Assembly (NCBI GenBank): GCA_963821375.1
Contig: CAWGDN010000002.1
Span: 808,546 to 872,545, forward strand
Direction of reading: 5' to 3'
Source: Vicinamibacterales bacterium
GTDB taxonomy: Bacteria; Acidobacteriota; Vicinamibacteria; Vicinamibacterales; JAMQPK01
Length of the DNA: 64,000 bases
The position numbers and the translations under genes were made by a program. The stretch's first letter is position 1; each line of letters starts with the position of its first letter. Positions 1 to 64,000 of the stretch are shown here, piece after piece. Under the pieces are notes generated by a model. It was not told where the DNA came from and searched no databases. It saw nothing but the letters and a program-made list of their open reading frames with translations.

Positions 1-1024
1 CTCGGCCGCCGACAAGGTCGCATGGTGCTTGCAGAGGTACCCGATCGCCGCCCCCGCGAGCATGCCCTCACGGACCTTCTGCAGAGGGACTTTCCTGACC
101 TCGAGGAGGCGCGTAGACCAGCGCCGGCATCACGCCGGCGGAGCCGCCGGTCGGAGCCGTGATGACCAGATGGCCGCGTCCGTTCTCTTCGGAGGCGGCG
201 AGCGCAAACGCGGAGAGCACGCCGATGCCGCGGTCTGCCTGGAACTTGTCGTCCATGGCGCGCTTGTAGACGGTGGCGGCCTTGCTGTGCAGTTTGATCG
301 GGCCGGGCAGCACGTCGTCTTCCGGCATCGAAAGCCCCGACTTCACCGTCGCGACCATCGCGCCGATGACCTTGTCGACCCAGGCGTAGACCTCGGCCTC
401 CGACTTGCCCGAGATCGACATCTCGTTGGCGAGCATGATCTTGGCGATCGTGGTCTTGTTGGCGTCGGCGTGGCCCCGCAGCTCCTTCATCGTCCTGAAG
501 GGGTACTTCGGCGGGTTCTTCTTCGGCGGCGTGTACCCTTTCCACTCGATGAATCCGCCGCCCACCGAGTAGTACTCCTGCTCGAGCAACACCTGGTCGC
601 CGGCGAGGAGCTTGACGGTCATCGTGTTCGGGTGTTTGAAGTCGCCCTTGGTGGCGTCGTAGATGATGTCCTTGAGACTCACGTCGATCGACTTGCTTCC
701 GAGCTTCACCGGAAACACCTGGTCGGGCTTGTCGCGCAGGCCGTCGAGGAATTTCGGGTCGACGGTGGCCGGTTCGTTGCCGACCAGCCCAGCGAGCGCG
801 GCCCGCTCCGTCCCGTGTCCCTTGCCTGTCGCGCTGAGGCTGCCGAACAAGTTCACCTGAAGCTTCGTCGCTTTGGCCTGCTGGTCGGCGGGGAGCTTGG
901 TGGCCCGCTGGTAGAAGTCGTAGGTGATCCGCATGGGTCCGATCGTGTGGGAGCTCGACGGCCCCGGGCCCACCTTGTAGAACTCATCCACGGTCGTCAA
1001 CACCGGCCCCTTCCCCTTCAGCAC
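1..1024 (-). CDS. sdaA: L-serine ammonia-lyase (iron-sulfur L-serine dehydratase); 3' end runs off the window and the frame breaks near base 108
   Basis: ORF 68..1024 carries FYKVGPGPSSSHTIGPM and ITAPTGGSAGVMPALVY, typical SdaA motifs. After ALVYA the expected continuation (LLEVRKVPLQKVREGMLAGAAIGYLCKHHATLSAAE) reads in a second frame from ~107 down to base 1. Confidence 0.85.
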
Positions 1025-1037
1025 GACGTTGAGATCG

Positions 1038-1298
1038 TCAGCCAGCGGTGGCGCCGCTGGGGCGGCAGCAGCCTCCGGCTTCGCGGTGGCGACGGCCGTG
1101 GCTGTTTGCTGCTTCGGGAGTACGAGCGCATCCGGTCATCACGGCGGCGGCGCCGCCCACAGCCGTGCGCATCAAGAAACTGCGGCGATCGACTCCCTGT
1201 GGAGTCTCGTGCACGACCAGCTGCTGTGTGTCGGCTAGCGGATCCTGCGCAGGGGTCTCGGCCTCTTTGTGTGACATGGTCAGCCTGCTTCCTTTCAT
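1038..1298 (-). other. Tat-type lipoprotein signal-peptide ORF, out of frame with sdaA; possibly its displaced 5' end
   Basis: GVDRRSFLMRTAVGGAAAVMTGC has a twin-arginine RRxFL motif, a hydrophobic core and a lipobox-like MTGC. The sdaA frame is open from ~1130 down to 1024 and encodes an Ala/Pro linker (TATAVATAKPEAAAAPAAPPLADDLNVV). Confidence 0.45.
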
Positions 1299-1514
1299 CG
1301 TGATTCAGATACTTGAAGACGGCGCGAGCAGCCGTATCACCGCGAAACGCACGCGGTGTGCCAATGCTAGCACGCTGAAACGTGCGTGTTTCTGTCACCC
1401 TGACCCTGGCGAGGCGCCTGTGCAGCCCGTATCAGCCGGAGCCTCTACGAAATGTCGGAGGGTTCTCGCCCGCCGCGTGTGACGTATTTCTCGTTCTGTA
1501 GTAGGGTTTCGTGC

Positions 1515-3068
1515 ATGAATTCAATCGTACGAACCGTTGGATGTTTCGGCATTGTGTGTCTGTCGGTGATCTTCCTGTCTCCGGTCGCTCGAGCTGAGGA
1601 GCAGGCAGCCACAGCTCAGGCTGCCCTGCCTGCGGGCGGGCAGGTGGCGAGCCTCCTGACGTGCACGTCCCAAATCGGCGAGCGCATTCAGTGCACCGCT
1701 GATACATCGGGCGGCGTCGCGCTCGTGAGATCCAGGGGGACGGCTCCCTGCCTGTTCGGCGACAGTTGGGGCTTTGATGCCGCAGGCATCTGGGTTGCGG
1801 ACGGTTGCACTGGCGTGTTCCTTCTTGGCCGATTTGCGCAGGTGCCGACTCAGGTCACAGAGGTCAAACAGAGCGCTCCGTCTTATGTGCCGAACGCGGG
1901 ATTCCTGCTGGTCGACGGTGAGAAGGGGCAAATCTATTTCCGCCTGTTCAGCTATGCGCGCTACCTGAACCAGCGAAACCTGGACTCGACCTACGTCGAT
2001 GCGTTCGGCAATACCCAAACCGTGAAGCAGCGTCAGGACATCCAGCTCCAGAAGTTCTTCTCGCCATTCTCGGGTTGGTTTCTCGATCCGCGCTTCCGCT
2101 ACTACCTCTACGTCTGGTCGTCGAACGCGTCGCAGGGCGATTCGGCACAGGTTGTAGGAGCCGGAAACTTGAGCTGGACATTCAATCGATTCGTCACTTT
2201 TGGAGCCGGCATCACGTCGCTGCCCTCTACGCGCAGCACCGAGGGACAATTTCCATACTGGCTGGGCGTCGACAATCGCCTGATCGCCGATGAATTCTTC
2301 AGAGGCTCATACACGTCAGGGGCCTGGTTGAAAGGCGAGATCGCCGCGAACATGAAGTACTTCGTGATGATCGGGAACAACCTGAGCACGCTTGGCGTCA
2401 GCGCGGCGCAGCTCGACAACGGGTTGAACACGGTTAGCGCGTCGGTCAATTGGCTGCCGACGACCGGCGAGTTCGGGTTGTGGGGCACGTTCGGCGATTA
2501 CGATTACCACCAGAAGCTCGCCACCAGGGTCGGGGCTCACTTCACGCATAGCGTTGAGGACAAACAATCGCAGCCGGGCACCGAAGGCATCGAGAACAGC
2601 CAGATTCGGCTGACCGACGGCAGCAGCATCTTCACCCCCAGCCTGTTTGGTCCCGACACCACGGTCGAGAAGGTCACCTACAAGATGCTCAGCCTCGACG
2701 CCGGTTTCAAGAAGAAGGGTGTGTCGGTGGAGGGGGAGTATTTCTGGCGCTGGCTGAACAACTATGAGGGCCTGAACACCTCTGGAGTCCCCGACATCTC
2801 CGATCACGGTTACCAGTTGCAGACTTCGGCGGTGCCCATTCCACAGATCCTGCAGGGATACGTCAGCTGGTCACAGATTTTTGGTCAGTATGGCGATCCC
2901 TGGGAGGTGCGCGGTGGGGCGAACTGGTACTTCCTGAAGCAGCGCGGCGTCCGGGTGAACACCGAGCTGATGCACGTCAACAGATCACCAGTCGGCTACA
3001 CCAACTATCCATACCCAGTGGGGGCGAACGGATTCGTCATCCACACGAATCTCGAGATGAATTTCTGA
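1515..3068 (+). CDS. outer-membrane porin-like beta-barrel with an N-terminal Cys-rich DUF3011-like module
   Basis: Signal-like MNSIVRTVGCFGIVCLSVIFLSPVARA. A Cys-rich block (CTSQ..C..C..WGFD..IWVADGC) is followed by a long strand-like sequence ending HTNLEMNF; a C-terminal Phe is typical of OM barrels. Start moved to ATG 1515 inside track ORF 1452..3068. Confidence 0.6.
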   Translation: MNSIVRTVGCFGIVCLSVIFLSPVARAEEQAATAQAALPAGGQVASLLTCTSQIGERIQCTADTSGGVALVRSRGTAPCLFGDSWGFDAAGIWVADGCTGVFLLGRFAQVPTQVTEVKQSAPSYVPNAGFLLVDGEKGQIYFRLFSYARYLNQRNLDSTYVDAFGNTQTVKQRQDIQLQKFFSPFSGWFLDPRFRYYLYVWSSNASQGDSAQVVGAGNLSWTFNRFVTFGAGITSLPSTRSTEGQFPYWLGVDNRLIADEFFRGSYTSGAWLKGEIAANMKYFVMIGNNLSTLGVSAAQLDNGLNTVSASVNWLPTTGEFGLWGTFGDYDYHQKLATRVGAHFTHSVEDKQSQPGTEGIENSQIRLTDGSSIFTPSLFGPDTTVEKVTYKMLSLDAGFKKKGVSVEGEYFWRWLNNYEGLNTSGVPDISDHGYQLQTSAVPIPQILQGYVSWSQIFGQYGDPWEVRGGANWYFLKQRGVRVNTELMHVNRSPVGYTNYPYPVGANGFVIHTNLEMNF

Positions 3069-3086
3069 TCGTCGCTGAGTGCGTGT

Positions 3087-4343
3087 TCAGAGTCTGGTGA
3101 GCAGCCCACTCAACAAACCGACGAGCTCGCGGACGCTCACGATTCCGAATAGCAGCGCCGCAATCACAAGTCCCGTGTTGCTGACCGGGCCGCTGCGCCA
3201 TTCTTCAGGGACGCGATCAGAGTTGAGAAGCAAGAGAAGCGTGATGGCCAGGAACGGCATGAACAGCGAACCGAGCACGCCGTAAACCAGCACGAGTTGG
3301 AATGGGCGTCCGAGAAACAGCAGAAGAAGAGGAGGAAACGTCAGCCAGCACAAATAGAAGCGGAAGGCGGCGCTCCGCTCGCGCGGTACGTCAGGCGACG
3401 CGCCATGCGGCCGCAGGTGATCGACGAAGTCCGCAAACAGCATGCTCACGCCGTGCCAGACGCCCAACACGGACGTGAATGCCGCCGCCCAGAATCCCAA
3501 CAGAAACATGACGGCCACGCCTTGCCCGAACCGGTTGCGGAGAATTTCGGACAGATCAAGAAGGCCGCGATCGCCGTCCGTCAGCGCGATGCCCCTGCCG
3601 TGCAGCAACTCGGCGCCCACGACGAGCATCGACAGCACGAACAACCCGGTCACGGCGTACGCGATGGCGTTGTCGTATCGCATCACGCCGATCCAGCGCG
3701 AGTCCGTCCATCCCTTGGCCTGCACCCAGTAGCCGTACGCGGCCATGGTGATCGTCCCGCCGACGCCGCCGATCAAACCGAGCGTGTAGATACCTGACCC
3801 TGGCGGGAGAATCGGGGCCAGTCCACCGGCCACGTCGGCCGCGCGCGGAGGCATGGCCACGGCGAGAGCGACGGCCGTGAGAAACATCAGTCCGGCCAAC
3901 GCCGCCATCAACCGCTCGAACGATGGATAGCGATTGAACCAGACGAACACGAGGGAGAAGAGTCCAGAAGCAACCGCCCACACCCACAGAGGTGCAAGAG
4001 GGAAGAGCGCTTGGAGCGGCAGTGCACTCGCCGACATGCCGGCAGCGCCGTACACGAAGCCCCAGATCACGATGTAGACGCCGAAGTACGCGCGCGCCCA
4101 CATTCCCAGGCTGGCCCAGCCATCGAAGATCGTGCGCCCGGTGGCCAGATGCCAGCGACCCGTGCCTTCCGCAAGGATCGCTTTGACCACGCAACCGGCA
4201 ATGACGGCCCAGAGGAGCTGATAGCGAAAGCGCTCACCCGCGATGAGCGTGGCGATGAGGTCGCCGGATCCGACGCCAGTCGCCGCGACAACGATGCCGG
4301 GACCGATGAGCTGCCAGCGAGTACGCTGGCCGGAGGCAGGCAT
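3087..4343 (-). CDS. NRAMP-family divalent metal cation transporter
   Basis: Polytopic membrane protein with N-terminal GPGIVVAATGVGSGDLIATLIAGERFRYQLLW and Nramp-like organisation overall. Start moved to ATG 4343 (MPASGQ). Confidence 0.75.
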   Translation of the reverse strand: MPASGQRTRWQLIGPGIVVAATGVGSGDLIATLIAGERFRYQLLWAVIAGCVVKAILAEGTGRWHLATGRTIFDGWASLGMWARAYFGVYIVIWGFVYGAAGMSASALPLQALFPLAPLWVWAVASGLFSLVFVWFNRYPSFERLMAALAGLMFLTAVALAVAMPPRAADVAGGLAPILPPGSGIYTLGLIGGVGGTITMAAYGYWVQAKGWTDSRWIGVMRYDNAIAYAVTGLFVLSMLVVGAELLHGRGIALTDGDRGLLDLSEILRNRFGQGVAVMFLLGFWAAAFTSVLGVWHGVSMLFADFVDHLRPHGASPDVPRERSAAFRFYLCWLTFPPLLLLFLGRPFQLVLVYGVLGSLFMPFLAITLLLLLNSDRVPEEWRSGPVSNTGLVIAALLFGIVSVRELVGLLSGLLTRL

Positions 4344-4369
4344 GATGAGGAGTGGTGCGCGAGATCCTA

Positions 4370-5607
4370 TCAGAGCACGTGTTCTTTTCTGTGCGCTGCG
4401 AAATCCACGAACGTCTTGATCACGATGAGCAAGGCGAGTGCGCCGACGGTGCTGCCGAGTCCCATGATGATCCATCCGCCGAAGATCAACGTCAGGTGCA
4501 TCACGATGATCCGGTTGTAGGGCGCCTTCATCAACGCGTTCATCGTTGTCGTCGCGTACTCACGGCGCCCGAGGAAATTCGTTTGGTACGACACGCCGTG
4601 GCTGATGAACAGTGCAACCAGCGGTACCCACAGCGGCTCGAACGTAGACCGCAGTGCCACGAGAACGTGGGGCTCCGGACCCGTTGCTGCTATCCCTCGG
4701 ATGAAGAGCATATAGATGAAGAGGAAGTGCATCGCCATGAATCCGCCGAAGTGCGCGAAGAAGAACGGAATCGAAACGATGGCCAGCGCCTTGCCGACGA
4801 CCGCCATCTTCAGGGCGGTGTAGAACGCGATGGTCGCGCTCTCGGCCCAGTACAGCACGACGACCTCGGCGAGATCCCACCGAAGAACAGCACGCCGGCG
4901 AGTGGCAGCAGGTTGGCGGCAATGAGCGCGAGGCCGGACGCTGACGCGACCGATGGTGGCGCGTCGGCAGGGATTGGGGATTGGGAGCTGGAAGCTGGTG
5001 GCTGAGAGCTCAAGGCTGGCGGCTGAAAGCTGGGAGCCGGCGGCTGCGGGTTCGTCAGAGCCGCCACTCTTGCGGATTGCTCGATCGTGTTCATCAGCCG
5101 CTCGGCGTCCGATCGCGGCATGGCGTCGCCGATCCCCGACGTGCCCCCGCCGTAGTCGAACGCGAGACGCACGCGATCTCCAGCTCCCGCAGGCTCGAGC
5201 CGCACGTTGCGAAGCTTGGCGAGGTCGTACTCGATCGCGAGGTTCAACGGTCCGAGGGTCGGTAGGTGAACGAGCCTGTTTCCCTGAAGCCGTGCCGACT
5301 CTTTGCAGAACAAGAAGAGCACCGTCAGTCCACCGAGGACCGCAACGCCGACCGACCATCCCATCACCCAGAATCCCATGAACAGAAACGTCATGAGACC
5401 GAAGACATCGTCGATTGAGTGATTGGCGAATTGCGATATGGCGCTGACTTCGACCGCGAGGAAGATGGCGAACATGGCGCCAAGCACGAGACCGGCCGGC
5501 CTCATGTTCCGAGGGGGCAGTTGAAGCGGGATGCTGCCTGGTGCCTCATCACGCCATTGCACCCGAATTCGCTCGGGCCAGCCCTTGCGCACCGTGGTCG
5601 ACGTCAC
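4370..5607 (-). CDS. membrane protein with an N-terminal TM/soluble region, a 7-aa-repeat linker and a DUF6498-like C-terminal membrane domain; frame break near 4879
   Basis: Track ORF 4810..5607 ends ...LIAANLLPLAGVLFFG. Track ORF 4370..5359 continues WDLAEVVVLYWAESATIAFYT..., the typical DUF6498 start. One missing base in ggt(t)ggg would join them. Confidence 0.6.
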
Positions 5608-5643
5608 CTCCTAACTATCGGACGGTGGCCGATAGAGCGCACA

Positions 5644-6501
5644 TCATTCGATCGCGTCGAGTCCTTCGGTCAATTCGATGTAGGTTCCCCATGGGTCGGT
5701 GATGAAGGCAATCGACGCCTTGAGGTCCGGCACCTGCCGGACATTGACCGCTTTGATGCCCATTGCTTCGAGCTTCTTGAGGAATTCGGCCAGATTGTCG
5801 ATCTCGAACCCCACGTGATCGACCACCCTGCCTTGCGTACCGACGACGGGAGTTGTCGAAGCCGAGAAGTTCAACGACACTCCGGGGAGCGTTGCCGTGA
5901 GGAAACGCCCGCCCGGCGCGCCGGCTTTCGCGCCGAACACTTTGACGTACCAGGCCTGCATCTCTTCGTTCTGCTGGCCGAAGAAGTGCACGTGTTGGAG
6001 CGCGACCGGCGCCTTCTGCTCAGGGATCTGAACGAGCTCGACCTTGAGATCGTCAGGACCCAGGACGAACGCAAGCGACCGGCCGGTGCCATTCGGATTG
6101 CCGGTGATGTCATCGTTCACCGGCCAGCCCTCGGGCGCACTTTCGCGCGTGACCATGCGGTAACCGCCGGCCCTCAGCTTGTCGATCACCGGCCGCAGGT
6201 TGGGCACCGAGAGGCCAAGATGATCGGCGGTTGTGCCCACCGAACCCCCCTTGGGAGCCTGCTGTCGAAGGAAGACCAGCACGTTCGGGAACTTGATGAT
6301 CTCCCGTCCGCCGATGGTGATCGGAACGCCCCCGAGGGTGTCGGCAAAGAACTTCTTGTGCTCTGCGGTATTCGTCGCGTTGACGTGATGGTGACCGTAG
6401 ACGACCGGACCGTCCTTCGCGACCGAAAGCTGTCCCGACGCCGGGCCAGCATTCAGAAGCAGGACCAAGCCGAGGATGGAGGTCAGCAGTCTTGATTTCA
6501 T
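5644..6501 (-). CDS. secreted two-domain VOC (glyoxalase/bleomycin-resistance/dioxygenase) family protein
   Basis: Signal peptide MKSRLLTSILGLVLLLNAGPASG, followed by two repeated VOC-like modules (HHHVNATN..., LQHVHFFG..., VDHVGFEID). Confidence 0.7.
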   Translation of the reverse strand: MKSRLLTSILGLVLLLNAGPASGQLSVAKDGPVVYGHHHVNATNTAEHKKFFADTLGGVPITIGGREIIKFPNVLVFLRQQAPKGGSVGTTADHLGLSVPNLRPVIDKLRAGGYRMVTRESAPEGWPVNDDITGNPNGTGRSLAFVLGPDDLKVELVQIPEQKAPVALQHVHFFGQQNEEMQAWYVKVFGAKAGAPGGRFLTATLPGVSLNFSASTTPVVGTQGRVVDHVGFEIDNLAEFLKKLEAMGIKAVNVRQVPDLKASIAFITDPWGTYIELTEGLDAIE

Positions 6502-6634
6502 AGAGTGTTCCTTTGTCGTGAGAGTTGCGGCGCCACTTTACAGCTTCCAGCTTTCAGCCGCCAGCTTCCAGCTCTAAGCCCCAACCCCTAGTCCCTAGCC
6601 CCTGACTGGAACGAAGCTGTTCTATGCTTGGGAG

Positions 6635-7756
6635 ATGGACCTCGATCTGAGCGCCCATCAGCGGGACGTTCAGCGCAGGGCGCGCGAGTTCGCCGAGACA
6701 TCTGTCGCGCCGGTTGCCGCCGAGCTGGATAGGCAGGGGCGTTGCCCTGCCGAGATCATCGCCGGCGTCGCCCGCCTCGGCCTGCTCGGCTGCGAGCACG
6801 ACTTTGTCGCCTACACCGCCGGACTCGTCGAAATCTCCAGAGCCTGGGCCTCGCTCGGATCGATCGTCGCCGTTCACAACTCGCTGGTCTGCTACCCGAT
6901 CGCGCGCTACGGCACCGACGCACAAAAGAAGAAGTACCTGTCTCTGCTCACCGATCAGCGGCAGCTTGGGTGCTACGCGTTTGCCGAACCATTCGCCGGC
7001 TCAGACGCCGGAGCGATCAGGACGACGGCCGTCGCTGACGGGGATGTGTTCGTGCTCAACGGCCACAAGCGATTCGTGACGAACGGGCGCCAGGCCCGAG
7101 TGGCGATTGTCTACGCGCTGACGGACCCGGCCAGAGGGCGCGACGGTCTTTCGGCTTTTCTTGTTGAGATGAACGCGCCGGGGCTGACGGTAGGTGACAC
7201 CAATGACATGCTTGGACTGCGCGCCGCCGAAACCGTCGACCTGCTGCTCAGTGATTGCCGCGTGCCGAAGGCGAACCTGCTCGGCGGGCTGCACGAAGGA
7301 TTCGCCATTGCTCGTGAAGTGGTCGAGGGCGGTCGGATCGACATCGCCGCGCAGGCCGTGGGCATCGGCGAGGCGTGTCTCGAGCAGAGCATTGCAAAGG
7401 CGAAGAGCCGCAGGCAGTTCGGCCGGCCGATTGCCGAGTTCGAGGCAATCCAGTGGATGGTCGCCGACATGTCGACGGAAATCGATGCCGCACGGTTGCT
7501 GATGTTCAAGGCGGCTGCAATGCGCGCGGCGAATCCTGGAGACGGGCGGCTGACGATCGCGGCTGCCATGGCCAAGCTCTTCGCGTCGGAGGCCGCCAAC
7601 CGCGCGGCGTACAACGCGCTGCAGATCTTCGGCGGCCACGGATACCTTACGGAATTTCCGGTTGAACGCCTCTATCGCGATGCCCGGGCGATGACGCTGT
7701 ACGAAGAGACGTCAGAGATCGAGCGATTGGTGATTGAACGAGAGTTGGCGAAATAA
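6635..7756 (+). CDS. acyl-CoA dehydrogenase
   Basis: Full-length ACAD pattern: [48 protein letters not shown]. Confidence 0.9.
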
Positions 7757-8898
7757 TGCCACTTATTTCCCTCACCGAAGACCAGCAACTTCTCAAGCAG
7801 GCGATGCGCGAGTTCGCCGAGGGGGAGATCGCTCCGGGCGCGGCCGAACGTGACGAGCAGTCGCGCTTTCCCTCTGAACTGATTCCGAAGCTGGCCGAGC
7901 AGGGCGTTCTGGGCATCATGGTTCCAGAGGAGTACGGCGGCGCCGGGTACGATGCCGTGAGCGCCGCTCTCATCATCGAAGAAATCGCGCGCGTCGATGC
8001 GGCAGTGGCATTGCTGGTCGGATCGCACAACTCGCTATGCTCGGGCCACATCCTGCTGGCCGGAAGCGCGGAGCAGAAGAAGAAATATCTTCCGCCGCTC
8101 GCGCGAGGCGAGAAGCTCGGTGCCTGGGCGCTCACCGAACCCGGATCGGGATCCGACGCGGGCGCCATGCGCACGCGGGCGACGCTCGAAGGCGATGGAT
8201 GGGTGATTCGCGGCGACAAGCAGTTCATCACGCAGGGCTCGACCGCCGGCACGTACGTCATCATGGCATCGACCGATCCAGGCCAGGGCGCGAAAGGCAT
8301 CTCCGCGTTCATCGTCGATCGAAATACACAAGGTCTTGCGGTCGGCAAGCTCGAGAAGAAGCTTGGCGTTCGCGCGTCGGACACCGCCGCGTTGCACTTC
8401 GACGAGATGCGCGTTCCCAAGGAGAACCTGCTGGGCAACGTGAATGAAGGATTCAAGGACGTGCTGACCGTCCTCGCCGCGGCGCGCATCGGCATGGCGG
8501 CGCTGGCGGTTGGGATCGCACAGGGAGCGCTCGACGAGGCGCTCGCGTATGCGAAGCGGCGCCGCCAGTTCGGCAAGCCCATCCTCGAGTACGAGGCGAT
8601 CCAGTGGATGCTCGCCGACATGGCGACCGAAAGCGAAGCGGCCAGGCTGCTGGCGTGGCATGCGGCGGCGCTTAAAGATGAGGGAAGGCCTTACCTTCGC
8701 GTGGCGTCTCAGGCGAAGCTGTATTCATCGGAGGTTGCGGTTCGGTCGACGTCCAAGGCCATCCAGATTCACGGTGGATACGGCTATCTGAAGGACTCGC
8801 CGGTCGAGCGGTTCTATCGCGACGCCAAACTGTGCGAGATCGGCGAGGGAACGTCGGAGGTACAGCGGATGGTCATCGCTCGAGAACTGTTCCGGTGA
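7756..8898 (+). CDS. acyl-CoA dehydrogenase (short/branched-chain type)
   Basis: [51 protein letters not shown]. Its start overlaps the stop of the upstream ACAD gene. Confidence 0.9.
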
Positions 8899-10259
8899 AG
8901 CGCATCGTCATCGCCAATTGCGGCGGGTTCTGGGGCGACGACCCTTCAGCGCCGCGGCGTCAGGTCGACGGTGGGCCCATCGACTACCTGGTGATGGACT
9001 ATCTCGCCGAGGTGACGATGGCGATTCTGCAGAAACAGCGAGCGCGCCATCCCGAGACAGGGTTTCCGGCCGACGCGGTCGCCCACGTGCGCGATGTGCT
9101 GCCGTCGTGCGTCGATCGCGGCATCCGCATCATCACCAATGCCGGCGGCGTCAACCCGTTCGGCTGCCGGGCCGCCATCGAGGCGGCCGCGCGAGATCTC
9201 GGCCTCGGCGATCGTGTGACGGTCGGCGTTGTCGTCGGCGACGACATGTTCGGCAGTTTGGATGCGCTCGTTGCGTCAGGCGAGACGCTCGCGAACATGG
9301 ATACTGGTCAGCCGCTGTCTGACATTCGATCGAGAGTGCTGTCGGCCAACGCGTATATCGGCGCTGCGGGAATCGTCAGAGCGCTCGAACAGGGCGCGAA
9401 TGTCGTCGTCGCCGGACGAGTGGCCGATGCCGCGGTTGCGCTGGCCCCGATGATGTTCGAGTTCGGGTGGGCGAGCGACGACTGGGATCGGCTTGCCGCC
9501 GGCATTGTCGCAGGACACATCATCGAGTGCGGCGCGCAGTGCACTGGCGGAAACTTCACCGACTGGCACCTTGTGAAGACCTATCGCCGAATCGGCTTTC
9601 CTGTGGTCGAAGTCGACGAGGACGGAACGTTCGTCGTGACGAAGCACCCCGAGACCGGAGGTCTCGTGAGCGTGCATACGGTGGCGGAGCAACTGCTCTA
9701 CGAGATCGGGCCACCCGCCTACATGACGCCAGACGTGGTTGCGTTGTTCGATTCAGTGCGCCTCGATCAACAAGGTCCGGACAGAGTGCGCGTCACCGGC
9801 GCCCGCGGCGAGCCTGCTCCAGCGAAGCTCAAGGTCTCGATCAGCTATCACGCCGGTTGGCGCGCGTTCGGCCGGCTCGTCGTGTCCGGACCACAGGCAT
9901 TAGCGAAGGCCAACAAAGTGGCCGAGGCATTCTGGGAGAGCGCCGGCGGCCGCAACGCCTTCGACCAGGCACTGCATCAGTTCATCGGATGGAACGGCTG
10001 TCATGCGCCGCTGGCGACATGCGAGCCCGGCGAAGTGCTGGTACAGTTTGCTGTCCGCGACTCCGACGAGCGAAAGATCAACTCACGGTTCGGCCCGCAG
10101 CTCGTGCCGCGCGTGCTGGGAACGATCCCAGGCATCACGTACATCGCGGACCAGGGAAGGCCTCGCGCCTCCGAGGTCGTGGCGTTCTGGCCGGCGCTCG
10201 TCTCGCGCGAAGCCGTGGAACAGAAGGCAGTCGTCGGGGGTGAAGAGCTTGTCGTCTGA
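8895..10259 (+). CDS. atuA: acyclic terpene utilisation AtuA-family protein (DUF1446)
   Basis: [44 protein letters not shown] matches the AtuA N-terminus. GTG 8895 overlaps the upstream stop (GTGA). Confidence 0.75.
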
Positions 10260-10629
10260 GCCGAAGGTTGTCCGCGTGCCGCTCATGCGCCTGTGCCTCG
10301 CGCGGTCTGGCGACAAGGGCGACACCGCCAACATCGGCGTCATCGCCCGATCCGAAGCGATCTACGCATGGGTGCTCGAACATCTCACTCCGGCGTTCGT
10401 CAAGCGCCACTTCGACGACGTGTGCGAGGGAGAGGTGGAGCGCTTCGAGCTGCCGAACCTGATGGCCGTCAACTTTCTGCTGCACAACAGTCTCGGCGGC
10501 GGCGGCACGCTCTCGCTGCTGCTCGACGCGCAAGGCAAGACGTACGCACAATATCTGCTCGCCGCCGAAGTAGAGGTGCCAGAAGAGCTGATCCATGCAG
10601 ATGCTTCCGACGCTCGTCAGCAAGGATAG
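10240..10629 (+). CDS. AtuA-associated small protein (AtuA C-terminal-like domain)
   Basis: LARSGDKGDTANIGVIARS motif, located immediately after atuA. The start is uncertain: GTG 10240, TTG 10249, GTG 10276 or ATG 10285. Confidence 0.55.
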   Translation: MKSLSSEPKVVRVPLMRLCLARSGDKGDTANIGVIARSEAIYAWVLEHLTPAFVKRHFDDVCEGEVERFELPNLMAVNFLLHNSLGGGGTLSLLLDAQGKTYAQYLLAAEVEVPEELIHADASDARQQG

Positions 10630-12201
10630 TCAGGCGTTTCGCGTGAACCAGGAGCGGATGCGGCAGCTCGTCGGCGAGCTGCGCGCGTCCTCGCCGAGGC
10701 CCGCGAAGGGGGCGGCGCGAAGTATCTGGAGCGGCATCGCCAGCAGGGGAAGCTGCCGGTGCGCGAGCGTATTGCGCGACTCGTCGATCAATCCAGCCCG
10801 TTTCTGGAACTGTCGCCGCTTGCGGGCCATGGGGTCTACGAGGATGAGACGCCTGGCGCCGGCATTGTGACCGGGATCGGCCGCGTGTCGGGGCGCGATG
10901 TCGCCGTTATCGCGAACGATGCCACGGTGAAGGGCGGGACGTACTACCCCGTAACGGTGAAGAAGCATCTTCGCGCGCAGCAGATCGCGCTCGAGAATCG
11001 ACTGCCGTGCGTGTATCTGGTCGACTCGGGCGGCGCGTTTCTTCCTCTGCAGGCCGAGGTCTTTCCCGATCGCGAGCACTTCGGGCGCATCTTCTTCAAT
11101 CAGGCCCGGCTCTCTGCCGAACGCATTCCTCAGATCGCGGCCGTCATGGGCTCCTGCACGGCGGGTGGCGCATATGTGCCCGCGATGTCCGACGAGACGA
11201 TCATCGTGAAGGGTACCGGGACGATCTTTCTGGGCGGGCCGCCGCTGGTGCGGGCGGCGACCGGTGAAGAGGTGAACGCGCAGGATCTCGGCGGCGCCGA
11301 TGTGCACACCCAGGTGTCGGGAGTGGCCGACTATCTTGCCGACAACGACGATCACGCGATTCAGATCTGCCGAACGATCGTGTCGACGCTCAACAGCAGC
11401 AAGGTCCTTCCTCAGGACAGGGCGACGCCCGAAGAGCCTGCGTACGATCCCGAAGAGCTTTACGGGATCATCAGCGCAGAGGTGAAGCGTCCGTACGACG
11501 TCCGCGAGGTGATCGCCCGCATCGTCGACGGCTCCAGGTTCGACGAGTTCAAGGCGCGGTACGGCACGACGCTCGTGACCGGTTTCGCCCGGCTCGATGG
11601 CTTTCTCGTGGGGGTGGTCGCCAACAACGGCGTGCTGTTCTCGGAGTCGGCTCTCAAAGCGACCCACTTCATCGAGCTGTGCAATTTCCGGGGCGTGCCG
11701 CTCATCTTTCTTCAGAATGTCACCGGCTTCATGGTTGGCAGGCAATTCGAGCGCGGGGGCATCGCCAAAGACGGCGCCAAGATGGTGAGCGCTGTGGCCA
11801 ACTCGGTCGTGCCGAAGTTCACCGTGGTCACCGGCGGGTCGTTTGGCGCAGGCAATTACGCGATGAGCGGCCGCGCGTACGACCCGCGTTTTCTGTGGAT
11901 GTGGCCGAACGCGCGCATATCGGTGATGGGCGCCGAGACCGCGGCCAGCGTGCTGAGCACCGTGAAGCGCGAACAGATGGCGCGTGAGGGGAAGACGCTC
12001 GACGCGGCCGGCGAGCACGCCATCCGCCAGCCGATCGTCGAGAAGTACGAGTTGGAGGGATCCCCATACTATTCGACGGCGCGCCTCTGGGATGACGGAA
12101 TACTGGATCCGGTCGAGACGAGACGGACTCTCGCTCATGCCCTGTCGATCGCGTTCAACGCGCCCTTGCCTCCGCCGCGGTTTGGCGTGTTCAGGATGTA
12201 G
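10595..12201 (+). CDS. acyl-CoA carboxylase carboxyltransferase (beta) subunit, methylcrotonyl-/geranyl-CoA carboxylase type; frame break near 10685
   Basis: The N-terminus [31 protein letters not shown] is in one frame. [34 protein letters not shown] and the rest ([40 protein letters not shown]) are in the next frame. Confidence 0.85.
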
Positions 12202-12960
12202 ATGACCAGACACATCCAGACCCGTCGGGAGGACGGCGTCGAACACCTCGTGCTGAATCGGCCCGAGGTGCGCAACGCGTTGAACGAGGAGGTGATCGCA
12301 CAGGTCACCGAGTGGGCGCGCGCGATCGCCAACGACGCCGACGTGCGAGCCGTGGTGATCTCCGGCGCCGGACCGTCCTTCTGCTCGGGCGCCGACCTTG
12401 CGTGGATGACGAAGATGGCCGGCTACACGCGCGACGAGAACATCCAGGATGCGCGCGCCGCGGCGGCCATGTTTCTCGCGCTCGACACGCTGCCGGTTCC
12501 CGTCATCGCGAGAGTGCACGGCGCCGCCGTTGGCGGCGGCGCTGGGCTGGCCGCGGTCGCCGACATCGCAGTCGCCGACGAAGCCGCGACATTTGCGTTT
12601 TCCGAAGTGAAGCTGGGATTGATCCCCGCCGTCATCGCCCCGTATGTGCTGGCGAAGGTCGGCATGTCGGCCGCCCGGGAGTTGTTTGTGACCGGACGCC
12701 GGTTCGACGCCGACCATGCGCGGCGGATCGGACTCGTGCACGTCGTTGCCGCCTCCGAGCAGCTGGATCGAACTGTCGAGACCTGCTTGTCCGAGCTCCG
12801 GGCGAACGGTCGAGAGGCAATGGCCGAGGCGAAGAAGCTGCTGCGCGCGCTCGCCGGACGGACGGCCGCAACGGTTGGAGAGATGACAGCAGAAGCGATT
12901 GCGATGCGGCGAGTCTCTGCGGAGGCGCAAGAAAGAATGAAGAGGTTCCTCAGTAAGTGA
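12202..12960 (+). CDS. enoyl-CoA hydratase/isomerase family (methylglutaconyl-CoA hydratase-like)
   Basis: Crotonase pattern: LNRPEVRNALN, ISGAGPSFCSGADL, HGAAVGGGAGLAAVADI, SEVKLGLIPA. Confidence 0.85.
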   Translation: MTRHIQTRREDGVEHLVLNRPEVRNALNEEVIAQVTEWARAIANDADVRAVVISGAGPSFCSGADLAWMTKMAGYTRDENIQDARAAAAMFLALDTLPVPVIARVHGAAVGGGAGLAAVADIAVADEAATFAFSEVKLGLIPAVIAPYVLAKVGMSAARELFVTGRRFDADHARRIGLVHVVAASEQLDRTVETCLSELRANGREAMAEAKKLLRALAGRTAATVGEMTAEAIAMRRVSAEAQERMKRFLSK

Positions 12961-13085
12961 TCAGTCGTCAGGCGACAGTCGTCAGTGATCAGTCCAAGTC
13001 GTCAGTCCCAGTCGACAGTCTCAGTCGGCAGTCGACAGTCGGCAGTCGACAGTCGTAGTCATCAGTCTCAGTCGATAGTCGCAGC
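12961..13085. repeat. left arm of a giant hairpin, 7-nt periodic CAGTCGN words
   Basis: AG dinucleotides counted from 12961 are spaced 7,7,7,7,6,7,6,7,6,7,7,7,7. A 32-nt stretch, cagtcgtcagtgatcagtccaagtcgtcagtc, is the exact reverse complement of a stretch in 13503..13621. Confidence 0.85.
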
Positions 13086-13121
13086 AGCTAGGGCGGCACG
13101 GGTTGTGCCTAGCCAACCCCC

Positions 13122-13502
13122 ATGTTGGCACGCTCGCTCGACGAATTGCTTGTCTATCGCAAGTCCCTGAACGCATCCGCAGCAATATCTGCCATCCTCG
13201 AACGGCGAGGAGTGCGCCGAGATTGGCCGCTTTGCAAACAAATGGGGTCGGCTGCTGGAGCTGTTGCGGCCAACATCGCGGAAGGATTTGGGCAGCAGAG
13301 CGATCGTCAGTTCGCCAAGTACCTCTTCATAGCCCGCGGCTCGTCGCACGAGATGCGGGCGCATCTCATGATCGCGCATAGCCGGAGCTACCTCGAAGAC
13401 GCGGAGTTGCGCGATCTGTCAAGCAAGTACGAAGAAATTGCCAAAATGTTGACCGGCCTCATCAAGTATTTGATTGCCAGCGATCGCCAGCAGCGCGGGT
13501 AG
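13122..13502 (+). CDS. four-helix-bundle protein (23S rRNA intervening-sequence protein family)
   Basis: 126 aa with AANIAEGFGQQSDRQFAKYLFIARGSSHEMRAHL and the overall family pattern. It lies in the loop between the two arms. Confidence 0.9.
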   Translation: MLARSLDELLVYRKSLNASAAISAILERRGVRRDWPLCKQMGSAAGAVAANIAEGFGQQSDRQFAKYLFIARGSSHEMRAHLMIAHSRSYLEDAELRDLSSKYEEIAKMLTGLIKYLIASDRQQRG

Positions 13503-13621
13503 CGACTGTCGACTGGGACTGACTACGACTGTTGACTAGCGACTCGACTGTGACTAGCGACTGAGACTGCTGACTGAGACTGACGACTTGGACTGATCAC
13601 TGACGACTGACGACTGTCGAC
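13503..13621. repeat. right arm of the giant hairpin, 7-nt periodic GACTGNC words
   Basis: Reverse complement of the left arm; contains gactgacgacttggactgatcactgacgactg. Confidence 0.85.
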
Positions 13622-13627
13622 TATAAT
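13601..13627 (+). promoter_or_regulatory. possible guaA promoter: TATAAT at 13622..13627, ending 7 nt before the ATG (leaderless-type spacing)
   Basis: A perfect TATAAT hexamer lies at the end of the hairpin arm, with TGAC-containing words upstream as weak -35 candidates. guaA ATG is at 13635. Confidence 0.3.
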
Positions 13628-13634
13628 TTGCTGC

Positions 13635-15447
13635 ATGTTAGGCATCGCGGTCCTCGATGCTGGCGGGCAGTACCTGTCATCTGCTCGCGCGGCGCGTGCG
13701 CGAATCGGGCGTGCAAAGCCATGTGTTGCCGATCGAAACCACCGGCGATCAGCTCGCCGGCGTCAGCGGCATCATCATCTCTGGCGGGCCGCGCAGCGTC
13801 ACCGAGGCCGGATCGCCTCGCGTCGATCCGTCCATCTTCTCGCTGAACGTTCCCATCCTCGGGATCTGCTACGGCCATCAACTGCTTGCGGCGACGCTGC
13901 CGGGCGGCGTGGTGAAGCGCAGCCACTCGCGCGAGTACGGCCTTGCGCGGTTTCGGCTTGCGCCGGATTCGAGCGCACACGACGCGCTCGGCTTGTTCGC
14001 CGGTGTACCCGAGTCGAGCCAGGTCTGGGTCAGCCACGGCGATTCAGTGGAGAGGCTGCCGGCAGGGCTCGACGCGCTCGGCTCGACCGACGACTGTGCT
14101 GTTGCGGCGATGGGCGATGCCGGCCGCCGCATCTACGGCGTGCAGTTTCACCCGGAAGTGACCCACACCGAATTCGGCGCTGTGCTGCTCGGCAACTTCG
14201 TGCGCCGTGTCTGCGGCTGCGCGGCGACATGGAAGCCGTCGTCGGCCGAGACCATCGAAGCGATCAAGGCCGACATACGGGCGCGAGTCGGTGCGTCAAA
14301 GAAGGTGCTGTTCTTCGTGAGCGGCGGCGTCGATTCATCGGTCGCGTACAAACTGTGTGCCGACGGGCTGGGCCAGGATCGCGTCCATGGCGTCTACGTC
14401 GACACCGGGTTCATGCGCAAGAACGAGTCGGCCGAGGTGATGACGTCGTACGAAAGGGCCGGCTTTCTCAATGTGCGCCTTCGCGATGCGTCAGTGGAGT
14501 TTCTCGCGGCCGTCGGGGACGAGACGAATCCAGAGACCAAACGGAAGCTGATCGGCGCGGCGTTCTTATCGGTGGAAAACGACGTGCTCGCCCATCTTCC
14601 GAGAGGCGAGTGGCTGCTCGGCCAGGGCACGATCTATCCCGATACGATCGAGTCGGGTGGCACGCGCGAGTCGGCGCTCATCAAGACACACCACAACCGC
14701 GTGCCCGAGCTGCTCGTGCGGGTTGCGGCCGGGGAGGTCGTGGAGCCGCTCGTGCAGTTCTATAAGGATGAAGTCCGCGAGATCGGGCGTGCGCTCGGCT
14801 TGCCGTCGCGGCTCATCGAGAAGCAGCCGTTTCCGGGTCCCGGCCTCGCCGTCAGATTTCTGTGCGCCGACGCACCGGCGGCATGGTCTCAGGACGCCAA
14901 GCTCGACGAGGTGGCGGCGCCATTCAAGCTTGGCGCGCGCGTGCTGCCGGTTCGCGGCGTCGGGGTTCAAGGGGACGAGCGCACGTATGCGCATACGGCG
15001 CTGCTCACCGGTGACTACGACGAGCAGCGCGTTGCCGAGCTCGCGCCGGCGATCACCAATGCCTGCCGGGACGTGAACCGCGTCGCGTTCTGGGCGGGAT
15101 CGAAAGGCACGATCGACGACTTCAAGGTCGAACCGACGACCACGTCCCGCGAAGGCCTCGACGTGCTGCGCGAAGCCGACGCGCGCGTGCGCGACATCCT
15201 CGCCGACTACGACACGCAGAAGCGCATCTGGCAATGTCCGGTGGTGATGCTGCCGCTCAAGCGCAACGGCGAGGCGTCCATCGCGATCAGGCCCGTCGAA
15301 TCGCATGACGGCATGACGGCGCAGTACGCCAAGCTGCCATGGCCCGTCATCGAACGCATCCGGGCGGCCGTGCTCGACGTGCCCGGCGTCGGCGCCCTCC
15401 TCTACGACGTCACGAACAAACCGCCGGCCACGATCGAGTGGGAGTAG
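13635..15447 (+). CDS. guaA: GMP synthase (glutamine-hydrolysing), long form; frame break near 13672
   Basis: MLGIAVLDAGGQY is in one frame. CHLLARRVRESGV..., ICYGHQLL, FHPEV, FFVSGGVDSSV, KTHHN and the C-terminal PPATIEWE are in the next. Removing one c from cagtacctgtcat restores QYCHL. Confidence 0.9.
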
Positions 15448-15450
15448 GCA

Positions 15451-15691
15451 GCCAGTCGTCAGTCATCAGTCGTCAGTGATCAGTCTCAGTCGCCAGTCCC
15501 AGTCACCAGTCTCAGTCAATAGTCGACAGTCGCTGTCAATGAGTCGCCCGCCACGAAATAGCGTGAAGCGAGCGCAACTCGCTGTGTCTAAAAGACTGCT
15601 GACTGCGACTTTCAATTTTGACTGTCGACTTACGACTTTGACTGTGACTGTCGACTGAGACTGATCACTGACGACTGACGACTGGTGACTC
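15451..15691. repeat. ORF-less long hairpin of the same CAGTCGN word family
   Basis: Left arm ~15451-15540 and right arm ~15596-15691 are reverse complements (gtcagtgatcagtctcagtcg...). They enclose a ~60-nt unique loop. Confidence 0.8.
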
Positions 15692-15713
15692 AACTTCCGA
15701 TACATCGGTTGAT

Positions 15714-15935
15714 ATGACCTGGCTATTCTCGAAGGGTGATCAGCGGATGTCGTGCGAGGCGCGGGAGGCGATGCTGTGGTACGAGCTCGTCGTCACGGCA
15801 CCGGACGGCGTGTCGCGAATCGAGCGCTATACCGAGCGTGCAGGAATGCTGAGACGGCAGCAGGAGTTGCTGTGCGCCTGGAAGGCGCAGGGCTGGCGCG
15901 AACTCGAGCCCGAGCCCGCGGCAGCTCGCCGCTAG
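15714..15935 (+). CDS. small hypothetical protein
   Basis: 73-aa ORF between two hairpin elements. No recognisable motif. Its stop TAG at 15933 abuts the next hairpin. Confidence 0.3.
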   Translation: MTWLFSKGDQRMSCEAREAMLWYELVVTAPDGVSRIERYTERAGMLRRQQELLCAWKAQGWRELEPEPAAARR

Positions 15936-15936
15936 T

Positions 15937-16016
15937 GCGGCGGTTCTCGGTTCTCGGTTCTCAGTTCTCAGTTCTCAGTTCGAACTGAGAACTGAGAACG
16001 CAGAACCTAGAACCGC
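15937..16016. repeat. hairpin of GTTCTCA/TGAGAAC heptads with a TTCGAA apex (15979..15984) between convergent genes
   Basis: gcggttctcggttctcggttctcagttctcagttctcagttcgaactgagaactgagaacgcagaacctagaaccgc. It touches TAG 15933-15935 on one side and CTA 16018-16020 on the other. Confidence 0.85.
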
Positions 16017-16017
16017 T

Positions 16018-16402
16018 CTAGCTCTCTTGGCCAATCGCCGCGCGGACCCGATTCAGCAGATCGGCCGACGTGAACGGTTTTTCCAGCAGGTCGAGGTCGG
16101 CCTGGATGTTCTCGCTGTACCCAGACATATACAGCACCCTCAGGTCTGGGAGCTGCGCGCGGTCGATGCGCTTCACCATTTCTTTCCCGCTCATCACCGG
16201 CATCGTGATGTCGGTGAGCACCAGCTTGACGGGGCTCTCCGCGCTCTGAATCGTGTCGAGCGCTTCGACGGGTCCGGCCGCTTCGAGCACGTGATAGCCG
16301 GATCGGCGCAATATCGCACAACAGAATCTGACGGACCGACGCTTCGTCCTCGACGACAAGGACTACCTCGGATGACCCCGTGGTCGCCGAAGAGGTGATC
16401 AT
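16018..16402 (-). CDS. single-domain response regulator (receiver); frame break near 16320
   Basis: MITSSATTGSSEVVLVVEDEASVRQIL is in one frame. CAILRRSGYHVLEAAGPVEALD...LVLTDITMPVMSG...LEKPF is in the next. Confidence 0.75.
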
Positions 16403-16450
16403 GCCCACGTTATCGGCCGAAGCAGGAGTATTCTTTGGGGCGCTACTGGC

Positions 16451-17996
16451 ATGCTGAACCTCTCCGCAGTACTCGAGCAGCACGCACGGCGCAGGCCGCA
16501 GGCCGAGGCGATCGCGTGCGGTTCGACGCGCCTGTCGTACGGCGAGCTCGATGGCCTGGCAAATCGCATCGCTGGAGGACTCGCCGCATCCGGCATCCGC
16601 CGTGGCGACCACGTTGCGCTGCTGAGTCCTAATCTTCCGCAGTTTCCCGCGATCTACTTCGGCATCCTCAAGACTGGCGCGACCGTCGTGCCGCTCAACG
16701 TGCTGCTCAAGCCGCGAGAGATCGCGTACCACTTGCGCGACAGCGACGCGAAAGCTGCTGTTCTGTTTTCAGGGAACGCCGGAGCTTCCCATGGCGCAGG
16801 CGGCGAAGGCCGCCGTCGACGTCGTGCCCTCCTGCTCCGAGCTCGTCGTCATCGGCGGCAGCCCCGATGACGATGCGACGACGCTCGATCGATTTGTGGC
16901 GGGCCATCCGCCGACATTCGATACCTGCGACACGAGTCCGAACGATACGGCCGTCATGCTCTATACCTCGGGCACGACGGGACAACCGAAGGGCGCCGAG
17001 CTGACGCATCTCAACATGACGATGAATGCGATGGTGTCGGCGGAGTTGTGCGCCTCGTCACACGATGGCACCGGCCGGCACGCGACCGCAGTGACGCTTC
17101 CGCTGTTCCATGCCACGGCACAGACCGCGCAGATGCTCGCGTACCTCCATCTTGGCGGCAGTCTCGTGCTGCTGTCGCGATTCGACCCCGCGGCGCTGCT
17201 GAACGCGATCATCAGCGAACGCGTCACGCATTGGGTGGGCGTGCCGACGATGTACTGGATGCTGCTGAAGCATGCGAGAGAGCATGGCGTCGATGTCTCG
17301 AAGGCGGCAGCGAGTCTGAAGCTCGTCGTCTCGGGCGGCGCGCCGATGCCGGTGGAGCTGATGAAGGACTTCGAGCACACCTTCGGCGTCCGCATTATCG
17401 AGGGCTACGGACTCTCGGAGACGGCGCCCGTGGCCACCTTCAATCATCTCGATCGTCCCTCGAAGCCCGGCACGGTGGGCCAGCCGCTCTTTGCCGTGGA
17501 CGTGATGATCGTCGATGACAAGGACGAGCCGGTACAGACTGGGACGCCTGGCGAGGTCGTCATTCGCGGTCACAACGTGATGAAGGGCTACTACAAGCAG
17601 CCCGAAGCGACGGCCGAAGCGATGCGGAACGGCTGGTTCCACACGGGCGACATCGGCACGCTCGACGCCGACGGCTATCTTTGCATCGTCGATCGCAAGA
17701 AGGACATGATCCTGCGCGGCGGGTTCAACGTGTATCCGCGCGAGCTCGAAGAGGTGATGCTGACGCACCCGGCCGTGTCGCTCGTGGCCGTCATCGGCGT
17801 TCCCGACGAGCGGCTGGGCGAGGAAGTAAAGGCGTTCGTCGTCAAGAAACCCGGAACCGACATCAGCGAGGACGAGCTGCAGGCCTGGTGCCGGGACCAG
17901 CTAGCTGACTACAAGTATCCCCGCCATATCGAGTTCCGCACGGAGCTGCCGACGAGCGCGACGGGAAAGATCCTGAAGAGAGAACTTCGCGGGTGA
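16451..17996 (+). CDS. AMP-dependent acyl-CoA synthetase/ligase (long-chain fatty acid-CoA ligase-like); frame break near 16780
   Basis: MLYTSGTTGQPKGA, GYGLSETAP, GWFHTGDIG, PTSATGKILKREL. The N-terminal 110 aa are in a different frame. Confidence 0.85.
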
Positions 17997-18075
17997 GTCA
18001 GTTCTCAGTTCTACGTTCTCCGTTCTCAGTTCGAACCCAGAACCCAGAACCCAGAACTGACGAACTGACGAACTT
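17997..18075. repeat. second GTTCTCA-family hairpin with a TTCGAA apex (18030..18035)
   Basis: gtcagttctcagttctacgttctccgttctcagttcgaacccagaacccagaacccagaactgacgaactgacgaac. It starts directly after the ligase stop (17994-17996). Confidence 0.75.
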
Positions 18076-18123
18076 GCACCCCGTCCCGTTCCCAGCGCGT
18101 CCTATCGTTATCGGGGTGCACCC

Positions 18124-19072
18124 ATGGACACCATCGAACAAGAAATTCTCGACGCGTACTCGCAGGCCGTCGTTCGGGCGGTAGAGCTGGTCGGTCCCTC
18201 TGTCGTCACCATCGAGGTCGGCCACGACAAGGGGCGTCGCGGCCAGGGAGGCCACGGCTCCGGGTTCGTGTTCACACCAGACGGCCTGGTCCTGACCAAC
18301 AGCCACGTCGTTCACGGAGCGCAGACGATTCGTGTGACGCTGCCGGACGGCCGGAAGCTTCCGGCCGCCTTGATCGGCGAGGATCCGGACACCGACTTGG
18401 CCGTCGTGCGCGCCGCGGCCTCGGATCTGCCCGCGCTTAAGCTCGGCGACTCACAGGCCATTCGCGTGGGTCAGCTCGTGGTTGCCATCGGCAATCCGCT
18501 GGGCTTCTCGGCGACGGTCACGGCCGGCGTCGTCAGCGCGCTCGGTCGATCGCTGCGTTCGCGATCGGGCCGGCTGATGGACGACATCATTCAAACCGAC
18601 GCGGCGCTCAATCCGGGCAATTCTGGCGGGCCGCTCGTGAACTCCCGCGGCGAAGTGATTGGCGTCAACACCGCCGTCATCTCCGGCGCGCAGGGGCTCT
18701 GCTTCGCCATTGCGGCCAACACCGCGCAGTTCGTCGTCGGCCGGCTGATTCGCGACGGCCGGATCCGCCGATCGTATCTGGGCGTCGCCGGCCAGAACAC
18801 GCCGATCGCGCGGCAGATCGTCCGCTTCTACGGCTTGGCAATGTCGAAAGGCATCCTGGTTGCGACGATCGAGCCCGACAGTCCGGCAGCGAAGGGCGGC
18901 CTGCAGGAAGGGGACATGATCGTCGGCCTCGACGGACACGACGTGTCGCAGCATCGATCAGCTGCACCGGCTGCTGTCGGAAGAGCGCATCGGCCGAGAG
19001 GCGACGTTCACCGTGGTGAGGCGCACCGAGAAGCTGGAGTTGCGCTTGATCCTCGCCGAGCGCACGGACTAG
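18124..19072 (+). CDS. HtrA/DegP-family serine protease with PDZ domain; frame break near 18950
   Basis: TNSHVV, DTDLAVV and GNSGGPL form the catalytic triad context. The PDZ tail [40 protein letters not shown] reads in a second frame and ends at TAG 19070-19072. Confidence 0.85.
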
Positions 19073-19082
19073 ACTGAGCGTT

Positions 19083-19206
19083 CGGGTTTCCTGGTGGCCC
19101 GGAACCTGTGCAATCTCAGTCTATGAACCGCGTCAGGGCCGGAAGGCAGCAGCGCTAAGTAGTCCCTGAGCTGTGCCGCAGGCCCTCCGGGCCTCTAAGG
19201 AACCCG
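19083..19206 (+). ncRNA. ffs: signal recognition particle RNA (small bacterial 4.5S type)
   Basis: Conserved helix-8 core GUCAGGGCC-GGAA-GGCAGCAGC at 19132-19150. Flanking pairings: ggcccgga 19096-19103 with tccgggcc 19186-19193, and cgggtttcc 19083-19091 with ggaacccg 19199-19206. The position just upstream of dnaX is the classical one. Confidence 0.75.
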
Positions 19207-19220
19207 ACCACGACCCCGCT

Positions 19221-20923
19221 ATGTCCTACCAAGTTCTCGCCCGCAAGTGGCGTCCGCAGCAATTCGACGACGTCGTCGGCCAGCCGGCTGTCACGCGTAC
19301 GCTGACGAACGCGATCAAGCTCGGCCGCATCGCGCAGTCGTTCGTGTTTGCCGGTCCGCGCGGCGTCGGCAAGACGACCACGGCGCGCATTCTGGCGCGT
19401 GCGCTGAGCTGCGAGAAAGGGCCGACGCCGACTCCGTGCGGCGTCGTGCGACGCGTGCCGCGAGATCGCCGAAGGGCGCGACATCGACGTGCTCGAGATC
19501 GACGCCGCCACGCACACCGGCATCGACAACGTCCGCGAAGTGATCATCTCCGGGCTGTCGATCATGCCGGTGCGGAACCGCTACAAGGTGTTCATCATCG
19601 ACGAGGTCCATCAGCTCTCGACGCCCTCGTTCAACGCGCTGCTTGAAATCGATCGAGGAGCCGCCGCCGCACGTCGTCTTCATGATGGCGACGACCGAGC
19701 TGGACAAGATTCCCGAGACGGTGCTGTCGCGCTCGCAGGTCTTCGAGTTCAAGACCATCACCAGCCGTCAGATCGCCGATCAGCTGCGGAAGATCGCGGT
19801 CGCCGAGAAAATTGACGCCGACGAGTCGGCGCTGCTGCTCATCGCGCGAGCGGCGGAAGGCAGCATGCGCGACGCGCAGAGCGCCCTCGATCAGGTCATC
19901 GCCTTCGCCGGACACAAGATCGCCGCTGACGATGTGGCGACGGTGCTGGGACTGGTGGGGCGCGACCTGGTACTCGACATCGTGACTGCAGTCGCAGACG
20001 AGACGCCGGCCGCCGCCTTCGAGCTTGCCGGAAACGCTGTCGAGCTTGGCTACGATCTGCGCTCGGTGCTGCGCGAGCTGTCGCGTGTGGTGCGCGATCT
20101 GCTGGTGCTGTCGGTCGATCCCGCACGCATCGACGATCCCGAGATCGCCGCCGAGAGGGAGCGCGATCGCCTGAAGGCGTTGTCGCGCCGCTTCTCGCGC
20201 GAGGATCTTCTCCGGTCGTTCGACGTGCTCGCGAAAGCCGAGTCGGACATGCGCACGGCCGCGCAGCCTCGCTATCACCTCGAGATGGCGCTGCTGCGAT
20301 GGATCCATACGCGGAAGCTCGTGCCGCTCACGGAGCTGCTCGGTGGACTCGGAGAAGGACCGCGGCGGCCCGAAGGTCTGAAGGGCGCGCCAATGACTCC
20401 ACCGGTTGAGCGCCGTGCCACGGCGTTTCGCAGCAGCCGGCTCCCACCCAGCGCCCAAGGTCGCTCCGCCCCCACCTGCCGCGAGGGCCGCAACACCTGC
20501 GCCAGCGACCGCGCCTCCTACGGTTGGACCGGCCAGATCGGCCTCGACGCGTTTCTCGTGGAGATTCGAAAGTCGAAAGCGGCGTTTTACAACACCGTCG
20601 TCGCTCAGGCCCAGAAGATCGAGTTCGGCTCGGATCGCGTGACGTTCAGCTTTCTGCCGACTCACCGTATGCTGCGCGAGCAGCTCGAACAGAATCGCGC
20701 CTGGCTCGAGCAGACGGCCTCGGCCATCGCGAGCAAGCGCGTAACCATCGGCGTGATTCAACTCGAGTCGGCATCGCAGGTCCCGGCAGCAGCTGCGAGC
20801 GCCGCCGAAAGCCCGAGTCCCACACCTGCCGATCTTCGAACGACCGCCATGGCTGACAGCGCCGTCCAGGCGATGCTGGACGTGTTTCCCGCGGAGATCG
20901 AGAACGTCGAGGAAATCGAATGA
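19221..20923 (+). CDS. dnaX: DNA polymerase III subunit gamma/tau; at least two frame breaks (~19446, ~19642)
   Basis: [36 protein letters not shown], then a frame change inside the CGVCDACREI zinc module. [10 protein letters not shown] is in frame 2 and [18 protein letters not shown]...LSRSQ in frame 3. Confidence 0.9.
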
Positions 20924-21210
20924 ACATCAATCAGATGATGAAGCAGGCGCAGCAGATGCAGGAGCGCCTGCAGAAGCAGATGTCCGACCTGCGCGTCGAG
21001 GCCTCGGCGGGCGGCGGGATGGTGACGGTCGTCGTCAACGGCAACAAACAGCTGCAGAGCCTCAAGATCGATCCCGAGGTCGTGTCGAAAGACGACGTCG
21101 AGATGTTGCAGGACTTGATCCTTGCCGCCATCAACGACGCGCACCGCAAGGCTGAGGAAGAGCTCAATCGTCACATGGGTGGCATGATGGGCGGCCTGGG
21201 TATACGCTGA
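20920..21210 (+). CDS. ybaB: YbaB/EbfC nucleoid-associated protein
   Basis: [19 protein letters not shown]...AGGGMVTVVVNGNKQL...LQDLILAAINDA. ATGA overlap with the dnaX stop. Confidence 0.9.
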   Translation: MNINQMMKQAQQMQERLQKQMSDLRVEASAGGGMVTVVVNGNKQLQSLKIDPEVVSKDDVEMLQDLILAAINDAHRKAEEELNRHMGGMMGGLGIR

Positions 21211-21223
21211 GCCAGGCCAATCG

Positions 21224-21373
21224 CCATTGGTAGATTGTCAGATGGTTGGATTGTCAGAATGTTGTCGATTGAGGATGGGCAGATTGAAGATTCATTTGAA
21301 GATTTGTTCGAACTTCTACACTCTTCATTCTTCAAGATTCTAGGAATCTAACCGTCTGACAATCTACCAATGG
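21224..21373. repeat. AT-richer long imperfect hairpin (AGATTGN heptads, TTCGAA apex 21307..21312) between ybaB and recR
   Basis: ccattggtagattgtcagatggttggatt at the left end pairs with aatctaaccgtctgacaatctaccaatgg at the right end. The left arm is longer than the right. Confidence 0.8.
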
Positions 21374-21380
21374 TGAGCTG

Positions 21381-21977
21381 GTGAGCTATCCCGAGCCCTT
21401 AGCACGTCTGGTCGATCAGTTGAAGCGACTGCCCGGCATTGGCGCCAAGAGCGCGCAGCGGCTGGCGTTCCATATTCTTCGCACGCCGCGCGAAGATGCG
21501 GAGCGGTTGATGGACGCGATCCGCGAAGTGAAGGATCGTGTCACGTACTGCACGGTGTGCAACAACACGACCGACGTCGATCCGTGCGTCTACTGCAGAT
21601 CCGAGACCCGCAACCAGCGGCTCATCTGCGTCGTGGAAGAGCCGCAGAATGTCACCGCCGTCGAGAAGACCCGCGACTTCCGAGGCGTCTATCACGTGCT
21701 GATGGGCGCGCTGTCACCGTTGCAGGGCATTGGCCCCGACGAGTTGAAGATCAAGAGCCTTCTCACGCGCGTGGGCCAGGGAGAGATCGACGAGATCATC
21801 CTCGCCACGAATCCGAACGTTGAAGGAGAGGCGACGGCACTCTACCTGGCGCGTCTGCTCAAGCCGCTCGGTGTGAGGGTCACGCGAATCGCGATGGGTG
21901 TGCCGGTCGGAAGCGACCTGGAGTACGCCGACGAAGTGACCATGCACAAAGCCATGGAAGGGCGGAGGGAAGTATAG
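21381..21977 (+). CDS. recR: recombination protein RecR
   Basis: [20 protein letters not shown] (HhH), [16 protein letters not shown] (zinc finger), Toprim region [14 protein letters not shown]. Confidence 0.95.
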
Positions 21978-21982
21978 TTTCC

Positions 21983-22618
21983 GTGCCGACAGTGATACCT
22001 GCTCCCTACCAGCTGCCTGCGCTCACGGTGCTCGTGCTCGGCGGCGTCATTGCCTGGGCCGCTGGCTATCGGCTGTTCCGACTCGTGCTCACACTGTTCG
22101 GGTTCTACATCGGCGCACTCGCCGCCACCGCCGTACTCGGGCCTGGCGATCGCACGATGCTGATCTTTGCGGCCATCGGCGGCGGCGCGATAGGCGCGCT
22201 CATCATGTTTTTTGGCTACTTCGTCGGCGTCGCGCTTGTGGGAGCCGGTGTCGCGGCATTGGCCGTGCATATGATCTGGAGCCGCATCGGCACCGATCCG
22301 CATGCCTTCGTCGTCATTCTGGCGGCGGTGGCGGGGGCCGCCGGCGCCATGGCGCTGCAACGCTACGTGATTATCATCGCGACGGCATTTGCCGGAGGAT
22401 GGACGATCGTGTGGGGTGCAAGGAACTTTCTGGATCAAGGTACCGAAGCCGCCAGACGTGCGCCCGTGTGGATGGTGTACCCGCTCGATTTCTCTCCGGA
22501 TCGCTTCTGGGTGCTGGCCGCGTGGATGGCGGTCGGCATACTCGGCGTGTTTGTTCAGCTTCGGTTCACCGGGCGGATGGCGCCGTTGCGCAGCAAGCCC
22601 GCCAAACCCAGCAGCTGA
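21983..22618 (+). CDS. integral membrane protein (DUF4203-like, multiple Gly/Ala-rich TM helices)
   Basis: 211-aa ORF with 6-7 hydrophobic segments. No catalytic motif recognised. Confidence 0.55.
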   Translation: MPTVIPAPYQLPALTVLVLGGVIAWAAGYRLFRLVLTLFGFYIGALAATAVLGPGDRTMLIFAAIGGGAIGALIMFFGYFVGVALVGAGVAALAVHMIWSRIGTDPHAFVVILAAVAGAAGAMALQRYVIIIATAFAGGWTIVWGARNFLDQGTEAARRAPVWMVYPLDFSPDRFWVLAAWMAVGILGVFVQLRFTGRMAPLRSKPAKPSS

Positions 22619-22657
22619 AGAGAAGTCTCGCACGATTACTCAACATGGAGGATTCCG

Positions 22658-23098
22658 ATGGCAACGTTCGAACGCAGCGTGACGACAGATTGGCAGGGCG
22701 GATTGATGGACGGCAGCGGCGTGGCAAAGGCGGGGACCGGTGCGTTCTCACTGCCGGTGACATTCCCGAATCGAATCGGCGAGCCGGCCGGGAAGACGAG
22801 CCCCGAGGAGCTGATGGCGGCCGCGCACGCGGCTTGCTTCGCGATGGCCATGAACGCGGCGCTGGGAAAGCGCGGCGGCAAAGCGGCGAAGACGCACGTC
22901 ACCGCGACCGTTTCGGCCGATAAGAGTGACGCAGGAATCAAGATCGTGTCGTCGAAGCTCAAGGTCGTCGTCGAAGGGTTGGAAGGGATGTCGCCGGCTG
23001 AGTTTTCCACGTTTGTCAAGGAAGCCGACAAGGGCTGCCCGGTGTCGAACGCGTATCGCGGGACGATGCAAATTGAAGTTGAGGGAAAAGCGCAGTAG
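22658..23098 (+). CDS. OsmC-family peroxiredoxin
   Basis: TSPEELMAAAHAACFAMA and DKGCPVSNA are the two conserved Cys contexts. 146 aa. Confidence 0.85.
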   Translation: MATFERSVTTDWQGGLMDGSGVAKAGTGAFSLPVTFPNRIGEPAGKTSPEELMAAAHAACFAMAMNAALGKRGGKAAKTHVTATVSADKSDAGIKIVSSKLKVVVEGLEGMSPAEFSTFVKEADKGCPVSNAYRGTMQIEVEGKAQ

Positions 23099-23117
23099 GG
23101 GTTGGGGGAGGAATGAC

Positions 23118-23801
23118 ATGCCACAGATGATTCGGCTCGCGGTGGTTTCGTGGGTTCTCGCGTTGACGCTCGCGTGCGGGGCGCCCGGCGAACAAGCCGC
23201 CCCTGGATCTGGAGCGGCAGGTACAGCCGATGCGCCGGCCAAATCAGCTGCGGCGCCGGCCGCACCGGCTGCGCCTGTGATGATGATGATGGATGTGCCG
23301 TCCGGCACTGAGCTGAGCCTCATTCTGGAAACGGCCGTGTCGTCGGAAACCTCCACGCCTGATCAACCGGTGCGCGCGCGTGTCGCCAAGCCGGTCGTTC
23401 TTTATGGCATGACGGCGATTCCCGAAGGCGCGCCAGTGACAGGCAGCGTCGTGGCGGCCGAGCGCTCTGGCCGCGTCAAGGGGCTGGCGTCGGTGGCGAT
23501 TCGCTTCAACAGCGTCACGGTGGCGAATACCCCTTACACGATCAACACGTCGCGCATCGTCCGCGAGGCGGAAGCGACGAAAGGATCGGACGCAAAGAAG
23601 ATCGGCATCGGTGCGGGTGTTGGCGCCGCCATCGGGGCGATCGCCGGGGGAGGAGACGGCGCGGCGATTGGCGCCGGCGTCGGCGGCGCGGCCGGCACGG
23701 GCGCCGTGCTCGCGACACGCGGGAAGGAAGTGAGCATTCCAGCGGGCACGACGATCAGGACGACGATTCAGGAGGCGGTGAAGATCAACGCGCCGATGTA
23801 G
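23118..23801 (+). CDS. lipoprotein with a C-terminal glycine-zipper segment
   Basis: MPQMIRLAVVSWVLALTLACG lipobox, GAGVGAAIGAIAGGGDGAAIGAGVGGAAGTG near the C-terminus, and a GGGGGAGG RBS upstream of ATG 23118. Confidence 0.6.
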   Translation: MPQMIRLAVVSWVLALTLACGAPGEQAAPGSGAAGTADAPAKSAAAPAAPAAPVMMMMDVPSGTELSLILETAVSSETSTPDQPVRARVAKPVVLYGMTAIPEGAPVTGSVVAAERSGRVKGLASVAIRFNSVTVANTPYTINTSRIVREAEATKGSDAKKIGIGAGVGAAIGAIAGGGDGAAIGAGVGGAAGTGAVLATRGKEVSIPAGTTIRTTIQEAVKINAPM

Positions 23802-23806
23802 AAAAG

Positions 23807-23889
23807 CAGGGGCGAGGGGTAAGCGGCAAGGGGCAAGCGGCGTTCCTCGTTACCCCTTACCCCTTACCCCTTATCCCTTACCCCTACTG
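23807..23889. repeat. hairpin of GGGGTAA/TTACCCC heptads between convergent genes
   Basis: caggggcgaggggtaagcggcaaggggcaagcgg ... taccccttaccccttaccccttatcccttacccctactg. Flanked by TAG 23799-23801 and overlapping CTA 23884-23886. Confidence 0.8.
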
Positions 23890-24270
23890 TGCGGGCTTGG
23901 GGAGTCGCTCCGGATAGAAGGTGTACGCGCGGCCGTTGATGGTCGCGCGCACCGCCTTCATGAGTTTCTCGCCCTCACGGTTGGACCGGTTGCCCAGAAT
24001 GACGACGGTGTCTCCCACCTTCGCCGAGCCTTCAACAAAGCCCGCCGCTTGCGTCTGGTTGGGATTTCCAAAGTCCACGGTCCATGGGCCGTCAGCGGTC
24101 TCGATCTGAATCTGGGGATGCGGGGGGCCGATGTAGATCTTGGTGATTTTCCCCGTCATTTCCGTCTGATTCGGATCTGTCCACGTCCAGCCGTGATGCG
24201 CCATGACGCCGGTTGTCAGGAGGCCGACGGTGATGATGCCAACCAAGCCGAGGATCGCTCTTGAAGCCAT
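23884..24270 (-). CDS. small secreted/membrane-anchored protein (DUF6152-like)
   Basis: MASRAILGLVGIITVGLLTTGVMAHHGW... Start moved to ATG 24270, which has an AGGAGGG RBS. Confidence 0.55.
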   Translation of the reverse strand: MASRAILGLVGIITVGLLTTGVMAHHGWTWTDPNQTEMTGKITKIYIGPPHPQIQIETADGPWTVDFGNPNQTQAAGFVEGSAKVGDTVVILGNRSNREGEKLMKAVRATINGRAYTFYPERLPKPAQ

Positions 24271-24385
24271 GTTTACCCTCCTTCTAAAGGATACGACGCG
24301 TCTGAGGGAACGTTGACCACATTCCGCCCGCCACATACAATGAGGGGTTCCTTCCGAGCGCCGAGCGGCGCTCAGTGCTCCGTGT

Positions 24386-24460
24386 TCCTCAGTAGCTCAA
24401 CGGCAGAGCATCCGGCTGTTAACCGGAGGGTTGCTGGTTCGAATCCAGCCTGAGGAGCCA
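24386..24460 (+). tRNA. tRNA-Asn (anticodon GUU)
   Basis: Cloverleaf read by hand: acceptor TCCTCAG/CTGAGGA, D stem GCTC/GAGC, anticodon stem TCCGG/CCGGA with loop CTGTTAA, T stem GCTGG/CCAGC with loop TTCGAAT, 3' GCCA. Confidence 0.95.
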
Positions 24461-24468
24461 ATTTTTCC

Positions 24469-25762
24469 AGGTCCATTCCGGACACATGGGTAACAGTTCA
24501 TTCCGGGGACATAGGTAACACTTTCGGGCCGAAGGGATTTTCGATCGGTTCCAGCCGGCACGTCTCATCATCAAAATACCCCAAGTCGTATTGCATGAAG
24601 GTGACGAGCCAGATGCGCTCGCCCACTTGGGTCACGCCGACGTTCTGCCCCGCGAAGGCGTGACTCAGATTGACCTTCTGCCCCTTGAAGCAGATCCGGC
24701 CGCAGTGCGTCACGGTAATGGTCGTATCGTGGAACGGATACGTGAGCTCCTCGAGGCCGCGATAGATGCGGGGAGAGGGGGCATAGATGTCGGCGGGGAC
24801 TTTCATATCTAACGCCTGGTGCGGCCGCTCGTGGTTGTACTCCTCGAGAAACGCATCGAAGCGGGCTTGCTGTTGCAGCGTGTTGGGGGCGGCAGGCTTG
24901 GTGGCTTCCTTCTTCAGCGTCAGATGCATTCGCTCGTGCCGGCCATTCTGTTGCGGGTGCCCCGGGGCGATGCGCTCGAGGTGAATGCCCAAGCGCAGCC
25001 ACCAGACCGCGAGTCTGCTGAGGCGATAAAGCGCCGTCGGCGACGCAAACGGCACGCCGTTGTCGGTCCGAATGGCGAGCGGCAGCCCAAATTCTTGGAA
25101 GGCCCGATCGAAGACCGTAAAGGCCAAGGTCGCTTGCGTCGAGCAGAGGGCGTCGCAGGCGAGGAGATACCGGCTGGCAAAATCGGTGATGGTCAGCGGG
25201 TAGCAGTACTGGCGGTTGCCGAGGCGAAATTCCCCTTTGTAGTCGGCACACCAGAGCGCATTGGGATCGGTCGGCCGCGAAAGGAATGTCGCCGCGCTGC
25301 TGTGGTGCCGTCGCCGACGGCGTTTCACCAACCCATGACGATCGAGCACCGCGTGGACCGTGCTGATGGCGGGCAGCTGCAGCCCCGTCGTCTGCTGCCG
25401 CAGCTTTTCCCGGATCTTCGGCGCCCCCCAGCCGGGATACTCCCGCTTCAACCGCACGATCGTCGCCTCGACCGGCGGCGGCAAGCGGTTGGCCTGGCGA
25501 TACGGGCGTCGACTGCGATCCGTGAATGCCTGCCCGCCGCAGTCTTTGTAGCGCTCGAAGATCTTGTAGCCGGTCTTCCGTGAAATCCCGAACTCGGCGC
25601 ACAGGGGCGCCATCTTTTCGCCCTCCAGCCGGCGGGCGACAAACCGGAGCCGCTCGTCCATGGTGTGACACTCCTTCCAAGGCATGCCCCCTCCTCTGAA
25701 GGGGCCAAAGTGTCACCTATGTGTCCGGAATACGGTGTTACCTATCTCTCAGGAAGGACACC
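24469..25762 (-). mobile_element. IS481-family insertion sequence (boundaries approximate)
   Basis: A single DDE transposase gene is flanked by inverted ends. The left end has ttcattccggggacataggtaacacttt; the right end has aaagtgtcacctatgtgtccggaata. Each end has a second, outer ggacac...taggtaacac-like copy. No clear target-site duplication was seen. Confidence 0.7.
24498..25685 (-). CDS. IS481-family transposase (HTH + rve/DDE integrase core)
   Basis: MDERLRFVARRLEGEKMAPLCAEFGISRKTGYKIFERY (HTH), WCADYKGEF, AIRTDNGVPF, NHERPHQAL. Confidence 0.85.
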   Translation of the reverse strand: MPWKECHTMDERLRFVARRLEGEKMAPLCAEFGISRKTGYKIFERYKDCGGQAFTDRSRRPYRQANRLPPPVEATIVRLKREYPGWGAPKIREKLRQQTTGLQLPAISTVHAVLDRHGLVKRRRRRHHSSAATFLSRPTDPNALWCADYKGEFRLGNRQYCYPLTITDFASRYLLACDALCSTQATLAFTVFDRAFQEFGLPLAIRTDNGVPFASPTALYRLSRLAVWWLRLGIHLERIAPGHPQQNGRHERMHLTLKKEATKPAAPNTLQQQARFDAFLEEYNHERPHQALDMKVPADIYAPSPRIYRGLEELTYPFHDTTITVTHCGRICFKGQKVNLSHAFAGQNVGVTQVGERIWLVTFMQYDLGYFDDETCRLEPIENPFGPKVLPMSPE

Positions 25763-25861
25763 AAATCAACAACTTATAAAACCGGCCATTTGCAGTATCG
25801 AACTTCCACAGGCTAAGTGATTGATTCAATGCCTGTCCCTGCTTCTTGGTGACCCTCATCC

Positions 25862-26340
25862 CTAACCGAACGTGAACGCGAACGTTTCCTCGCCAGCATC
25901 GACGACCGGATTGCGCGCGTCATCGTCGGCCGGGGCAAGCGCGCGTCCCATTACCGGGGCGATACCGGCGACCTGAAAGGAGTTGCCCGTGACCAGCGTG
26001 CCCTCCATCGTCCGGCCATTGACGCGAACGTCGATGTTGCCCACCGCGGCGTAGGCGCCGGTGAAGACGCGCGTCTCTTTGCGCAACGCCTCGAACTGAG
26101 GGCGCCTGAACTGCCACTGGTTTCCATTCTCCAGTCGCTTCACCACCCAATACATCTCGTTCACGGCGGGTACCGCATCCACGCGGAACACGAACGAGTT
26201 GAGGACCGTGAACAGCACGCTATGACGCCGAGCCCGACCACGACCCTGCCGACGATCGTGAGGGCAGTCAGCGGTGCGCGCCTGAAGAAGCGCAGAGCAA
26301 AGCGGGCGTCGCGCGAGGTGGAGTCGTGGTCATGTTTGTC
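25862..26340 (-). pseudogene. N-terminal fragment of an ADOP/FtsX-type (MacB-like) ABC permease, truncated and frame-shifted
   Basis: DARFALRFFRRAPLTALTIVGRVVVGLGVIA is in one frame and VLFTVLNSFVFRVDAVPAVNEMYWV... in the next. It stops after ~160 aa, whereas such permeases are several-fold longer. Confidence 0.5.
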
Positions 26341-26380
26341 GTACCCGTCATGACGGAATCCTATAGACTCCGGCTCACTT

Positions 26381-27931
26381 ATGAGAATCGCATCGTCCGG
26401 CCTGCATTCTGACGGCTTGGGGAACACGATGCTGGTAACCCAAGGGCTCTCGGGATATACGTTGGTCGCCAACAAGAAGATTCTGTTCCGACTGTTTGTC
26501 GATCTGACCGGAGCCGAGTCGCTCAGCGTCGTGGCGATCATCACCCACCGCGCATGGGGGCTGAAGATCCGGAAAGTCATTGCGGTGCCCTGCGACCAGG
26601 TCATCGTGGAGCGGACTGGCCCGAATGGCCCGAGCGTGGGCGTCATCTTCAGCGGCGCCGTGTTTCCCGTGCCGTCGCCGCCGTTTCGCTGTGAGGTACA
26701 GTTCGCCGTGGTCGGTCTGGGACCGTTGCCTCGGCTGTTCATGATCAGCGACCTGCAGTTCCGGATGCCGGGACGTCTCCGCCTCCTCATCCACAATCTC
26801 GTGGGCACCGCGCCGTGGGGCACGAACATCCAGCCGGACTTCTCGTGGCTGATCAACATGTTCCATTCGTTAGAACGTTTCTCCGCGATGCTGCCTGTCA
26901 GCGACGGTCTCAAATTCGGCCTGACTCACGACGACGCGGGGCTTTGCTTCTTATACGGAGAGAACATCGAGGCCTGGCCGCAGACATGCCCTTCTGGAGT
27001 CGGACCTCCGTGCCCCCAGGCGGATATTCTCGATCTCAATTTGGCCGAAACCAGACAGATCAACGCCAGCGGGACGATCGAACGAGTCGATGCGACGGTA
27101 AGTTGGAGGCCGTGGGACCCCATGTTCCCAGCGGCCAACGGGGAAGGCGTCGGAGGCACCGCGTTTTTCTTGGACGTCCCTCCTGGAACAGGGCTCGCCG
27201 CAGTCGTCGGCGGCGTCAGGGGTGGAAGGGATCACACGGCCGGCATCATGGCTCAGGAGGTCGGGCACCTCTTCGGCCTCGAGCCGCCGGAGTCTCCCCA
27301 TTTTGACGGCGACGCGCACTCGAAGGACCAAGCGCTCGGCGATCCGTTCGCGTTCGACTTCTACCTTCTCAAGCCGTACGCGCCGCCACCCAACCAGGCG
27401 CTCGGCGACGTCATGTCGGGCGGGTGGGGGCAGGGGCGGGACTTGGTGCTTTATAACGCGTTCGACTGGGAGTTCCTACGTAACCGACTCGCGGCATTGT
27501 GGGCGCCGTCGACGCGGATGGGTTCGGCGAGAAGGCCGTCCGCAAAGCAACGAAGAGTCCTCGCCAGCAGCTTGCGAACGAGATTCGACGACGAGGCCAG
27601 CGTCGATGTGCGACGTCCTCAGAAGTCGCTCCCGCATGACCGAGGAAATGTCTGGCAGTGGACATGCTCTGGATTTCAATCAGTGCGATCGACCCGGACG
27701 AAGGGAGGGAAGTCGGGGTTGGGCCCCAGCGCAGAGGGCTTCCTGGAATGCCTCGCCGACCTTGGCGTCGACGAGGTGCACGCTCCGATCGGCGGTCGCC
27801 CCTTGAGCGTCGTGGTCAGTCCCGAGGGCCGTCGCTCGCTCCACTCGTCGGAGTTCCACGCATTCGAGTTTGCGAAAGCGGAGCCTGTTCGGCGGGCAAA
27901 ACGAAAGCGTGCCGCGCGCGATCGGAGATGA
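26381..27931 (+). CDS. large hypothetical protein with a degenerate metzincin-like motif (QEVGHLFGLE)
   Basis: 516-aa ORF, visibly lower GC than its neighbours. GIMAQEVGHLFGLEPPESPH resembles HExxHxxGxxH but lacks the first and third His. Confidence 0.5.
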   Translation: MRIASSGLHSDGLGNTMLVTQGLSGYTLVANKKILFRLFVDLTGAESLSVVAIITHRAWGLKIRKVIAVPCDQVIVERTGPNGPSVGVIFSGAVFPVPSPPFRCEVQFAVVGLGPLPRLFMISDLQFRMPGRLRLLIHNLVGTAPWGTNIQPDFSWLINMFHSLERFSAMLPVSDGLKFGLTHDDAGLCFLYGENIEAWPQTCPSGVGPPCPQADILDLNLAETRQINASGTIERVDATVSWRPWDPMFPAANGEGVGGTAFFLDVPPGTGLAAVVGGVRGGRDHTAGIMAQEVGHLFGLEPPESPHFDGDAHSKDQALGDPFAFDFYLLKPYAPPPNQALGDVMSGGWGQGRDLVLYNAFDWEFLRNRLAALWAPSTRMGSARRPSAKQRRVLASSLRTRFDDEASVDVRRPQKSLPHDRGNVWQWTCSGFQSVRSTRTKGGKSGLGPSAEGFLECLADLGVDEVHAPIGGRPLSVVVSPEGRRSLHSSEFHAFEFAKAEPVRRAKRKRAARDRR

Positions 27932-28206
27932 GAAGTTCGTCGCCGCTCAGCGCGAGCGAGTGAGACTGTAGAGGAGTTCGAGGGGCGAAGCCCCTCGATA
28001 ACGCTCGCGGCTGTTATCGAAACCTTCCGTCTGGAGCCTGGCGGGGTTGGCAGGCGCACCAATCCGCGGGGAGGGAAGACTGGACGAGCCGCTGGCCGTC
28101 AGGTCCAAGACCAAGCGCCACCGGATCCTCGAAAATAGGCCTGTTTACGCAGCTTCTCGGATGAGCCAGTCGCGGAAATCGTCCAGTGCGGCGAGCCAAT
28201 CTTCCT

Positions 28207-28235
28207 AGGTCCATTCCGGACACATGGGTGACACC
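28207..28235. repeat. solo copy of the IS outer-end motif
   Basis: aggtccattccggacacatgggtgacacc versus aggtccattccggacacatgggtaacag at 24469-24496. Confidence 0.5.
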
Positions 28236-28242
28236 TACACCC

Positions 28243-28809
28243 CTACTTGATGATCCAGAGATAGATGTTGCGTCCCTGGACCTGGACTGTCTGATCCGGC
28301 GGCCACTTGTCGCCCATGCTGAAGGTCTGTGACACGACGCGCGATCCAGGCTTCAGCTCCTTCTGCAGTTTCGGCATCAGCTTTTCGTTCAACGACTGCA
28401 GCAGATACAGCGTGACGACGCTGGCTTCGCCAATCGGCGTCGTGAACAGATCCTGGTTCAGGAATCGCACGCGGTTGCCGACGCCCGCCTTCTTGAGGTT
28501 TTCATTGGCCTCCTTGATTCGTTGTGGATCGATGTCGATCCCTGTGGCCGATCGGGCCTTGAACGTTTGCACGGCCGCGATCGGGATGCGGCCATCGCCG
28601 GATCCGAGATCGTAGACGACGTCGTTCGGACCGACCTTGGCAAGCTTGAGCATGGCCTCGACCGCTTCAGGAGGTGTGGGAACAAAGATGACGTCAGGCG
28701 ACCGTAGTGCCGGGGCCTGTGCGGTCGCCTGGCCGCTCGCCGCGCTGGCGGCGGCAACGACACACAACAGGACCGCCGGAGCAGTCAATCGGAACCGAAT
28801 GGCGCTCAT
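28243..28809 (-). CDS. class I SAM-dependent methyltransferase with signal peptide
   Basis: Signal MSAIRFRLTAPAVLLCVVAAASAASG. Motif I is VVYDLGSGDGRI. Confidence 0.8.
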   Translation of the reverse strand: MSAIRFRLTAPAVLLCVVAAASAASGQATAQAPALRSPDVIFVPTPPEAVEAMLKLAKVGPNDVVYDLGSGDGRIPIAAVQTFKARSATGIDIDPQRIKEANENLKKAGVGNRVRFLNQDLFTTPIGEASVVTLYLLQSLNEKLMPKLQKELKPGSRVVSQTFSMGDKWPPDQTVQVQGRNIYLWIIK

Positions 28810-28904
28810 CCTTTCTCCTTCTTCACCACTACTGCGTTAGAGGGGTGTTGCGTCGATTGTATCGCGGGCCGTCGAAACAATTTCCATCCACCGCGTCACG
28901 AGCA

Positions 28905-29017
28905 TCAAGCAGGAACGTAGGCCAACCTGATCACATCCTCGCCAATCCGATCACTAGCCATAAGGCGCAGCGCGGTCGAGGTCCGAAGAAATATGGCTTG
29001 CCGTGACCAAGCACGAC
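28905..29017 (-). pseudogene. 3' fragment of a dihydrofolate-reductase-family (RibD C-terminal domain) gene, paralogous to 55477..56007
   Basis: Encodes ...VVLGHGKPYFFGPRP / ALRLMASDRIGEDVIRLAYVPA across two frames. The nucleotides align with 55477-55590. Confidence 0.6.
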
Positions 29018-29134
29018 CTCGCCATACCATTTCCCCACGCTGCATATCCTTCGCCCGCCCTTCGCGCGTACGCCAGCTACGCAAGCGACGCAGCGAAGGA
29101 TAGCTCGCATGGCGCGGCAATTGGGACGCCGCAA

Positions 29135-29944
29135 TCACCGGCGAGGCGGCTCCGGCGAAAACCCCGGCTCGAACCCGTGCGCCCGCTCGCGCCGCTGCAG
29201 CGGATCGGCGGTGTGAGCGGTGGGAAGGACGCCGAGCCTGACGAGTTGTGGGCGGAACTCGTACCGCAAGTGCACGGTCTGTGCCGGCGTGTCTTCGAGA
29301 TCGAGCGACACACGCACGACCGCGTGGCCGGCGCGACGGCCCATCCCGGTCGCGGCGTACTCCCCATCGTCCCTTCGTACGTCGCTCGCAGCCGCGTTCG
29401 CATCCTGGCGTGCTGGCGCCGCCGCGCGCGGCTCTTCCGACCGGCGGCCCGCATATTCGTTCGGCGTCTCGGACACCACTCGCGCGCGCTCCCTGAAGAA
29501 GACCGCGGAGATCGTGCCCAGATTGGCGGGCTTTCCCAGGGCCTGCGCATACGACTGCGGTTCGGTGGTGAACTCGAAGCGGCGCGCCTCGGTGCGGCTC
29601 GTCTGCCATCCGCTGATCGTGACGGTCTGATGCGGTTCGAGCACCCACTTGCGCGCCTCGGCGGCGGTGGTGTGGCGCGCGTCGATCGTATTAAGGCCAT
29701 CGACCGACAGAGCGACGGCCACGCGGACGGGGTAGGGATTGCGCAGACGAATCGAATATTCCCGTCCTTTGAGCGCCTCGACATACCAGCGCCCGCCGTG
29801 GGCGTAGCGGCGCAGGGGTGCGCCATTGACGAGAATGTCGACCTCCGCGGCCGGGTAGTGGACGGACGACGCGGACATGCCGACTTGGGGACCGGCCGAC
29901 AGGGCGAGGCCGGCAATCATGAGACAGGCGAATCGGTGATTCAT
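29135..29944 (-). CDS. secreted conserved hypothetical protein
   Basis: 269 aa with signal MNHRFACLMIAGLALSAGPQVG. No motif recognised. Confidence 0.55.
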   Translation of the reverse strand: MNHRFACLMIAGLALSAGPQVGMSASSVHYPAAEVDILVNGAPLRRYAHGGRWYVEALKGREYSIRLRNPYPVRVAVALSVDGLNTIDARHTTAAEARKWVLEPHQTVTISGWQTSRTEARRFEFTTEPQSYAQALGKPANLGTISAVFFRERARVVSETPNEYAGRRSEEPRAAAPARQDANAAASDVRRDDGEYAATGMGRRAGHAVVRVSLDLEDTPAQTVHLRYEFRPQLVRLGVLPTAHTADPLQRRERAHGFEPGFSPEPPRR

Positions 29945-29973
29945 AGCTCCTCCTCCCCTTAGAACGGAGCAAG

Positions 29974-30156
29974 CTAGAAATCTTGCACGGCCGGCGTATG
30001 TGGTTGATTGGCGGGCAGTTCGTCGCGGGGATCGATCTCTACCGACACCTGAAGACGTGGAGCCGACAACGACGGAGATTGGGTCCGCCCGAGGACCGGG
30101 CCGATCGGCACGGTGACGGCCGTCAACATGATCGCGATTGTCTCAAGTCGGCTCAT
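29974..30156 (-). pseudogene. duplicated 5' fragment of the gene at 34344..35261
   Basis: MSRLETIAIMLTAVTVPIGPVLGRTQSPSLSAPRLQVSVEIDPRD versus MRRLATIAITLMAVTLPTGPGLGRAQSPSLSAPRLQVSVEIDPRD. The sequences then diverge and the fragment stops. Confidence 0.55.
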
Positions 30157-30186
30157 TCCTGTCTCCTCATCGCCGCTACGGGATCA
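30022..30186. repeat. 165-bp direct repeat, copy 1
   Basis: Aligns base for base with 35127-35291, with scattered mismatches and no gaps seen. Confidence 0.8.
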
Positions 30187-30279
30187 CATAGAAAATCCGT
30201 CAGCCGGTCGGCGACGCCGAATGTGGCAACGAACCCCTGGGCAAGCTGGTTGATCACCGACCAATCGAGCAGGACGCCG

Positions 30280-30957
30280 TCAACGGCACGCCACCGAACC
30301 GAGGAAGATCGTGTGCCTCGGGCCGCCTTTCTTTAGACGCCCTCGCACTCGTTCGACCGTCATGTCGAAGCCGGCGTGTCGGAGCCGCTGCTCGAATCGT
30401 CGATCCTCCCGTGATGACCACACGGCGAACACTCCGCCGGGCTTGAGCGCTGCACGAGCGGTCGCCAGTCCGCGATCGTCATACAGGCCGGCGTTGTCCG
30501 CCGCCGTGAACGCGGCGGGGCCGTTGTCCACGTCGAGCAGCACTACGTCGAACTGGCCTGGCCTCGAGACGAGCGTTGCCGCCACATCGCTGATCTCGAT
30601 CGTCACACGCTTATCTCGGAGCGGGTGTCCGGCGAGCGGACCGAGCGGGCCGCGATTCCAATCCACGATCGCGGGTGCCAACTCGGCGACGATGACGCTG
30701 GCGTCTGGGGGCAGCAGATCGAGCGCGGCGCGCAGCGTGAAACCCATACCGAGTCCACCGACAAGGCAACAGGGCGCCTCGAGAGTTCGCGCGCGACCGC
30801 AGGCAAACGACGCGAGGGCTTCCTCCGATCCGTGCATACGGCTCGACATCAGGGCTTGGCCCCTGGCGAGGATGACGTACTCGGAGCCGTGGCGGGTGAG
30901 CGTCAGCTCTTCGCCTTGTGGCGTCTGCGTCTGACCGAGCAGCTCCCAGGGCTTCAC
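30280..30957 (-). CDS. spermidine-synthase-like class I methyltransferase
   Basis: VKPWELLGQ...LMSSRMHGSEEALA, GGLGMGFTLRAAL, DVVLLDVDNGP. GTG start at 30957. Confidence 0.7.
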   Translation of the reverse strand: MKPWELLGQTQTPQGEELTLTRHGSEYVILARGQALMSSRMHGSEEALASFACGRARTLEAPCCLVGGLGMGFTLRAALDLLPPDASVIVAELAPAIVDWNRGPLGPLAGHPLRDKRVTIEISDVAATLVSRPGQFDVVLLDVDNGPAAFTAADNAGLYDDRGLATARAALKPGGVFAVWSSREDRRFEQRLRHAGFDMTVERVRGRLKKGGPRHTIFLGSVACR

Positions 30958-30973
30958 GACAGTGGCCCGTGGA

Positions 30974-31177
30974 TCAATGGATGACCTCGCCGCCTTCGTC
31001 TTCCATGTCGAGGTGCGGGATGTCGAGCGCGGCGACTGCCTTAAGCGCCAGCAGGAGCGCCTCATCGACCTTCCTGCCGCAGCGCCTTCCTCGCAAGTTG
31101 CTTCGGACTTGTCGCAGCGCACGGAGGACTTGCGCTCGATCGAATCGCTGACCGTGACAGTGTTCGCAGAAACTCAT
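30974..31177 (-). CDS. small CxxC protein, hypothetical
   Basis: 67 aa (MSFCEHCHGQRF...). ATGA overlap with the upstream gene stop, and its own stop lies 17 nt before the next start; this coupling supports it being real. Confidence 0.4.
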   Translation of the reverse strand: MSFCEHCHGQRFDRAQVLRALRQVRSNLRGRRCGRKVDEALLLALKAVAALDIPHLDMEDEGGEVIH

Positions 31178-31557
31178 GACTGGACCCGTCTTGTCTGTTT
31201 GACGAGCCGAGGCCGCCGGCCGTTGGCACTTGACGCCGGTGCGAGCCCTGGCGATGGGTCCGGCATTTCCCGCGCGTGGCCTTCGGCCGCATCTTTTTGT
31301 TGGCGGGCCTTCCGTCGGCCTTCTTTCAAGGCGTGTTTGTGCTCATCGCTCAGCGACCGTCGAGGCTTGAGTTTCGTCGGAAGAACGGCGCTTGCCGCCT
31401 TTTCCGTCGTCTCCTGAGGATTTCCCTCGCGTGCTGTTGTGGCAGCGAGACCCACCCGGCTGAGCGCTGCGAGCGCCGCGTCCAAGGCATCCAGCTGATC
31501 CAACAACTCCTCGCGGTTCGCCTGCAGCAGGCGCACCGTGTCCTTTAGATCGATCAT
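31174..31557 (-). CDS. hypothetical protein with N-terminal coiled coil and a basic C-terminal half
   Basis: 127 aa from ATG 31557 (MIDLKDTVRLLQANREELLDQLDALDAALAAL...). The longer track ORF upstream is antisense to the ferredoxin gene. Confidence 0.45.
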   Translation of the reverse strand: MIDLKDTVRLLQANREELLDQLDALDAALAALSRVGLAATTAREGNPQETTEKAASAVLPTKLKPRRSLSDEHKHALKEGRRKARQQKDAAEGHAREMPDPSPGLAPASSANGRRPRLVKQTRRVQS

Positions 31558-31593
31558 GCTCACTCCAGCTATCCGTGCTCGTACAATGCGTTG

Positions 31594-31944
31594 ATGCCTA
31601 AGCTTACTGTTGAAGGGTATGGAACGTTCGATGTCGCTGTCGGCAAGCGGCTGGTGCTGGCCATTGAGCAAGATGCGAAGGTCGATATCCTGCACGCCTG
31701 TGGCGGCAACGCGCGCTGTACGACTTGCCGCGTCGAGTTTCTCGACGGAGAACCTGCGACACATACCGCCGCTGAGAAAGAGCGACTCGCGGCGCGAGGG
31801 CTGGCCGGTGTGCGGCTGTCGTGTCAGATTCTCTGTGATCGCGACATGACGGTGCGAGCCATCAGCCGGCTGGAAGGGTCGGGTCGCCCGGACCCGGGCA
31901 GCACGCCGCAGGAGGCGATCACGCCGCCGCCACAGTGGGTCTGA
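31594..31944 (+). CDS. 2Fe-2S ferredoxin-like protein
   Basis: MPKLTVEG..., Cys cluster HACGGNARCTTCRV plus LSCQI. Confidence 0.75.
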   Translation: MPKLTVEGYGTFDVAVGKRLVLAIEQDAKVDILHACGGNARCTTCRVEFLDGEPATHTAAEKERLAARGLAGVRLSCQILCDRDMTVRAISRLEGSGRPDPGSTPQEAITPPPQWV

Positions 31945-32412
31945 CCTTGGGCGCGAGGCGCGGACCTGGTTGGTCACGAGCAGCACGTCGGTCCACAGCA
32001 GCTCTTTACGGCAGCGGCCGGCTTACGTGCGCGCACGAAGGCACATCGTGAGCACCGCCGACCGCGCAAATCCGGGCGCGTTTGACTTGAGCGCATCGCC
32101 GAGCGGCGTCAGCGAACGCTCGAGGCTGAGGGGCCCACGGAAGAGCTGATCGTCAACTGTCGTGGCCACGGCGGGAGTGGTGGGCAGAGCGCCCGCAGAT
32201 TGCTTGAGAGGCAAAGGCTGCGGCGCTCTTTCAAGGTCTCGCCTCGCGAAATCTTGGCGAACCTGTCAATAACAGGCCATTTATGCTGCTTCTCGGACCA
32301 ACCAGTTGCGGAAATCGTCCAGTGTGGCGAGCCAACTCGTGCCAGTTGCCGCCTCAACTTGACAATGCCGCGCGGGGCTGTGGACGCGGAGCGTCACGAT
32401 CGCGCCGCTCTC

Positions 32413-32637
32413 TTACGCGCGCTGGCGAACGCCGGCGATCACCAGAGCCACACCACCGGCCACGGCCACGATCCCCAACACCGGAGGAAGCGGGAACGTT
32501 CTCTCTCGTTCCGTCGTCGCGTGGATCGGTCCGAGATCCAAGACTGTTTCCCGAGTCGTATACGTGATTCCTTGATAGACGAGCGCTGCCAGACCAATCA
32601 CGATCAGCGCGATGCCGACAATGGCGATGGTTTTCAT
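32413..32637 (-). CDS. small two-TM membrane protein
   Basis: MKTIAIVGIALIVIGLAALVY...LGIVAVAGGVALVIAGV. Start moved to ATG 32637. Confidence 0.5.
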   Translation of the reverse strand: MKTIAIVGIALIVIGLAALVYQGITYTTRETVLDLGPIHATTERERTFPLPPVLGIVAVAGGVALVIAGVRQRA

Positions 32638-32700
32638 GTGCGAATCCTTACAGCAAGTGAATCGGACGGTCCGATCGCTCATCACGAGCGACCCACGCCC

Positions 32701-33096
32701 TCACGACGAGCGGCGCGCCGCGTGCGCGGTGCTTTGCTCCAGTTCGGTCTGAGCGTCGGTGGCGCGCTCCTTGACATTCTCCGCGTTTCGCACGACCGCG
32801 CTCAGCGCCTTCCCATAGACTGCTCGGCCCTTCTGCTCGAGATCGTCAACCGCGTCCCCGACGCGTGTCGTGGCGTCTCGATATGTTTCCGCTGCGGCGT
32901 CGCCAGCTCCCACAGCGGTGTCCGTCAACTGCCGTCGAATGCTGCGCAGCGCAGCACTGATCTGAGGGGCGAAGAGCACGCCTGCGGCGGTCCCAATCAG
33001 TGCGCCCCCGACAAGACCCGTTAGAAAGCGGCTCCCGTGACCGGCGACAGCCTCGAGTTGTGGCTCGGTCGTTTCTTCATATCTAGTTTTTTCCAT
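32701..33096 (-). CDS. YtxH-domain stress protein
   Basis: FLTGLVGGALIGTAAGVLFAPQ followed by a helical Ala/Asp-rich region. AGGAG RBS before ATG 33096. Confidence 0.65.
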   Translation of the reverse strand: MEKTRYEETTEPQLEAVAGHGSRFLTGLVGGALIGTAAGVLFAPQISAALRSIRRQLTDTAVGAGDAAAETYRDATTRVGDAVDDLEQKGRAVYGKALSAVVRNAENVKERATDAQTELEQSTAHAARRSS

Positions 33097-33539
33097 TGTG
33101 ATCTCCTGTACGGTTCCAATGCGCCCACTCGCCTCTTCCGGTAGCGGCGCGCACCGCGATATTCGTCGCGGCCGCAATGACAGAACAAGCTTAGCGGCTT
33201 GCTTCCGTTGTCTCTGTTCAATAGAGCGCACATGGGTCCCCCGAGACCCTCACCCTCAGGGCACGAACGTCTCAATATCCATTTAGTGACGCGGAACGGC
33301 TCAGGCGACTGGCGGAGGAAACGCGTGAAGCTCGCGACCATCATCGCGAGGCGCTCGAAGCAATCCGGCAGGAGCGGGAGCAGCTAAAGGACGCGGCCGA
33401 GACAGCGCGCACCGCTGGCGAAGAAGCACGGGATGCCATCTCGACGATGGACCGGGGCGCACGCCGATTTGGCAGCCTTGCGCGTAGTCAATGCTGCTGC
33501 GGCACAGCCGGGATCGAAAAAGTGTAAATCCTCGGCCAC

Positions 33540-34097
33540 CTATTTCTTGTCACGCGTCAGGAGGTCGTAAATCAACCCGCCGACGCCGCCGGCTGCCGCA
33601 CCGACGGCTGCTCCTTTTTTCCCTCCCGCCAGCGCTCCAATGGCGGTCCCGGCACCGGCGCTGCCGCCGATAATCAGCGCTTCCTTTTCCCAAGATCGCC
33701 CGTTCGCCCGTTCCGTCGCAGGTCGCCGTTGGACGATGGCTGGTGCGCCGCTCACTTCCTGCCGGCTCGCGTTGTCTTTGAGCTGCACCGGGTGCATGCC
33801 TTCGTTGTCGAGGAGATACACCGAACGGACGTCACTGGCCTGCCTTTGCGGAATCACCAGCTGCGCCGTGCGGCCATCGGCCAAAGTGATTGGAATGATG
33901 GTGCCTTGCATCGGCCCGTTGGCGGTCGCGACACTGCCGGTGAACGCTCCGGATACTCCGTACCGTTGCTCGATCTGTCGGGGATCAAGCGTCTTGGCTT
34001 CGGTGGTGCACCCAGAGACCAGGCCTGCGACGATGAGCGCTGAGGTGAGTTGCAACGGGATGCTGTTGGTGACATGGCGCCGTTGGATGAGTGTCAT
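33540..34097 (-). CDS. lipoprotein with C-terminal glycine zipper
   Basis: LTSALIVAGLVSGC lipobox; GGSAGAGTAIGALAGGKKGAAVGAAAGGVGG. Confidence 0.65.
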   Translation of the reverse strand: MTLIQRRHVTNSIPLQLTSALIVAGLVSGCTTEAKTLDPRQIEQRYGVSGAFTGSVATANGPMQGTIIPITLADGRTAQLVIPQRQASDVRSVYLLDNEGMHPVQLKDNASRQEVSGAPAIVQRRPATERANGRSWEKEALIIGGSAGAGTAIGALAGGKKGAAVGAAAGGVGGLIYDLLTRDKK

Positions 34098-34343
34098 AAC
34101 CATCACTCTATTCAACGGTGGACGCACGCTCTGTACTCAACAGCACACGCCTGATGTGAGCCGTTTTAGTCGCAACATGTTCAAAACAACCATGGGTGTG
34201 GCAACACTGTTCTTGCTCGGCTTAACGGCAGCCGGGCCGAAGACGACATCAATTGGTGGTGTCAAGACGTTTGAATGGACAGGCCCGTACGAGCGGTTGG
34301 TGGCAAAAACCCGAGCCGGAGTGCGTCCCTCCAGACATCCTGC

Positions 34344-35261
34344 TCAGCGCTTCGCGAGAAGCCGGAGGACGTATTGAACGTTCACGTCCACCAGGGCCAC
34401 AGCCTCGCTCGTGAACCCCTTGCCGGAGAGAGCTGCGACGTCTGTGCGCAGCGTACCCAGGATGTTCCCAGACGCGTCCACTTGACTCTGTGCGATCGCC
34501 GTGCGCGCCGCTTGCAGCTTGTCGGTCACGTTGCGCGTCATCGCGTCGTTCGAGATCCACCGCAGCGTGCGTGCCTGGGCCACGTGGCGGGCGAGGTTCG
34601 CAAGCAAGGCATCGGGCGTCATTGCCTTCAAAGCTGAAGGCGCTAGCGTGAGGCCTGTCACACTTTGTGATTCAACGTACTGGTCGAACTCCTGCTCGAA
34701 TCGCTCTGCTTCCAAGGCATCGGGCTGCGGAGGCTCGACTGGCGCGAGCTCAGGATCGATGTAGGGAGCGACGGTGAATCGCCTGAGCGATGGCGGTCCA
34801 TGACTCGCGAGAGAAAAGCCGGCGAGCCTTTGCTTGCGGGAGATGAGAGCTGCATCGTTGACCGCGATCCAACGGGCTGTCGCATCAGTGCCCACCGTGA
34901 CCCTCCATCCCGGCTGTGGCGCCGACAACCCGACGGCAATAGCTTCGCCTGTCGTCAGGGTTCTTCCTTGCGCGGACAACTCGGCGACGAAATAGCCCGG
35001 TCCGTGCGCGAGCCCGAAAGCCGACGGCTTGGAAGCGCCCGCCGGAAGCGAAATGTCGATGGTCATTCTCTGGATGGCAGCCGTACTCGCGGCGCCATTT
35101 TCGAGAGTGTACCGGTAGATGAAGACGTCGCGGGGATCGATCTCTACCGACACCTGAAGGCGTGGAGCCGACAACGACGGAGATTGGGCCCGCCCGAGGC
35201 CCGGTCCGGTCGGCAGGGTGACGGCCATCAACGTGATCGCGATTGTTGCGAGTCGCCTCAT
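34344..35261 (-). CDS. secreted hypothetical protein
   Basis: 305 aa with signal MRRLATIAITLMAVTLPTGPGLGRA. Its 5' end lies in direct-repeat copy 2. Confidence 0.55.
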   Translation of the reverse strand: MRRLATIAITLMAVTLPTGPGLGRAQSPSLSAPRLQVSVEIDPRDVFIYRYTLENGAASTAAIQRMTIDISLPAGASKPSAFGLAHGPGYFVAELSAQGRTLTTGEAIAVGLSAPQPGWRVTVGTDATARWIAVNDAALISRKQRLAGFSLASHGPPSLRRFTVAPYIDPELAPVEPPQPDALEAERFEQEFDQYVESQSVTGLTLAPSALKAMTPDALLANLARHVAQARTLRWISNDAMTRNVTDKLQAARTAIAQSQVDASGNILGTLRTDVAALSGKGFTSEAVALVDVNVQYVLRLLAKR

Positions 35262-35291
35262 TCCTGTCTCCTCATCGCCGTTACGGGATCA
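35127..35291. repeat. 165-bp direct repeat, copy 2
   Basis: See copy 1. It ends exactly on the ABC-F stop codon (tca 35289-35291). Confidence 0.8.
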
Positions 35292-37100
35292 GGCTTTTCC
35301 CGTAGTCTCCCGAGCATCGAGTGCTTCCCAGCGTGTGTACGCAGCGAGGAGCAGCGTCTCCAGCTCCTCGAGCCTGGAAAGCGCCTCATGGATCTCGACA
35401 GCAGTGCGTTTGTAGAAATCGTCAGACGTCACCGTCGCCTGGAGAAGCCGCTGCTCCTTTTCCAACGCTTCGATCCGCGCTGGAAGCTCTTCGAGCTCCC
35501 GCCGCTCTTTGAAGGACGGTTTCCGTGGCGCAACGGAGGCATGGCTTACTTCGGTCTTCCTTGGCGTCGCCCCATCGCCGACCGTCTTCCGGCGAACCGG
35601 CTGAGGCTTGGCTTGCCGGCGTTGCCGCAACCAGTCCTCGTACCCACCGACGTATTCCTGAACGTGACCCTCACCTTCGAAGACAAGTGTGCTCGTGACG
35701 ACATGATCGACAAACGCGCGGTCATGGCTGACCAGCAAGAGCGTCCCCTGCCACGTGGCCAGCCGCGTCTCGAGCAGTTCCAGCGTCTCGATGTCGAGAT
35801 CGTTGGTGGGCTCGTCCATCACCAACACGTTGAACGGGCGGGCAAAGAGCCGCGCAAGCAGCAGGCGATTGCGCTCGCCACCTGACAGCGCTTTCACCGG
35901 AGACAGAGCCCGCTCGGCGGGAAAAAGAAAATCTCGCAGGTAGCCGTGAACATGCTGGGTCCGATCGTTGATCGTGACCGTGTCGTGACCATCGGCGACG
36001 GTTTCCCATACGGTGCGATTTGGTTCGAGCTGCTCGCGCTGCTGATCGTAGTAGGCAATCTGCACGTTCGCACCCTGCCGCACCTCTCCCGCATCGGGCG
36101 CGAGATCCCCGAGCAGCAGCTTGAGCAGCGTGGTCTTGCCGGAACCGTTTGGTCCAATCAGACCGATGCGATCGCCACGCATCACCCGCACGAAGAAATC
36201 GCTGACCACCGGTCGCCCGCCGAATGACTTCGCGACCCGCTCGGCCTCGAACACCATCTGGCCGCTGCGCTCGCCGATCTCTGTCTCCAGACGGACGGAC
36301 CCGATGGGCGATCGCCTGGCCGCCCGTTCCTCGCGCATCGCGAGGAGCGCGCGTACACGTCCCTCGTTTCTCGTACGCCGCGCCTTGATCCCCTGGCGCA
36401 GCCACGCCTCTTCCTCGGCGAGCCGTTTGTCGAACTGCGCGTGATGCGCCTCTTCAATGACGAGCGATTCCTCCTTGCGCCGCAGGAATGTCGCGTAGTC
36501 GCCAGGCCACGAGGTGAGCTGGCCGCGATCCAGCTCGACGATCCTCGTTGCCACCGCCTCGAGAAACACGCGATCGTGGGTGACGAACAGGACTGTGCCG
36601 GCGTAGTCGGCGAGAAAGCCTTCGAGCCAGCGGATCGATTCGATGTCGAGATGATTGGTCGGCTCGTCGAGCAACAGCAAATCTGGTTGCGTCACCAGCG
36701 CCCGCGCCAGCAGCACCCGGCGTCGCCAGCCGCCCGAGAGCGTACCCATGCTGGCCTCAGCGGGGATCTGAAGTCTGGAGAGCACCATGTCGATCTGGCG
36801 ATCGTCCCGCCAGTCGCCATTTTCTCCAGTCGCCTCCGCGACGACGTCGAACGCGAGCCGGTCCTCGGCGATCAGCGCATCCTGCGCCAGTCGGCCGATA
36901 CGCAGGCCGGGCTGGTGCCACACGTCGCCCTCTTGCGGTGTAACCTCGCCGCCGGTGATCTGAAGCAGCGTGGATTTACCCGTGCCGTTCCGGCCGATGA
37001 CGCATACGCGCTCGCGCGGTTCGATGCGGAGGCTGGCCCGGTCTAATAGAGGAAGATGGCCGTAGGCCATCGAGACATTGTCGAGAGTGACGAGTGGCAT
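35289..37100 (-). CDS. ABC-F family ATPase (Uup-like)
   Basis: Two ABC cassettes (GRNGTGKST / LSGGWRRR and GPNGSGKTT / LSGGERNR) and a C-terminal coiled coil. Start moved to ATG 37100 (MPLVTLDNVSMAYG). Confidence 0.9.
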   Translation of the reverse strand: MPLVTLDNVSMAYGHLPLLDRASLRIEPRERVCVIGRNGTGKSTLLQITGGEVTPQEGDVWHQPGLRIGRLAQDALIAEDRLAFDVVAEATGENGDWRDDRQIDMVLSRLQIPAEASMGTLSGGWRRRVLLARALVTQPDLLLLDEPTNHLDIESIRWLEGFLADYAGTVLFVTHDRVFLEAVATRIVELDRGQLTSWPGDYATFLRRKEESLVIEEAHHAQFDKRLAEEEAWLRQGIKARRTRNEGRVRALLAMREERAARRSPIGSVRLETEIGERSGQMVFEAERVAKSFGGRPVVSDFFVRVMRGDRIGLIGPNGSGKTTLLKLLLGDLAPDAGEVRQGANVQIAYYDQQREQLEPNRTVWETVADGHDTVTINDRTQHVHGYLRDFLFPAERALSPVKALSGGERNRLLLARLFARPFNVLVMDEPTNDLDIETLELLETRLATWQGTLLLVSHDRAFVDHVVTSTLVFEGEGHVQEYVGGYEDWLRQRRQAKPQPVRRKTVGDGATPRKTEVSHASVAPRKPSFKERRELEELPARIEALEKEQRLLQATVTSDDFYKRTAVEIHEALSRLEELETLLLAAYTRWEALDARETTGKA

Positions 37101-37223
37101 CCACGCTGATCGTACCATTGGCGCACGGGTGAGCCTGGAGAGCCAACTTTTCACACGGCCGACTTCTTGCCAGGCCGAACGTCAAACCTGCATAGTTCCC
37201 CCAATTGAGGGCACAATATTCCT

Positions 37224-40073
37224 ATGACCCAGCGCACCCGCATTCGTCTGCTGTTGCCGATCCTGGCATTGACATCGGTGGTCAGCTTTGTCGGCGCTCA
37301 GCAGCGTGCCGCCACCATCGATCTTCGAAGCGCGCCGCTCGACCAGACCATTCCGGTCGATCCGCTGATCACCGTTGGCACGCTGGCAAACGGCCTGCGC
37401 TACTACGTCCGTGAGAACAGGCTTCCGCAGGCGCGCGCCGAGCTCCGGCTCGTGGTGAAGGCTGGTTCGGTGCTCGAAGAGGAGGACCAGCGGGGGCTGG
37501 CGCATTTCGTCGAGCACATGGCGTTCAACGGCACAGAGCATTTTCCGAAGCAGGAGATCACGACCTTCATGCAGGCGCTCGGCATGCGGTTCGGGGCGCA
37601 CGTGAACGCGCACACCAGTTTCGACGAGACGGAGTACGACCTGCAGATCCCGACTGGCAATCCGGCGGTCCTCGATCGGTCGCTCACCATCCTCGAAGAC
37701 TTCGCGCACAACGTCTCGTTCGACCCGGTCGAGATCGACAAAGAGCGTGGCGTAATTCTCGAGGAGTGGCGGCTAGGTCTCGGCGCTGGAGAGCGGATAC
37801 AGAACGCGCAGATGCCCGTGCTGCTGAAGGGCTCACGCTACGCTGAACGGTCGCCGATCGGAACGCCGGACATCATCCGCAACGCGAACTACGATCGGCT
37901 GAAGCAGTTTTACGCCGATTGGTACCGCCCGGACATGATGGCGGTGGTCGCCGTTGGCGATTTCAACGGAGCCGCGGTTGAAGCGCAAATACGATCCCGC
38001 TTCGCTGCGATTCCGGCAGCGGCCGTCCGGAAGCCGAGGCCTGACTACGCCGTGCCGGACCAGCCCGGGACCGCCTATTCGATCATCACCGACCCCGAAG
38101 TGACGCAAACGTCCATCAGTGTCTCCACCAAGATGCCCGCACGGGACCAATCCACGGTGGGTGCATACCGTCGGATGATGGCCGAGCGGTTGTTCAGCGG
38201 CATGCTCTCCGACCGCCTCGGGGAGATCACGCAACAGCCGAGCGCGCCGTTTCTTGCGGCTCAGACCAGCCGTGGCATCTTTGTGCGCACCGCAGAAGTG
38301 ACGTCGCTTGATGCGCTCGTCGCGCAAGGCGGCGTCGAGCGTGGTCTTACGGCGCTCTTCACCGAGATCGACCGCGTGGCGCGGTTCGGTTTCACCGCGA
38401 CCGAGCTCGATCGGCAGGCGCGCGGTCTGCAGCGCGTACTGGAGAGCGCCACAGTCGAGAAAAACAAGAGCCCGTCCGGGCCGCTGGCCGACGAGTTCAT
38501 CAGAAACTTTCTGCAGGGCGAGCCGATTCCGGGCATCGTGAACGAGTACGCATTGAATCAGCGTTTTCTGCCCCAAATCACGCTCGCTGAAATCAATGCG
38601 CTCGCGAAGACATGGGCGCCGGATCGCAACCGCGTCGTCGCGATCGTCGCGCCGGAGAAAGACAAAGCGACTTTGCCGGACGCGGCGAAGATGACGGCGG
38701 CCATCGCTGCTGCCAGCGGCAGACCCTTGGACGCCTACGTCGATACGGTCAACACGCAGCCATTGCTGGAGCCGCTCCCATCGCCAGGGCGTGTCGCCAC
38801 CACTTCGACCAACGAGCCGCTTGGCGTTACTGAGTGGCGTCTCTCCAACGGTGTTCGCGTCGTGCTGAAACCGACGACGTTCAAGGAAGACGAGATTCTG
38901 TTCCGCGCCATCAGCCCCGGCGGCACATCGCTCGCGCCAGACCATGACTTCATTGCAGCGGAAACTGCCGACGAAGTGGTCGCGCAAGGCGGCCTGGGAC
39001 AGCTCAGGAGCCTGGACCTGGGCAAGGCTCTCGCTGGCCGGAGCGTGTCAGTGAGGGCCGACATCGGTGAGACGGAAGAGGGACTGGCAGGCGGTTCGTC
39101 ACGCAAAGAGCTCGAGACGATGTTCCAGCTCATCTATCTCACGTTCACGGCCCCGCGCCCAGACCCCGTGGCGTTTGGCGTCTTCAAGGAACAGTTGAAG
39201 GTCGCCCTGGCGAACCAGGATGCGCTGCCTGAGACGGCGTTCGCGGAGGCGCTCGGCGCAGCGCTGACGCAGAATCATTTTCGAGCGCGGCCGTTGAAGG
39301 CGGCCAGCGTCGACGAGATGAACCTCGACCGATCGCTTGCGTTTTACAAAGAGCGCTTTGGCGATGCGAGCGACTTCACATTCGTGTTCGTCGGGAGCTT
39401 CGATCTGGCAGCGATCAAGCCCCTCGTGGAGCGCTACCTGGCCAGCCTTCCCGCCCTTCATCGGAACGAATTGGCGAAGGACGTCGGGATTCGTCCTCCC
39501 ACGGGCATCGTCGAGCGCGAGGTGAGAAAGGGCATCGAGCCCAAAAGCCAGGTGAGCATCGTGTTCAGCGGGTCGTTTCAGAACGACGAGATGCACCGGA
39601 TCACGCTGCGGGCCATGGGCGAGATGCTGAGCGGCAACCTGCAGAGGACGCTGCGCGAAGATCTGGGCGGCACCTACGGCGTCAGCGTCGAGCCGCGCTT
39701 CACTCAGCGTCCGACAGAAGGGTACCGAATCGCGATCTCATTCGCGTGCGATCCCGCACGCACCGAGAGCCTCACCAGGACCGCGTTCGAGGTGATCGAG
39801 GCGTTCAAACGGGACGGCCCGAGCGACGGCCAGGTGGCCGACTCGCGCTCGGCGCTGATGCGCGATTTCGAAACGAACAGCCAGCAGAACCGGTATCTGC
39901 TGAACCGGCTCGTGTACAGCTATGAGTACGGCGAGGCTGTCGAAGCCGTCTTCAACATGCGGCCTTCGGTCGACCGGCTGACCGCTTCCCTCATTCGCGA
40001 GGCCGCGCAGACCTACCTCGACACACGTCGGTATGTGGAGGTGACGCTGCTGCCCGAGGTGCGCACCCCATGA
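37224..40073 (+). CDS. secreted M16-family (pitrilysin/insulinase) zinc peptidase, double-length
   Basis: HFVEHMAFNGT (HxxEH) and an intact 949-aa ORF with signal MTQRTRIRLLLPILALTSVVSFVGA. Confidence 0.9.
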   Translation: MTQRTRIRLLLPILALTSVVSFVGAQQRAATIDLRSAPLDQTIPVDPLITVGTLANGLRYYVRENRLPQARAELRLVVKAGSVLEEEDQRGLAHFVEHMAFNGTEHFPKQEITTFMQALGMRFGAHVNAHTSFDETEYDLQIPTGNPAVLDRSLTILEDFAHNVSFDPVEIDKERGVILEEWRLGLGAGERIQNAQMPVLLKGSRYAERSPIGTPDIIRNANYDRLKQFYADWYRPDMMAVVAVGDFNGAAVEAQIRSRFAAIPAAAVRKPRPDYAVPDQPGTAYSIITDPEVTQTSISVSTKMPARDQSTVGAYRRMMAERLFSGMLSDRLGEITQQPSAPFLAAQTSRGIFVRTAEVTSLDALVAQGGVERGLTALFTEIDRVARFGFTATELDRQARGLQRVLESATVEKNKSPSGPLADEFIRNFLQGEPIPGIVNEYALNQRFLPQITLAEINALAKTWAPDRNRVVAIVAPEKDKATLPDAAKMTAAIAAASGRPLDAYVDTVNTQPLLEPLPSPGRVATTSTNEPLGVTEWRLSNGVRVVLKPTTFKEDEILFRAISPGGTSLAPDHDFIAAETADEVVAQGGLGQLRSLDLGKALAGRSVSVRADIGETEEGLAGGSSRKELETMFQLIYLTFTAPRPDPVAFGVFKEQLKVALANQDALPETAFAEALGAALTQNHFRARPLKAASVDEMNLDRSLAFYKERFGDASDFTFVFVGSFDLAAIKPLVERYLASLPALHRNELAKDVGIRPPTGIVEREVRKGIEPKSQVSIVFSGSFQNDEMHRITLRAMGEMLSGNLQRTLREDLGGTYGVSVEPRFTQRPTEGYRIAISFACDPARTESLTRTAFEVIEAFKRDGPSDGQVADSRSALMRDFETNSQQNRYLLNRLVYSYEYGEAVEAVFNMRPSVDRLTASLIREAAQTYLDTRRYVEVTLLPEVRTP

Positions 40074-40098
40074 TAGTCTTGCGCCAGATTCCCCTCAG

Positions 40099-42903
40099 GT
40101 GCCGGCGCGAACCGCCAAGACTTCCGTGAACGATCAGACCGACCCGACACGCTTGACGCCGGCCCTGTCTTCTGCAGCCGGCCAGCATTCGTACGCCGAG
40201 CTGTTCGACGGCCATCCGTTCCCCGCGGTCGTCAGTCGTCTCGAGGACAGCACTCGTTCTCGCGGTCAATGCGCGCACGGCAGAGATCATCGGCAGCGCC
40301 GAGCTACGCCGTCGGCCTGTCGGCAGTCGACTACTACGTGGACCCTTCCGAGCGGATCGAGCTTGCGGAGCGTCTGAGGCGCGACGGGCGGGCTGACAAC
40401 CTTCGGCTGCAGATCAGAAGAGGCAACGGCGAGCCCTTCTGGGTCCTGGCATCATCGCGGCTTGTCGACTGGCGTGGAGAGGCCGCTGTTTTGACCGTCT
40501 TCCAGGACATCAGCGATCAACTCGCCGCCGAAGCGTTCGCTCAAGGCCAACGAGCGCCGACTCGTGGCGCAAAGCGACGCCCTGATGGACCTCACGTCGC
40601 GGTCCGCCAATCCTCGCGAACGATTCAGTGAACGGCTGCGATGCATTCTCGAAATTGCGGCCGACGCCTTAGAGGTGGAACGGCTCAGCATGTGGCGCTT
40701 CGAGTCGGGCGGCTCGATCATCCGGTGCGCCGGTTTGTTTCGCCGGGCCGGCCGCCAGATACGAATCGCGGCTCGGTGCTGGATCGACAGAATGCCCGCG
40801 CCTATTTTGAAGCGATCGAGCACGAACGGCATGGTGGCTGCCACGGATGCGGCGACCGACCTACGCACCTGCGCGTTCCGCGACGGCGTACCTGGAGCCC
40901 AATCGACATCGGCGCGATGCTCGACGTCCCTTTGAGGCACGACAACACGGCGGTGGGTGTTCTCTGTGCCGAGCATGTGGGAGGCGCACGTCCCTGGACC
41001 GTCGACGAGCAGAACTTCATGATCTCGGTCGCCAATCTGATCGCGGTTGCCCTCGTCGCAGGAGCAGCGCCAGAGCGCGCTCACCCGGCTCGCAGGAGAG
41101 CGAGGCTCGGGCGCGGCTTGTCGTGGACACGGCGCACGATGCCTTCGTCGGGATCGATTCGACGGGCGGGATCGTCGCGTGGAACGCGCAAGCCGAGAAG
41201 ACGTTCGGATGGTCGTGCGACGAAGTGCTGGGCAGAAATCTCGGCGGAAGTCGATCGTGCCGCCGGCGTTTCGCGAGGCGCACAACGGCGGCATGCGCCG
41301 CTTCCACGAAACCGGCGAGGCCCCGGTGGTGAATCAGCGCCTCGAACTGGCTGCCTTGCACCGCTCGGGGCACGAATTCCCGGTCGAGCTCACGATCACT
41401 TCGCCGATGGCGCGTCGAGGACGGCTTCTTTTTCGGTGCGTTTCTCAGAGACATCTCCGATCGACGCGAACGTGACGCCGAACTTCGCCGCGCGAAGGAG
41501 TCGGCTGAAGCCGCGACGCGGGCCAAGAGCGAGTTCCTGGCGAACATCAGCCATGAGCTCAGGACGCCGCTCGAACGGCGTACTCGGATACGCTCAGCTC
41601 CTGCAGCGCGATCAAACCCTGAACGGCGCGCAGCGTGAGGCACTTGAGGCCATCGTGAAGTGCGGGTCGCAGCTGCTCGAGCTGATCAACGACGTGCTCG
41701 ATCTGTCGAAGATCGAGGCAGGCCGGCTCGATCATCGAAGAAGCGCCCACGGATGCTTTCACGACTGATCACCGACCTCAATCATGTCGTCGCAGCAGCA
41801 GCGGAGCGCAAGGGACTGAGGCTGAGCATGTCGATCGGACTCCGACGTGCCGCGCCTGCGTGATCCTCGACGGCCGCCACGTGCGGCAGGTGCTCCTCAA
41901 CCTGCTCGGAACGCCGATCAAGTTCACGGCGGCCGGCGAAGTGCGGCTCGCCATCACCCGCGCCAGACGCCACGTCACCTGCGCGTTCGAGGTCAGTCGA
42001 CACCGGCATCGGTATCGAGCCGGAGGCGCTGACGGCGATCTTCGCTGCGTTTGCGCAAACGAAGACGGGAGCGGCTGCCGGCGGCACCGGACTCGGTCTC
42101 GCCATCAGCGATCACCTGGTCAGGAGGATGGGTGGCGACTCTGGAGGTTCGAGAGCGTCCTCGGCGAGGGCAGCCGGTTCCGGTTCACGTTGCCCGCTGG
42201 TCGAAGGCGCAGGAGCGTGCGACGCACCAGGATCTCCGAGACCGGGCCACGCCGGCGCTCGACGCCAGGCTGGCGCCAGGCGAGGCGCTCACCGCTCTGG
42301 TCGTGGACGACAACGCGGCCAGCCGCCGCATCCTCGCCAGCCTGCTCGAGAGCGCCGGCGTTCGGGTGATGACGGCCGCCGGCGGCGTCGAGGCGCTGGA
42401 ACTCGCGCGAGGCGCATCGGCCCGAAGTCGTCTTGATGGATCTGAAGATGCCCGATCTCGACGGCCTCGAGGCGACCCGCCGTCTCGCGACAGGATCCGC
42501 GACCGCGGCACGATCCCGGTGATCGCGGTGACCGCGAGCGCGCTGGGGGACGTCCGTCAGACGGTCCACGATGCCGGCTGTGTCGACTATCTGTCCAAAC
42601 CCGTGCGTGCCGAGTTGTTGTTCGCCATGCTGCAGAGGCACCTGGGCGTCCGATTCGTGAGCGAGACCGAGCCTGCGTCACGCGCGCGACGCCTGCGTGA
42701 TCGATCTCGCTCGACGCATCGACATTGCGGCGCGGCTGCGCCACGCGGTCGAGCTGGGCGATGTCGGTGAGATCCAGCGCCTCGCGCGCGACCTGATGGC
42801 GGGCGATCCTGGCAGAGACGGCTGTCGGCGAGCGCATCGACGGTCTGGTCACTAACTTCGATTTCGGCGGCCCAGCGAATTGGCCGACTTACTGGCGAGG
42901 TGA
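40099..42903 (+). pseudogene. hybrid sensor histidine kinase (PAS-GAF-PAS-HisKA-HATPase-REC plus C-terminal helical region) broken into many frames
   Basis: Domain pieces are readable in alternating frames: LRLQIRRGNGEPFWVL (PAS), ILEIAADALEVERLSMWRFE...GAMLDVPLRHDNTAVGVLCAEH (GAF), [16 protein letters not shown] (H box), LRQVLLNLLG, GTGLGLAIS, VVDDNAASRRIL...DLKMPDLDG...LSKP (REC). Confidence 0.7.
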
Positions 42904-44590
42904 ACGTGCAGAAGGTCCGATAACGAGCGCCCGGGACCGCAGATCCTGCTGGTTGATGACAACGCCACGAACCTGCACGTCCTTATCAGACGCTTGAGGG
43001 TCAGCGGCTATCGCCTGCTTGCTGCGAGGAACGGCAGGGATGCGCATCTCGATCGCTGAGCGGGCGGTTCCCGACTTGGTCCTGCTCGACGTCATGATGC
43101 CGGAGATGGACGGCTTCGAAACGTGCGCTCGCCTGAAGGCTGATGCACGCACCAGCGAGGTTGCGGTTATCTTCCTCTCCGCGTTGGCGGAGGCGAGCGA
43201 CCGGGTGCGAGGGCTGGAGCTCGGAGCGGTCGATTTTGTGAACAAGCCGTTCCAGGCAGAGGAAGTACTCGCCAGGGTCAGGACGCACCTGACGATCCGC
43301 GATCTTCAAAAGCAGCTGCGCAAGCGCAACGAGCAACTGGAGCACGAACTGATCGGTGGCCCAGGAGCTGCTTCACGAGGCGAGAGACCGCACCGACGGA
43401 GTGCTGCTCGGCGACAGCGCCATGCCGTGCGCCTTCGGGACGACTCAAGGAAGCGGCAGCGGCCGATCTGTCGCTAGGTCATCAGTGGTCCGCCCGGCAG
43501 CGACCATGAAGCGGTGGCTCGCGCCGTCACCATCGTCGTCGCGGGCATCGCGAGCCATCATCGTCGTCCGCTGTCTCTCACTGCCTGGCACGTCCATCCG
43601 GATCGCCGGCGGGTTCGGATATCTCTCGCCAAGTTCCGTCTGGCCGAAGGCGGCACGCTATACCTGGAAGGCATCGAGCATCTGACGAATGACTCGCAGC
43701 GCGTGCTCGCTGAACGCCTGCGCGCCATGGACGCGGTTCGTGAGCCCGCGGGAACCCGGCAGGCAGACGTTCGCGTGATCGTGTCCACGACGCGAGACCT
43801 GGACGAAGCAGTAGCATCCGGCCGCGTGATCCCCGAACTGCACCGTGCCTTCCAGCTCAGCGTAGATCTCGGGCCGTTGCGGTCGCAGGACCGACGATCT
43901 GCGCGGTGCTTGCCAGCCACGTCCTCCGGCAACAGGCCGAACAGGCGGGGCGCACCGTTCCGATCATCTCGGACCAATCGCTGGAGCGGTTGAAACGCTA
44001 TCGATGGCCCGGGAATTTCCGTCAGCTTCGCAACGTCCTGTCGTATGCGTTGGCAGTGACTCACGGCCCCGTTCTAGAGGTGGGCGACCAATTGCTGGAT
44101 GATGGCGTGCGGGTTGGGAGCTACAGTCTCGTCGAGCGGCTCGACTCAGGTGGAATGGGTGAGGTGTGGCTCGCGCGCCACCAGCTGCTGGCGAGACCGG
44201 CGGCTGTAAAGCTGGTTCGAGAAGGCGCGATCGATGCTCCTGCAGATGGACGAGGTGCTGCGTCAGCGGTTTACGCAGGGAAGCACAAGTGACGGCGGAG
44301 CTGCAGTCTCCCCACACGGTGCAGCTGTTCGATTTCGGCGTCACCGAGACGGGAAGCTTCTATTACGTGATGGAACGGCTTCGCGGCCTGAACCTGCAGC
44401 ACATGGTGGAGCGTTTCGGTCCACTGCCGGCCGAGCGCACGGTGTTCCTGCTGAAACAGGCGTGCCTGTCGTTGTCCGAAGCGCAGCTCGTGCTGGAGTG
44501 TCTGGCGAAGGCGCCGGGAGATTGTCCCGCCAATGCCGAGAAGCTCTGGGAGCGGCTGGAGAAGGTGCCGCTCGCCCGCCCATGGCACGC
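42900..44590 (+). pseudogene. REC + sigma54-interaction AAA+ + Ser/Thr-kinase-like fusion, degenerate and frame-shifted
   Basis: ILLVDDNATNL...DLVLLDVMMPEMDG...VNKPF (REC). GGTLYLEGIEHL, DVRVIVSTTRDL, YRWPGNFRQLRNV (sigma54 AAA+, with the Walker A position reading GPPGSDHE). GGMGEVWLARH...AAVKL, FYYVMERLRG (kinase N-lobe). The catalytic loop is absent. Confidence 0.6.
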
Positions 44591-44619
44591 AGCGGCGTGC
44601 TCGCGAGTGGTGGGAGCGA

Positions 44620-44826
44620 CGCGCCCCTTCTCGGGAATACACCTGTACTCGGCGTACTCGACCCTTCTCGGGAAACGGCTCGGCGTAGGCTCCAAAGCCG
44701 AAGCCGGTGAAAGCGAACAGGTCGTCGCCCACTTCGAACGTTTGACTTCGTTGCCAATAGCCTCAAGCTTCTGCCGCAGTCGATCCTGCCCTCGATTCTC
44801 GGGGCCGGTCTTGCCGTCGGCGTCTG
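44620..44826 (-). pseudogene. fragment of an MDR-family (quinone oxidoreductase/Zn-ADH-like) gene
   Basis: The minus strand reads ...LEAIGNEVKR / FEVGDDLFAFTGFGFGAYAE / YAEYRCIPEKGRVAP across frames, resembling the VGD.VFG...GAYAEY..VPE block of MDR enzymes. Confidence 0.4.
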
Positions 44827-44830
44827 GTGA

Positions 44831-45905
44831 GAGTGTCTGGGGCAGCGCGGTGGCGGGCTGCTCTCCTGGGAGCCGGTCGACTTCGGTCTTCGCAGCGCAG
44901 TGGTACGCGAGGCGGAGGCGGGCGTCGCCAGGGCTCGCGCCGACGAAGGGTTGACGCGACTCGCCGTGCAGACTGCCGTCGGTGGCGCGTTCCTCTCAGT
45001 CGTCAGCGCACAGCAGGCGCTCGCCGCGGCCGACGCCGATGTGCAACGCCGCGAGGTGCTTGCTCGTGCGGCGCACACCTTGGCTGACAACCAGCTACGA
45101 CCAGGCGCTGAGGCGTCACGCGCAGATGCCGAACTCGCGGCCGCGCGGACGCGCGCGATTCAGGCTCGGGCATCGGTGACGCTGGGGCGGACGACTCTCG
45201 CGCGAATGCTGGGCGTCGCAGACGGCGAGGTCGGCGTGAACACGGCGAGGCTGCTGGACAACGTCGCGGCCGCGACTTCCCCGGTTCCGGCGTCACAGCA
45301 TCCGCTGTTGCAATCCGAACAAGCGGCCGTCGACTTGGCGCGGGCTAGAGAGATGGTCCTGACCAAGACCGATCGACCGCGACTCTATCTGCAATCGAGT
45401 GTCTCTGCACGCGGCAGCGGCGCAAACCCGGACGGAGTCTTTGACGGCGGCGCCGATGGCTTGGGCCTCGAACGCGTCAACTGGGCGGCAGGCGTGCAAG
45501 TGGTCTTCCCGAACCTGTTCGACTTCTCAACGTTGCGGTCGCGGCGCGCCGCCGCGGGCGCACTCGACGCGCGCCGAGAGCGCGCGCTACGACGAAGCTG
45601 TCTTGAACGTGACGAGCCAGCAGCGAGCGGCAGACGTCATGGTCGAGGCGGCTCGCGCCGTGGCGCGGAACACGCCCGTCCAGCTCACTGCAGCGCAACA
45701 AAGCGAAGCCCAGGCGCGCGCCCGCTACGACGCGGGCCTCGCGGGCATCGTCGAAGTCGCCGAGGCCCAGAATCTTCTCGCCGGCGCTGAGTATCAGGAT
45801 GCGGCAGCGCGCGTGGACGTGTGGCGCGCGCTCATGGCGAAAGCCGTCGCGCAGGGCAACCTCGCCTCCTTCGTCGAGCTTCTTCGCGCCTCGGGAGTGC
45901 GATAG
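44831..45905 (+). pseudogene. TolC-family outer-membrane efflux protein, N-terminally truncated; frame break near 45570
   Basis: Helical repeats typical of TolC (LSWEPVDFGLRSAVVREAEAGVARARADE..., [26 protein letters not shown]...). No signal peptide or first repeat was found upstream. Confidence 0.65.
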
Positions 45906-45907
45906 CC

Positions 45908-48900
45908 ATGTGGTTGATCCGAGCAGCCCTTCGACGACCGATCACGGTCGTTGTGGCGATCATCGCCATCGCGCTCACAGCCGGATTCGCGGTCACCCGG
46001 ATGCGGGCGGACATCTTCCCCGACCTCGATCTGCCAGTGATCTACGTCGCCCAGCCGTACGGCGGCATGAGCCCCGGCGCAGATGGAAGGCTTCATCACG
46101 TACTACGTACGCAGTACCACTTCCTGTACATCAACGGCATCGAAAGCGTCGAGTCGAAGTCGATTCAGAACACGTCGCTGCTGAAGTTGACGTTTCATCC
46201 GGGCACGGACATGGCCGAGGCCCTCGCGCAAACGATTGGCTACGTGAACCGCGCGCGCGCCTTCATGCCGCCGGGCACCGTCGGTCCGTTCGTGATGCGT
46301 TTCGACGCGGGGACGCGTGCCCGTCGGGTATCTGGTCTTCAAGAGCGACACTCGCAGTCTGGGTGAGATCCAGGATCTGGCGCTGAACCGCGTCCGCCCG
46401 CAGTTCGCGACGCTGCCAGGGCTTGACGTCGCCGCCGCCGTTCGGCGGCAGTCAGCGCACGATCGTCATCCGAGTCGATCCCGACCGTCTGCGTTCGTAC
46501 GGCATGGCACCGGACGACGTGATTCGTGCCGTGACCACCGGCAACGTCATCATGCCCTCGGGCAGCGTCAACATCGGCGACGAGACGCGCATCTCGCCGA
46601 TGAACTCCGTCGTCGGACCGATCGACGATCTGCTCGAAGCTGCCGATTCGCAGCGGTGCCGGGACGCCGGTGTCCATTCGTGATGTCGCCTCAGTCAGCG
46701 ACAGCACCGACATTCCCGACGGCGTATGCGCTGGTCAACGGCCGGCGTGCGGTCTACATCCCGGTCACGAAACGCCCGAATGCGTCAACGCTGAGCGTCG
46801 TGCAGCGAGGTCAAGGCGAATCTCGGGTCGATTCCAGGCACTGGTGCCCGACGACATCACGGTGTCGTACGAACTGGACCAGTCGAGGAACGTGTCTGCC
46901 GCGCTCGCAGTCCGTGCTTCAGGAAGCGGTACTCGGTGCGCTCCTGACCGGACTGGTGGTGTTCGTGTTCCTGCGCGACTGGCGAAGCTCGGCGATCGTC
47001 GTGATCACCATCCCGTTCGCGCTGCTGGCGGCGGTCGTCGCGCTCTGGGGCGCGGGCAGACGATCAACATCATGACGCTGGGCGGCTTGGCGCTGGCGGT
47101 CGGCATCCTCGTCGACGAAGCCACGGTGGCGATCGAAAACATCCACACCCACTTGTCGCGCGGAACACCGCTCGCACGCGCTGTGCTCGACGCAAGCGGC
47201 GAGGTGGTCGTGCCGAGGCTGCTCGCCATGTTGTCGGTGGTCGCGGTGTTCGTGCCGTCGTTCTTCATGACGGGCGTCTCACGATCGCTCTTCGTGCCCC
47301 TCTCGCTCGCGGTCGGCTTCGCCATGATGGCGTCGTTCTTCCTGTCGAGCTGCGTTGGTGCCCGTGCTCTCAGTCTGGTGGCTGGGAAAAGGCGCATCGC
47401 ACCGGCGAAGAAACCGCCGGACGAGCGACTGGGTCGAGCGACTCCGCAATCGGCTCGCCGGACTGCTTCATCGGGTGGCACCAGCGCGCGGCCTGATTGT
47501 CGTGACCTACCTCGTGGTCACCGTCGGCCTCGTGGCGGCGATCGGGATGACGCTCGGCCGCGAGATCTTTCCACCGAGCGGCGTCAAGGCTTTCCAGCTG
47601 CGGTTCCGCGCGCCCGCAGGCACAAAATTCGAGTCGACCGAGCGCCTGGGCCGCGACGTCCTGGACGTCATCCGCGACACGGCAGGCGCAGATAACGTCG
47701 ACATCACGTTGGGATATGTCGGCGTGCAGCCTTCGTCTGTACCCGATCAACACGATCTTCCTGTGGACCAGCGGCTCGCATGAAGGCGTGCTGCAGGTCG
47801 CGCTGAAACCCGAAGCGCCGCATCCACCTCGAGGCACTTCAGGAGAAACTGCGCGACGCTTTTCAGCGCAAATTTCCCGACGCACAATTCTCCTTTGAAC
47901 CTGGTGACATCGTCAGCCGGATCATGAATTTCAGCGCGCCGACGCCGGTGGAAGTCGCCGTGATAGGCCCGGACTTTGCCGCTAGTCGGGCGTTCGCGAC
48001 GAAGGTGCGGAACGAACTCTCGCAGATCGGATCGTTGCGCGACCTCCAGTTCGGCCAGACGCTCGACTATCCGGCGATTCAGGTGAACGTCAACCGTCAG
48101 ATGGCGGGACAGCTTGGCGTCACGGTCGATCAGGTCGGTCGGTCGTTTGCCGCCGCCACGTCGTCCAGCCGGTTCGTCGCGCCGAACTACTGGGCGGATC
48201 CTCGCACCGGCATCGCCTTTCAGGTGCAAGTGCAGGTGCCCCAGCCACGAATGGCGACGCTCGAGGATCTGCGCGTCGTCCCGGTTTCCGCCGGCGGCAT
48301 CGCCAAACCATTGCTCGGTGACCTGGCGCGGATCGAGAACGCCACGATTATCGGCGAATACGATCGCGTGAACGGACAGCGGATGGTCACCTTGACGGCG
48401 AACGTCGCCGGGGAGGATCTCGGCCGCGCCCTCGCTCGCGTGAACGCGGCGATCCGAGCGTGCGGGTGAACCGCCCCGCGGCGCCACCGTGACGATACGC
48501 GGACAGCTCGCGGCGATGGCGGAGACGTTTACCAACATTACGGCGGGGCTCATCGTGGCGGTCGTGGTGATCTTTCTGCTGCTGGCGGCGAACTTCCAGT
48601 CGCTGCGTCTCGCCCTTGTCGTGGTCTCGACCGTTCCCGCGGTGCTTGCGGGCGTGGTGGTCATGCTCTGGCTGACCAGAACCACGCTGAATGTTCAGTC
48701 GTTCATGGGTGCCATCATGGCCATCGGCGTGGCGGTGGCGAACGCGATCCTGCTCGTGACTTTTGCGGAGCAGTCGCGTCGGCACGGGGGCTCTTCGCTG
48801 CAGACGGCCATCGAAGCGGCGCGAGCCCGCATGCGTCCCGTCCTGATGACGAGCGCAGCCATGATTGCGGGCATGATCCCGATGGCGGTCGCGCTGGGGG

Positions 48901-49082
48901 AAGGCGCTGAGGCGACGGCGCCACTGGGCCGCGCGGTGATCGGCGGCCTGACGGCAGCCACAGTGGCCACACTGATTGTGCTGCCGTCGGTGTACTCGCT
49001 GGTCCAACAGTCGGCGAACCCCACATCCGCGTCGCTCGATCCGGACGATCCGGAGAGCGCCTTCAGGACACAACTGGGTTGA
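45908..49082 (+). pseudogene. RND-family efflux permease (AcrB/CzcA-like) split over at least eight frame segments
   Basis: [23 protein letters not shown]..., [92 protein letters not shown]. These pieces are distributed over track ORFs in changing frames. Confidence 0.8.
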
Positions 49083-50300
49083 CTATGACAACGGCGAAGC
49101 GTGACATCGTACGTGTGCGGCGCACCCTCAGCATCGTGTGGGCGGCATCAATGGCCGCGGCATGTGGAGGTGGCGACGGCACTTCTCGTGCCGTGCCTGT
49201 TGCGGCACCGGATGGCCCTGCGGTGATCGATGTGGTTCGCGTCGTCGAGCAATCGCTTGATGTGCCGCTCTCGCTGCCAGGCGAGCTGACGGCGTTTCAG
49301 TCGGTGGCCATCTTCCCGAGGGTGACTGGATTCGTGAAAACCATTAACGTGGACCGCGGCTCCAAGGTCCAGCGCGGGAGACGTGCTGGCGTCACTTGAA
49401 GCGCCTGAACTCGTGGCGCAGCGCGCGGAAGCGCAGTCCAAGCTGCAAGGGGCAGAAGCGCAGCTGTCCGTTTCACGTGCGAAGGCTGACGCCGACAAGA
49501 GCACGTTCACCAGACTCAAGGCGGCGTCGGCGACGCCAGGGGTGGTGGCCGGAAACGACGTCGCCATCGCGGAAAAGACCGCGGATGCGAGCGCGGACCA
49601 GGTCCTCGCTGCTGAGCAGGGTGTGGAAGCGGCGCGGCAGGCGCTCAACGCCATTCGCGACATGGAAGGGTATCTCCGAATGACGGCGCCGTTCGCCGGC
49701 GTGATCACCGAACGAAATGTGCACCCCGGAGCGCTGGTGGGACCCTCGACGAGTGGCGCTGGCGCGACGCCATTGCTGCGGCTCGTCGACACCTCTCGAC
49801 TCCGGCTCGTCGTGCCAGTCCCCGAGGCGTACACCGCCGAGATGAGGTCTGGCACCGAGATCGAATTTACGGTGGCCGCGTACCCGGGACAAAGTTTCTC
49901 AGGCAAGGTCACGCGGGGTGATCAGGCGTGGAAATCAGCACGCGAACGATGGCAGTCGAGCTAGACGCCGCCAACGGCGATGCCGCCTGCTCCCGTCACG
50001 ATTTGTCAGGTGCGATGGCCGGTTCGACGCTCTGGACCGTCGCTCTTCGTGCCGAGTAGCAGCGTCGCGTCGACGACGGACCGAACGTTTGTGATCCGCA
50101 TCCGTAACGGCAGGACGGAATGGGTGGACGTGAGGACTGGACTCACGTCTGGAGCGTTGGTGGAAGTTTTTGGCGATCTGCGGGCTGGCGATGCGATCGC
50201 GGGACGCGGCACCGACGAGTTTCGCCCCGGGACTGAAGTGCGACCGCGTGAGAACAAGCCGGCGGCCTATATTCTGGAGCACCAGATTAGCGATGACTGA
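49079..50300 (+). pseudogene. RND periplasmic adaptor (membrane fusion protein) with several frame breaks
   Basis: [70 protein letters not shown]. These lie in three track ORFs. Confidence 0.7.
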
Positions 50301-50514
50301 CCCTGTCGTCCGCGAGTTCTTGCTTGGATTCTGGAAGATCCACATCCTGCATCACGCCGAAGAGCAGGGTGTGTACGGGCAATGGATGCTGGAGGAACTG
50401 CAGCGCCACGGCTACCGACTGAGTCCCGGCACGTTGTACCCGTTGTTGGCGCGAATGGCTCGTCGGGGATGGCTGCGTGCGACGGAACCCAAACGGTCGC
50501 GTGACGCCGCGTGA
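50294..50514 (+). CDS. PadR-family transcriptional regulator, probably C-terminally truncated
   Basis: FWKIHILHHAEEQGVYGQWMLEELQRHGYRLSPGTLYPLLARMARRGWL is a winged-helix PadR core. The usual C-terminal helix is missing. Confidence 0.65.
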
Positions 50515-50716
50515 CGACCACGATGACTGCGACGGATCGATCTCCCACTGGAACTCTGCGGCGCCGTCGACATGAAATGCCAGACCTGGGGAAAACGCTT
50601 AGTCATGAGATTGATTCTCAGGGCATCCTGAGATTCGTTCTCAGAGCGAGTCTTGCGTTCTCCGTCATCCTGTGTCGTGCTAGTTTTTCTGTAGTCTCTT
50701 GCGACTACTTTCTCTT

Positions 50717-51845
50717 ATGACCACTTCGAGCATTCGGATGTTCAGGGTCCTGGCTTCGGCTGCGGTGTTCGCGATCCTGTCCGGGAGCATTCTTGTGCAT
50801 GCGCAATCGCTCGATCGGTCGGGCATGACCGGGGCGCAGCTGTATCAGGCCGGCTGTCTGGCCTGCCATGGCGCCGACGGACGAGGCCAGCCGGCGGCCG
50901 TTCGTGGCTTCGACACCGGGCTCCCGGACTTCACCGACTGTTCGTTCGCCACGCCCGAAGCCGATTTGGACTGGAGTATCGATCGTCCACATGGGCGGGC
51001 CGATCCGGGCGCTCGATCAAAAGATGCCGGCCTTCGCCGACCTGCTCACCGACGACGAAATCGACCGGGTCATCGATTTCGTCCGCGGCTTCTGCGTGGA
51101 GCCGGACTGGCCCAGAGGCGACCTGAATTTCCCGCGGGCCCTGTTTACCGAGAAGGCGTATCCAGAGAACGAAGCCGTGCTGACGACGACGATGGCCAGC
51201 CATCCGAGCGGGTCAGTGACAAATGACTTCCTCTATGAACGTCGTCTCGGCAAGCGTGCGCAGTACGAGATCAACGTGCCGTTCAGCCTGCAGAAGGACG
51301 ACCGAGGCACTTGGCTGCGCGGTCTTGGCGACGTCAACGTCGGCTACAAGTACACCGTGTTCGACAGTCTGTCGCGGGGATCGATCGCTGCGCTCGGCGG
51401 GGAAATCACACTTCCGACCGGCAAGGAATCGGAGGGCCTCGGCGGCGGGGTGACCCTGTTCGAAGTCTTCGGGATGTGGAATCAGGCGCTGCCATCCGAT
51501 GGGTTCATTCAGACGCAGGTGGGCTTCGAAACGCCGTTTAGGAAGAACAGCGGGGCGAAGGAGGCCTTCTGGCGCGCGGCGCTGGGCAAGACCTACACCG
51601 AGCACATCTGGGGTCGGTCCTGGTCGCCGATGGTCGAAGTGCTGGGCGCGAAGGAGCTCACGGAGGGTCATGACCCCGAATGGGATGTCGTGCCGCAGCT
51701 ACAGGTCAGTCTCAGCGGGCTGCAGCATGTGCTGGTCAGCGCCGGCATGCGATTGCCGGTGAATCAACGGGAATCACGAAACAACGCGTTCGTGGTGTAC
51801 CTCCTCTGGGACTGGTTCGACGGCGGACTGTTTTCAAACTGGTAG
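50717..51845 (+). CDS. cytochrome c domain fused to a beta-barrel-like domain; frame break near 50982
   Basis: Signal, then one heme site GCLACHGADG and MPAF. The remaining ~270 aa are strand-rich and end DGGLFSNW (aromatic C-terminus as in OM barrels). Confidence 0.6.
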
Positions 51846-51848
51846 ACG

Positions 51849-53546
51849 ATGGCGCCATCACCACGCCTCATCCTGCTCGCGGTTGTGCTCGCTCCGATGG
51901 CGACTGGCGCCATGCTCACTCTGGTCGATCTCCACGCGGCGCCGCCGCAGGCGCCCGCGACACAGGGGACCGCCGCGCCGAGCCGCAGCCATACCGGGCT
52001 GTTCGTGACGTCCGACAACTGCATGGCGTGCCACAACAGCCTCACATCCCCGTCCGGCGAGGACGTCTCGATTGGCTCCAACTGGCGCGCCACGATGATG
52101 GCGAACTCGTCGCGCGATCCGTACTGGCAGGCCGGCGTGCGTCGCGAGACGCTGGACCATCCGACGGCTTCGGCCGCGATCCAGGACGAGTGCTCGATCT
52201 GCCACATGCCGATGTCTCGGACGCACGCGAGGGCGAACGGCCGTGACGGTGAGGTTTTCAGGCACCTGCCCGTCGGAAGCGGCGTGGAGGAAGAGGATCT
52301 CCTGGCGTACGACGGCGTGTCCTGCACGGCGTGTCACCAGATTACCCAGGAGAAGCTCGGGACCCCGGACAGCTTCACGGGCGGCTACGTCGTCCGGATC
52401 CCGCCGCCATCCACCGGCAGGTCGGCTCCGGCCGAACCCCGCACGATTTTCGGCCCCTTCGAGATCGAAAAGGGGCTGACCACGGTCATGCGTTCGGCGA
52501 CCGACTTTCAGCCGAGCGCCGCACCGCACATTCAACAGTCGGAGCTCTGCGCCACGTGTCACACGCTCATCACCAAGGCCCTCGGCCCCAAAGGCGAGGT
52601 CATCGGCGAGCTGCCGGAGCAGGTGATGTACCTAGAGTGGAGGCACAGCGCATTTCAGGCCGAGCAGAAGAGCTGCCAGTCCTGTCACATGCCGGTCGTC
52701 GAACAGGACACGCCGATCGCGTCGGTGTTCGGCCCGTCGCGGAAGCTGGCGCGACACACGTTCGTCGGCGGCAACTTCTTCATGCTCCGCCTTCTCAACA
52801 AGTACCGCTCGGAGCTGGGCGTGACCGCGCTGCCGCAGGAATTCGACAATCAGGTCGCGCGGACGCTGAAGAATCTGTCCGAAGCGACCGGGGCCCTGAC
52901 GATCGAGCGCGCCGAAGCGGCTGGTGGACGCTTGAACCTCGACCTCGTGGTGCAAAACCTGACGGGACACAAGTTCCCCACCGCGTATCCATCGCGCCGG
53001 GCGTGGCTGCACGTCACGGTGCGTGAGGGGAGCGGCCGTCCGATCTTCGAATCGGGCGCCATTACCCTAAAGGGACTGATCGAGGGCAACGACAATGACG
53101 CCGATGGCGCCAGGTTCGAGCCCCATTATGCGGAAATTCGTCAGGCCGACCAGGTGCAGATCTACGAGTCGATCATGGGGGATCCGAAGGGCGTTCCGAC
53201 CACCGGGCTGCTGACGGCAATCGGGTACCTCAAGGACAATCGTCTGCTGCCGCGCGGGTTCGACAAGGCCAGCGCCGATGCCAACGTGAAGGTGGTGGGG
53301 CCTGCGCTCGAGGACGGAGACTTCACTGCCGGAAGCGACCGCGTCCGCTATTCCATCGACCTGGCGAACGCTACGGGCCCGTTCAGTGTGAATGCCGAGC
53401 TGCGGTTTCAGGTGATCAGCTTCCGCTGGGCGGAGAATCTGCGAGCCTACGATGCCCTTGAGCCCCGTCGGTTCGTCGGGTACTACGATGCGATGGCCTC
53501 CGCCGCCTCGGCTCTCGTCGCGAGTGCGGCGACAACCGTCCGCTGA
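51849..53546 (+). CDS. pentaheme c-type cytochrome
   Basis: Five CxxCH sites: CMACH, CSICH, CTACH, CATCH, CQSCH. Signal-like N-terminus. Intact 565-aa ORF. Confidence 0.85.
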   Translation: MAPSPRLILLAVVLAPMATGAMLTLVDLHAAPPQAPATQGTAAPSRSHTGLFVTSDNCMACHNSLTSPSGEDVSIGSNWRATMMANSSRDPYWQAGVRRETLDHPTASAAIQDECSICHMPMSRTHARANGRDGEVFRHLPVGSGVEEEDLLAYDGVSCTACHQITQEKLGTPDSFTGGYVVRIPPPSTGRSAPAEPRTIFGPFEIEKGLTTVMRSATDFQPSAAPHIQQSELCATCHTLITKALGPKGEVIGELPEQVMYLEWRHSAFQAEQKSCQSCHMPVVEQDTPIASVFGPSRKLARHTFVGGNFFMLRLLNKYRSELGVTALPQEFDNQVARTLKNLSEATGALTIERAEAAGGRLNLDLVVQNLTGHKFPTAYPSRRAWLHVTVREGSGRPIFESGAITLKGLIEGNDNDADGARFEPHYAEIRQADQVQIYESIMGDPKGVPTTGLLTAIGYLKDNRLLPRGFDKASADANVKVVGPALEDGDFTAGSDRVRYSIDLANATGPFSVNAELRFQVISFRWAENLRAYDALEPRRFVGYYDAMASAASALVASAATTVR

Positions 53547-53590
53547 GGCTGGCGCAGGCGGAGTTTGGGCCAAGCGCTGAGGAGGTATTC

Positions 53591-54310
53591 ATGAAAGCGG
53601 GCATTCTTGCTGCCGGCGTTGTTTTCGCGACAGCACTTGCGGCACAACAGGCGCCGAACCCGCGACAACAGCCGGGAGCGACGGTCCATATCTTCGCGCC
53701 CGAACAACACGACCTCTATGACGGCCAATTCGTCGTGTCCGCCAATCGCATTTATATGGTTGGAGGACTGAACGATCCTGAGGGTTGGGACCACCTCGAC
53801 AATGAAGCGAAAAGTGTCAGGCCGGTCGCGGGAACGGCTGAGATTGACGTGAACGAGATTTCAAATACGGGTAAGTTCGAGGCGAGGCTGACGATTCCTG
53901 AAGGAGAACTGATGCTGGCGATGGACAAGTGGCACGAGTTCAGTCCTTGTCAGAACGGCGGCATCGTGGCGTACATCCATGAGCATGGCGCCGACTCGGG
54001 CTGCGGCGACAACAACTGGCCAAAGACCGTTGGATTCCTGGCTGGTTGGGGATATGGCCACGCAACGCTGAACGGGAAGCCGCTCTACGACAACTACGAA
54101 GTCCACTTCATGGTTACCCAGGGAATCCGTGATCGAAAGACGCTGAGAGTTAACTATCCGATGGCTGGCAAAAAGCTGCCGGGCGGTGAAGTGAATCCCG
54201 CAACGCAGCAGATCGATTTCTACATACGAAGTCCTCAACAAAATGTGAAGAACAGACCGAATCGGCAGGTGTTTCTGCATTTCTTCGGGATGGAGGTCAC
54301 CTGGAAGTGA
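53591..54310 (+). CDS. secreted hypothetical protein
   Basis: Signal MKAGILAAGVVFATALAAQQ. Lower GC. The stop overlaps the next start (GTGA). Confidence 0.55.
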   Translation: MKAGILAAGVVFATALAAQQAPNPRQQPGATVHIFAPEQHDLYDGQFVVSANRIYMVGGLNDPEGWDHLDNEAKSVRPVAGTAEIDVNEISNTGKFEARLTIPEGELMLAMDKWHEFSPCQNGGIVAYIHEHGADSGCGDNNWPKTVGFLAGWGYGHATLNGKPLYDNYEVHFMVTQGIRDRKTLRVNYPMAGKKLPGGEVNPATQQIDFYIRSPQQNVKNRPNRQVFLHFFGMEVTWK

Positions 54311-55428
54311 GGACAAAGAACCAGCGGCGACCTTGCCATTCGAGCTACACGAACGTCTTGGTCAGACTTCCTGTGTTTATCCTAGCCGCATTTGCAACCA
54401 CGCAAGACACAGCGTCGCAGGGTGAACTCCGCTCAAGGGTTGCCGAACGCGCCATTCAAAGACGCGTCGTAGCTAGTGTGACCCTCGCTGCCAACGGCAT
54501 TTCCGATCCTCTTGGCTTCGTTGTACCGCCAAATACCCGATCGGTCACACTCGTCGTTGAGGGAGACGAGCGAAGACTGTACGCGCTGGCCTCCCTGCGA
54601 ATGCCTGACGGAATTGAGCATGTCAATCTCGATCTCAGCCGGTCGTATGACGCTGTGATGGAGAAGAGCTACAACGAAGAGATTGGAGCCATGGCCGGGG
54701 ATCTCTACCAGAACATTCGATTGGGCACCTTCACCAGCATTTTTCCGTACCTCCCAACGCAAGTACTGGGAACTGGCGCGGCGGAACTGAGAGTGGCCTC
54801 AAACCGTGGTGGAGGAGCGGTCAAAGTAACAGTGCTGATGCCTGAGGAGAGTGCGACACCAAGGACTCTGCACATCAACTTGATTGTGGTTTCGGACAAA
54901 GAGTGGGGCGGCCGCGCGAATTTCTTGTTGCCGGCGCAGGACATACTCAAGCGAGCAGACCTTCAGGTGATTGTCGACGAGATCAGATACCTGCGCCGCA
55001 GCCCGTTCAGCCGCATTACCGAGTGGACTGAGCCACAGGAGAGGCCACGCAGTCAGTTGGCGAGGATGGCTGTCGCGGGTCGCAAATTGGTCTCCTCAGA
55101 TGCTCTGAACATCTTCATCGTCGATGCGCTGCCGCGCGACGTCTATGGCATCAGCCTCGGCACTCCGGGTCCTCCAATCAGTTCAAGCTACTACTATGGC
55201 GTGGTATTGCGGCAATTGGAGTCGGATGACTTCATGGGCCGCGTCTTTGCCCATGAGGTATGCCACTTTCTCGGTCTATACCATCTCGTTGACTTCGGAG
55301 CGTCGGGAACCCGGCATTTCGATCCATTTTCGGACACGGAGCCGGCTCAGGGAAATTTGATGGAGAGTTCGGGCTTGTTGCTCACGCCTATTCAGAAGTT
55401 TGCTCTGTCGCGAAGCCCGCTGTTGTGA
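54307..55428 (+). CDS. secreted metzincin-type zinc metalloprotease-like protein
   Basis: AHEVCHFLGLYH is a complete HExxHxxGxxH signature. Hydrophobic N-terminus VLVRLPVFILAAFA. Confidence 0.7.
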   Translation: MRTKNQRRPCHSSYTNVLVRLPVFILAAFATTQDTASQGELRSRVAERAIQRRVVASVTLAANGISDPLGFVVPPNTRSVTLVVEGDERRLYALASLRMPDGIEHVNLDLSRSYDAVMEKSYNEEIGAMAGDLYQNIRLGTFTSIFPYLPTQVLGTGAAELRVASNRGGGAVKVTVLMPEESATPRTLHINLIVVSDKEWGGRANFLLPAQDILKRADLQVIVDEIRYLRRSPFSRITEWTEPQERPRSQLARMAVAGRKLVSSDALNIFIVDALPRDVYGISLGTPGPPISSSYYYGVVLRQLESDDFMGRVFAHEVCHFLGLYHLVDFGASGTRHFDPFSDTEPAQGNLMESSGLLLTPIQKFALSRSPLL

Positions 55429-55436
55429 AATCGCTC

Positions 55437-55460
55437 GGACACGGCACCTAGGTAACACTT
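55437..55460. repeat. IS-end-like motif remnant
   Basis: ggacacggcacctaggtaacactt resembles ggggacataggtaacacttt of the IS481-family end at 24505-24524. Confidence 0.35.
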
Positions 55461-55476
55461 CTGGCGAGTCGCGAGA

Positions 55477-56007
55477 CTAGGCAGGAACGTAGGTCAACCT
55501 GATCACATCCTCGCCAATCCGGTCACTAGTCATAAGGCGGAGCGGCGGCCGGGGCCCGGCGAAATATGGCTTGCCGTGACCAAGCACGACGGGGTGCAGG
55601 TAGATTCGATACTCATCGATCAGGCCAAGCTCGGTGAGGCTTTGCGCCAAGCTCGGGCCAGCAACTTCGATCTCCCCGTCGCGCTCGGCCTTCAGCTCGC
55701 GGATCGCGCCCTCAAGATCATCCTCAACAAGCCTGGCGTTGGGGCCAACCGACTTCAACGAGTGCGAGACGACCCATTTCGGCTGCTTCCGCCACGCCGC
55801 CGCGAAGGCGCGTTCCTCTGCCTCCCATTCAGGATGATCGTCGTCCCAGTAACGCATGACCTCATACATTTGGCGACCGTACACACTGCCCGCCTGCCCC
55901 TGGGCCTCCTCGATGAAGTGGCGGAAGAGCGTGGGGCTTGGCGCAAACGCCATATGGTCGACGTAGCCGTCCAGGGACTGGTTCATTCCGAACACGAGCC
56001 TAGCCAT
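55477..56007 (-). CDS. dihydrofolate reductase family protein (RibD C-terminal domain)
   Basis: MARLVFGMNQSLDGYV..., LHPVVLGHGKPYFAG, IRLTYVPA. Confidence 0.8.
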   Translation of the reverse strand: MARLVFGMNQSLDGYVDHMAFAPSPTLFRHFIEEAQGQAGSVYGRQMYEVMRYWDDDHPEWEAEERAFAAAWRKQPKWVVSHSLKSVGPNARLVEDDLEGAIRELKAERDGEIEVAGPSLAQSLTELGLIDEYRIYLHPVVLGHGKPYFAGPRPPLRLMTSDRIGEDVIRLTYVPA

Positions 56008-56240
56008 GCCACTTCCTTTCCTCACGCGATCATCGCGTCGGCCATACAGATTCCCATGGCCGCGAGGGCCAGGCCGAGGGAGATAAGGGCGAATGCCTTC
56101 ATAGGCCTAGAGTAAGGGCAGAATTGGCGACAGGTTCGGGCCTTTTTTCCCAGGAAAGTGCCACCAGACGCCCGCCGTAAAGGAACTCTTGCCAGAGAGG
56201 GGTAACTCTGGCAAAGTAAGCCCAAATCCTAGGAGTACAT

Positions 56241-58733
56241 ATGCCAGATACGAAACTCGTCGGGGCGAACTATTCGACGCCGGAGTTGCGCGCAAAAGTG
56301 ACAGGCCGCTCGAAATACGCGGAGGACTTTCGCGCCGAAGGGATGCTGTTTGCGCGGTTGGTGTTGAGCCCGTACGCGCACGCGCGGATCAGAAGCATCG
56401 ACACGAGCGCCGCGCTGGCCATGCCAGGCGTGAAGGCTATTCTGACGCCGGACGATGTGCCCGGGCCCAAAGATCAGATCAACGACAACGGTCAGATAAT
56501 CAGGGCCAATCCTCGCAGCGAAACGGCGCTCAGCAAAGAGGCGATGTATCAGGGTCAGCCGGTGCTCGCCGTGTGCGCCGAGAGCGAGTTCATTGCTGCC
56601 GAAGCGATCGAACGCATCAGGATTCAGTGGGAGCCGCTGCCGTTCAACGTGGATCCGGTGGCGTCGCTCGTGCCGGGCGCGCAGAATGCGCGCGTTGAAG
56701 GCAACGTATGGAAGCGCCCCGCGCCGCCCGCCCAGGGGCAGCCGCCTGGCATTCCCGAGCCGATCGACGTGAAGTGGAACGAGGCTGAGGTCGAGGAATT
56801 CAGGCAGGGCCGGCTGCCGGTGACCACGTTCACCGATCCCGAATGGACGCTCGGCGACGTCGAAGCAGGCTTCAAGAAGGCGGCGCTCGTCCTCGACGAG
56901 ACATTCGTCAGCGCGAACGTCAGCCATCAGTGTCTCGAGTCGCGCACGGCGATGGCGTACTGGCAGAACGGCAAGCTGCATATCCACACCTCCACGCAGG
57001 GCGTGGCGCAGGCGGTCTTTTCGTTCGTGCGCTGGCTCGACCTGAAGCCGGAAGACGTGGTCCTGGTGAACGCCTACACGGGCGGCGGCTATGGCTCGAA
57101 GGGCGGCGGTTCGATCACGGACATCATTCCCGCGCTTCTTTCGAAGAAACTCGGCGGAGCGCCGGTGATGATGCGCATCAGCCGGGAAGAGGAGCATGCG
57201 ATTGGCCGCGCGCGACCGGCGATGCACGGCCGCATGAAGGTGGGTTTCACGAAGGAAGGCCGCATTACCGCCGTGGACATGTTTACGGTGAGTGAAGGCG
57301 GGCCCTACGGTCCCAACAACGACGGCAATACGGCGAGCTCGTACGCGTCTTTGATGTATCAGCCGGAAACGTTCCGTTTCCGCGGCATCACTGCGATTAC
57401 AAACACGCCGCCGCGCGGCGCGCTCACCCAGCCGGGCGGCTTCCAGGGCTGCGTGCTGATGGATCAAATCGTCACGAAAGCGGCGCGCCAGCTCGGCGTC
57501 GATCAGGTGGCGATCCGCAAGCTGAACGCGCCCGAAGGAAAGGCGCCTTACGGGCCAGCCAATGCCAAAGGCCAGCGCTCGTACGTGACAAGCTGCTTCA
57601 TCAAGGAGGCGCTGGACAAGGGCGTGGCGGGGTTCAACTGGAACGAACGGGTGGCGCGTGGCCCGCAACGCAACGGCTCGAAGGTGCGCGGCGTGGGTGT
57701 CGGCATCAGCTCCTATAGCGGCGGCTCGGTAGGGTTCGACGGTCTGTTCATCATCAGGCCGGACGGCACGATGCGCGTCCATACGGGAATCGGCAATCTC
57801 GGCACCGAGTCGTTCTCCGACTGCCAGCGCGTGGCGGCCGAGATGGTCGGCATGCCGTGGGAGAAAGTGGAAGTCGTCTGGGGCGATACGTCGTTGCACC
57901 TGCCGTGGAGCTGCAACTCGGGCGGCAGCCAGACCATTCATGCCATGACGCGCGCCGCGCACGCCGCGGCGACCGATGCGATTACCAAGCTGCAGCAGAT
58001 CGCCGCCAGGGATCTTGGCGGGAGACCCGAGGACTACGTCGTGAGCGGCGAGCGCGTCTCCCGCAAGGGCGGCGGTGGCGGGATGACGCTTGCGCAGGCG
58101 GCCAAGCGCGCCATCGAGCTCGGAGGCATCTACGACGGCCACGAGTTGCCCAAAGACATCAATGCGATGACAACGCGCTCCGCGACGGCTCTGGCCGGGC
58201 AGGGGCTCATGGGTGTCGGGAAGGACAATTACAAGCGAGACGGAACAACCCGGTCCTACGCCGCCGCCTTTGCTGAGGTCGAGGTCGACACCGAGACCGG
58301 GAAGTATACGGTCACGGACTTTCTTGCCGTGGGCGACGTCGGCACCGTGATCCATCCGACCGCGCTCGGCGGCCAGGTGCTGGGCCGTTCGATCCTCGGG
58401 ATCGCTCACGCCATCGGTCAGCGGTGGATCTATGACCAGCGGTACGGTGTCGGGCTCGCGAAGCGGTTCTACAACAATAGTCCGCCGACGATTCTCGACG
58501 TCCCCGTAAATATGGCGTGGGACGCCGTCGGCCTGCCCGATCCGGAAACGCCGATTGGCGCGCGAGGCATCGGCGAGCCTCCGGTTGCGGCTGCCTGCAC
58601 CTCGGTGCTGAACGCGATTTCGGACGCGCTCGGCGACCAAGTGTTCGTCCGCGCGCCGGTTCTGGTGGATCACATCGTCAATGCGCTCGACACCAAGCAA
58701 CTGGGGCAGATCCGGCTCACGGCGAACGTCTAG
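56241..58733 (+). CDS. xanthine dehydrogenase/aldehyde oxidase family molybdopterin-binding subunit
   Basis: 830 aa: KVTGRSKYAEDF, FARLVLSPYAHARI, GGGYGSKGG, IGEPPVAAA. No adjacent FeS or FAD subunit genes. Confidence 0.9.
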   Translation: MPDTKLVGANYSTPELRAKVTGRSKYAEDFRAEGMLFARLVLSPYAHARIRSIDTSAALAMPGVKAILTPDDVPGPKDQINDNGQIIRANPRSETALSKEAMYQGQPVLAVCAESEFIAAEAIERIRIQWEPLPFNVDPVASLVPGAQNARVEGNVWKRPAPPAQGQPPGIPEPIDVKWNEAEVEEFRQGRLPVTTFTDPEWTLGDVEAGFKKAALVLDETFVSANVSHQCLESRTAMAYWQNGKLHIHTSTQGVAQAVFSFVRWLDLKPEDVVLVNAYTGGGYGSKGGGSITDIIPALLSKKLGGAPVMMRISREEEHAIGRARPAMHGRMKVGFTKEGRITAVDMFTVSEGGPYGPNNDGNTASSYASLMYQPETFRFRGITAITNTPPRGALTQPGGFQGCVLMDQIVTKAARQLGVDQVAIRKLNAPEGKAPYGPANAKGQRSYVTSCFIKEALDKGVAGFNWNERVARGPQRNGSKVRGVGVGISSYSGGSVGFDGLFIIRPDGTMRVHTGIGNLGTESFSDCQRVAAEMVGMPWEKVEVVWGDTSLHLPWSCNSGGSQTIHAMTRAAHAAATDAITKLQQIAARDLGGRPEDYVVSGERVSRKGGGGGMTLAQAAKRAIELGGIYDGHELPKDINAMTTRSATALAGQGLMGVGKDNYKRDGTTRSYAAAFAEVEVDTETGKYTVTDFLAVGDVGTVIHPTALGGQVLGRSILGIAHAIGQRWIYDQRYGVGLAKRFYNNSPPTILDVPVNMAWDAVGLPDPETPIGARGIGEPPVAAACTSVLNAISDALGDQVFVRAPVLVDHIVNALDTKQLGQIRLTANV

Positions 58734-58750
58734 GAAGCTCCGCCCCGTCA

Positions 58751-58895
58751 GGTAAGAGGGGCAAGGGGCCGGCGCAAGGGACAAGGGACAAGGGGCGAGG
58801 GGTAAGGGGTAAGGGGCGAGGGATGAGGAATGAAGTTAAAAGGCTTCTCCTCACCCCTTTCCCCTTGTCCCTCGCCCCTTTCGTGTTTCTCCTCC
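58751..58895. repeat. asymmetric hairpin of GGGGNAA heptads (nine G-runs) and its C-rich complement
   Basis: ggtaagaggggcaaggggccggcgcaagggacaagggacaaggggcgaggggtaaggggtaaggggcgaggg ... ctcctcacccctttccccttgtccctcgccccttt. Confidence 0.8.
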
Positions 58896-59257
58896 TGTCG
58901 TGCTCGCAGCCACCCACCCCAGTTCAAAAGACGACGATCTGGGAGCGCGCCGGGTCCTGGTCCGGCCGCGGGGATTTGGAAACCAATTCGTTCCCCTCCT
59001 CGAGTGGATACCTCCGATTTACCTGGGAGACGAGCAACGAGACAAAGCCTGGTGAAGGCAGGTTCAAGCTCATCGTGGGAAGTTCGATCAGCGGTCGCCT
59101 CATCCAGCCGGTGGTTGACAGCAAAGGTGTGGGACAGGGCGTGGAATACCTCAGCGAGGAACCGCGTACGTTCTACATCAAGGTGGAGTCGGCAAACGCA
59201 GACTGGAAGTTCACCGTGGACGAAGGTTTCGCGGCCACAATCGACCCCAAGGACTAA
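58823..59257 (+). CDS. small lipoprotein, hypothetical
   Basis: MRNEVKRLLLTPFPLSLAPFVFLLLSC (lipobox LLSC). The ATG and signal peptide lie inside the hairpin. Confidence 0.55.
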   Translation: MRNEVKRLLLTPFPLSLAPFVFLLLSCSQPPTPVQKTTIWERAGSWSGRGDLETNSFPSSSGYLRFTWETSNETKPGEGRFKLIVGSSISGRLIQPVVDSKGVGQGVEYLSEEPRTFYIKVESANADWKFTVDEGFAATIDPKD

Positions 59258-59332
59258 GCACTCCGTGCCGACCAGCAGCCACGGCGGGGACATTGCCGTG
59301 ACCACCCAGGCAAGCGTTGTGACGGGTGCCGG

Positions 59333-59545
59333 CTAAGCCGGAGGGCCTGCCGGAATCGCGCCGAGCTGCTGCATCATCACGAGCTGGTCGAAGACCCCCC
59401 AGTGCTCGCGTGCGCGCCCGCCGGCGCCGAAGCGGATGATGTCGATGAGCTGCACGTCGACTCGCCAGCCGGTCGGGGAGAGGCCCATGAACGCGCCCTT
59501 GTGCGTCCCGGTCGTCCGCACGCGCGAGATTGCAGCGGATTCCCG
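59333..59545 (-). pseudogene. C-terminal fragment of a SnoaL-like/ester cyclase family protein
   Basis: ...GTHKGAFMGLSPTGWRVDVQLIDIIRFGAGGRAREHWGVFDQLVMMQQLGAIP. The N-terminal half is absent. Confidence 0.5.
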
Positions 59546-59562
59546 CAGCCTCGAGAGTTTCG

Positions 59563-60393
59563 CTACAGGGACACGAGCAGGTACGCCGTCATCAGGATCC
59601 CCACGGCGACCAGAAGCGCGGCGAGCACTCCTCCCAGCCATGTCGGACGACCGACGAACGGTTCGCCGCGTTTCAATCGTCGAACTGTTGCGATGTGCTC
59701 CGCACAGGCTACGGCCGTGACGAGCACACCGAGGACCAGCAGGCCGATGCCGAACCAACGTGACGAACCTGCTGTCGGAATCTGGGTACCCGTTGTCACA
59801 GCGATCTCGCGGAGAAACAGGCCAAAGCGTGCGACGACGAATCCGAATCCCATCAAGGCAAGCCCCGTTCGAAGCCACGCGAGGAACGTTCGCTCGGCAG
59901 CGAAGTAGATGCGTGGATCCTGCTCAGGCGTCTCGGTCATCGACACTCGCGATACAGCCAGTGGCCGTGCCACACCGCATGTTAGCGCTTCACGGTGGTC
60001 TCGAGTATCCTCGTCGATCGCTTTCGATGCGTCCGCGGCCAGCGCGTTCGCATCCTGATTGAGCAGACCGGCCATGCGCTGCGCCTCGTCGATCTTCGCC
60101 AGGGCGAGCTCCAGTGGTTTCGCCTCCGCCTGGCGGCCGAGACTGTTGAGTCGCGCCTCGGCAGCGCGCAATGCACTCCGAGCCGCCTCCAGGTGGCGGC
60201 TCGCTTCACCAAAGTTCACGCTGTAGACAGCCAGGCGCGCATCGAGCACCGCGGCGCGCCCTTCGAGCAAGCCGCCCCGTAGCTCAGCGACCAGGAGTGC
60301 GCGACTGAGGTCCGACCTGCCCGACGCGCCCCACACCCAGCCGGCGCCGAGTGCCACGAGCAGTGCGACACTGATTCCAAGAACGCGCTTCAT
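59563..60393 (-). CDS. membrane protein with an N-terminal helical region and a C-terminal DUF202 (YidH-like) domain
   Basis: PRIYFAAERTFLAWLRTGLALMGFGFVVARF plus two further TM segments. This may be two genes fused in the track (internal MTETPEQD). Confidence 0.5.
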   Translation of the reverse strand: MKRVLGISVALLVALGAGWVWGASGRSDLSRALLVAELRGGLLEGRAAVLDARLAVYSVNFGEASRHLEAARSALRAAEARLNSLGRQAEAKPLELALAKIDEAQRMAGLLNQDANALAADASKAIDEDTRDHREALTCGVARPLAVSRVSMTETPEQDPRIYFAAERTFLAWLRTGLALMGFGFVVARFGLFLREIAVTTGTQIPTAGSSRWFGIGLLVLGVLVTAVACAEHIATVRRLKRGEPFVGRPTWLGGVLAALLVAVGILMTAYLLVSL

Positions 60394-60611
60394 GGATGCT
60401 CCTCTCCCTGTAGTTCTCGTTCTGCTTGGAGCCAGTCGTCGAGGTCGTGTCCGTCCTCACAGTCGCGGGCAAGGTAGAGGTCGGACGCTCTTCGGGCGAT
60501 GTCGTACTCGGTCACGTTCGCCGACCGATTGAGCGCCATCGACCTGAGTGACGAATGGTTGGGAGCAGGGCGGACGGTAGAGCGCCTTTTTCCGTTCGTT
60601 GATTTCGCCAT
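60390..60611 (-). CDS. DUF2934-domain small protein
   Basis: YDIARRASDLYLARDCEDGHDLDDWLQAEREL. ATGA overlap with the downstream gene. Confidence 0.7.
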   Translation of the reverse strand: MAKSTNGKRRSTVRPAPNHSSLRSMALNRSANVTEYDIARRASDLYLARDCEDGHDLDDWLQAERELQGEEHP

Positions 60612-61044
60612 AACAATGACCTTACCACTAGGCGAGACAGCCGGTTCCGCGCGCATGACGCGCCGTGCGGTGTGAAGGATGCCGCGCCCATGCGGAGAAA
60701 TGACACGGATTGGTAAAAATTCCCCCTCCATTGACTCGCGATCCTCATGTTCACAGAGCGTTTAGCGCGGCCTCGGCCTTGCTGTATCGCCGAATGGCGG
60801 CGAGCGCGGGCGCACGCCTGCGGCACGATGTCACCGCATGTGACCGAAGGCGTGATGGCGCCAATGCCAACGCGCTGGACTCACTGAAGACCGGAGTCAA
60901 GAATGGACACGATGTTGACGGTTCTCGGCGTGTTGGGCGGTTGGATCGCTCTGCAATGGTGGGTGTTGCCCTGGCTCGGTGTCCCCACGTGAGCGGTGCC
61001 TCACCCGCGCGTGTCGCGGGAAGAGAAGACGAACCAACCAAGGG

Positions 61045-62661
61045 ATGAAACGACCCGCACGAAGGAGTGCTGACATGAGCGACGTCGGAGGTGGACGTCA
61101 CGGCCTCAGCCGTCGCAACGTGCTTCGCCTGATGAGCCTGTCTGCCATCGGCGGAATCGTCGGGTGTGACGCGCTGCCTGCCGGCGACGGTCGTGCTGTG
61201 TTTCCGCAACGGGCCTCGGCTAGCGCGTTCGTGCCCGACGTCGAACTGGTTTTGACCGCGGCACCCGACGAAGTGCGCGTCCTTCCTGGCTCGCACACCC
61301 GAGTGTGGCGGTTCACGGGCCGCCTGCTCAAGGGACCGGCAGACACGCTGCAGACACTTCCGGGTTCGTACCTGGGCCCAATCATCCGCCTGCGGCGAGG
61401 CCAGCGGGTCCGCGTCCGTTTCGCCAATCAGCTCGCGGAAGACTCGATCGTCCATTGGCATGGCCTGGACGTGCCCGAGGCTGCGGACGGGCACCCACGC
61501 CGGGTCATCGGCCATGGCGGCGAGTACGTGTACGAATTCGAGGTCACCAATCGGGCGGGCACCTATTGGTATCACCCCCACCCGCACATGCGGACTGGCG
61601 CGCAGATCTATGCGGGTCTGGCTGGTCTGCTCCTGGTGGGGGACGCCGACGAGGATGCGCTGTCGCTCCCGTCGGGCGAAGCCGAACTGCTATGCGTCAT
61701 CCAAGACCGCAGGTTCGATGCGCGCAACCAGTTGGTCTTCCATGGTGGCGGCATGATGGACACGATGAACGGGTTCCTCGGCGACCGCGTGCTGGTGAAT
61801 GGCCTGCCGCAGCCGACGACCGAAGTGGATGCCGCGTGGCACCGGGTTCGCGTGCTGAACGGATCGAATGCACGCATTTACAAGCTGGCCTGGAGCGCCG
61901 GCATCCAGATGTTCGTGATTGGTGTCGACGGGGGGCTCCTGGAGCACCCGCTGCGCCAGCCAACCGTCACGCTGGCCACGGGTCAACGCGTGGATCTGTT
62001 GCTGGATCTCACCGGTCTCGCTGCGGGCACGGAGGTTCACCTCGAAAGCAAGACATTTGCTGAGGCCGACGCAGGTGTCGTTGGCATGGCGGCGATGATG
62101 GGCGGCCGTATGATGGGCACCTCGGCGCGATCGACCGTGCCGAACGGAGCACCGCTGCGTGTGATGACGCTGCGCACGCGGGCGAGAAACGGACCGGCCA
62201 TTCGCGTGCCCGACCGCCTGTCCTCGTTTGACGCGTCATGGTCTGCCCGCACCGACGTACCGATCCGGCGCGTGCCGCTGTCGTTTCGGCGGATGGAGTG
62301 GTTGCTTGGTGGTCGCACGTTTGCCATGGGTGACGTCGCACCTGAAGAGACGGTAACAGCCGGATCGACCCATGTCTGGGAGTTCGTGAATCAGGCGAAC
62401 GGCATGGGCATGGAGGCCGCCCATCCCATTCACATGCACGGTCGCCAATTCCGTATTGTCGATCGCACAGGCGGGCGCCCTACGAGCACATTGCGTGCAG
62501 GCATCGTTGACAGCGGGTGGAGGGACACGGTACTCGTTCTTCCCGGAGAGACGGTTCGCGTGCAGGTGACGTTTACCCGTCATCCCGGTCTCTACCTCTA
62601 TCACTGCCACATCCTCGAGCACGAAGACATGGGGATGATGCGGAACTTCCGCGTGACGTAG
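61045..62661 (+). CDS. Tat-exported multicopper oxidase
   Basis: SRRNVLRLMSLSAIGG (Tat). Copper sites HWHG, WYHPHPH, HPIHMHG, HCHILEHEDMGMM. Confidence 0.9.
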   Translation: MKRPARRSADMSDVGGGRHGLSRRNVLRLMSLSAIGGIVGCDALPAGDGRAVFPQRASASAFVPDVELVLTAAPDEVRVLPGSHTRVWRFTGRLLKGPADTLQTLPGSYLGPIIRLRRGQRVRVRFANQLAEDSIVHWHGLDVPEAADGHPRRVIGHGGEYVYEFEVTNRAGTYWYHPHPHMRTGAQIYAGLAGLLLVGDADEDALSLPSGEAELLCVIQDRRFDARNQLVFHGGGMMDTMNGFLGDRVLVNGLPQPTTEVDAAWHRVRVLNGSNARIYKLAWSAGIQMFVIGVDGGLLEHPLRQPTVTLATGQRVDLLLDLTGLAAGTEVHLESKTFAEADAGVVGMAAMMGGRMMGTSARSTVPNGAPLRVMTLRTRARNGPAIRVPDRLSSFDASWSARTDVPIRRVPLSFRRMEWLLGGRTFAMGDVAPEETVTAGSTHVWEFVNQANGMGMEAAHPIHMHGRQFRIVDRTGGRPTSTLRAGIVDSGWRDTVLVLPGETVRVQVTFTRHPGLYLYHCHILEHEDMGMMRNFRVT

Positions 62662-62689
62662 CGAAGAAGGCGCGGGCATCGCGGTGTTC

Positions 62690-62762
62690 GACGTGCTCGG
62701 ACGAAGCCAAGTTCGTGACCGGCGCGGAGCTCGTGATCGACGGTGGGCACACCGCGCACTAG
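62690..62762 (+). pseudogene. C-terminal fragment of an SDR-family oxidoreductase
   Basis: ...SDEAKFVTGAELVIDGGHTAH stop, with no upstream SDR body. Confidence 0.45.
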
Positions 62763-62777
62763 AGGACCTTTCGGTCA

Positions 62778-62900
62778 TCACTCAGTTCGGCGTCGCCAGA
62801 TTTCAAACAGCAGCATCGTGACCGTCAGAGTCACGGGGCCGAGAATCACGCCGGCCGCGCCGAATACAACCAGGCCGCCGACGATGGCCATGACCGGCAC
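62778..62900 (-). pseudogene. C-terminal fragment of an AI-2E (PerM-like) family transporter
   Basis: ...GAAGVILGPVTLTVTMLLFEIWRRR stop, with no upstream body. Confidence 0.4.
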
Positions 62901-63105
62901 CACGGCCAGCGCGCCCATCACCAGCCCCCCAGGGCCGCCGACAGCCGAACCTTTCCGCACTCGCGAGAGATATTTCCCTCACCTGCAGGAAAGCCACAGA
63001 GATCTCGAACTGCCTCTCGACGATCGGCCGGCACAGTGCTTGCTCCGCCTCGATCGGATGGATTGAGTGCGGAGGTTCGCCGTTTCGCGCAGCGGTGGAG
63101 GACAT

Positions 63106-63576
63106 ATGAACATTTCGAGATGGTGGATTCCGGTGATGCTCATCGGTGCCGTGCTCGCCGGTCCAGCGTGCACGCAGAAATCCGGGGATGAGGCTGGAGA
63201 GACCAAAGAAGCTGCCGGCGAGGTCGCGGAAGACTCGAAGAACATCGCGCAGAAGGTCGGCGACGAGGCCAAAGAACTCGCAGGGGAGACAGCCGACAAG
63301 ACAAAAGAGATCGCGGGGGCCGTCGGGAGCAAGACGACAGATGTTGTGTTGACGACCGGTGAGGTGATCACGGATGGCTGGATCACGACGAAGGTGAGCG
63401 CCAAGTTCGTCGACGAGAAACTTCTGAAGGGGAGCAACATCAACGTTGACACAAAGGATCACGTCGTCACCCTGAAAGGCACCGTGGGGTCTGACTCGGC
63501 GAAGGCGCGCGCGGTCGAGATTGCTCGCAACACTGAGGGCGTCGTGCGTGTCGTCAATCAGCTTGTCGTGAAGTAG
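63106..63576 (+). CDS. BON-domain lipoprotein (OsmY-like)
   Basis: MLIGAVLAGPAC lipobox, a charged linker, then the BON core DGWITTKVSAKFVDEKLLKGSNINVDTKDHVVTLKGTV...VVRVVNQLVV. Confidence 0.8.
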   Translation: MNISRWWIPVMLIGAVLAGPACTQKSGDEAGETKEAAGEVAEDSKNIAQKVGDEAKELAGETADKTKEIAGAVGSKTTDVVLTTGEVITDGWITTKVSAKFVDEKLLKGSNINVDTKDHVVTLKGTVGSDSAKARAVEIARNTEGVVRVVNQLVVK

Positions 63577-63585
63577 AACCGACGA

Positions 63586-64000
63586 TGAACCGAGTCAAGG
63601 TGGCGGCAATCGTCCTCGTCGTGGCCGGCGGTCTGGTGTTGATTTCCGGCAGCGTCAGCTACATCGGCGGGCACCCCCGAGGCCAGGTCAGCTGCACCCC
63701 GGTCAAGCCTGAACCGTCGGCCTCAGAGCCGCCGATTGCCGCGACGCCACCAGCCGCGCCAGAGCCTGCCCCCAGGCCGACGCCATCGGCGCTCCCACAG
63801 GCAGAACCGGCCTCGGCATCTGCGCCCGGTGGAGGGGCGTCGGCGCCGCCGCCGGCAAGCAAGGCCGCTCCGCCTGTCGGGAACACGACCGCCGCGGCCC
63901 CGGCGCTGGACTTGAAGACGTTGGAGCAGCAGATCAAGGACACCAAGGCCATCGGCTTCTTCACCAAAATCACGCTCAAGAACCAGGTGGACGATCTACT
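63586..64000 (+). CDS. membrane-anchored Pro/Ala-rich protein, 3' end beyond the window
   Basis: ATG 63586 MNRVKVAAIVLVVAGGLVLISG, followed by a Pro/Ala linker. The frame stays open to base 64000 and is not in the ORF track because it is open-ended. Confidence 0.45.

Follow-up and report, generated by a model that had tools for sequence, protein, structure and literature searches.

Inverted pairs of tandem heptanucleotide arrays, one of them enclosing a four-helix-bundle gene, in a Vicinamibacterales bacterium

What are the long imperfect palindromes, built of 7-nt words that change from locus to locus, that occur along a 64,000-nt stretch (the window) of the genome of a Vicinamibacterales bacterium (Acidobacteriota)? 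A sequence-only reading had picked out at least nine such loci and had not recognized them as members of any described class. We are nearly certain that the loci are tandem heptanucleotide arrays (of the STRR or long simple-sequence-repeat type) arranged as inverted pairs, that the one at 12961-13622 is a cassette whose terminal inverted arms surround a four-helix-bundle (4HB) gene while the others are ORF-less versions, and that the architecture of this cassette is that of the 4HB-bearing intervening sequences (IVSs) of 23S rRNA. The explanation as a whole, i.e., this identity plus the mechanism proposed below, we regard as probable. The features concerned are the following:

4379-5607, minus strand: DUF6498 gene, enclosing the array at 4971-5048
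4971-5048, minus strand: array of GGGATTG, then AGCTGGN x3 units, in the DUF6498 coding region and complementary to 6541-6608
Start at 6501, minus strand: VOC gene, left neighbour of 6541-6608
6541-6608, no strand: partner array of CAGCTTC, then CCCCTNG, located where the VOC and acyl-CoA dehydrogenase genes diverge
Start at 6635, plus strand: acyl-CoA dehydrogenase gene, right neighbour of 6541-6608
12202-12960: enoyl-CoA hydratase (ECH) gene, its stop codon abutting the left arm of palindrome E1
12961-13091, plus strand: left arm of E1, ~17 CAGTCGN units, 0 nt after the ECH stop codon
13095-13109, plus strand: small hairpin GGCAC-N5-GTGCC, ~12 nt upstream of the 4HB start codon
13122-13502, plus strand: 4HB gene (126 aa), matching the TIGR02436 / PF05635 profiles
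13503-13622, plus strand: right arm of E1, ~17 CGACTGN units, directly after the 4HB stop codon
13600-13627, plus strand: promoter-like CTGACG-16 nt-TATAAT, 7 nt before the guaA ATG (13635)
15451-15545, plus strand: left arm of palindrome E2, CAGTCGN, 3 nt after the guaA stop and homologous to the left arm of E1
15594-15691, plus strand: right arm of E2, CGACTGN; the whole of E2 folds at -134 kcal/mol (z -10.8)
15937-16016, no strand: spacer-less palindrome GTTCTCN / NGAGAAC, centre TTCGAA, between convergent stop codons
17997-18075, no strand: spacer-less palindrome TCAGTTC / GAACCCA, centre TTCGAA, 1 nt after the acyl-CoA ligase stop
21221-21376, no strand: AGATTGN palindrome, imperfect and of period 7-8, with TTCGAA at its centre, in the ybaB-recR gap
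23807-23889, no strand: palindrome AGGGGYA / TTACCCC, between convergent genes
23884-24336, minus strand: DUF6152 gene, its stop codon overlapped by the right end of 23807-23889
56220-58733: molybdopterin oxidoreductase gene, upstream of 58751-58895
58751-58895, no strand: palindrome AGGGGYA (~10 units) / CCCCTTK, 18 nt past the molybdopterin oxidoreductase stop

In a 42-nt sliding self-match test of the window over periods 1-15, period 7 reached at least 0.75 in 97 sliding windows, and the sole other period to do so was 13 (7+6), in three. TRF returned period-7 arrays of 2.3-17.7 copies at 4970-5046, 6541-6603, 12961-13084, 13503-13622, 15451-15545, 15594-15690, 15943-15999, 17998-18074, 23808-23885 and 58757-58894. 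The head-to-tail 7-nt unit, repeated at least 3-4 times, that marks the heptanucleotide class was thus found by TRF except at 21221-21376 (period 8/16), a good palindrome of weak periodicity whose heptamer, GATTGNC, is visible in relatives; of the first description of this locus (as 21224-21373), the palindrome stands and the period of 7 is weak. AG dinucleotides counted from 12961 are spaced 7,7,7,7,6,7,6,7,6,7,7,7,7, exactly as first read. When mirrored units are compared in an ungapped register, 6-nt units in the arms break the 7-nt phase.

Reverse-complement partners were present at all nine loci, the arms being 72-89% complementary and 0-1.5 kb apart: 87% over 38 nt (5000-5037 versus 6543-6580), 89% over 71 nt (12963-13033 versus 13552-13622), 80% over 71 nt (15454-15524 versus 15620-15690) and 72-88% at the other loci. 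As in the Xanthomonas type of array pair, the arms carry the same word, converge, and lie close together on opposite strands; five distinct words occur in the window. Predicted minimum free energies ranged from -34 to -196 kcal/mol (the latter for the joined arms of E1), with z-scores of -3.9 to -12.5 against dinucleotide shuffles. By period test, pairing and folding beyond shuffles, therefore, the nine period-7 palindromes are real.

The palindromes are also, as had been proposed, not canonical intrinsic terminators, a candidate that we rejected: they carry no U-tract, and in 12800-24500 none of the seven terminator-like matches (the number expected from shuffles) coincided with a palindrome. 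Integron attC sites, for want of 7-nt periodicity and of an integrase, and CRISPR, for want of spacers, were likewise rejected. Rfam, searched over the window, gave no family for the arrays: at gathering score only SRP RNA and tRNA-Asn were matched, and the sub-threshold matches (E<=1) were generic animal miRNA-precursor hairpins. The stop codons at TAG 15933, CTA 16018, TAG 23799 and CTA 23884 and the TTCGAA centres at 15979, 18030 and 21307 are where the sequence-only reading placed them. The genes convergent on 15937-16016 are a 73-aa gene and a response-regulator gene. The coincidence of the TTCGAA centres is statistically weak, since two of the three loci share a word family and any palindrome without a spacer is bound to be palindromic at its centre.

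The CAGTCGN pair described as flanking guaA does have arms on both sides of that gene, but these are four arms, homologous copies making up two palindromes, E1 and E2, with the 4HB gene (13122-13502) inside E1; this gene, the key context, had gone unmentioned. The arms of E1 and E2 are 77-89% alike and have the irregular unit CAGTGAT in common; their lengths and inner parts differ, and no transposase is linked to them. By reading, no target-site duplication flanks E1, E2, 15937-16016 or 17997-18075, and the GGCAC-N5-GTGCC hairpin is kept in relatives, moving with the ORF in inverted cassettes.

The 4HB protein matched TIGR02436 (NCBIfam; E=1.8e-24) and PF05635 (Pfam; E=3.9e-24), both above curated cut-offs; the family is labelled '23S rRNA intervening sequence protein' and has an Avd-like fold. 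Its predicted structure (pLDDT 96.6) aligned at TM 0.8-0.9 to 2GSC and 2RLD, its closest relatives, which have five chains in the crystal; the closest solved homologue is XCC0516 of Xanthomonas (2GSC). A fold search also gave TM 0.70-0.87 to the Avd proteins of diversity-generating retroelement (DGR) type (4DWL/8UBE), a likeness at the fold level only, as the 4HB sequence profile matched no DGR Avd sequence. No recognizable catalytic motif was found in the protein, and tblastn of it against PLSDB plasmids gave no match at 1e-6.

E1 thus has the two components of an S23p IVS, a PF05635 / TIGR02436 ORF and terminal inverted repeats forming a long stem, but the window contains no rRNA, and E1 is flanked by ECH and guaA rather than inserted in 23S. 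At its right end the last CGACTGN units supply the -35-like CTGACG of a guaA promoter, and 'GTCGAC TATAAT' is kept in relatives. As this promoter lies 7 nt before the ATG, guaA is predicted from promoter position to be leaderless.

Contrary to the first impression that they belong to no described class, period-7 inverted arrays are a known but poorly understood class. Mazel et al. reportedly described STRR heptanucleotide repeats in heterocystous cyanobacteria in 1990. Three tandem heptanucleotides are on record for Calothrix PCC7601 (PMC4692102), and Vioque (1997) reportedly located STRRs in the gene for RNase P RNA. STRRs resemble the window arrays in their tandem 7-nt units, several words per genome, mostly intergenic location and capacity to lie inside a structural RNA gene, whereas phylum and words are different, STRRs are usually direct arrays while inverted pairing is the rule in the window, and no 4HB link is stated for them in the literature found. 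The GGGAATC arrays of Xanthomonas are intergenic, with 70-75 convergent inverted pairs in each genome (Rehm et al. 2015, PMC4692102), and Xanthomonas and Nostoc heptamers are 89-93% intergenic, mostly between co-oriented genes, and kept at orthologous sites with varying length and sequence (PMC4692102). The Xanthomonas genomes use one dominant G-rich word, read as a G-quadruplex (G4) former, as opposed to at least five words in the window, most of them incapable of it; a link to 4HB genes is not mentioned by the authors (PMC4692102), and one GGGAATC array extends over the start of XCC0516. TAACTGA repeats are known from Beggiatoaceae, cyanobacteria and Bacteroidetes (MacGregor 2015, PMC4679880), where nearly every array is a short direct run of 2-6 units placed shortly before a start codon (PMC4679880). 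They share with the window arrays the intergenic tandem heptamers and a patchy phylogenetic spread, and TAACTGA resembles the GAACTGA and CGACTGA units of the window; on the other hand, those in the window are longer, inverted and tied to stop codons.

S23p IVSs occupy helix 9, 25 or 45 of 23S rRNA. That of Coxiella has terminal inverted repeats with tandem GACAGAT heptamers, which vary in number, and is cleaved by RNase III in the stem (PMC4990558). The IVSs of Leptospira and Coxiella resemble the window cassette in the PF05635 ORF inside terminal inverted repeats that pair into a long stem, but the cassette lies between the protein genes ECH and guaA, its stems are much longer (~120 nt), and it is invertible. 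REPs are 20-40 nt long, with a fixed consensus and no internal 7-nt periodicity; RAYT is a Y1 transposase, and a REPtron is a RAYT transposase flanked by inverted REPs. Like REPs, BIMEs and REPtrons, the window elements are intergenic palindromes past gene ends that fall into clade-specific sequence families; like a REPtron, E1 has a small gene between inverted repeat copies, and REP-like hairpins occur in the same gaps of some relatives. In contrast to REPs and BIMEs, they measure 80-660 nt and have internal periodicity and varying words, and the 4HB protein, unlike RAYT, has no known catalytic activity. With DGR Avd it shares the four-helix-bundle fold, but no reverse transcriptase or TR/VR pair lies beside the 4HB gene in the window or in any of the relatives, the neighbours being ECH and guaA throughout.

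How stable these elements are at a given boundary was apparent from 14 syntenic Vicinamibacterales loci. In the ECH-guaA gap the cassette was i) forward in the window, L001 and L089; ii) inverted, with arm polarity unchanged, in L003, L004, L008, L016, L011, L084-88 and L090; iii) replaced by small GC or REP-like hairpins in L006, L007, L010 and L012; and iv) absent, leaving the gap empty, in L014 and L015 (L084-L090 all share one genomic context). On the 4HB tree at least three flips are required. Identity of the 4HB protein (61-72%) and that of the neighbouring ECH (66-76%) tracked each other, and in Vicinamibacterales the cassette is locus-fixed and vertically inherited. The gaps guaA-sm73, AMP-ligase-protease, ybaB-recR and g19 3' showed word turnover, copy-number change and 14-nt super-repeats, as well as direct-only arrays or absence. 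Across orthologous boundaries the array took the form of other copy numbers, other words, a single arm, small GC hairpins or nothing, with 14- and 21-nt super-units and with direct-only arrays where relatives have palindromes. The boundaries of sister genomes form an evolutionary series from nothing through a direct array and a palindrome to a palindrome with a gene, and the earlier idea of local slippage and template switching fits this variation in copy number, word and presence.

From these observations we propose the following mechanism as the most likely. At the DNA level the comparison shows arrays growing and shrinking in unit number by slipped-strand mispairing and turning over fast: they arise directly behind stop codons, switch to another word or disappear. 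Complementarity of the arms may be kept by inverted duplication or intrastrand template switching plus gene conversion, which would explain the mirrored variant units, the spacer-less centres and the lack of strand bias. The arms recombine and flip the enclosed DNA, as is shown by the 4HB gene being met in both orientations. In transcripts the arms would pair into long near-perfect duplexes, probably of the RNase III type; by analogy with IVSs, RNase III may cut them, thereby uncoupling and end-protecting the neighbouring cistrons, and such processing would let this DNA be tolerated at gene boundaries or inside rRNA. A role as RNA-level insulator or processing site is plausible on the same analogy. 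Finally, judged by sequence, arm units can be co-opted, as the last CGACTGN units are for the guaA -35 box. Against the mechanism, slippage alone explains neither the period of 7 nor the anchoring at stop codons, and the arm at 4971-5048 is coding sequence with its partner 1.5 kb away, a setting in which pairing at the RNA level would hardly be expected to count.

Could the hairpin itself be what is selected? The arrays would then be RNA elements (U-tract-less terminators, 3'-end stabilizers or cistron insulators), and heptamer repetition just an easy route to a long stem. Position in the clade bears on this reading both ways. Among 77 period-7 arrays, 57 (74%) were intergenic, against 14.5% of intergenic sequence (p=1e-31), and 47 of 56 lay between co-directional genes (p=3e-4), so that the arrays are dispersed, mainly intergenic and of several words, as in the heptanucleotide class. 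The claim that the elements fill intergenic gaps fails for 4971-5048, which lies inside the DUF6498 gene and translates into a P/S/Q-rich linker with a 21-nt super-period; moreover, 6541-6608 is in a divergent 5' region instead of at a gene end. (The VOC gene there is absent at the corresponding position in L001.) In 20 of 44 co-directional gaps no more than 10 nt separated the upstream stop codon from the start of the array, the predicted structures are very stable, and the short GC-rich or REP-like hairpins in the same gaps of relatives suggest functional replacement, all in favour of selected RNA elements. However, convergent gaps were depleted of arrays (4 observed versus ~11 expected), partnerless direct-only arrays are common, the corresponding sites are empty in several relatives, two arms fall in coding sequence and in a divergent promoter region, respectively, and a U-tract is absent. 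Nor was there an overall sense-strand bias in G.U pairs over 49 co-directional gaps (22 sense-better versus 27 antisense-better, p=0.78), a weak piece of evidence since most pairs are Watson-Crick. The ybaB-recR palindrome, taken by itself, does show a sense bias (11 G.U pairs versus 3 antisense; plus-strand fold -80.5 kcal/mol), which speaks for the RNA reading and counts against the mechanism proposed above. We hold selection for RNA hairpins to be possible but rather unlikely as the explanation.

Vocabulary raised a second alternative. Word pairs within one mismatch numbered 203 against 34 expected, i.e., a vocabulary is shared at non-orthologous sites, with three large word families in the clade (AGTCGNC, AGGGGNA and GAACCCA). 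Together with the homology of the E1 and E2 arms, this speaks against the initial judgement that the elements do not look copied and pasted. It also counts against the mechanism proposed above, since so small a vocabulary and homologous arms suggest that the arrays were copied, or that a sequence-specific factor is at work, and not that each arose de novo where it stands. Such a factor might be the 4HB protein: in a REPtron-like system, an Avd-like, pentameric, nucleic-acid-binding 4HB protein would bind heptamer arrays and propagate or maintain them, the ORF-less palindromes being non-autonomous derivatives spread in trans. In 50 dereplicated 4HB loci from diverse metagenomes (29-90% identity, GC 35-68%), a flanking period-7 array was found at 41 (82%), versus ~16% expected (p=1.6e-24). 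Among the 63 loci with both flanks present, before dereplication, 22 had arrays on both sides, with reverse-complementary words in 13 of the 22, and in L108 and L138 array, 4HB gene and array lay inside 23S rRNA genes; these associations support the preferred explanation as well. The 4HB-flanking word recurred in 30% of the other arrays on the same contigs, versus 8% at other loci. Further support comes from the commonest clade word, AGTCGNC, being the 4HB-linked one, from the E2 arms being copies of the E1 arms, from the dominant Xanthomonas word abutting XCC0516, and from the fold match to DGR Avd, a member of an RNA-protein complex. Against it, 4HB genes are missing from the vicinity of most arrays (none in ~80 other 20-kb loci), the window has five words but one 4HB gene, the protein is without a recognizable catalytic motif, target-site duplications are lacking by inspection, and the cassette is locus-fixed, with 4HB identity tracking ECH. 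On balance a REPtron-like system seems unlikely. The link between 4HB genes and flanking heptamer arrays, which extends over many phyla, is nevertheless the new part; the one statement of it found in the literature is in the Coxiella IVS paper (PMC4990558).

A further possibility is that the arrays are DNA-structure or protein-binding sites, i.e., G4/i-motif structures, cruciforms or phased sites for a binder with a 7-nt register such as a cold-shock protein. GGGAATC and Nostoc GGGGA(C/T)T repeats form G4 in vitro (PMC4692102), and the AGGGGYA arrays at 23808-23841 and 58757-58822, with at least four G-runs, are like them (GGGAATC / GGGGAYT; PMC4692102); CspB binds heptamer direct repeats (cited in PMC4679880), and the right arm of E1 contributes a -35 box. 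But G-runs occur only in the AGGGGYA loci (23807-23889 and 58751-58895) and by reading are missing from CAGTCGN, GTTCTCA, AGATTGN and CAGCTTC, so that most words (CAGTCGN, GTTCTCA, AGATTGN) cannot form G4, the words are too different for a single sequence-specific binder, and presence varies between close relatives; this explanation is improbable. Chance or an assembly artefact, to which apparent frameshifts typical of long-read assemblies might point, is refuted by recurrence of arrays and cassette in independent assemblies (k141 contigs and other MAG projects); shuffles fall far short of both the period-7 excess and the folding z-scores, and the unique sequence of the imperfect arms should let orientation be resolved.

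Inverted heptanucleotide arrays with slippage, arm recombination and RNA processing thus remain our preferred explanation, and it bears on two puzzles that the gene-repeat link ties together. Among the long simple-sequence repeats of bacteria, heptanucleotides show the strongest over-representation, and we know of no accepted function or mechanism for them; nor, to our knowledge, has a role been found in more than 30 years for the proteins encoded in 23S IVSs. In soil Acidobacteriota, the 4HB cassette lies between ordinary genes and flips. In practical terms, heptamer arrays break metagenome assemblies (most 4HB contigs are ~1 kb), and they can also bring along parts of promoters, the guaA -35 box being an example. 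Tentatively, and with odds that we put as quite low, 4HB proteins and heptamer arrays may be the halves of one widespread gene-plus-repeat system comparable to RAYT and REP, in which the protein would recognize 7-nt-phased arrays and help to create, stabilize or process them. If so, one system would be manifest in 23S IVSs, in the invertible ECH-guaA cassette and in the ORF-less palindromes, and it would explain both the bacterial heptanucleotide excess and the role of the IVS proteins.

Tandem arrays of 7-nt words, each paired with a reverse-complement arm, had been described at nine or more loci by the sequence-only reading, and this periodicity was borne out by reading of every locus, by Tandem Repeats Finder and by a self-match test. 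Tandem Repeats Finder called period-7 arrays at every reported locus except 21221-21376 (period 8/16, not 7), and found no additional period-7 locus in the window. Under the autocorrelation check (42-nt sliding self-match, periods 1-15), period 7 stood out with 97 windows at >=0.75, while the sole other period at that level was 13 (7+6), with 3 windows. The AG spacing from 12961, the four quoted stop codons and the TTCGAA motifs at 15979, 18030 and 21307 proved exact on direct reading. Every array had a reverse-complement partner (complementarity 72-89%), and folding energies of the palindromes were -34 to -196 kcal/mol (z -3.9 to -12.5 vs dinucleotide shuffles). The feature is thus real, and its earlier description was accurate except for the arm at 4971-5048, which is intragenic. 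The features concerned are:

4971-5048: array within the DUF6498 gene, forming an in-frame P/S/Q-rich linker through which the DUF6498 protein of L001 (a locus of a relative) aligns by tblastn
6541-6608: reverse-complement partner of 4971-5048, in the gap that separates the VOC gene from the acyl-CoA dehydrogenase gene, the two being divergently transcribed
13122-13502: four-helix-bundle (4HB) ORF (TIGR02436 'four helix bundle protein', PF05635 '23S rRNA-intervening sequence protein', E about 1e-24), enclosed by 12961-13091/13503-13622

The first of these carries a 21-nt (3x7) super-period (Tandem Repeats Finder). At L001 the VOC gene is missing and the equivalent gap is 63 nt.

A CAGTCGN pair had been said to flank guaA. 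The right arm of E1 and the left arm of E2 do bracket this gene, but the four CAGTCGN arms, mutually alignable with the irregular unit CAGTGAT included, form a related pair of palindromes, with E1 enclosing the 4HB gene and E2 (15451-15691) following guaA. E1 right arm 13552-13622 and E2 left arm 15454-15524, with guaA between them, are 87% complementary; the four arms could therefore pair in alternative ways or recombine with one another. The orientation of guaA was invariant across all relatives.

The link between 4HB genes and heptamer arrays is general. A metagenome scan yielded 80 4HB loci (29-90% identity, GC 35-68%), dereplicated to 62, of which 50 had >=150 nt on both sides. A period-7 array lay <=250 nt from the 4HB gene in 41 of these 50, vs ~16% expected given how densely arrays occur on the rest of the same contigs (p=1.6e-24), and arrays stood on both sides in 18/50. 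Before dereplication, both-side arrays were present in 22/63 loci, and in 13 of the 22 the two words were reverse complements within one mismatch (for example CGTAAGT/ACTTACG, AGCATTC/CTGAATG and AGTTTGT/AACTACA). Three loci (L108, L138 and L153) are 23S rRNA genes (Rfam LSU hits) with a 4HB ORF inside, and are genuine intervening sequences (IVSs) from uncultured organisms; two of them, L108 and L138, run from TAGGAAT arrays through 4HB to ATTCCTA arrays and are textbook IVSs with heptamer stems. The Coxiella IVS likewise holds an S23p ORF, terminal inverted repeats and tandem GACAGAT heptamers whose number varies between strains, and its stem is cleaved by RNase III (PMC4990558). In Xanthomonas, a GGGAATC array overlaps the start of XCC0516 (Rehm et al. 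supplementary table, PMC4692102). Among solved structures, XCC0516 (2GSC) is the nearest homologue of the window 4HB protein (profile E 2.4e-29, TM 0.8-0.9). The predicted structure of the latter (pLDDT 96.6) also matches DGR Avd (4DWL/8UBE; TM 0.70-0.87); there was no sequence match to Avd and no reverse transcriptase near the window 4HB gene. In the literature searched, no paper was found stating the 4HB-heptamer association in general.

Other settings of such arrays were seen among the fetched loci. A 4HB cassette with CGTAAGT/ACTTACG arms (L112, 2913-3775) lies directly 5' of a tmRNA gene (Rfam RF00023, 3425-3775). Two contigs (L115 1-5693, L150 1-4320) appear, judged by reading ORF translations alone, to be islands of small toxin-antitoxin-like genes (nucleotidyltransferase/HepT-like, HicA-like, MazF-like and a duplicated 76-aa gene), with 5-7 heptamer arrays each between genes, some nested (outer CAGCTTR, inner CGTAAAG).

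A close 4HB homologue carries Vicinamibacterales annotation, and a scan with the protease gene (18124-19077) found 14 syntenic Vicinamibacterales loci (75-88% identity), which were mapped gene by gene. Their common order is ACAD-ACAD-AtuA-carboxyltransferase-ECH-[4HB]-guaA-73 aa gene-response regulator-acyl-CoA ligase-protease-...-dnaX-ybaB-recR. Between ECH (enoyl-CoA hydratase) and guaA, the cassette is forward in the window, L001 and L089, and inverted in L003, L004, L008, L016, L084-L088 and L090, with arm polarity unchanged (left CAGTCGN, right CGACTGN). It is also inverted in L011 (3776-5126), where a ~1.35-kb insertion with an IS256-like (mutator-type) transposase interrupts the 4HB gene. 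Short GC or REP-like hairpins replace it in L006, L007, L010 and L012, and the gap is empty in L014 and L015. On a neighbour-joining tree built from ten intact 4HB proteins, the cassette must have changed orientation at least three times; in L084, the closest relative (90% identity), it is inverted vs the window. Since each orientation is found in contigs that differ in origin (some k141-tagged, others from different MAG projects by record name) and the arms are imperfect, the inversions were taken as real. 4HB identity (61-72%) parallels that of the adjoining ECH gene (66-76%); the cassette is therefore old and resident at the locus and no recent arrival. A conserved hairpin, GGCAC-N5-GTGCC (13095-13109), ~12-20 nt 5' of the 4HB start codon, travels with the ORF on inversion; it recurs upstream of 4HB in L001, L003, L004, L008, L016, L084-L086 and L089, and may act in translation or autoregulation.

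At the other edge of E1, a promoter scan matched CTGACG-16 nt-TATAAT at 13600-13627, 7 nt 5' of the guaA ATG, and 'GTCGAC TATAAT N6-7 start' is kept in relatives whether or not they have the cassette. TATAAT stands 6-7 nt 5' of the guaA start in L001 (8556-8576) and at equivalent sites in L003, L004, L007, L010, L012 and L016. Given this placement and conservation, guaA is probably leaderless, its -35 box being supplied by the last arm units. The CAGTCGN/CGACTGN arms could have grown from the GTCGAC palindrome that is present at empty sites. Apparent frameshifts in guaA (13635-13700; N-terminus MLGIAVLDAGGQY in the frame of 13635, remainder in that of 13657), the acyl-CoA ligase gene (16451-16870 vs 16791-17996) and the DUF6498 gene (about 4879) look like long-read assembly indel errors rather than pseudogenes. 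SRP RNA and tRNA-Asn genes lie at 19096-19196 and 24386-24460, and the SBD_N/NBD_C and PdxA genes that relatives carry between the protease gene and dnaX are absent in the window.

Across 1.24 Mb of fetched loci, period 7 was dominant among strong tandem repeats, with 35 across the 346 kb of Vicinamibacterales sequence and 23 across the 896 kb from other genomes, mostly other Acidobacteriota. As anticipated, the arrays were enriched in intergenic sequence (57/77 vs 14.5% of sequence, p=1e-31). Of 56, 47 lay between co-directional genes (vs 57% of all gaps; p=3e-4), and in 44 co-directional gaps the first unit was <=10 nt from the upstream stop codon in 20, while the array end was <=10 nt from the next start codon in only 6. 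Few words are in use: 48/58 arrays are built of AGTCGNC, AGGGGNA or GAACCCA, which recur at non-orthologous sites, and 203 word pairs agreed within one mismatch vs 34 expected (maximum 61 in 200 randomisations).

Orthologous gaps showed both word turnover and presence/absence variation at the same gene boundaries. Between guaA and the 73-aa gene (sm73), CAGTCGN palindromes (window, L004, L005) are replaced by GAGTCCN (L007, L012, L016), GCAGAGA (L011), TGGTCCY (L013), CATCGTC (L015) or no array (L008, L010, L014, L017). In L006 alone (7639-7857) the conserved 73-aa gene 3' of guaA is inverted, with no surrounding arrays left. The ybaB-recR gap holds GATTGNC/AATCGCC palindromes of varying length, or none, and the 3' end of g19 has AGGGGYA palindromes (window, L015), GGTTCTG (L005) or long GGTTCGT arrays with 8-9-nt periods (L007, L008, L010, L016). 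At the sites of the window GTTCTCA palindromes, relatives have short GC hairpins or overlapping stop/start codons; two-copy REP-like hairpins GGTCCGGCTNAAGCCGGAC occupy one such gap in L008 (7842-7938) and L010 (7787-7876). A 14-nt unit repeated five times in L008 is a fresh slippage footprint.

Several lines of evidence favour DNA-level origin and maintenance of the arrays: i) no palindrome has a U-tract, as the sequence-only reading had stated; ii) no palindrome matched an Rfam family; iii) in 49 co-directional array gaps the sense strand folded better in 22 and the antisense in 27 (p=0.78), and thus there is no general wobble signature of sense-transcript selection (ybaB-recR, with 11 vs 3 G.U pairs, is the exception); iv) three palindromes are without any spacer and centre on TTCGAA, the expected trace of a DNA-level fold-back or inverted-duplication event; v) one arm is coding. 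Any transcript across a palindrome would form a long duplex; in 23S rRNA with identical architecture, such a duplex is known to be excised by RNase III.

The suggestion that these loci belong to no described repeat class did not survive: they are tandem heptanucleotide repeats, a known but poorly understood class that includes the STRR of cyanobacteria. GGGAATC inverted pairs in Xanthomonas (PMC4692102) and TAACTGA heptamer repeats (PMC4679880) are related descriptions; unlike the Xanthomonas pairs, in which one word dominates, the Vicinamibacterales form has several words. E1 is an invertible IVS-type 4HB cassette outside rRNA, sharing with the 23S IVS a 4HB ORF between heptamer arms and differing by its ECH-guaA site. 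In the best-supported mechanism, arrays grow and shrink by slippage, arm-arm recombination inverts the cassette, symmetric arms would arise from inverted duplication, template switching or gene conversion, and RNase III-type processing would be the likely consequence at the transcript level. Slippage leaves unexplained the preference for seven, the stop-codon anchoring and the shared vocabulary. These would allow for a further factor that recognises sequence or phase, for which the 4HB protein is the obvious candidate, although we consider this identification rather unlikely. The class being already described, the finding is not categorically new; what is new here, and merits follow-up, is the acidobacterial form with its several words, the cassette that inverts outside rRNA and, most of all, the association of 4HB genes with heptamer arrays across phyla.

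Follow-up and report, generated by a model that had tools for sequence, protein, structure and literature searches.

Results

A PF05635 gene lies between two mirrored heptad arrays

The window, that is, the whole 64,000-nt stretch of DNA that was analysed, carries a short ORF between an enoyl-CoA hydratase gene (12202-12960) on the left and guaA on the right, and this ORF is flanked by two tandem arrays of 7-nt units. An earlier note on this DNA had placed the ORF between these two genes, and both neighbours were verified. The features considered here are the following:

12961..13086, + strand: left arm, about 17 tandem heptads with the consensus TCAGTCG (CAGTCGN); TRF period 7, 17 copies; inverted pair; register test
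12976..13007, + strand: 32-nt segment, exact reverse complement of 13578-13609; exact match check
13095..13109, + strand: GG-N10-GC motif (GGCAC-N5-GTGCC), GGCACGGGTTGTGCC, located 13 nt before the ATG; spacing of 12-13 nt to the start codon conserved
13122..13502, + strand: four-helix-bundle protein gene (PF05635 / TIGR02436), 126 aa; profile and fold match
13503..13622, + strand: right arm, about 17 heptads with the consensus CGACTGT/CGACTGA; TRF period 7; mirror copy of the left arm
13578..13609, + strand: 32-nt segment, exact reverse complement of 12976-13007; exact match check
13600..13627, + strand: sigma-70-like promoter for guaA, with a -35-like CTGACG, a 16-nt spacer and a perfect TATAAT
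15454..15690, no strand assigned: arms-only palindrome with the CAGTCGN word, including CAGTGATCAGTC; 95-nt loop, no ORF

The protein encoded by ORF 13122-13502 matched both PF05635 (E 3.9e-24; 85.4 bits against a curated cut-off of 33.8) and TIGR02436 (E 1.8e-24; 86.1 bits against a cut-off of 24), so the family call made for it in the earlier note stands. The family was first found inside Leptospira rRNA, in 1993, and PF05635 has about 44,000 clusters when grouped at 50% identity. The AlphaFold model of the protein (pLDDT 96.8) consists of four long helices forming a four-helix bundle, for which Foldseek returned 2GSC (TM 0.84-0.92) and 2RLD (TM 0.79-0.92) as the top matches, followed by the DGR protein Avd (4DWL) and DGR ribonucleoprotein structures (TM 0.74-0.87). 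A profile built from 30 relatives also found 2GSC (Xanthomonas XCC0516) among the PDB sequences, at E 8e-29, as well as 2RLD. The signature residues NIAEG, ARGSxxE and MLTGL are present; seven positions (Q40, I52, E54, G55, S74, E77 and L113) have the same residue in all of 30 diverse PF05635 members, the window protein included, and the NIAEG and ARGSxxE motifs are nearly invariant throughout the family. The protein is basic (pI 9.6), and its modelled fold, its charge and its invariant polar motifs would be compatible with nucleic-acid binding. The GC3 of the gene is 0.69, compared to 0.81-0.83 in the neighbouring genes. Comparison with intact orthologs gave dN/dS values of 0.07-0.15, a substitution pattern showing that the gene is under purifying selection in either orientation of the loop. 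PADLOC returned no match.

The left arm begins immediately 3' of the hydratase stop codon (12958-12960) and the right arm immediately 3' of the stop codon of the ORF, and together they occupy the whole spacer around the ORF, from the hydratase gene to guaA. The longest ungapped inverted pair (12963-13033 / 13552-13622) spans 71 nt with 89% complementarity, and a gapped alignment of the arms extends over about 130 nt with 110 Watson-Crick positions, in agreement with the reverse-complementary arms of about 120 nt first described. The 32-nt inverted match quoted in that description is indeed exact, and each of its two segments, 12976-13007 and 13578-13609, occurs once in the window. Since this exact pair includes the irregular units CAGTGAT and CAGTCCAAGTCGT (within 12976-13007), the order of the units is itself mirrored. 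Moreover, a register shift of 7 nt reduced the complementarity of the arms from 0.89 to 0.46-0.51, indicating that they are mirrored copies and more than two arrays of the same word.

The arms are able to form a stem of about 120 bp with each other. The minimum free energy of RNA 12945-13640 is -358.5 kcal/mol, compared to -257 +/- 6 for shuffled sequences (z = -15.8), and the folded RNA shows a near-continuous long stem enclosing the ORF. The arm mismatches comprise 23 G·U on the gene sense strand, 17 on the antisense strand (A·C) and 22 transversions. A test for wobble bias among these mismatches detected no surplus of G·U relative to A·C or to transversions, so the arms give no specific pointer to selection on an RNA duplex. 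The arms matched no Rfam family, and region 12900-13700 had no Rfam match even at E up to 1. The 64-kb window contains no rRNA gene; only an SRP RNA and one tRNA were found.

Promoter-like signals in the loop and at the right arm

The loop carries, 12-13 nt before the start codon of the PF05635 gene, a motif with the consensus GG[C/T]A[C/T]-N5-[G/A]TGCC. This GG-N10-GC motif was found in all nine orthologous cassette loci (in eight by pattern scan and in one, L152, by reading of the sequence), and the nucleotides between it and the start codon are variable. It is also present in four loci at other genomic sites (L009, L011, L016 and L151). A loose form of the pattern has about 17 matches in the two window strands (128 kb in total). 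The motif resembles a sigma-54 -24/-12 element, and its distance to the start codon would suit a nearly leaderless mRNA. Its -12 element reads G/A-TGCC rather than TTGCA, it doubles as a small palindrome (in the likeness of a 5-bp hairpin or an operator), and the copies located next to the GCS2-family gene (see below) have AGGAGG between the motif and the ATG. Because of the palindrome and the intervening AGGAGG we keep the sigma-54 promoter as an uncertain reading of this motif.

The sigma-70-like promoter of guaA has its -35-like CTGACG inside the right arm and its TATAAT at the outer arm boundary, with the guaA start codon 6-7 nt downstream of the TATAAT, a geometry expected for a leaderless mRNA. 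The arrangement GTCGAC-TATAAT-N6-7-start is kept in L001, L003, L005, L006, L061 and L152, regardless of the orientation of the loop, and also in L071, where the site is empty.

Other heptad palindromes in the window

The arms had previously been assigned to a family of heptad-word palindromes, and palindromes of the same kind were found elsewhere in the window. One of them (15454-15690) uses the same word as the cassette and lies directly 3' of the guaA stop codon, about 2 kb from the cassette. Its position is conserved in the relatives and its word differs between them, whereas the cassette arms keep theirs; no similarity was detected between its loop and the inner ends of the cassette. Besides the cassette, six heptad palindromes in the window begin immediately 3' of a stop codon; five of these have a short loop or none, and the sixth encloses a glyoxalase-family gene. 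Altogether, at least four different heptad words are present in the window, against one PF05635 gene.

Gene and arms are present or absent together, and the loop is inverted in most relatives

The closest homologs of the window protein are from Vicinamibacterales-like Acidobacteriota. Nine loci, with the window counted, have the gene together with the arms at the hydratase-guaA site: the window, L001, L003, L005, L006, L008, L010, L061 and L152. In L008 an IS256-type transposase interrupts the gene, and in L010 the gene is frameshifted. A metagenome scan with the guaA N-terminus retrieved mostly distant guaA genes and one close relative, L071, the remainder serving as a negative control. In L071 the order carboxyltransferase-hydratase-guaA is kept, and the 130-nt spacer contains neither the gene nor heptad arms. 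The joint presence in nine loci and the joint absence in this one show that gene and arms behave as one unit, as had been proposed, and the same unit was found at other sites too (next section).

Only in the window and in L001 is the gene co-oriented with its neighbours; in seven of the nine hydratase-guaA loci it is antisense. Among the latter is the closest relative, L152, whose protein is 92% identical to that of the window and whose flanking DNA is 83-86% identical. The L001 protein, encoded by the other co-oriented copy, is closer to the antisense-oriented relatives than to the window protein, and the loop must therefore have flipped at least twice. Arm length varies among the hydratase-guaA relatives; in L152 the two arms measure about 35 and about 85 nt. 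The words GTTAGTC and GTTGGTC are found in both arms of L003 and essentially nowhere else. Together, these comparisons of sequence show that the arms evolve in concert as mirrored copies, and that the loop has been flipped at least twice among close relatives. Mirrored arms, concerted evolution and flips are expected when inverted DNA repeats recombine with each other or undergo gene conversion. Cross-species alignment of the arms was discarded as a test for concerted evolution, since any AGTCGNC array aligns to any other; because these scores are confounded, the register shift and the lineage-specific words were used instead.

PF05635 genes in many phyla are flanked by inverted heptad arrays

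Within the Acidobacteriota, the same AGTCGNC arms are found with the motif and the gene at other genomic sites. A second conserved site has a GCS2-family gene on one side and a molybdopterin oxidoreductase gene on the other, and L009 and L016 represent further insertion sites. We then scanned one genome per species and collected 67 PF05635 loci from many phyla, of which 64, from more than 25 lineages, were scored for flanking inverted repeats by aligning the upstream flank of the gene with the downstream flank in reverse complement, with 395 control placements. The median score was 19.2 for the PF05635 loci and 9.5 for the controls (Mann-Whitney p 2e-25), and 43 of the 64 loci exceeded the control 99th percentile. 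A period-7 array was present on at least one side in 34/64 PF05635 loci and in 4/395 control placements (Fisher p 3e-29). This enrichment was limited to period 7 and its harmonic 14, other periods in the range 4-13 being at background. Arrays were rare elsewhere in the same loci, and none of the 80 guaA-selected control loci had an array upstream of guaA. In an independent sample of viral contigs, the inverted repeats passed the 99th-percentile threshold in 26 of 38 loci, and heptads were present in 15 of the 38. The expectation in the earlier note that other copies of the family would be flanked by inverted arms thus holds for the majority; about one third of the PF05635 loci had no detectable arms, and a few, such as L018, carry direct rather than inverted arrays.

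The heptad words found in other groups were:

Saprospiraceae: GCCGTTA
Pirellulaceae: CGGTTTT
Armatimonadota: AGCTTTC
Thermodesulfobacteriota: AATCGTG
second Acidobacteriota clade: AGGTGGT
Ectothiorhodospiraceae: CAGTTAT

Across the sample the arms vary strongly in length and sequence, those of the window being the longest. None of 60 PF05635 loci checked for their position lies inside an rRNA gene, and some copies adjoin tmRNA or tRNA genes. With 0/60 in rRNA and about two thirds flanked by inverted repeats, the cassette outside rRNA is the rule and the rRNA intervening sequence (IVS) the special case. The locus had originally been described as an IVS architecture transplanted into another context, and these results indicate that the direction of that proposal was wrong.

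Discussion

A proposed self-contained cassette

The results described above are best explained if this locus represents one member of a widespread class of self-contained cassettes, in which a PF05635 gene with its own promoter-like motif is placed between mirror arrays of heptamers, and if the ORF-containing rRNA IVS is the same cassette inserted in an rRNA helix. We give this reading a probability of about 0.5. It is as DNA that the arms would be maintained and would recombine, a process that would both keep the copies mirrored and flip the loop. The GG-N10-GC motif may give the gene an autonomous, nearly leaderless expression of the sigma-54 type. A transcript running across both arms would form a duplex of about 120 bp that could be cut by RNase III, by extension from experiments with rRNA IVSs, and such a cut would uncouple the cassette from its neighbours, so that it could be tolerated between the end of an operon and guaA, or within rRNA. 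Thus, the cassette would be harmless to its neighbours wherever it is located, through an RNase III-type duplex formed on read-through. The basic, Avd-like protein would bind nucleic acid, with the heptad arrays as its most likely ligand.

Two suggestions of the earlier note survive in part. The unit had been likened to an IVS, as a stem with an ORF in its loop, and a processed RNA element had been suggested; the relationship to the IVS stands, and the release of the sense ORF as a processed transcript is weakened, since the gene is antisense in 7/9 loci and has its own promoter-like motif, and no bias towards G·U is seen in the arms. Given the antisense position of the gene in most relatives, a transcript that holds the sense ORF inside a closed loop would not be the common case. 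That the unit is mobile agrees with its several insertion sites and with the difference in presence between relatives, and is at odds with its long vertical persistence and with the lack of a transposase and of a target-site duplication.

Relationship to known elements

The ORF-containing 23S rRNA IVSs of Leptospira, Coxiella burnetii, Brucella and Haemophilus, a class defined by insertion in helix 9, 25 or 45 of the 23S rRNA gene, resemble the window cassette in that a protein of the same family is encoded in the loop, enclosed by inverted repeats able to form a stem. The window cassette differs in being located outside any rRNA gene, between protein-coding genes, in its arms, which measure about 120 nt and consist wholly of heptads (about 28 bp in the IVS), and in having its own promoter-like motif and an orientation that varies relative to the flanking transcription among relatives. 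In addition, the window gene is under strong purifying selection, while the Coxiella ORF is decaying. In the Coxiella IVS, RNase III cuts in the stem of the terminal inverted repeats, and two to four GACAGAT heptads, variable in copy number between strains, lie upstream of the ORF at the RNase III site/5' stem (PMC4990558). The published demonstrations of RNase III excision concern rRNA copies only.

Intergenic arrays of tandem 7-nt units, often adjoining start or stop codons as in the window, are known as the cyanobacterial STRR and from Xanthomonas, Nostoc and the Beggiatoaceae; their length varies among relatives and their position is kept (PMC4692102, PMC4679880). The Xanthomonas GGGAATC and Nostoc GGGGATT arrays have no known function, and each Xanthomonas genome has 70-75 convergent pairs of such arrays (PMC4692102); convergent, that is inverted, pairs are a further likeness to the window. 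In the Beggiatoaceae, TAACTGA heptamers lie next to start codons, and BOGUAY_0693 is a 29-copy Beggiatoa protein (PMC4679880). The TAACTGA word and the CGACTGA of the window have ACTGA in common. Unlike the published arrays, which the earlier studies tied to no protein family, those described here bracket a specific gene family. One Xanthomonas array does abut a family member: repeat #15 (GGGAATC) lies between bccP and XCC0516 and overlaps the XCC0516 start (PMC4692102, supplementary table), and XCC0516 is the crystallised PF05635 homolog 2GSC. In the literature we could search, which excluded most subscription journals, a search for a link between the PF05635 family and heptamer arrays yielded only the remark on heptameric repeats in Coxiella, and the general association therefore appears to be unreported there.

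The palindromes of the REP/BIME and MITE type are likewise abundant intergenic inverted repeats located after stop codons, with copies that do and do not carry cargo. The arms in the window, however, are tandem heptads whose word differs by site and lineage; no RAYT or transposase partner was identified for them, and no target-site duplication was seen. As to the protein, Avd has a homologous four-helix-bundle fold and is also small and basic; it binds nucleic acid and reverse transcriptase. The window protein differs in belonging to the PF05635 core and not to the bAvd-like family, and neither a reverse transcriptase nor template/variable repeats are found nearby.

Alternative explanations

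Several observations could also be accommodated if a pentamer of the four-helix-bundle protein bound the heptamer arrays or helped to generate them, the arrays at its own gene being autoregulatory or cis-acting, the arms-only palindromes further targets and the RNA stem incidental. The heptad words follow the clades of the protein rather than the taxonomy of the hosts: the word is AGTCGNC in Acidobacteriota copies with 38-92% identity to the query, and AGGTGGT in Acidobacteriota and Terriglobia copies with 30-37% identity. An arms-only palindrome with the same word 2 kb away, a protein that is basic and Avd-like, motifs that are nearly invariant family-wide and arm mismatches free of RNA-type bias would all fit. 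However, plain co-inheritance of gene and arms predicts the tracking of words by clades equally well, the window has at least four words for a single PF05635 gene, and the palindrome that follows guaA has a word that differs from one relative to the next, that of the cassette arms being constant; we consider this explanation possible but rather unlikely. A stronger version, which we regard as an unlikely extension, would make PF05635 proteins and heptanucleotide arrays the two halves of one system. By analogy with Avd, a homolog that acts on a nucleic-acid template together with a polymerase, the protein would recognise, and possibly generate or maintain, arrays of its cognate word, with the cassette as the source and the arms-only palindromes and ORF-less rRNA IVSs as products or targets.

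If the association were instead a coincidence, the arms being generic terminator-like or REP-like intergenic hairpins one of which happens to hold a gene with no functional link to it, then palindromes like the six others in the window would be expected, five of them short-looped or loopless and one around a glyoxalase-family gene, as would the abundance of Xanthomonas arrays with no reported PF05635 link (PMC4692102). We disfavour this explanation and consider it improbable, since the association extends over more than 25 lineages, each with its own words, and to the viral-contig collection; arrays are rare elsewhere in the same loci and in the control loci; arms, motif and gene move together to other sites; and L071, the sole relative that does not have the gene, does not have the arms either. 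We are just as sceptical of a transposon-like element in which the arms would be terminal inverted repeats of an autonomous cassette, the arms-only palindromes MITE-like derivatives and the four-helix-bundle protein the mediator of movement. Ralph and McClelland suggested such an origin in 1993 with regard to the rRNA IVS (as cited in PMC4990558), and it would account for the several insertion sites with the same arms, for the difference in presence between relatives, for the copies adjoining tmRNA or tRNA genes and for the arms-only copies with the same word. Nevertheless, relatives with protein identities as low as about 61% still have the cassette at one and the same site, its sole ORF is the four-helix-bundle gene, with no recognisable transposase or recombinase fold, its boundaries (AAGTGA|TCAGTCG and GTCGAC|TATAAT) show no target-site duplication, its arms are highly variable in length and sequence, and the loop of the arms-only copy is unlike the inner ends of the cassette. 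The Avd-like fold (TM 0.74-0.87 to 4DWL and the DGR ribonucleoprotein structures) and a weak PF22296 match could suggest that the gene is the Avd accessory protein of a DGR remnant. Yet the PF22296 score is 18 bits, below the 40-bit cut-off, the syntenic neighbours are metabolic and no template/variable repeat pair was seen, which makes this origin hardly credible; it was rejected, since the Pfam annotations of the syntenic neighbours in L001, L003 and L152, covering about 6 kb to the left and to the right, contain no RVT family.

Implications

These findings join two puzzles, a family with no assigned function, PF05635, and the heptamers long noted as over-represented in bacterial intergenic DNA, for which no mechanism has been proposed (PMC4692102, PMC4679880), in one testable hypothesis. 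PF05635 genes and heptamer arrays are co-located across phyla, and gene and arms behave as one inherited, invertible unit. In this view the ORF-containing rRNA IVS becomes a general cassette that has landed at a special site. Should protein and arrays in fact be halves of one system, this would explain both the function of the IVS proteins, a puzzle for 30 years, and the excess of heptamers in bacterial genomes. Tractable carriers exist in Nostoc and in Xanthomonas campestris, whose XCC0516 has a solved crystal structure. A GGGGATT word is also present in the window, at 4970-4985.

Variation at the hydratase-guaA site and downstream of guaA

In several relatives of the Vicinamibacterales bacterium, the cassette (the four-helix-bundle gene and its mirrored arms of 7-nt units, or heptads) lies between the enoyl-CoA hydratase gene and guaA, as it does in the window. 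In the relative L008, the orthologous four-helix-bundle gene is interrupted by a 1.35-kb insertion (3246-4596) encoding a Mutator/IS256-family transposase (PF00872, E 6.5e-37). A further relative, L071, has an empty site (2340-2500), in which the carboxyltransferase-hydratase-guaA order is retained with a spacer of 130 nt. This spacer keeps only TTCGACAGTCGG 3' of the stop codon and CTCGAC-TATAAT ahead of guaA; between them lies a different nested hairpin, GGAGAAAGCCGACC...GGTCGGCCTTCTCC. Relative to guaA of L001 and L152, that of the window (region 13635-13680) has one additional C near 13674; either the extra base is an error of sequencing or assembly, or the N terminus is really truncated.

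Another palindrome lies directly 3' of guaA, at a position kept among relatives while the heptad word differs:

Window 15454-15690, CAGTCGN (also in L061)
L001 8290-8550, CAGTCGN
L003 3780-4095, GGGCTTA
L006 780-1090, GGAGTCN
L010 700-1020, palindrome absent

A fixed position with a changing word implies that the arrays are quickly turned over or replaced at one site.

Heptad palindromes and structured RNAs elsewhere in the window

Five more inverted heptad pairs were located in the window:

4975-5037 and 6541-6580, arms with the words AGCTGGA and GGGGATT, 85-87% complementary
15940-16016, short-loop palindrome
17983-18075, short-loop palindrome
23808-23885, short-loop palindrome
58773-58883, short-loop palindrome

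The 1.5-kb segment between the arms of the first pair contains a glyoxalase-family gene (5644-6501, minus strand), and the cargo of heptad palindromes is therefore not limited to the four-helix-bundle gene. The four short-loop palindromes, which use the words CAGTTCT (twice) and AGGGGCA (twice), all lack a U-tract and start no more than a few bases from a stop codon; they resemble the ordinary 3'-end hairpins of this genome. Rfam matches over the window were confined to the bacterial small SRP RNA (19096-19196) and one tRNA gene (24386-24457).

Family loci in other lineages

The arrays accompanying the four-helix-bundle family (PF05635/TIGR02436) vary among genomes. At some loci one heptad word stands on both sides in direct, not inverted, orientation (GTGAATC, in Bipolaricaulota), and at others the arrays reach to 0-4 nt from the start codon, similar to the TAACTGA repeats of Beggiatoaceae, whose arrays are reported near start codons. 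Loci of these two kinds are:

L018 1-190 and 548-640
L039 1620-1730

Many family representatives in the protein library, as called, carry 35-40 additional N-terminal residues (lengths 155-167, match from residue 35-44), which may result from gene callers running ORFs into upstream heptad arrays. The flanking inverted arms of an Omnitrophota locus (L033, about 2925-2965) consist of 6-nt units (AGTGNN), not 7-nt ones. In two unrelated lineages a tmRNA gene directly adjoins the family gene (L020 3321-3670; L062 3451-3862), and tRNA genes adjoin several other copies (L054, L056, L058).
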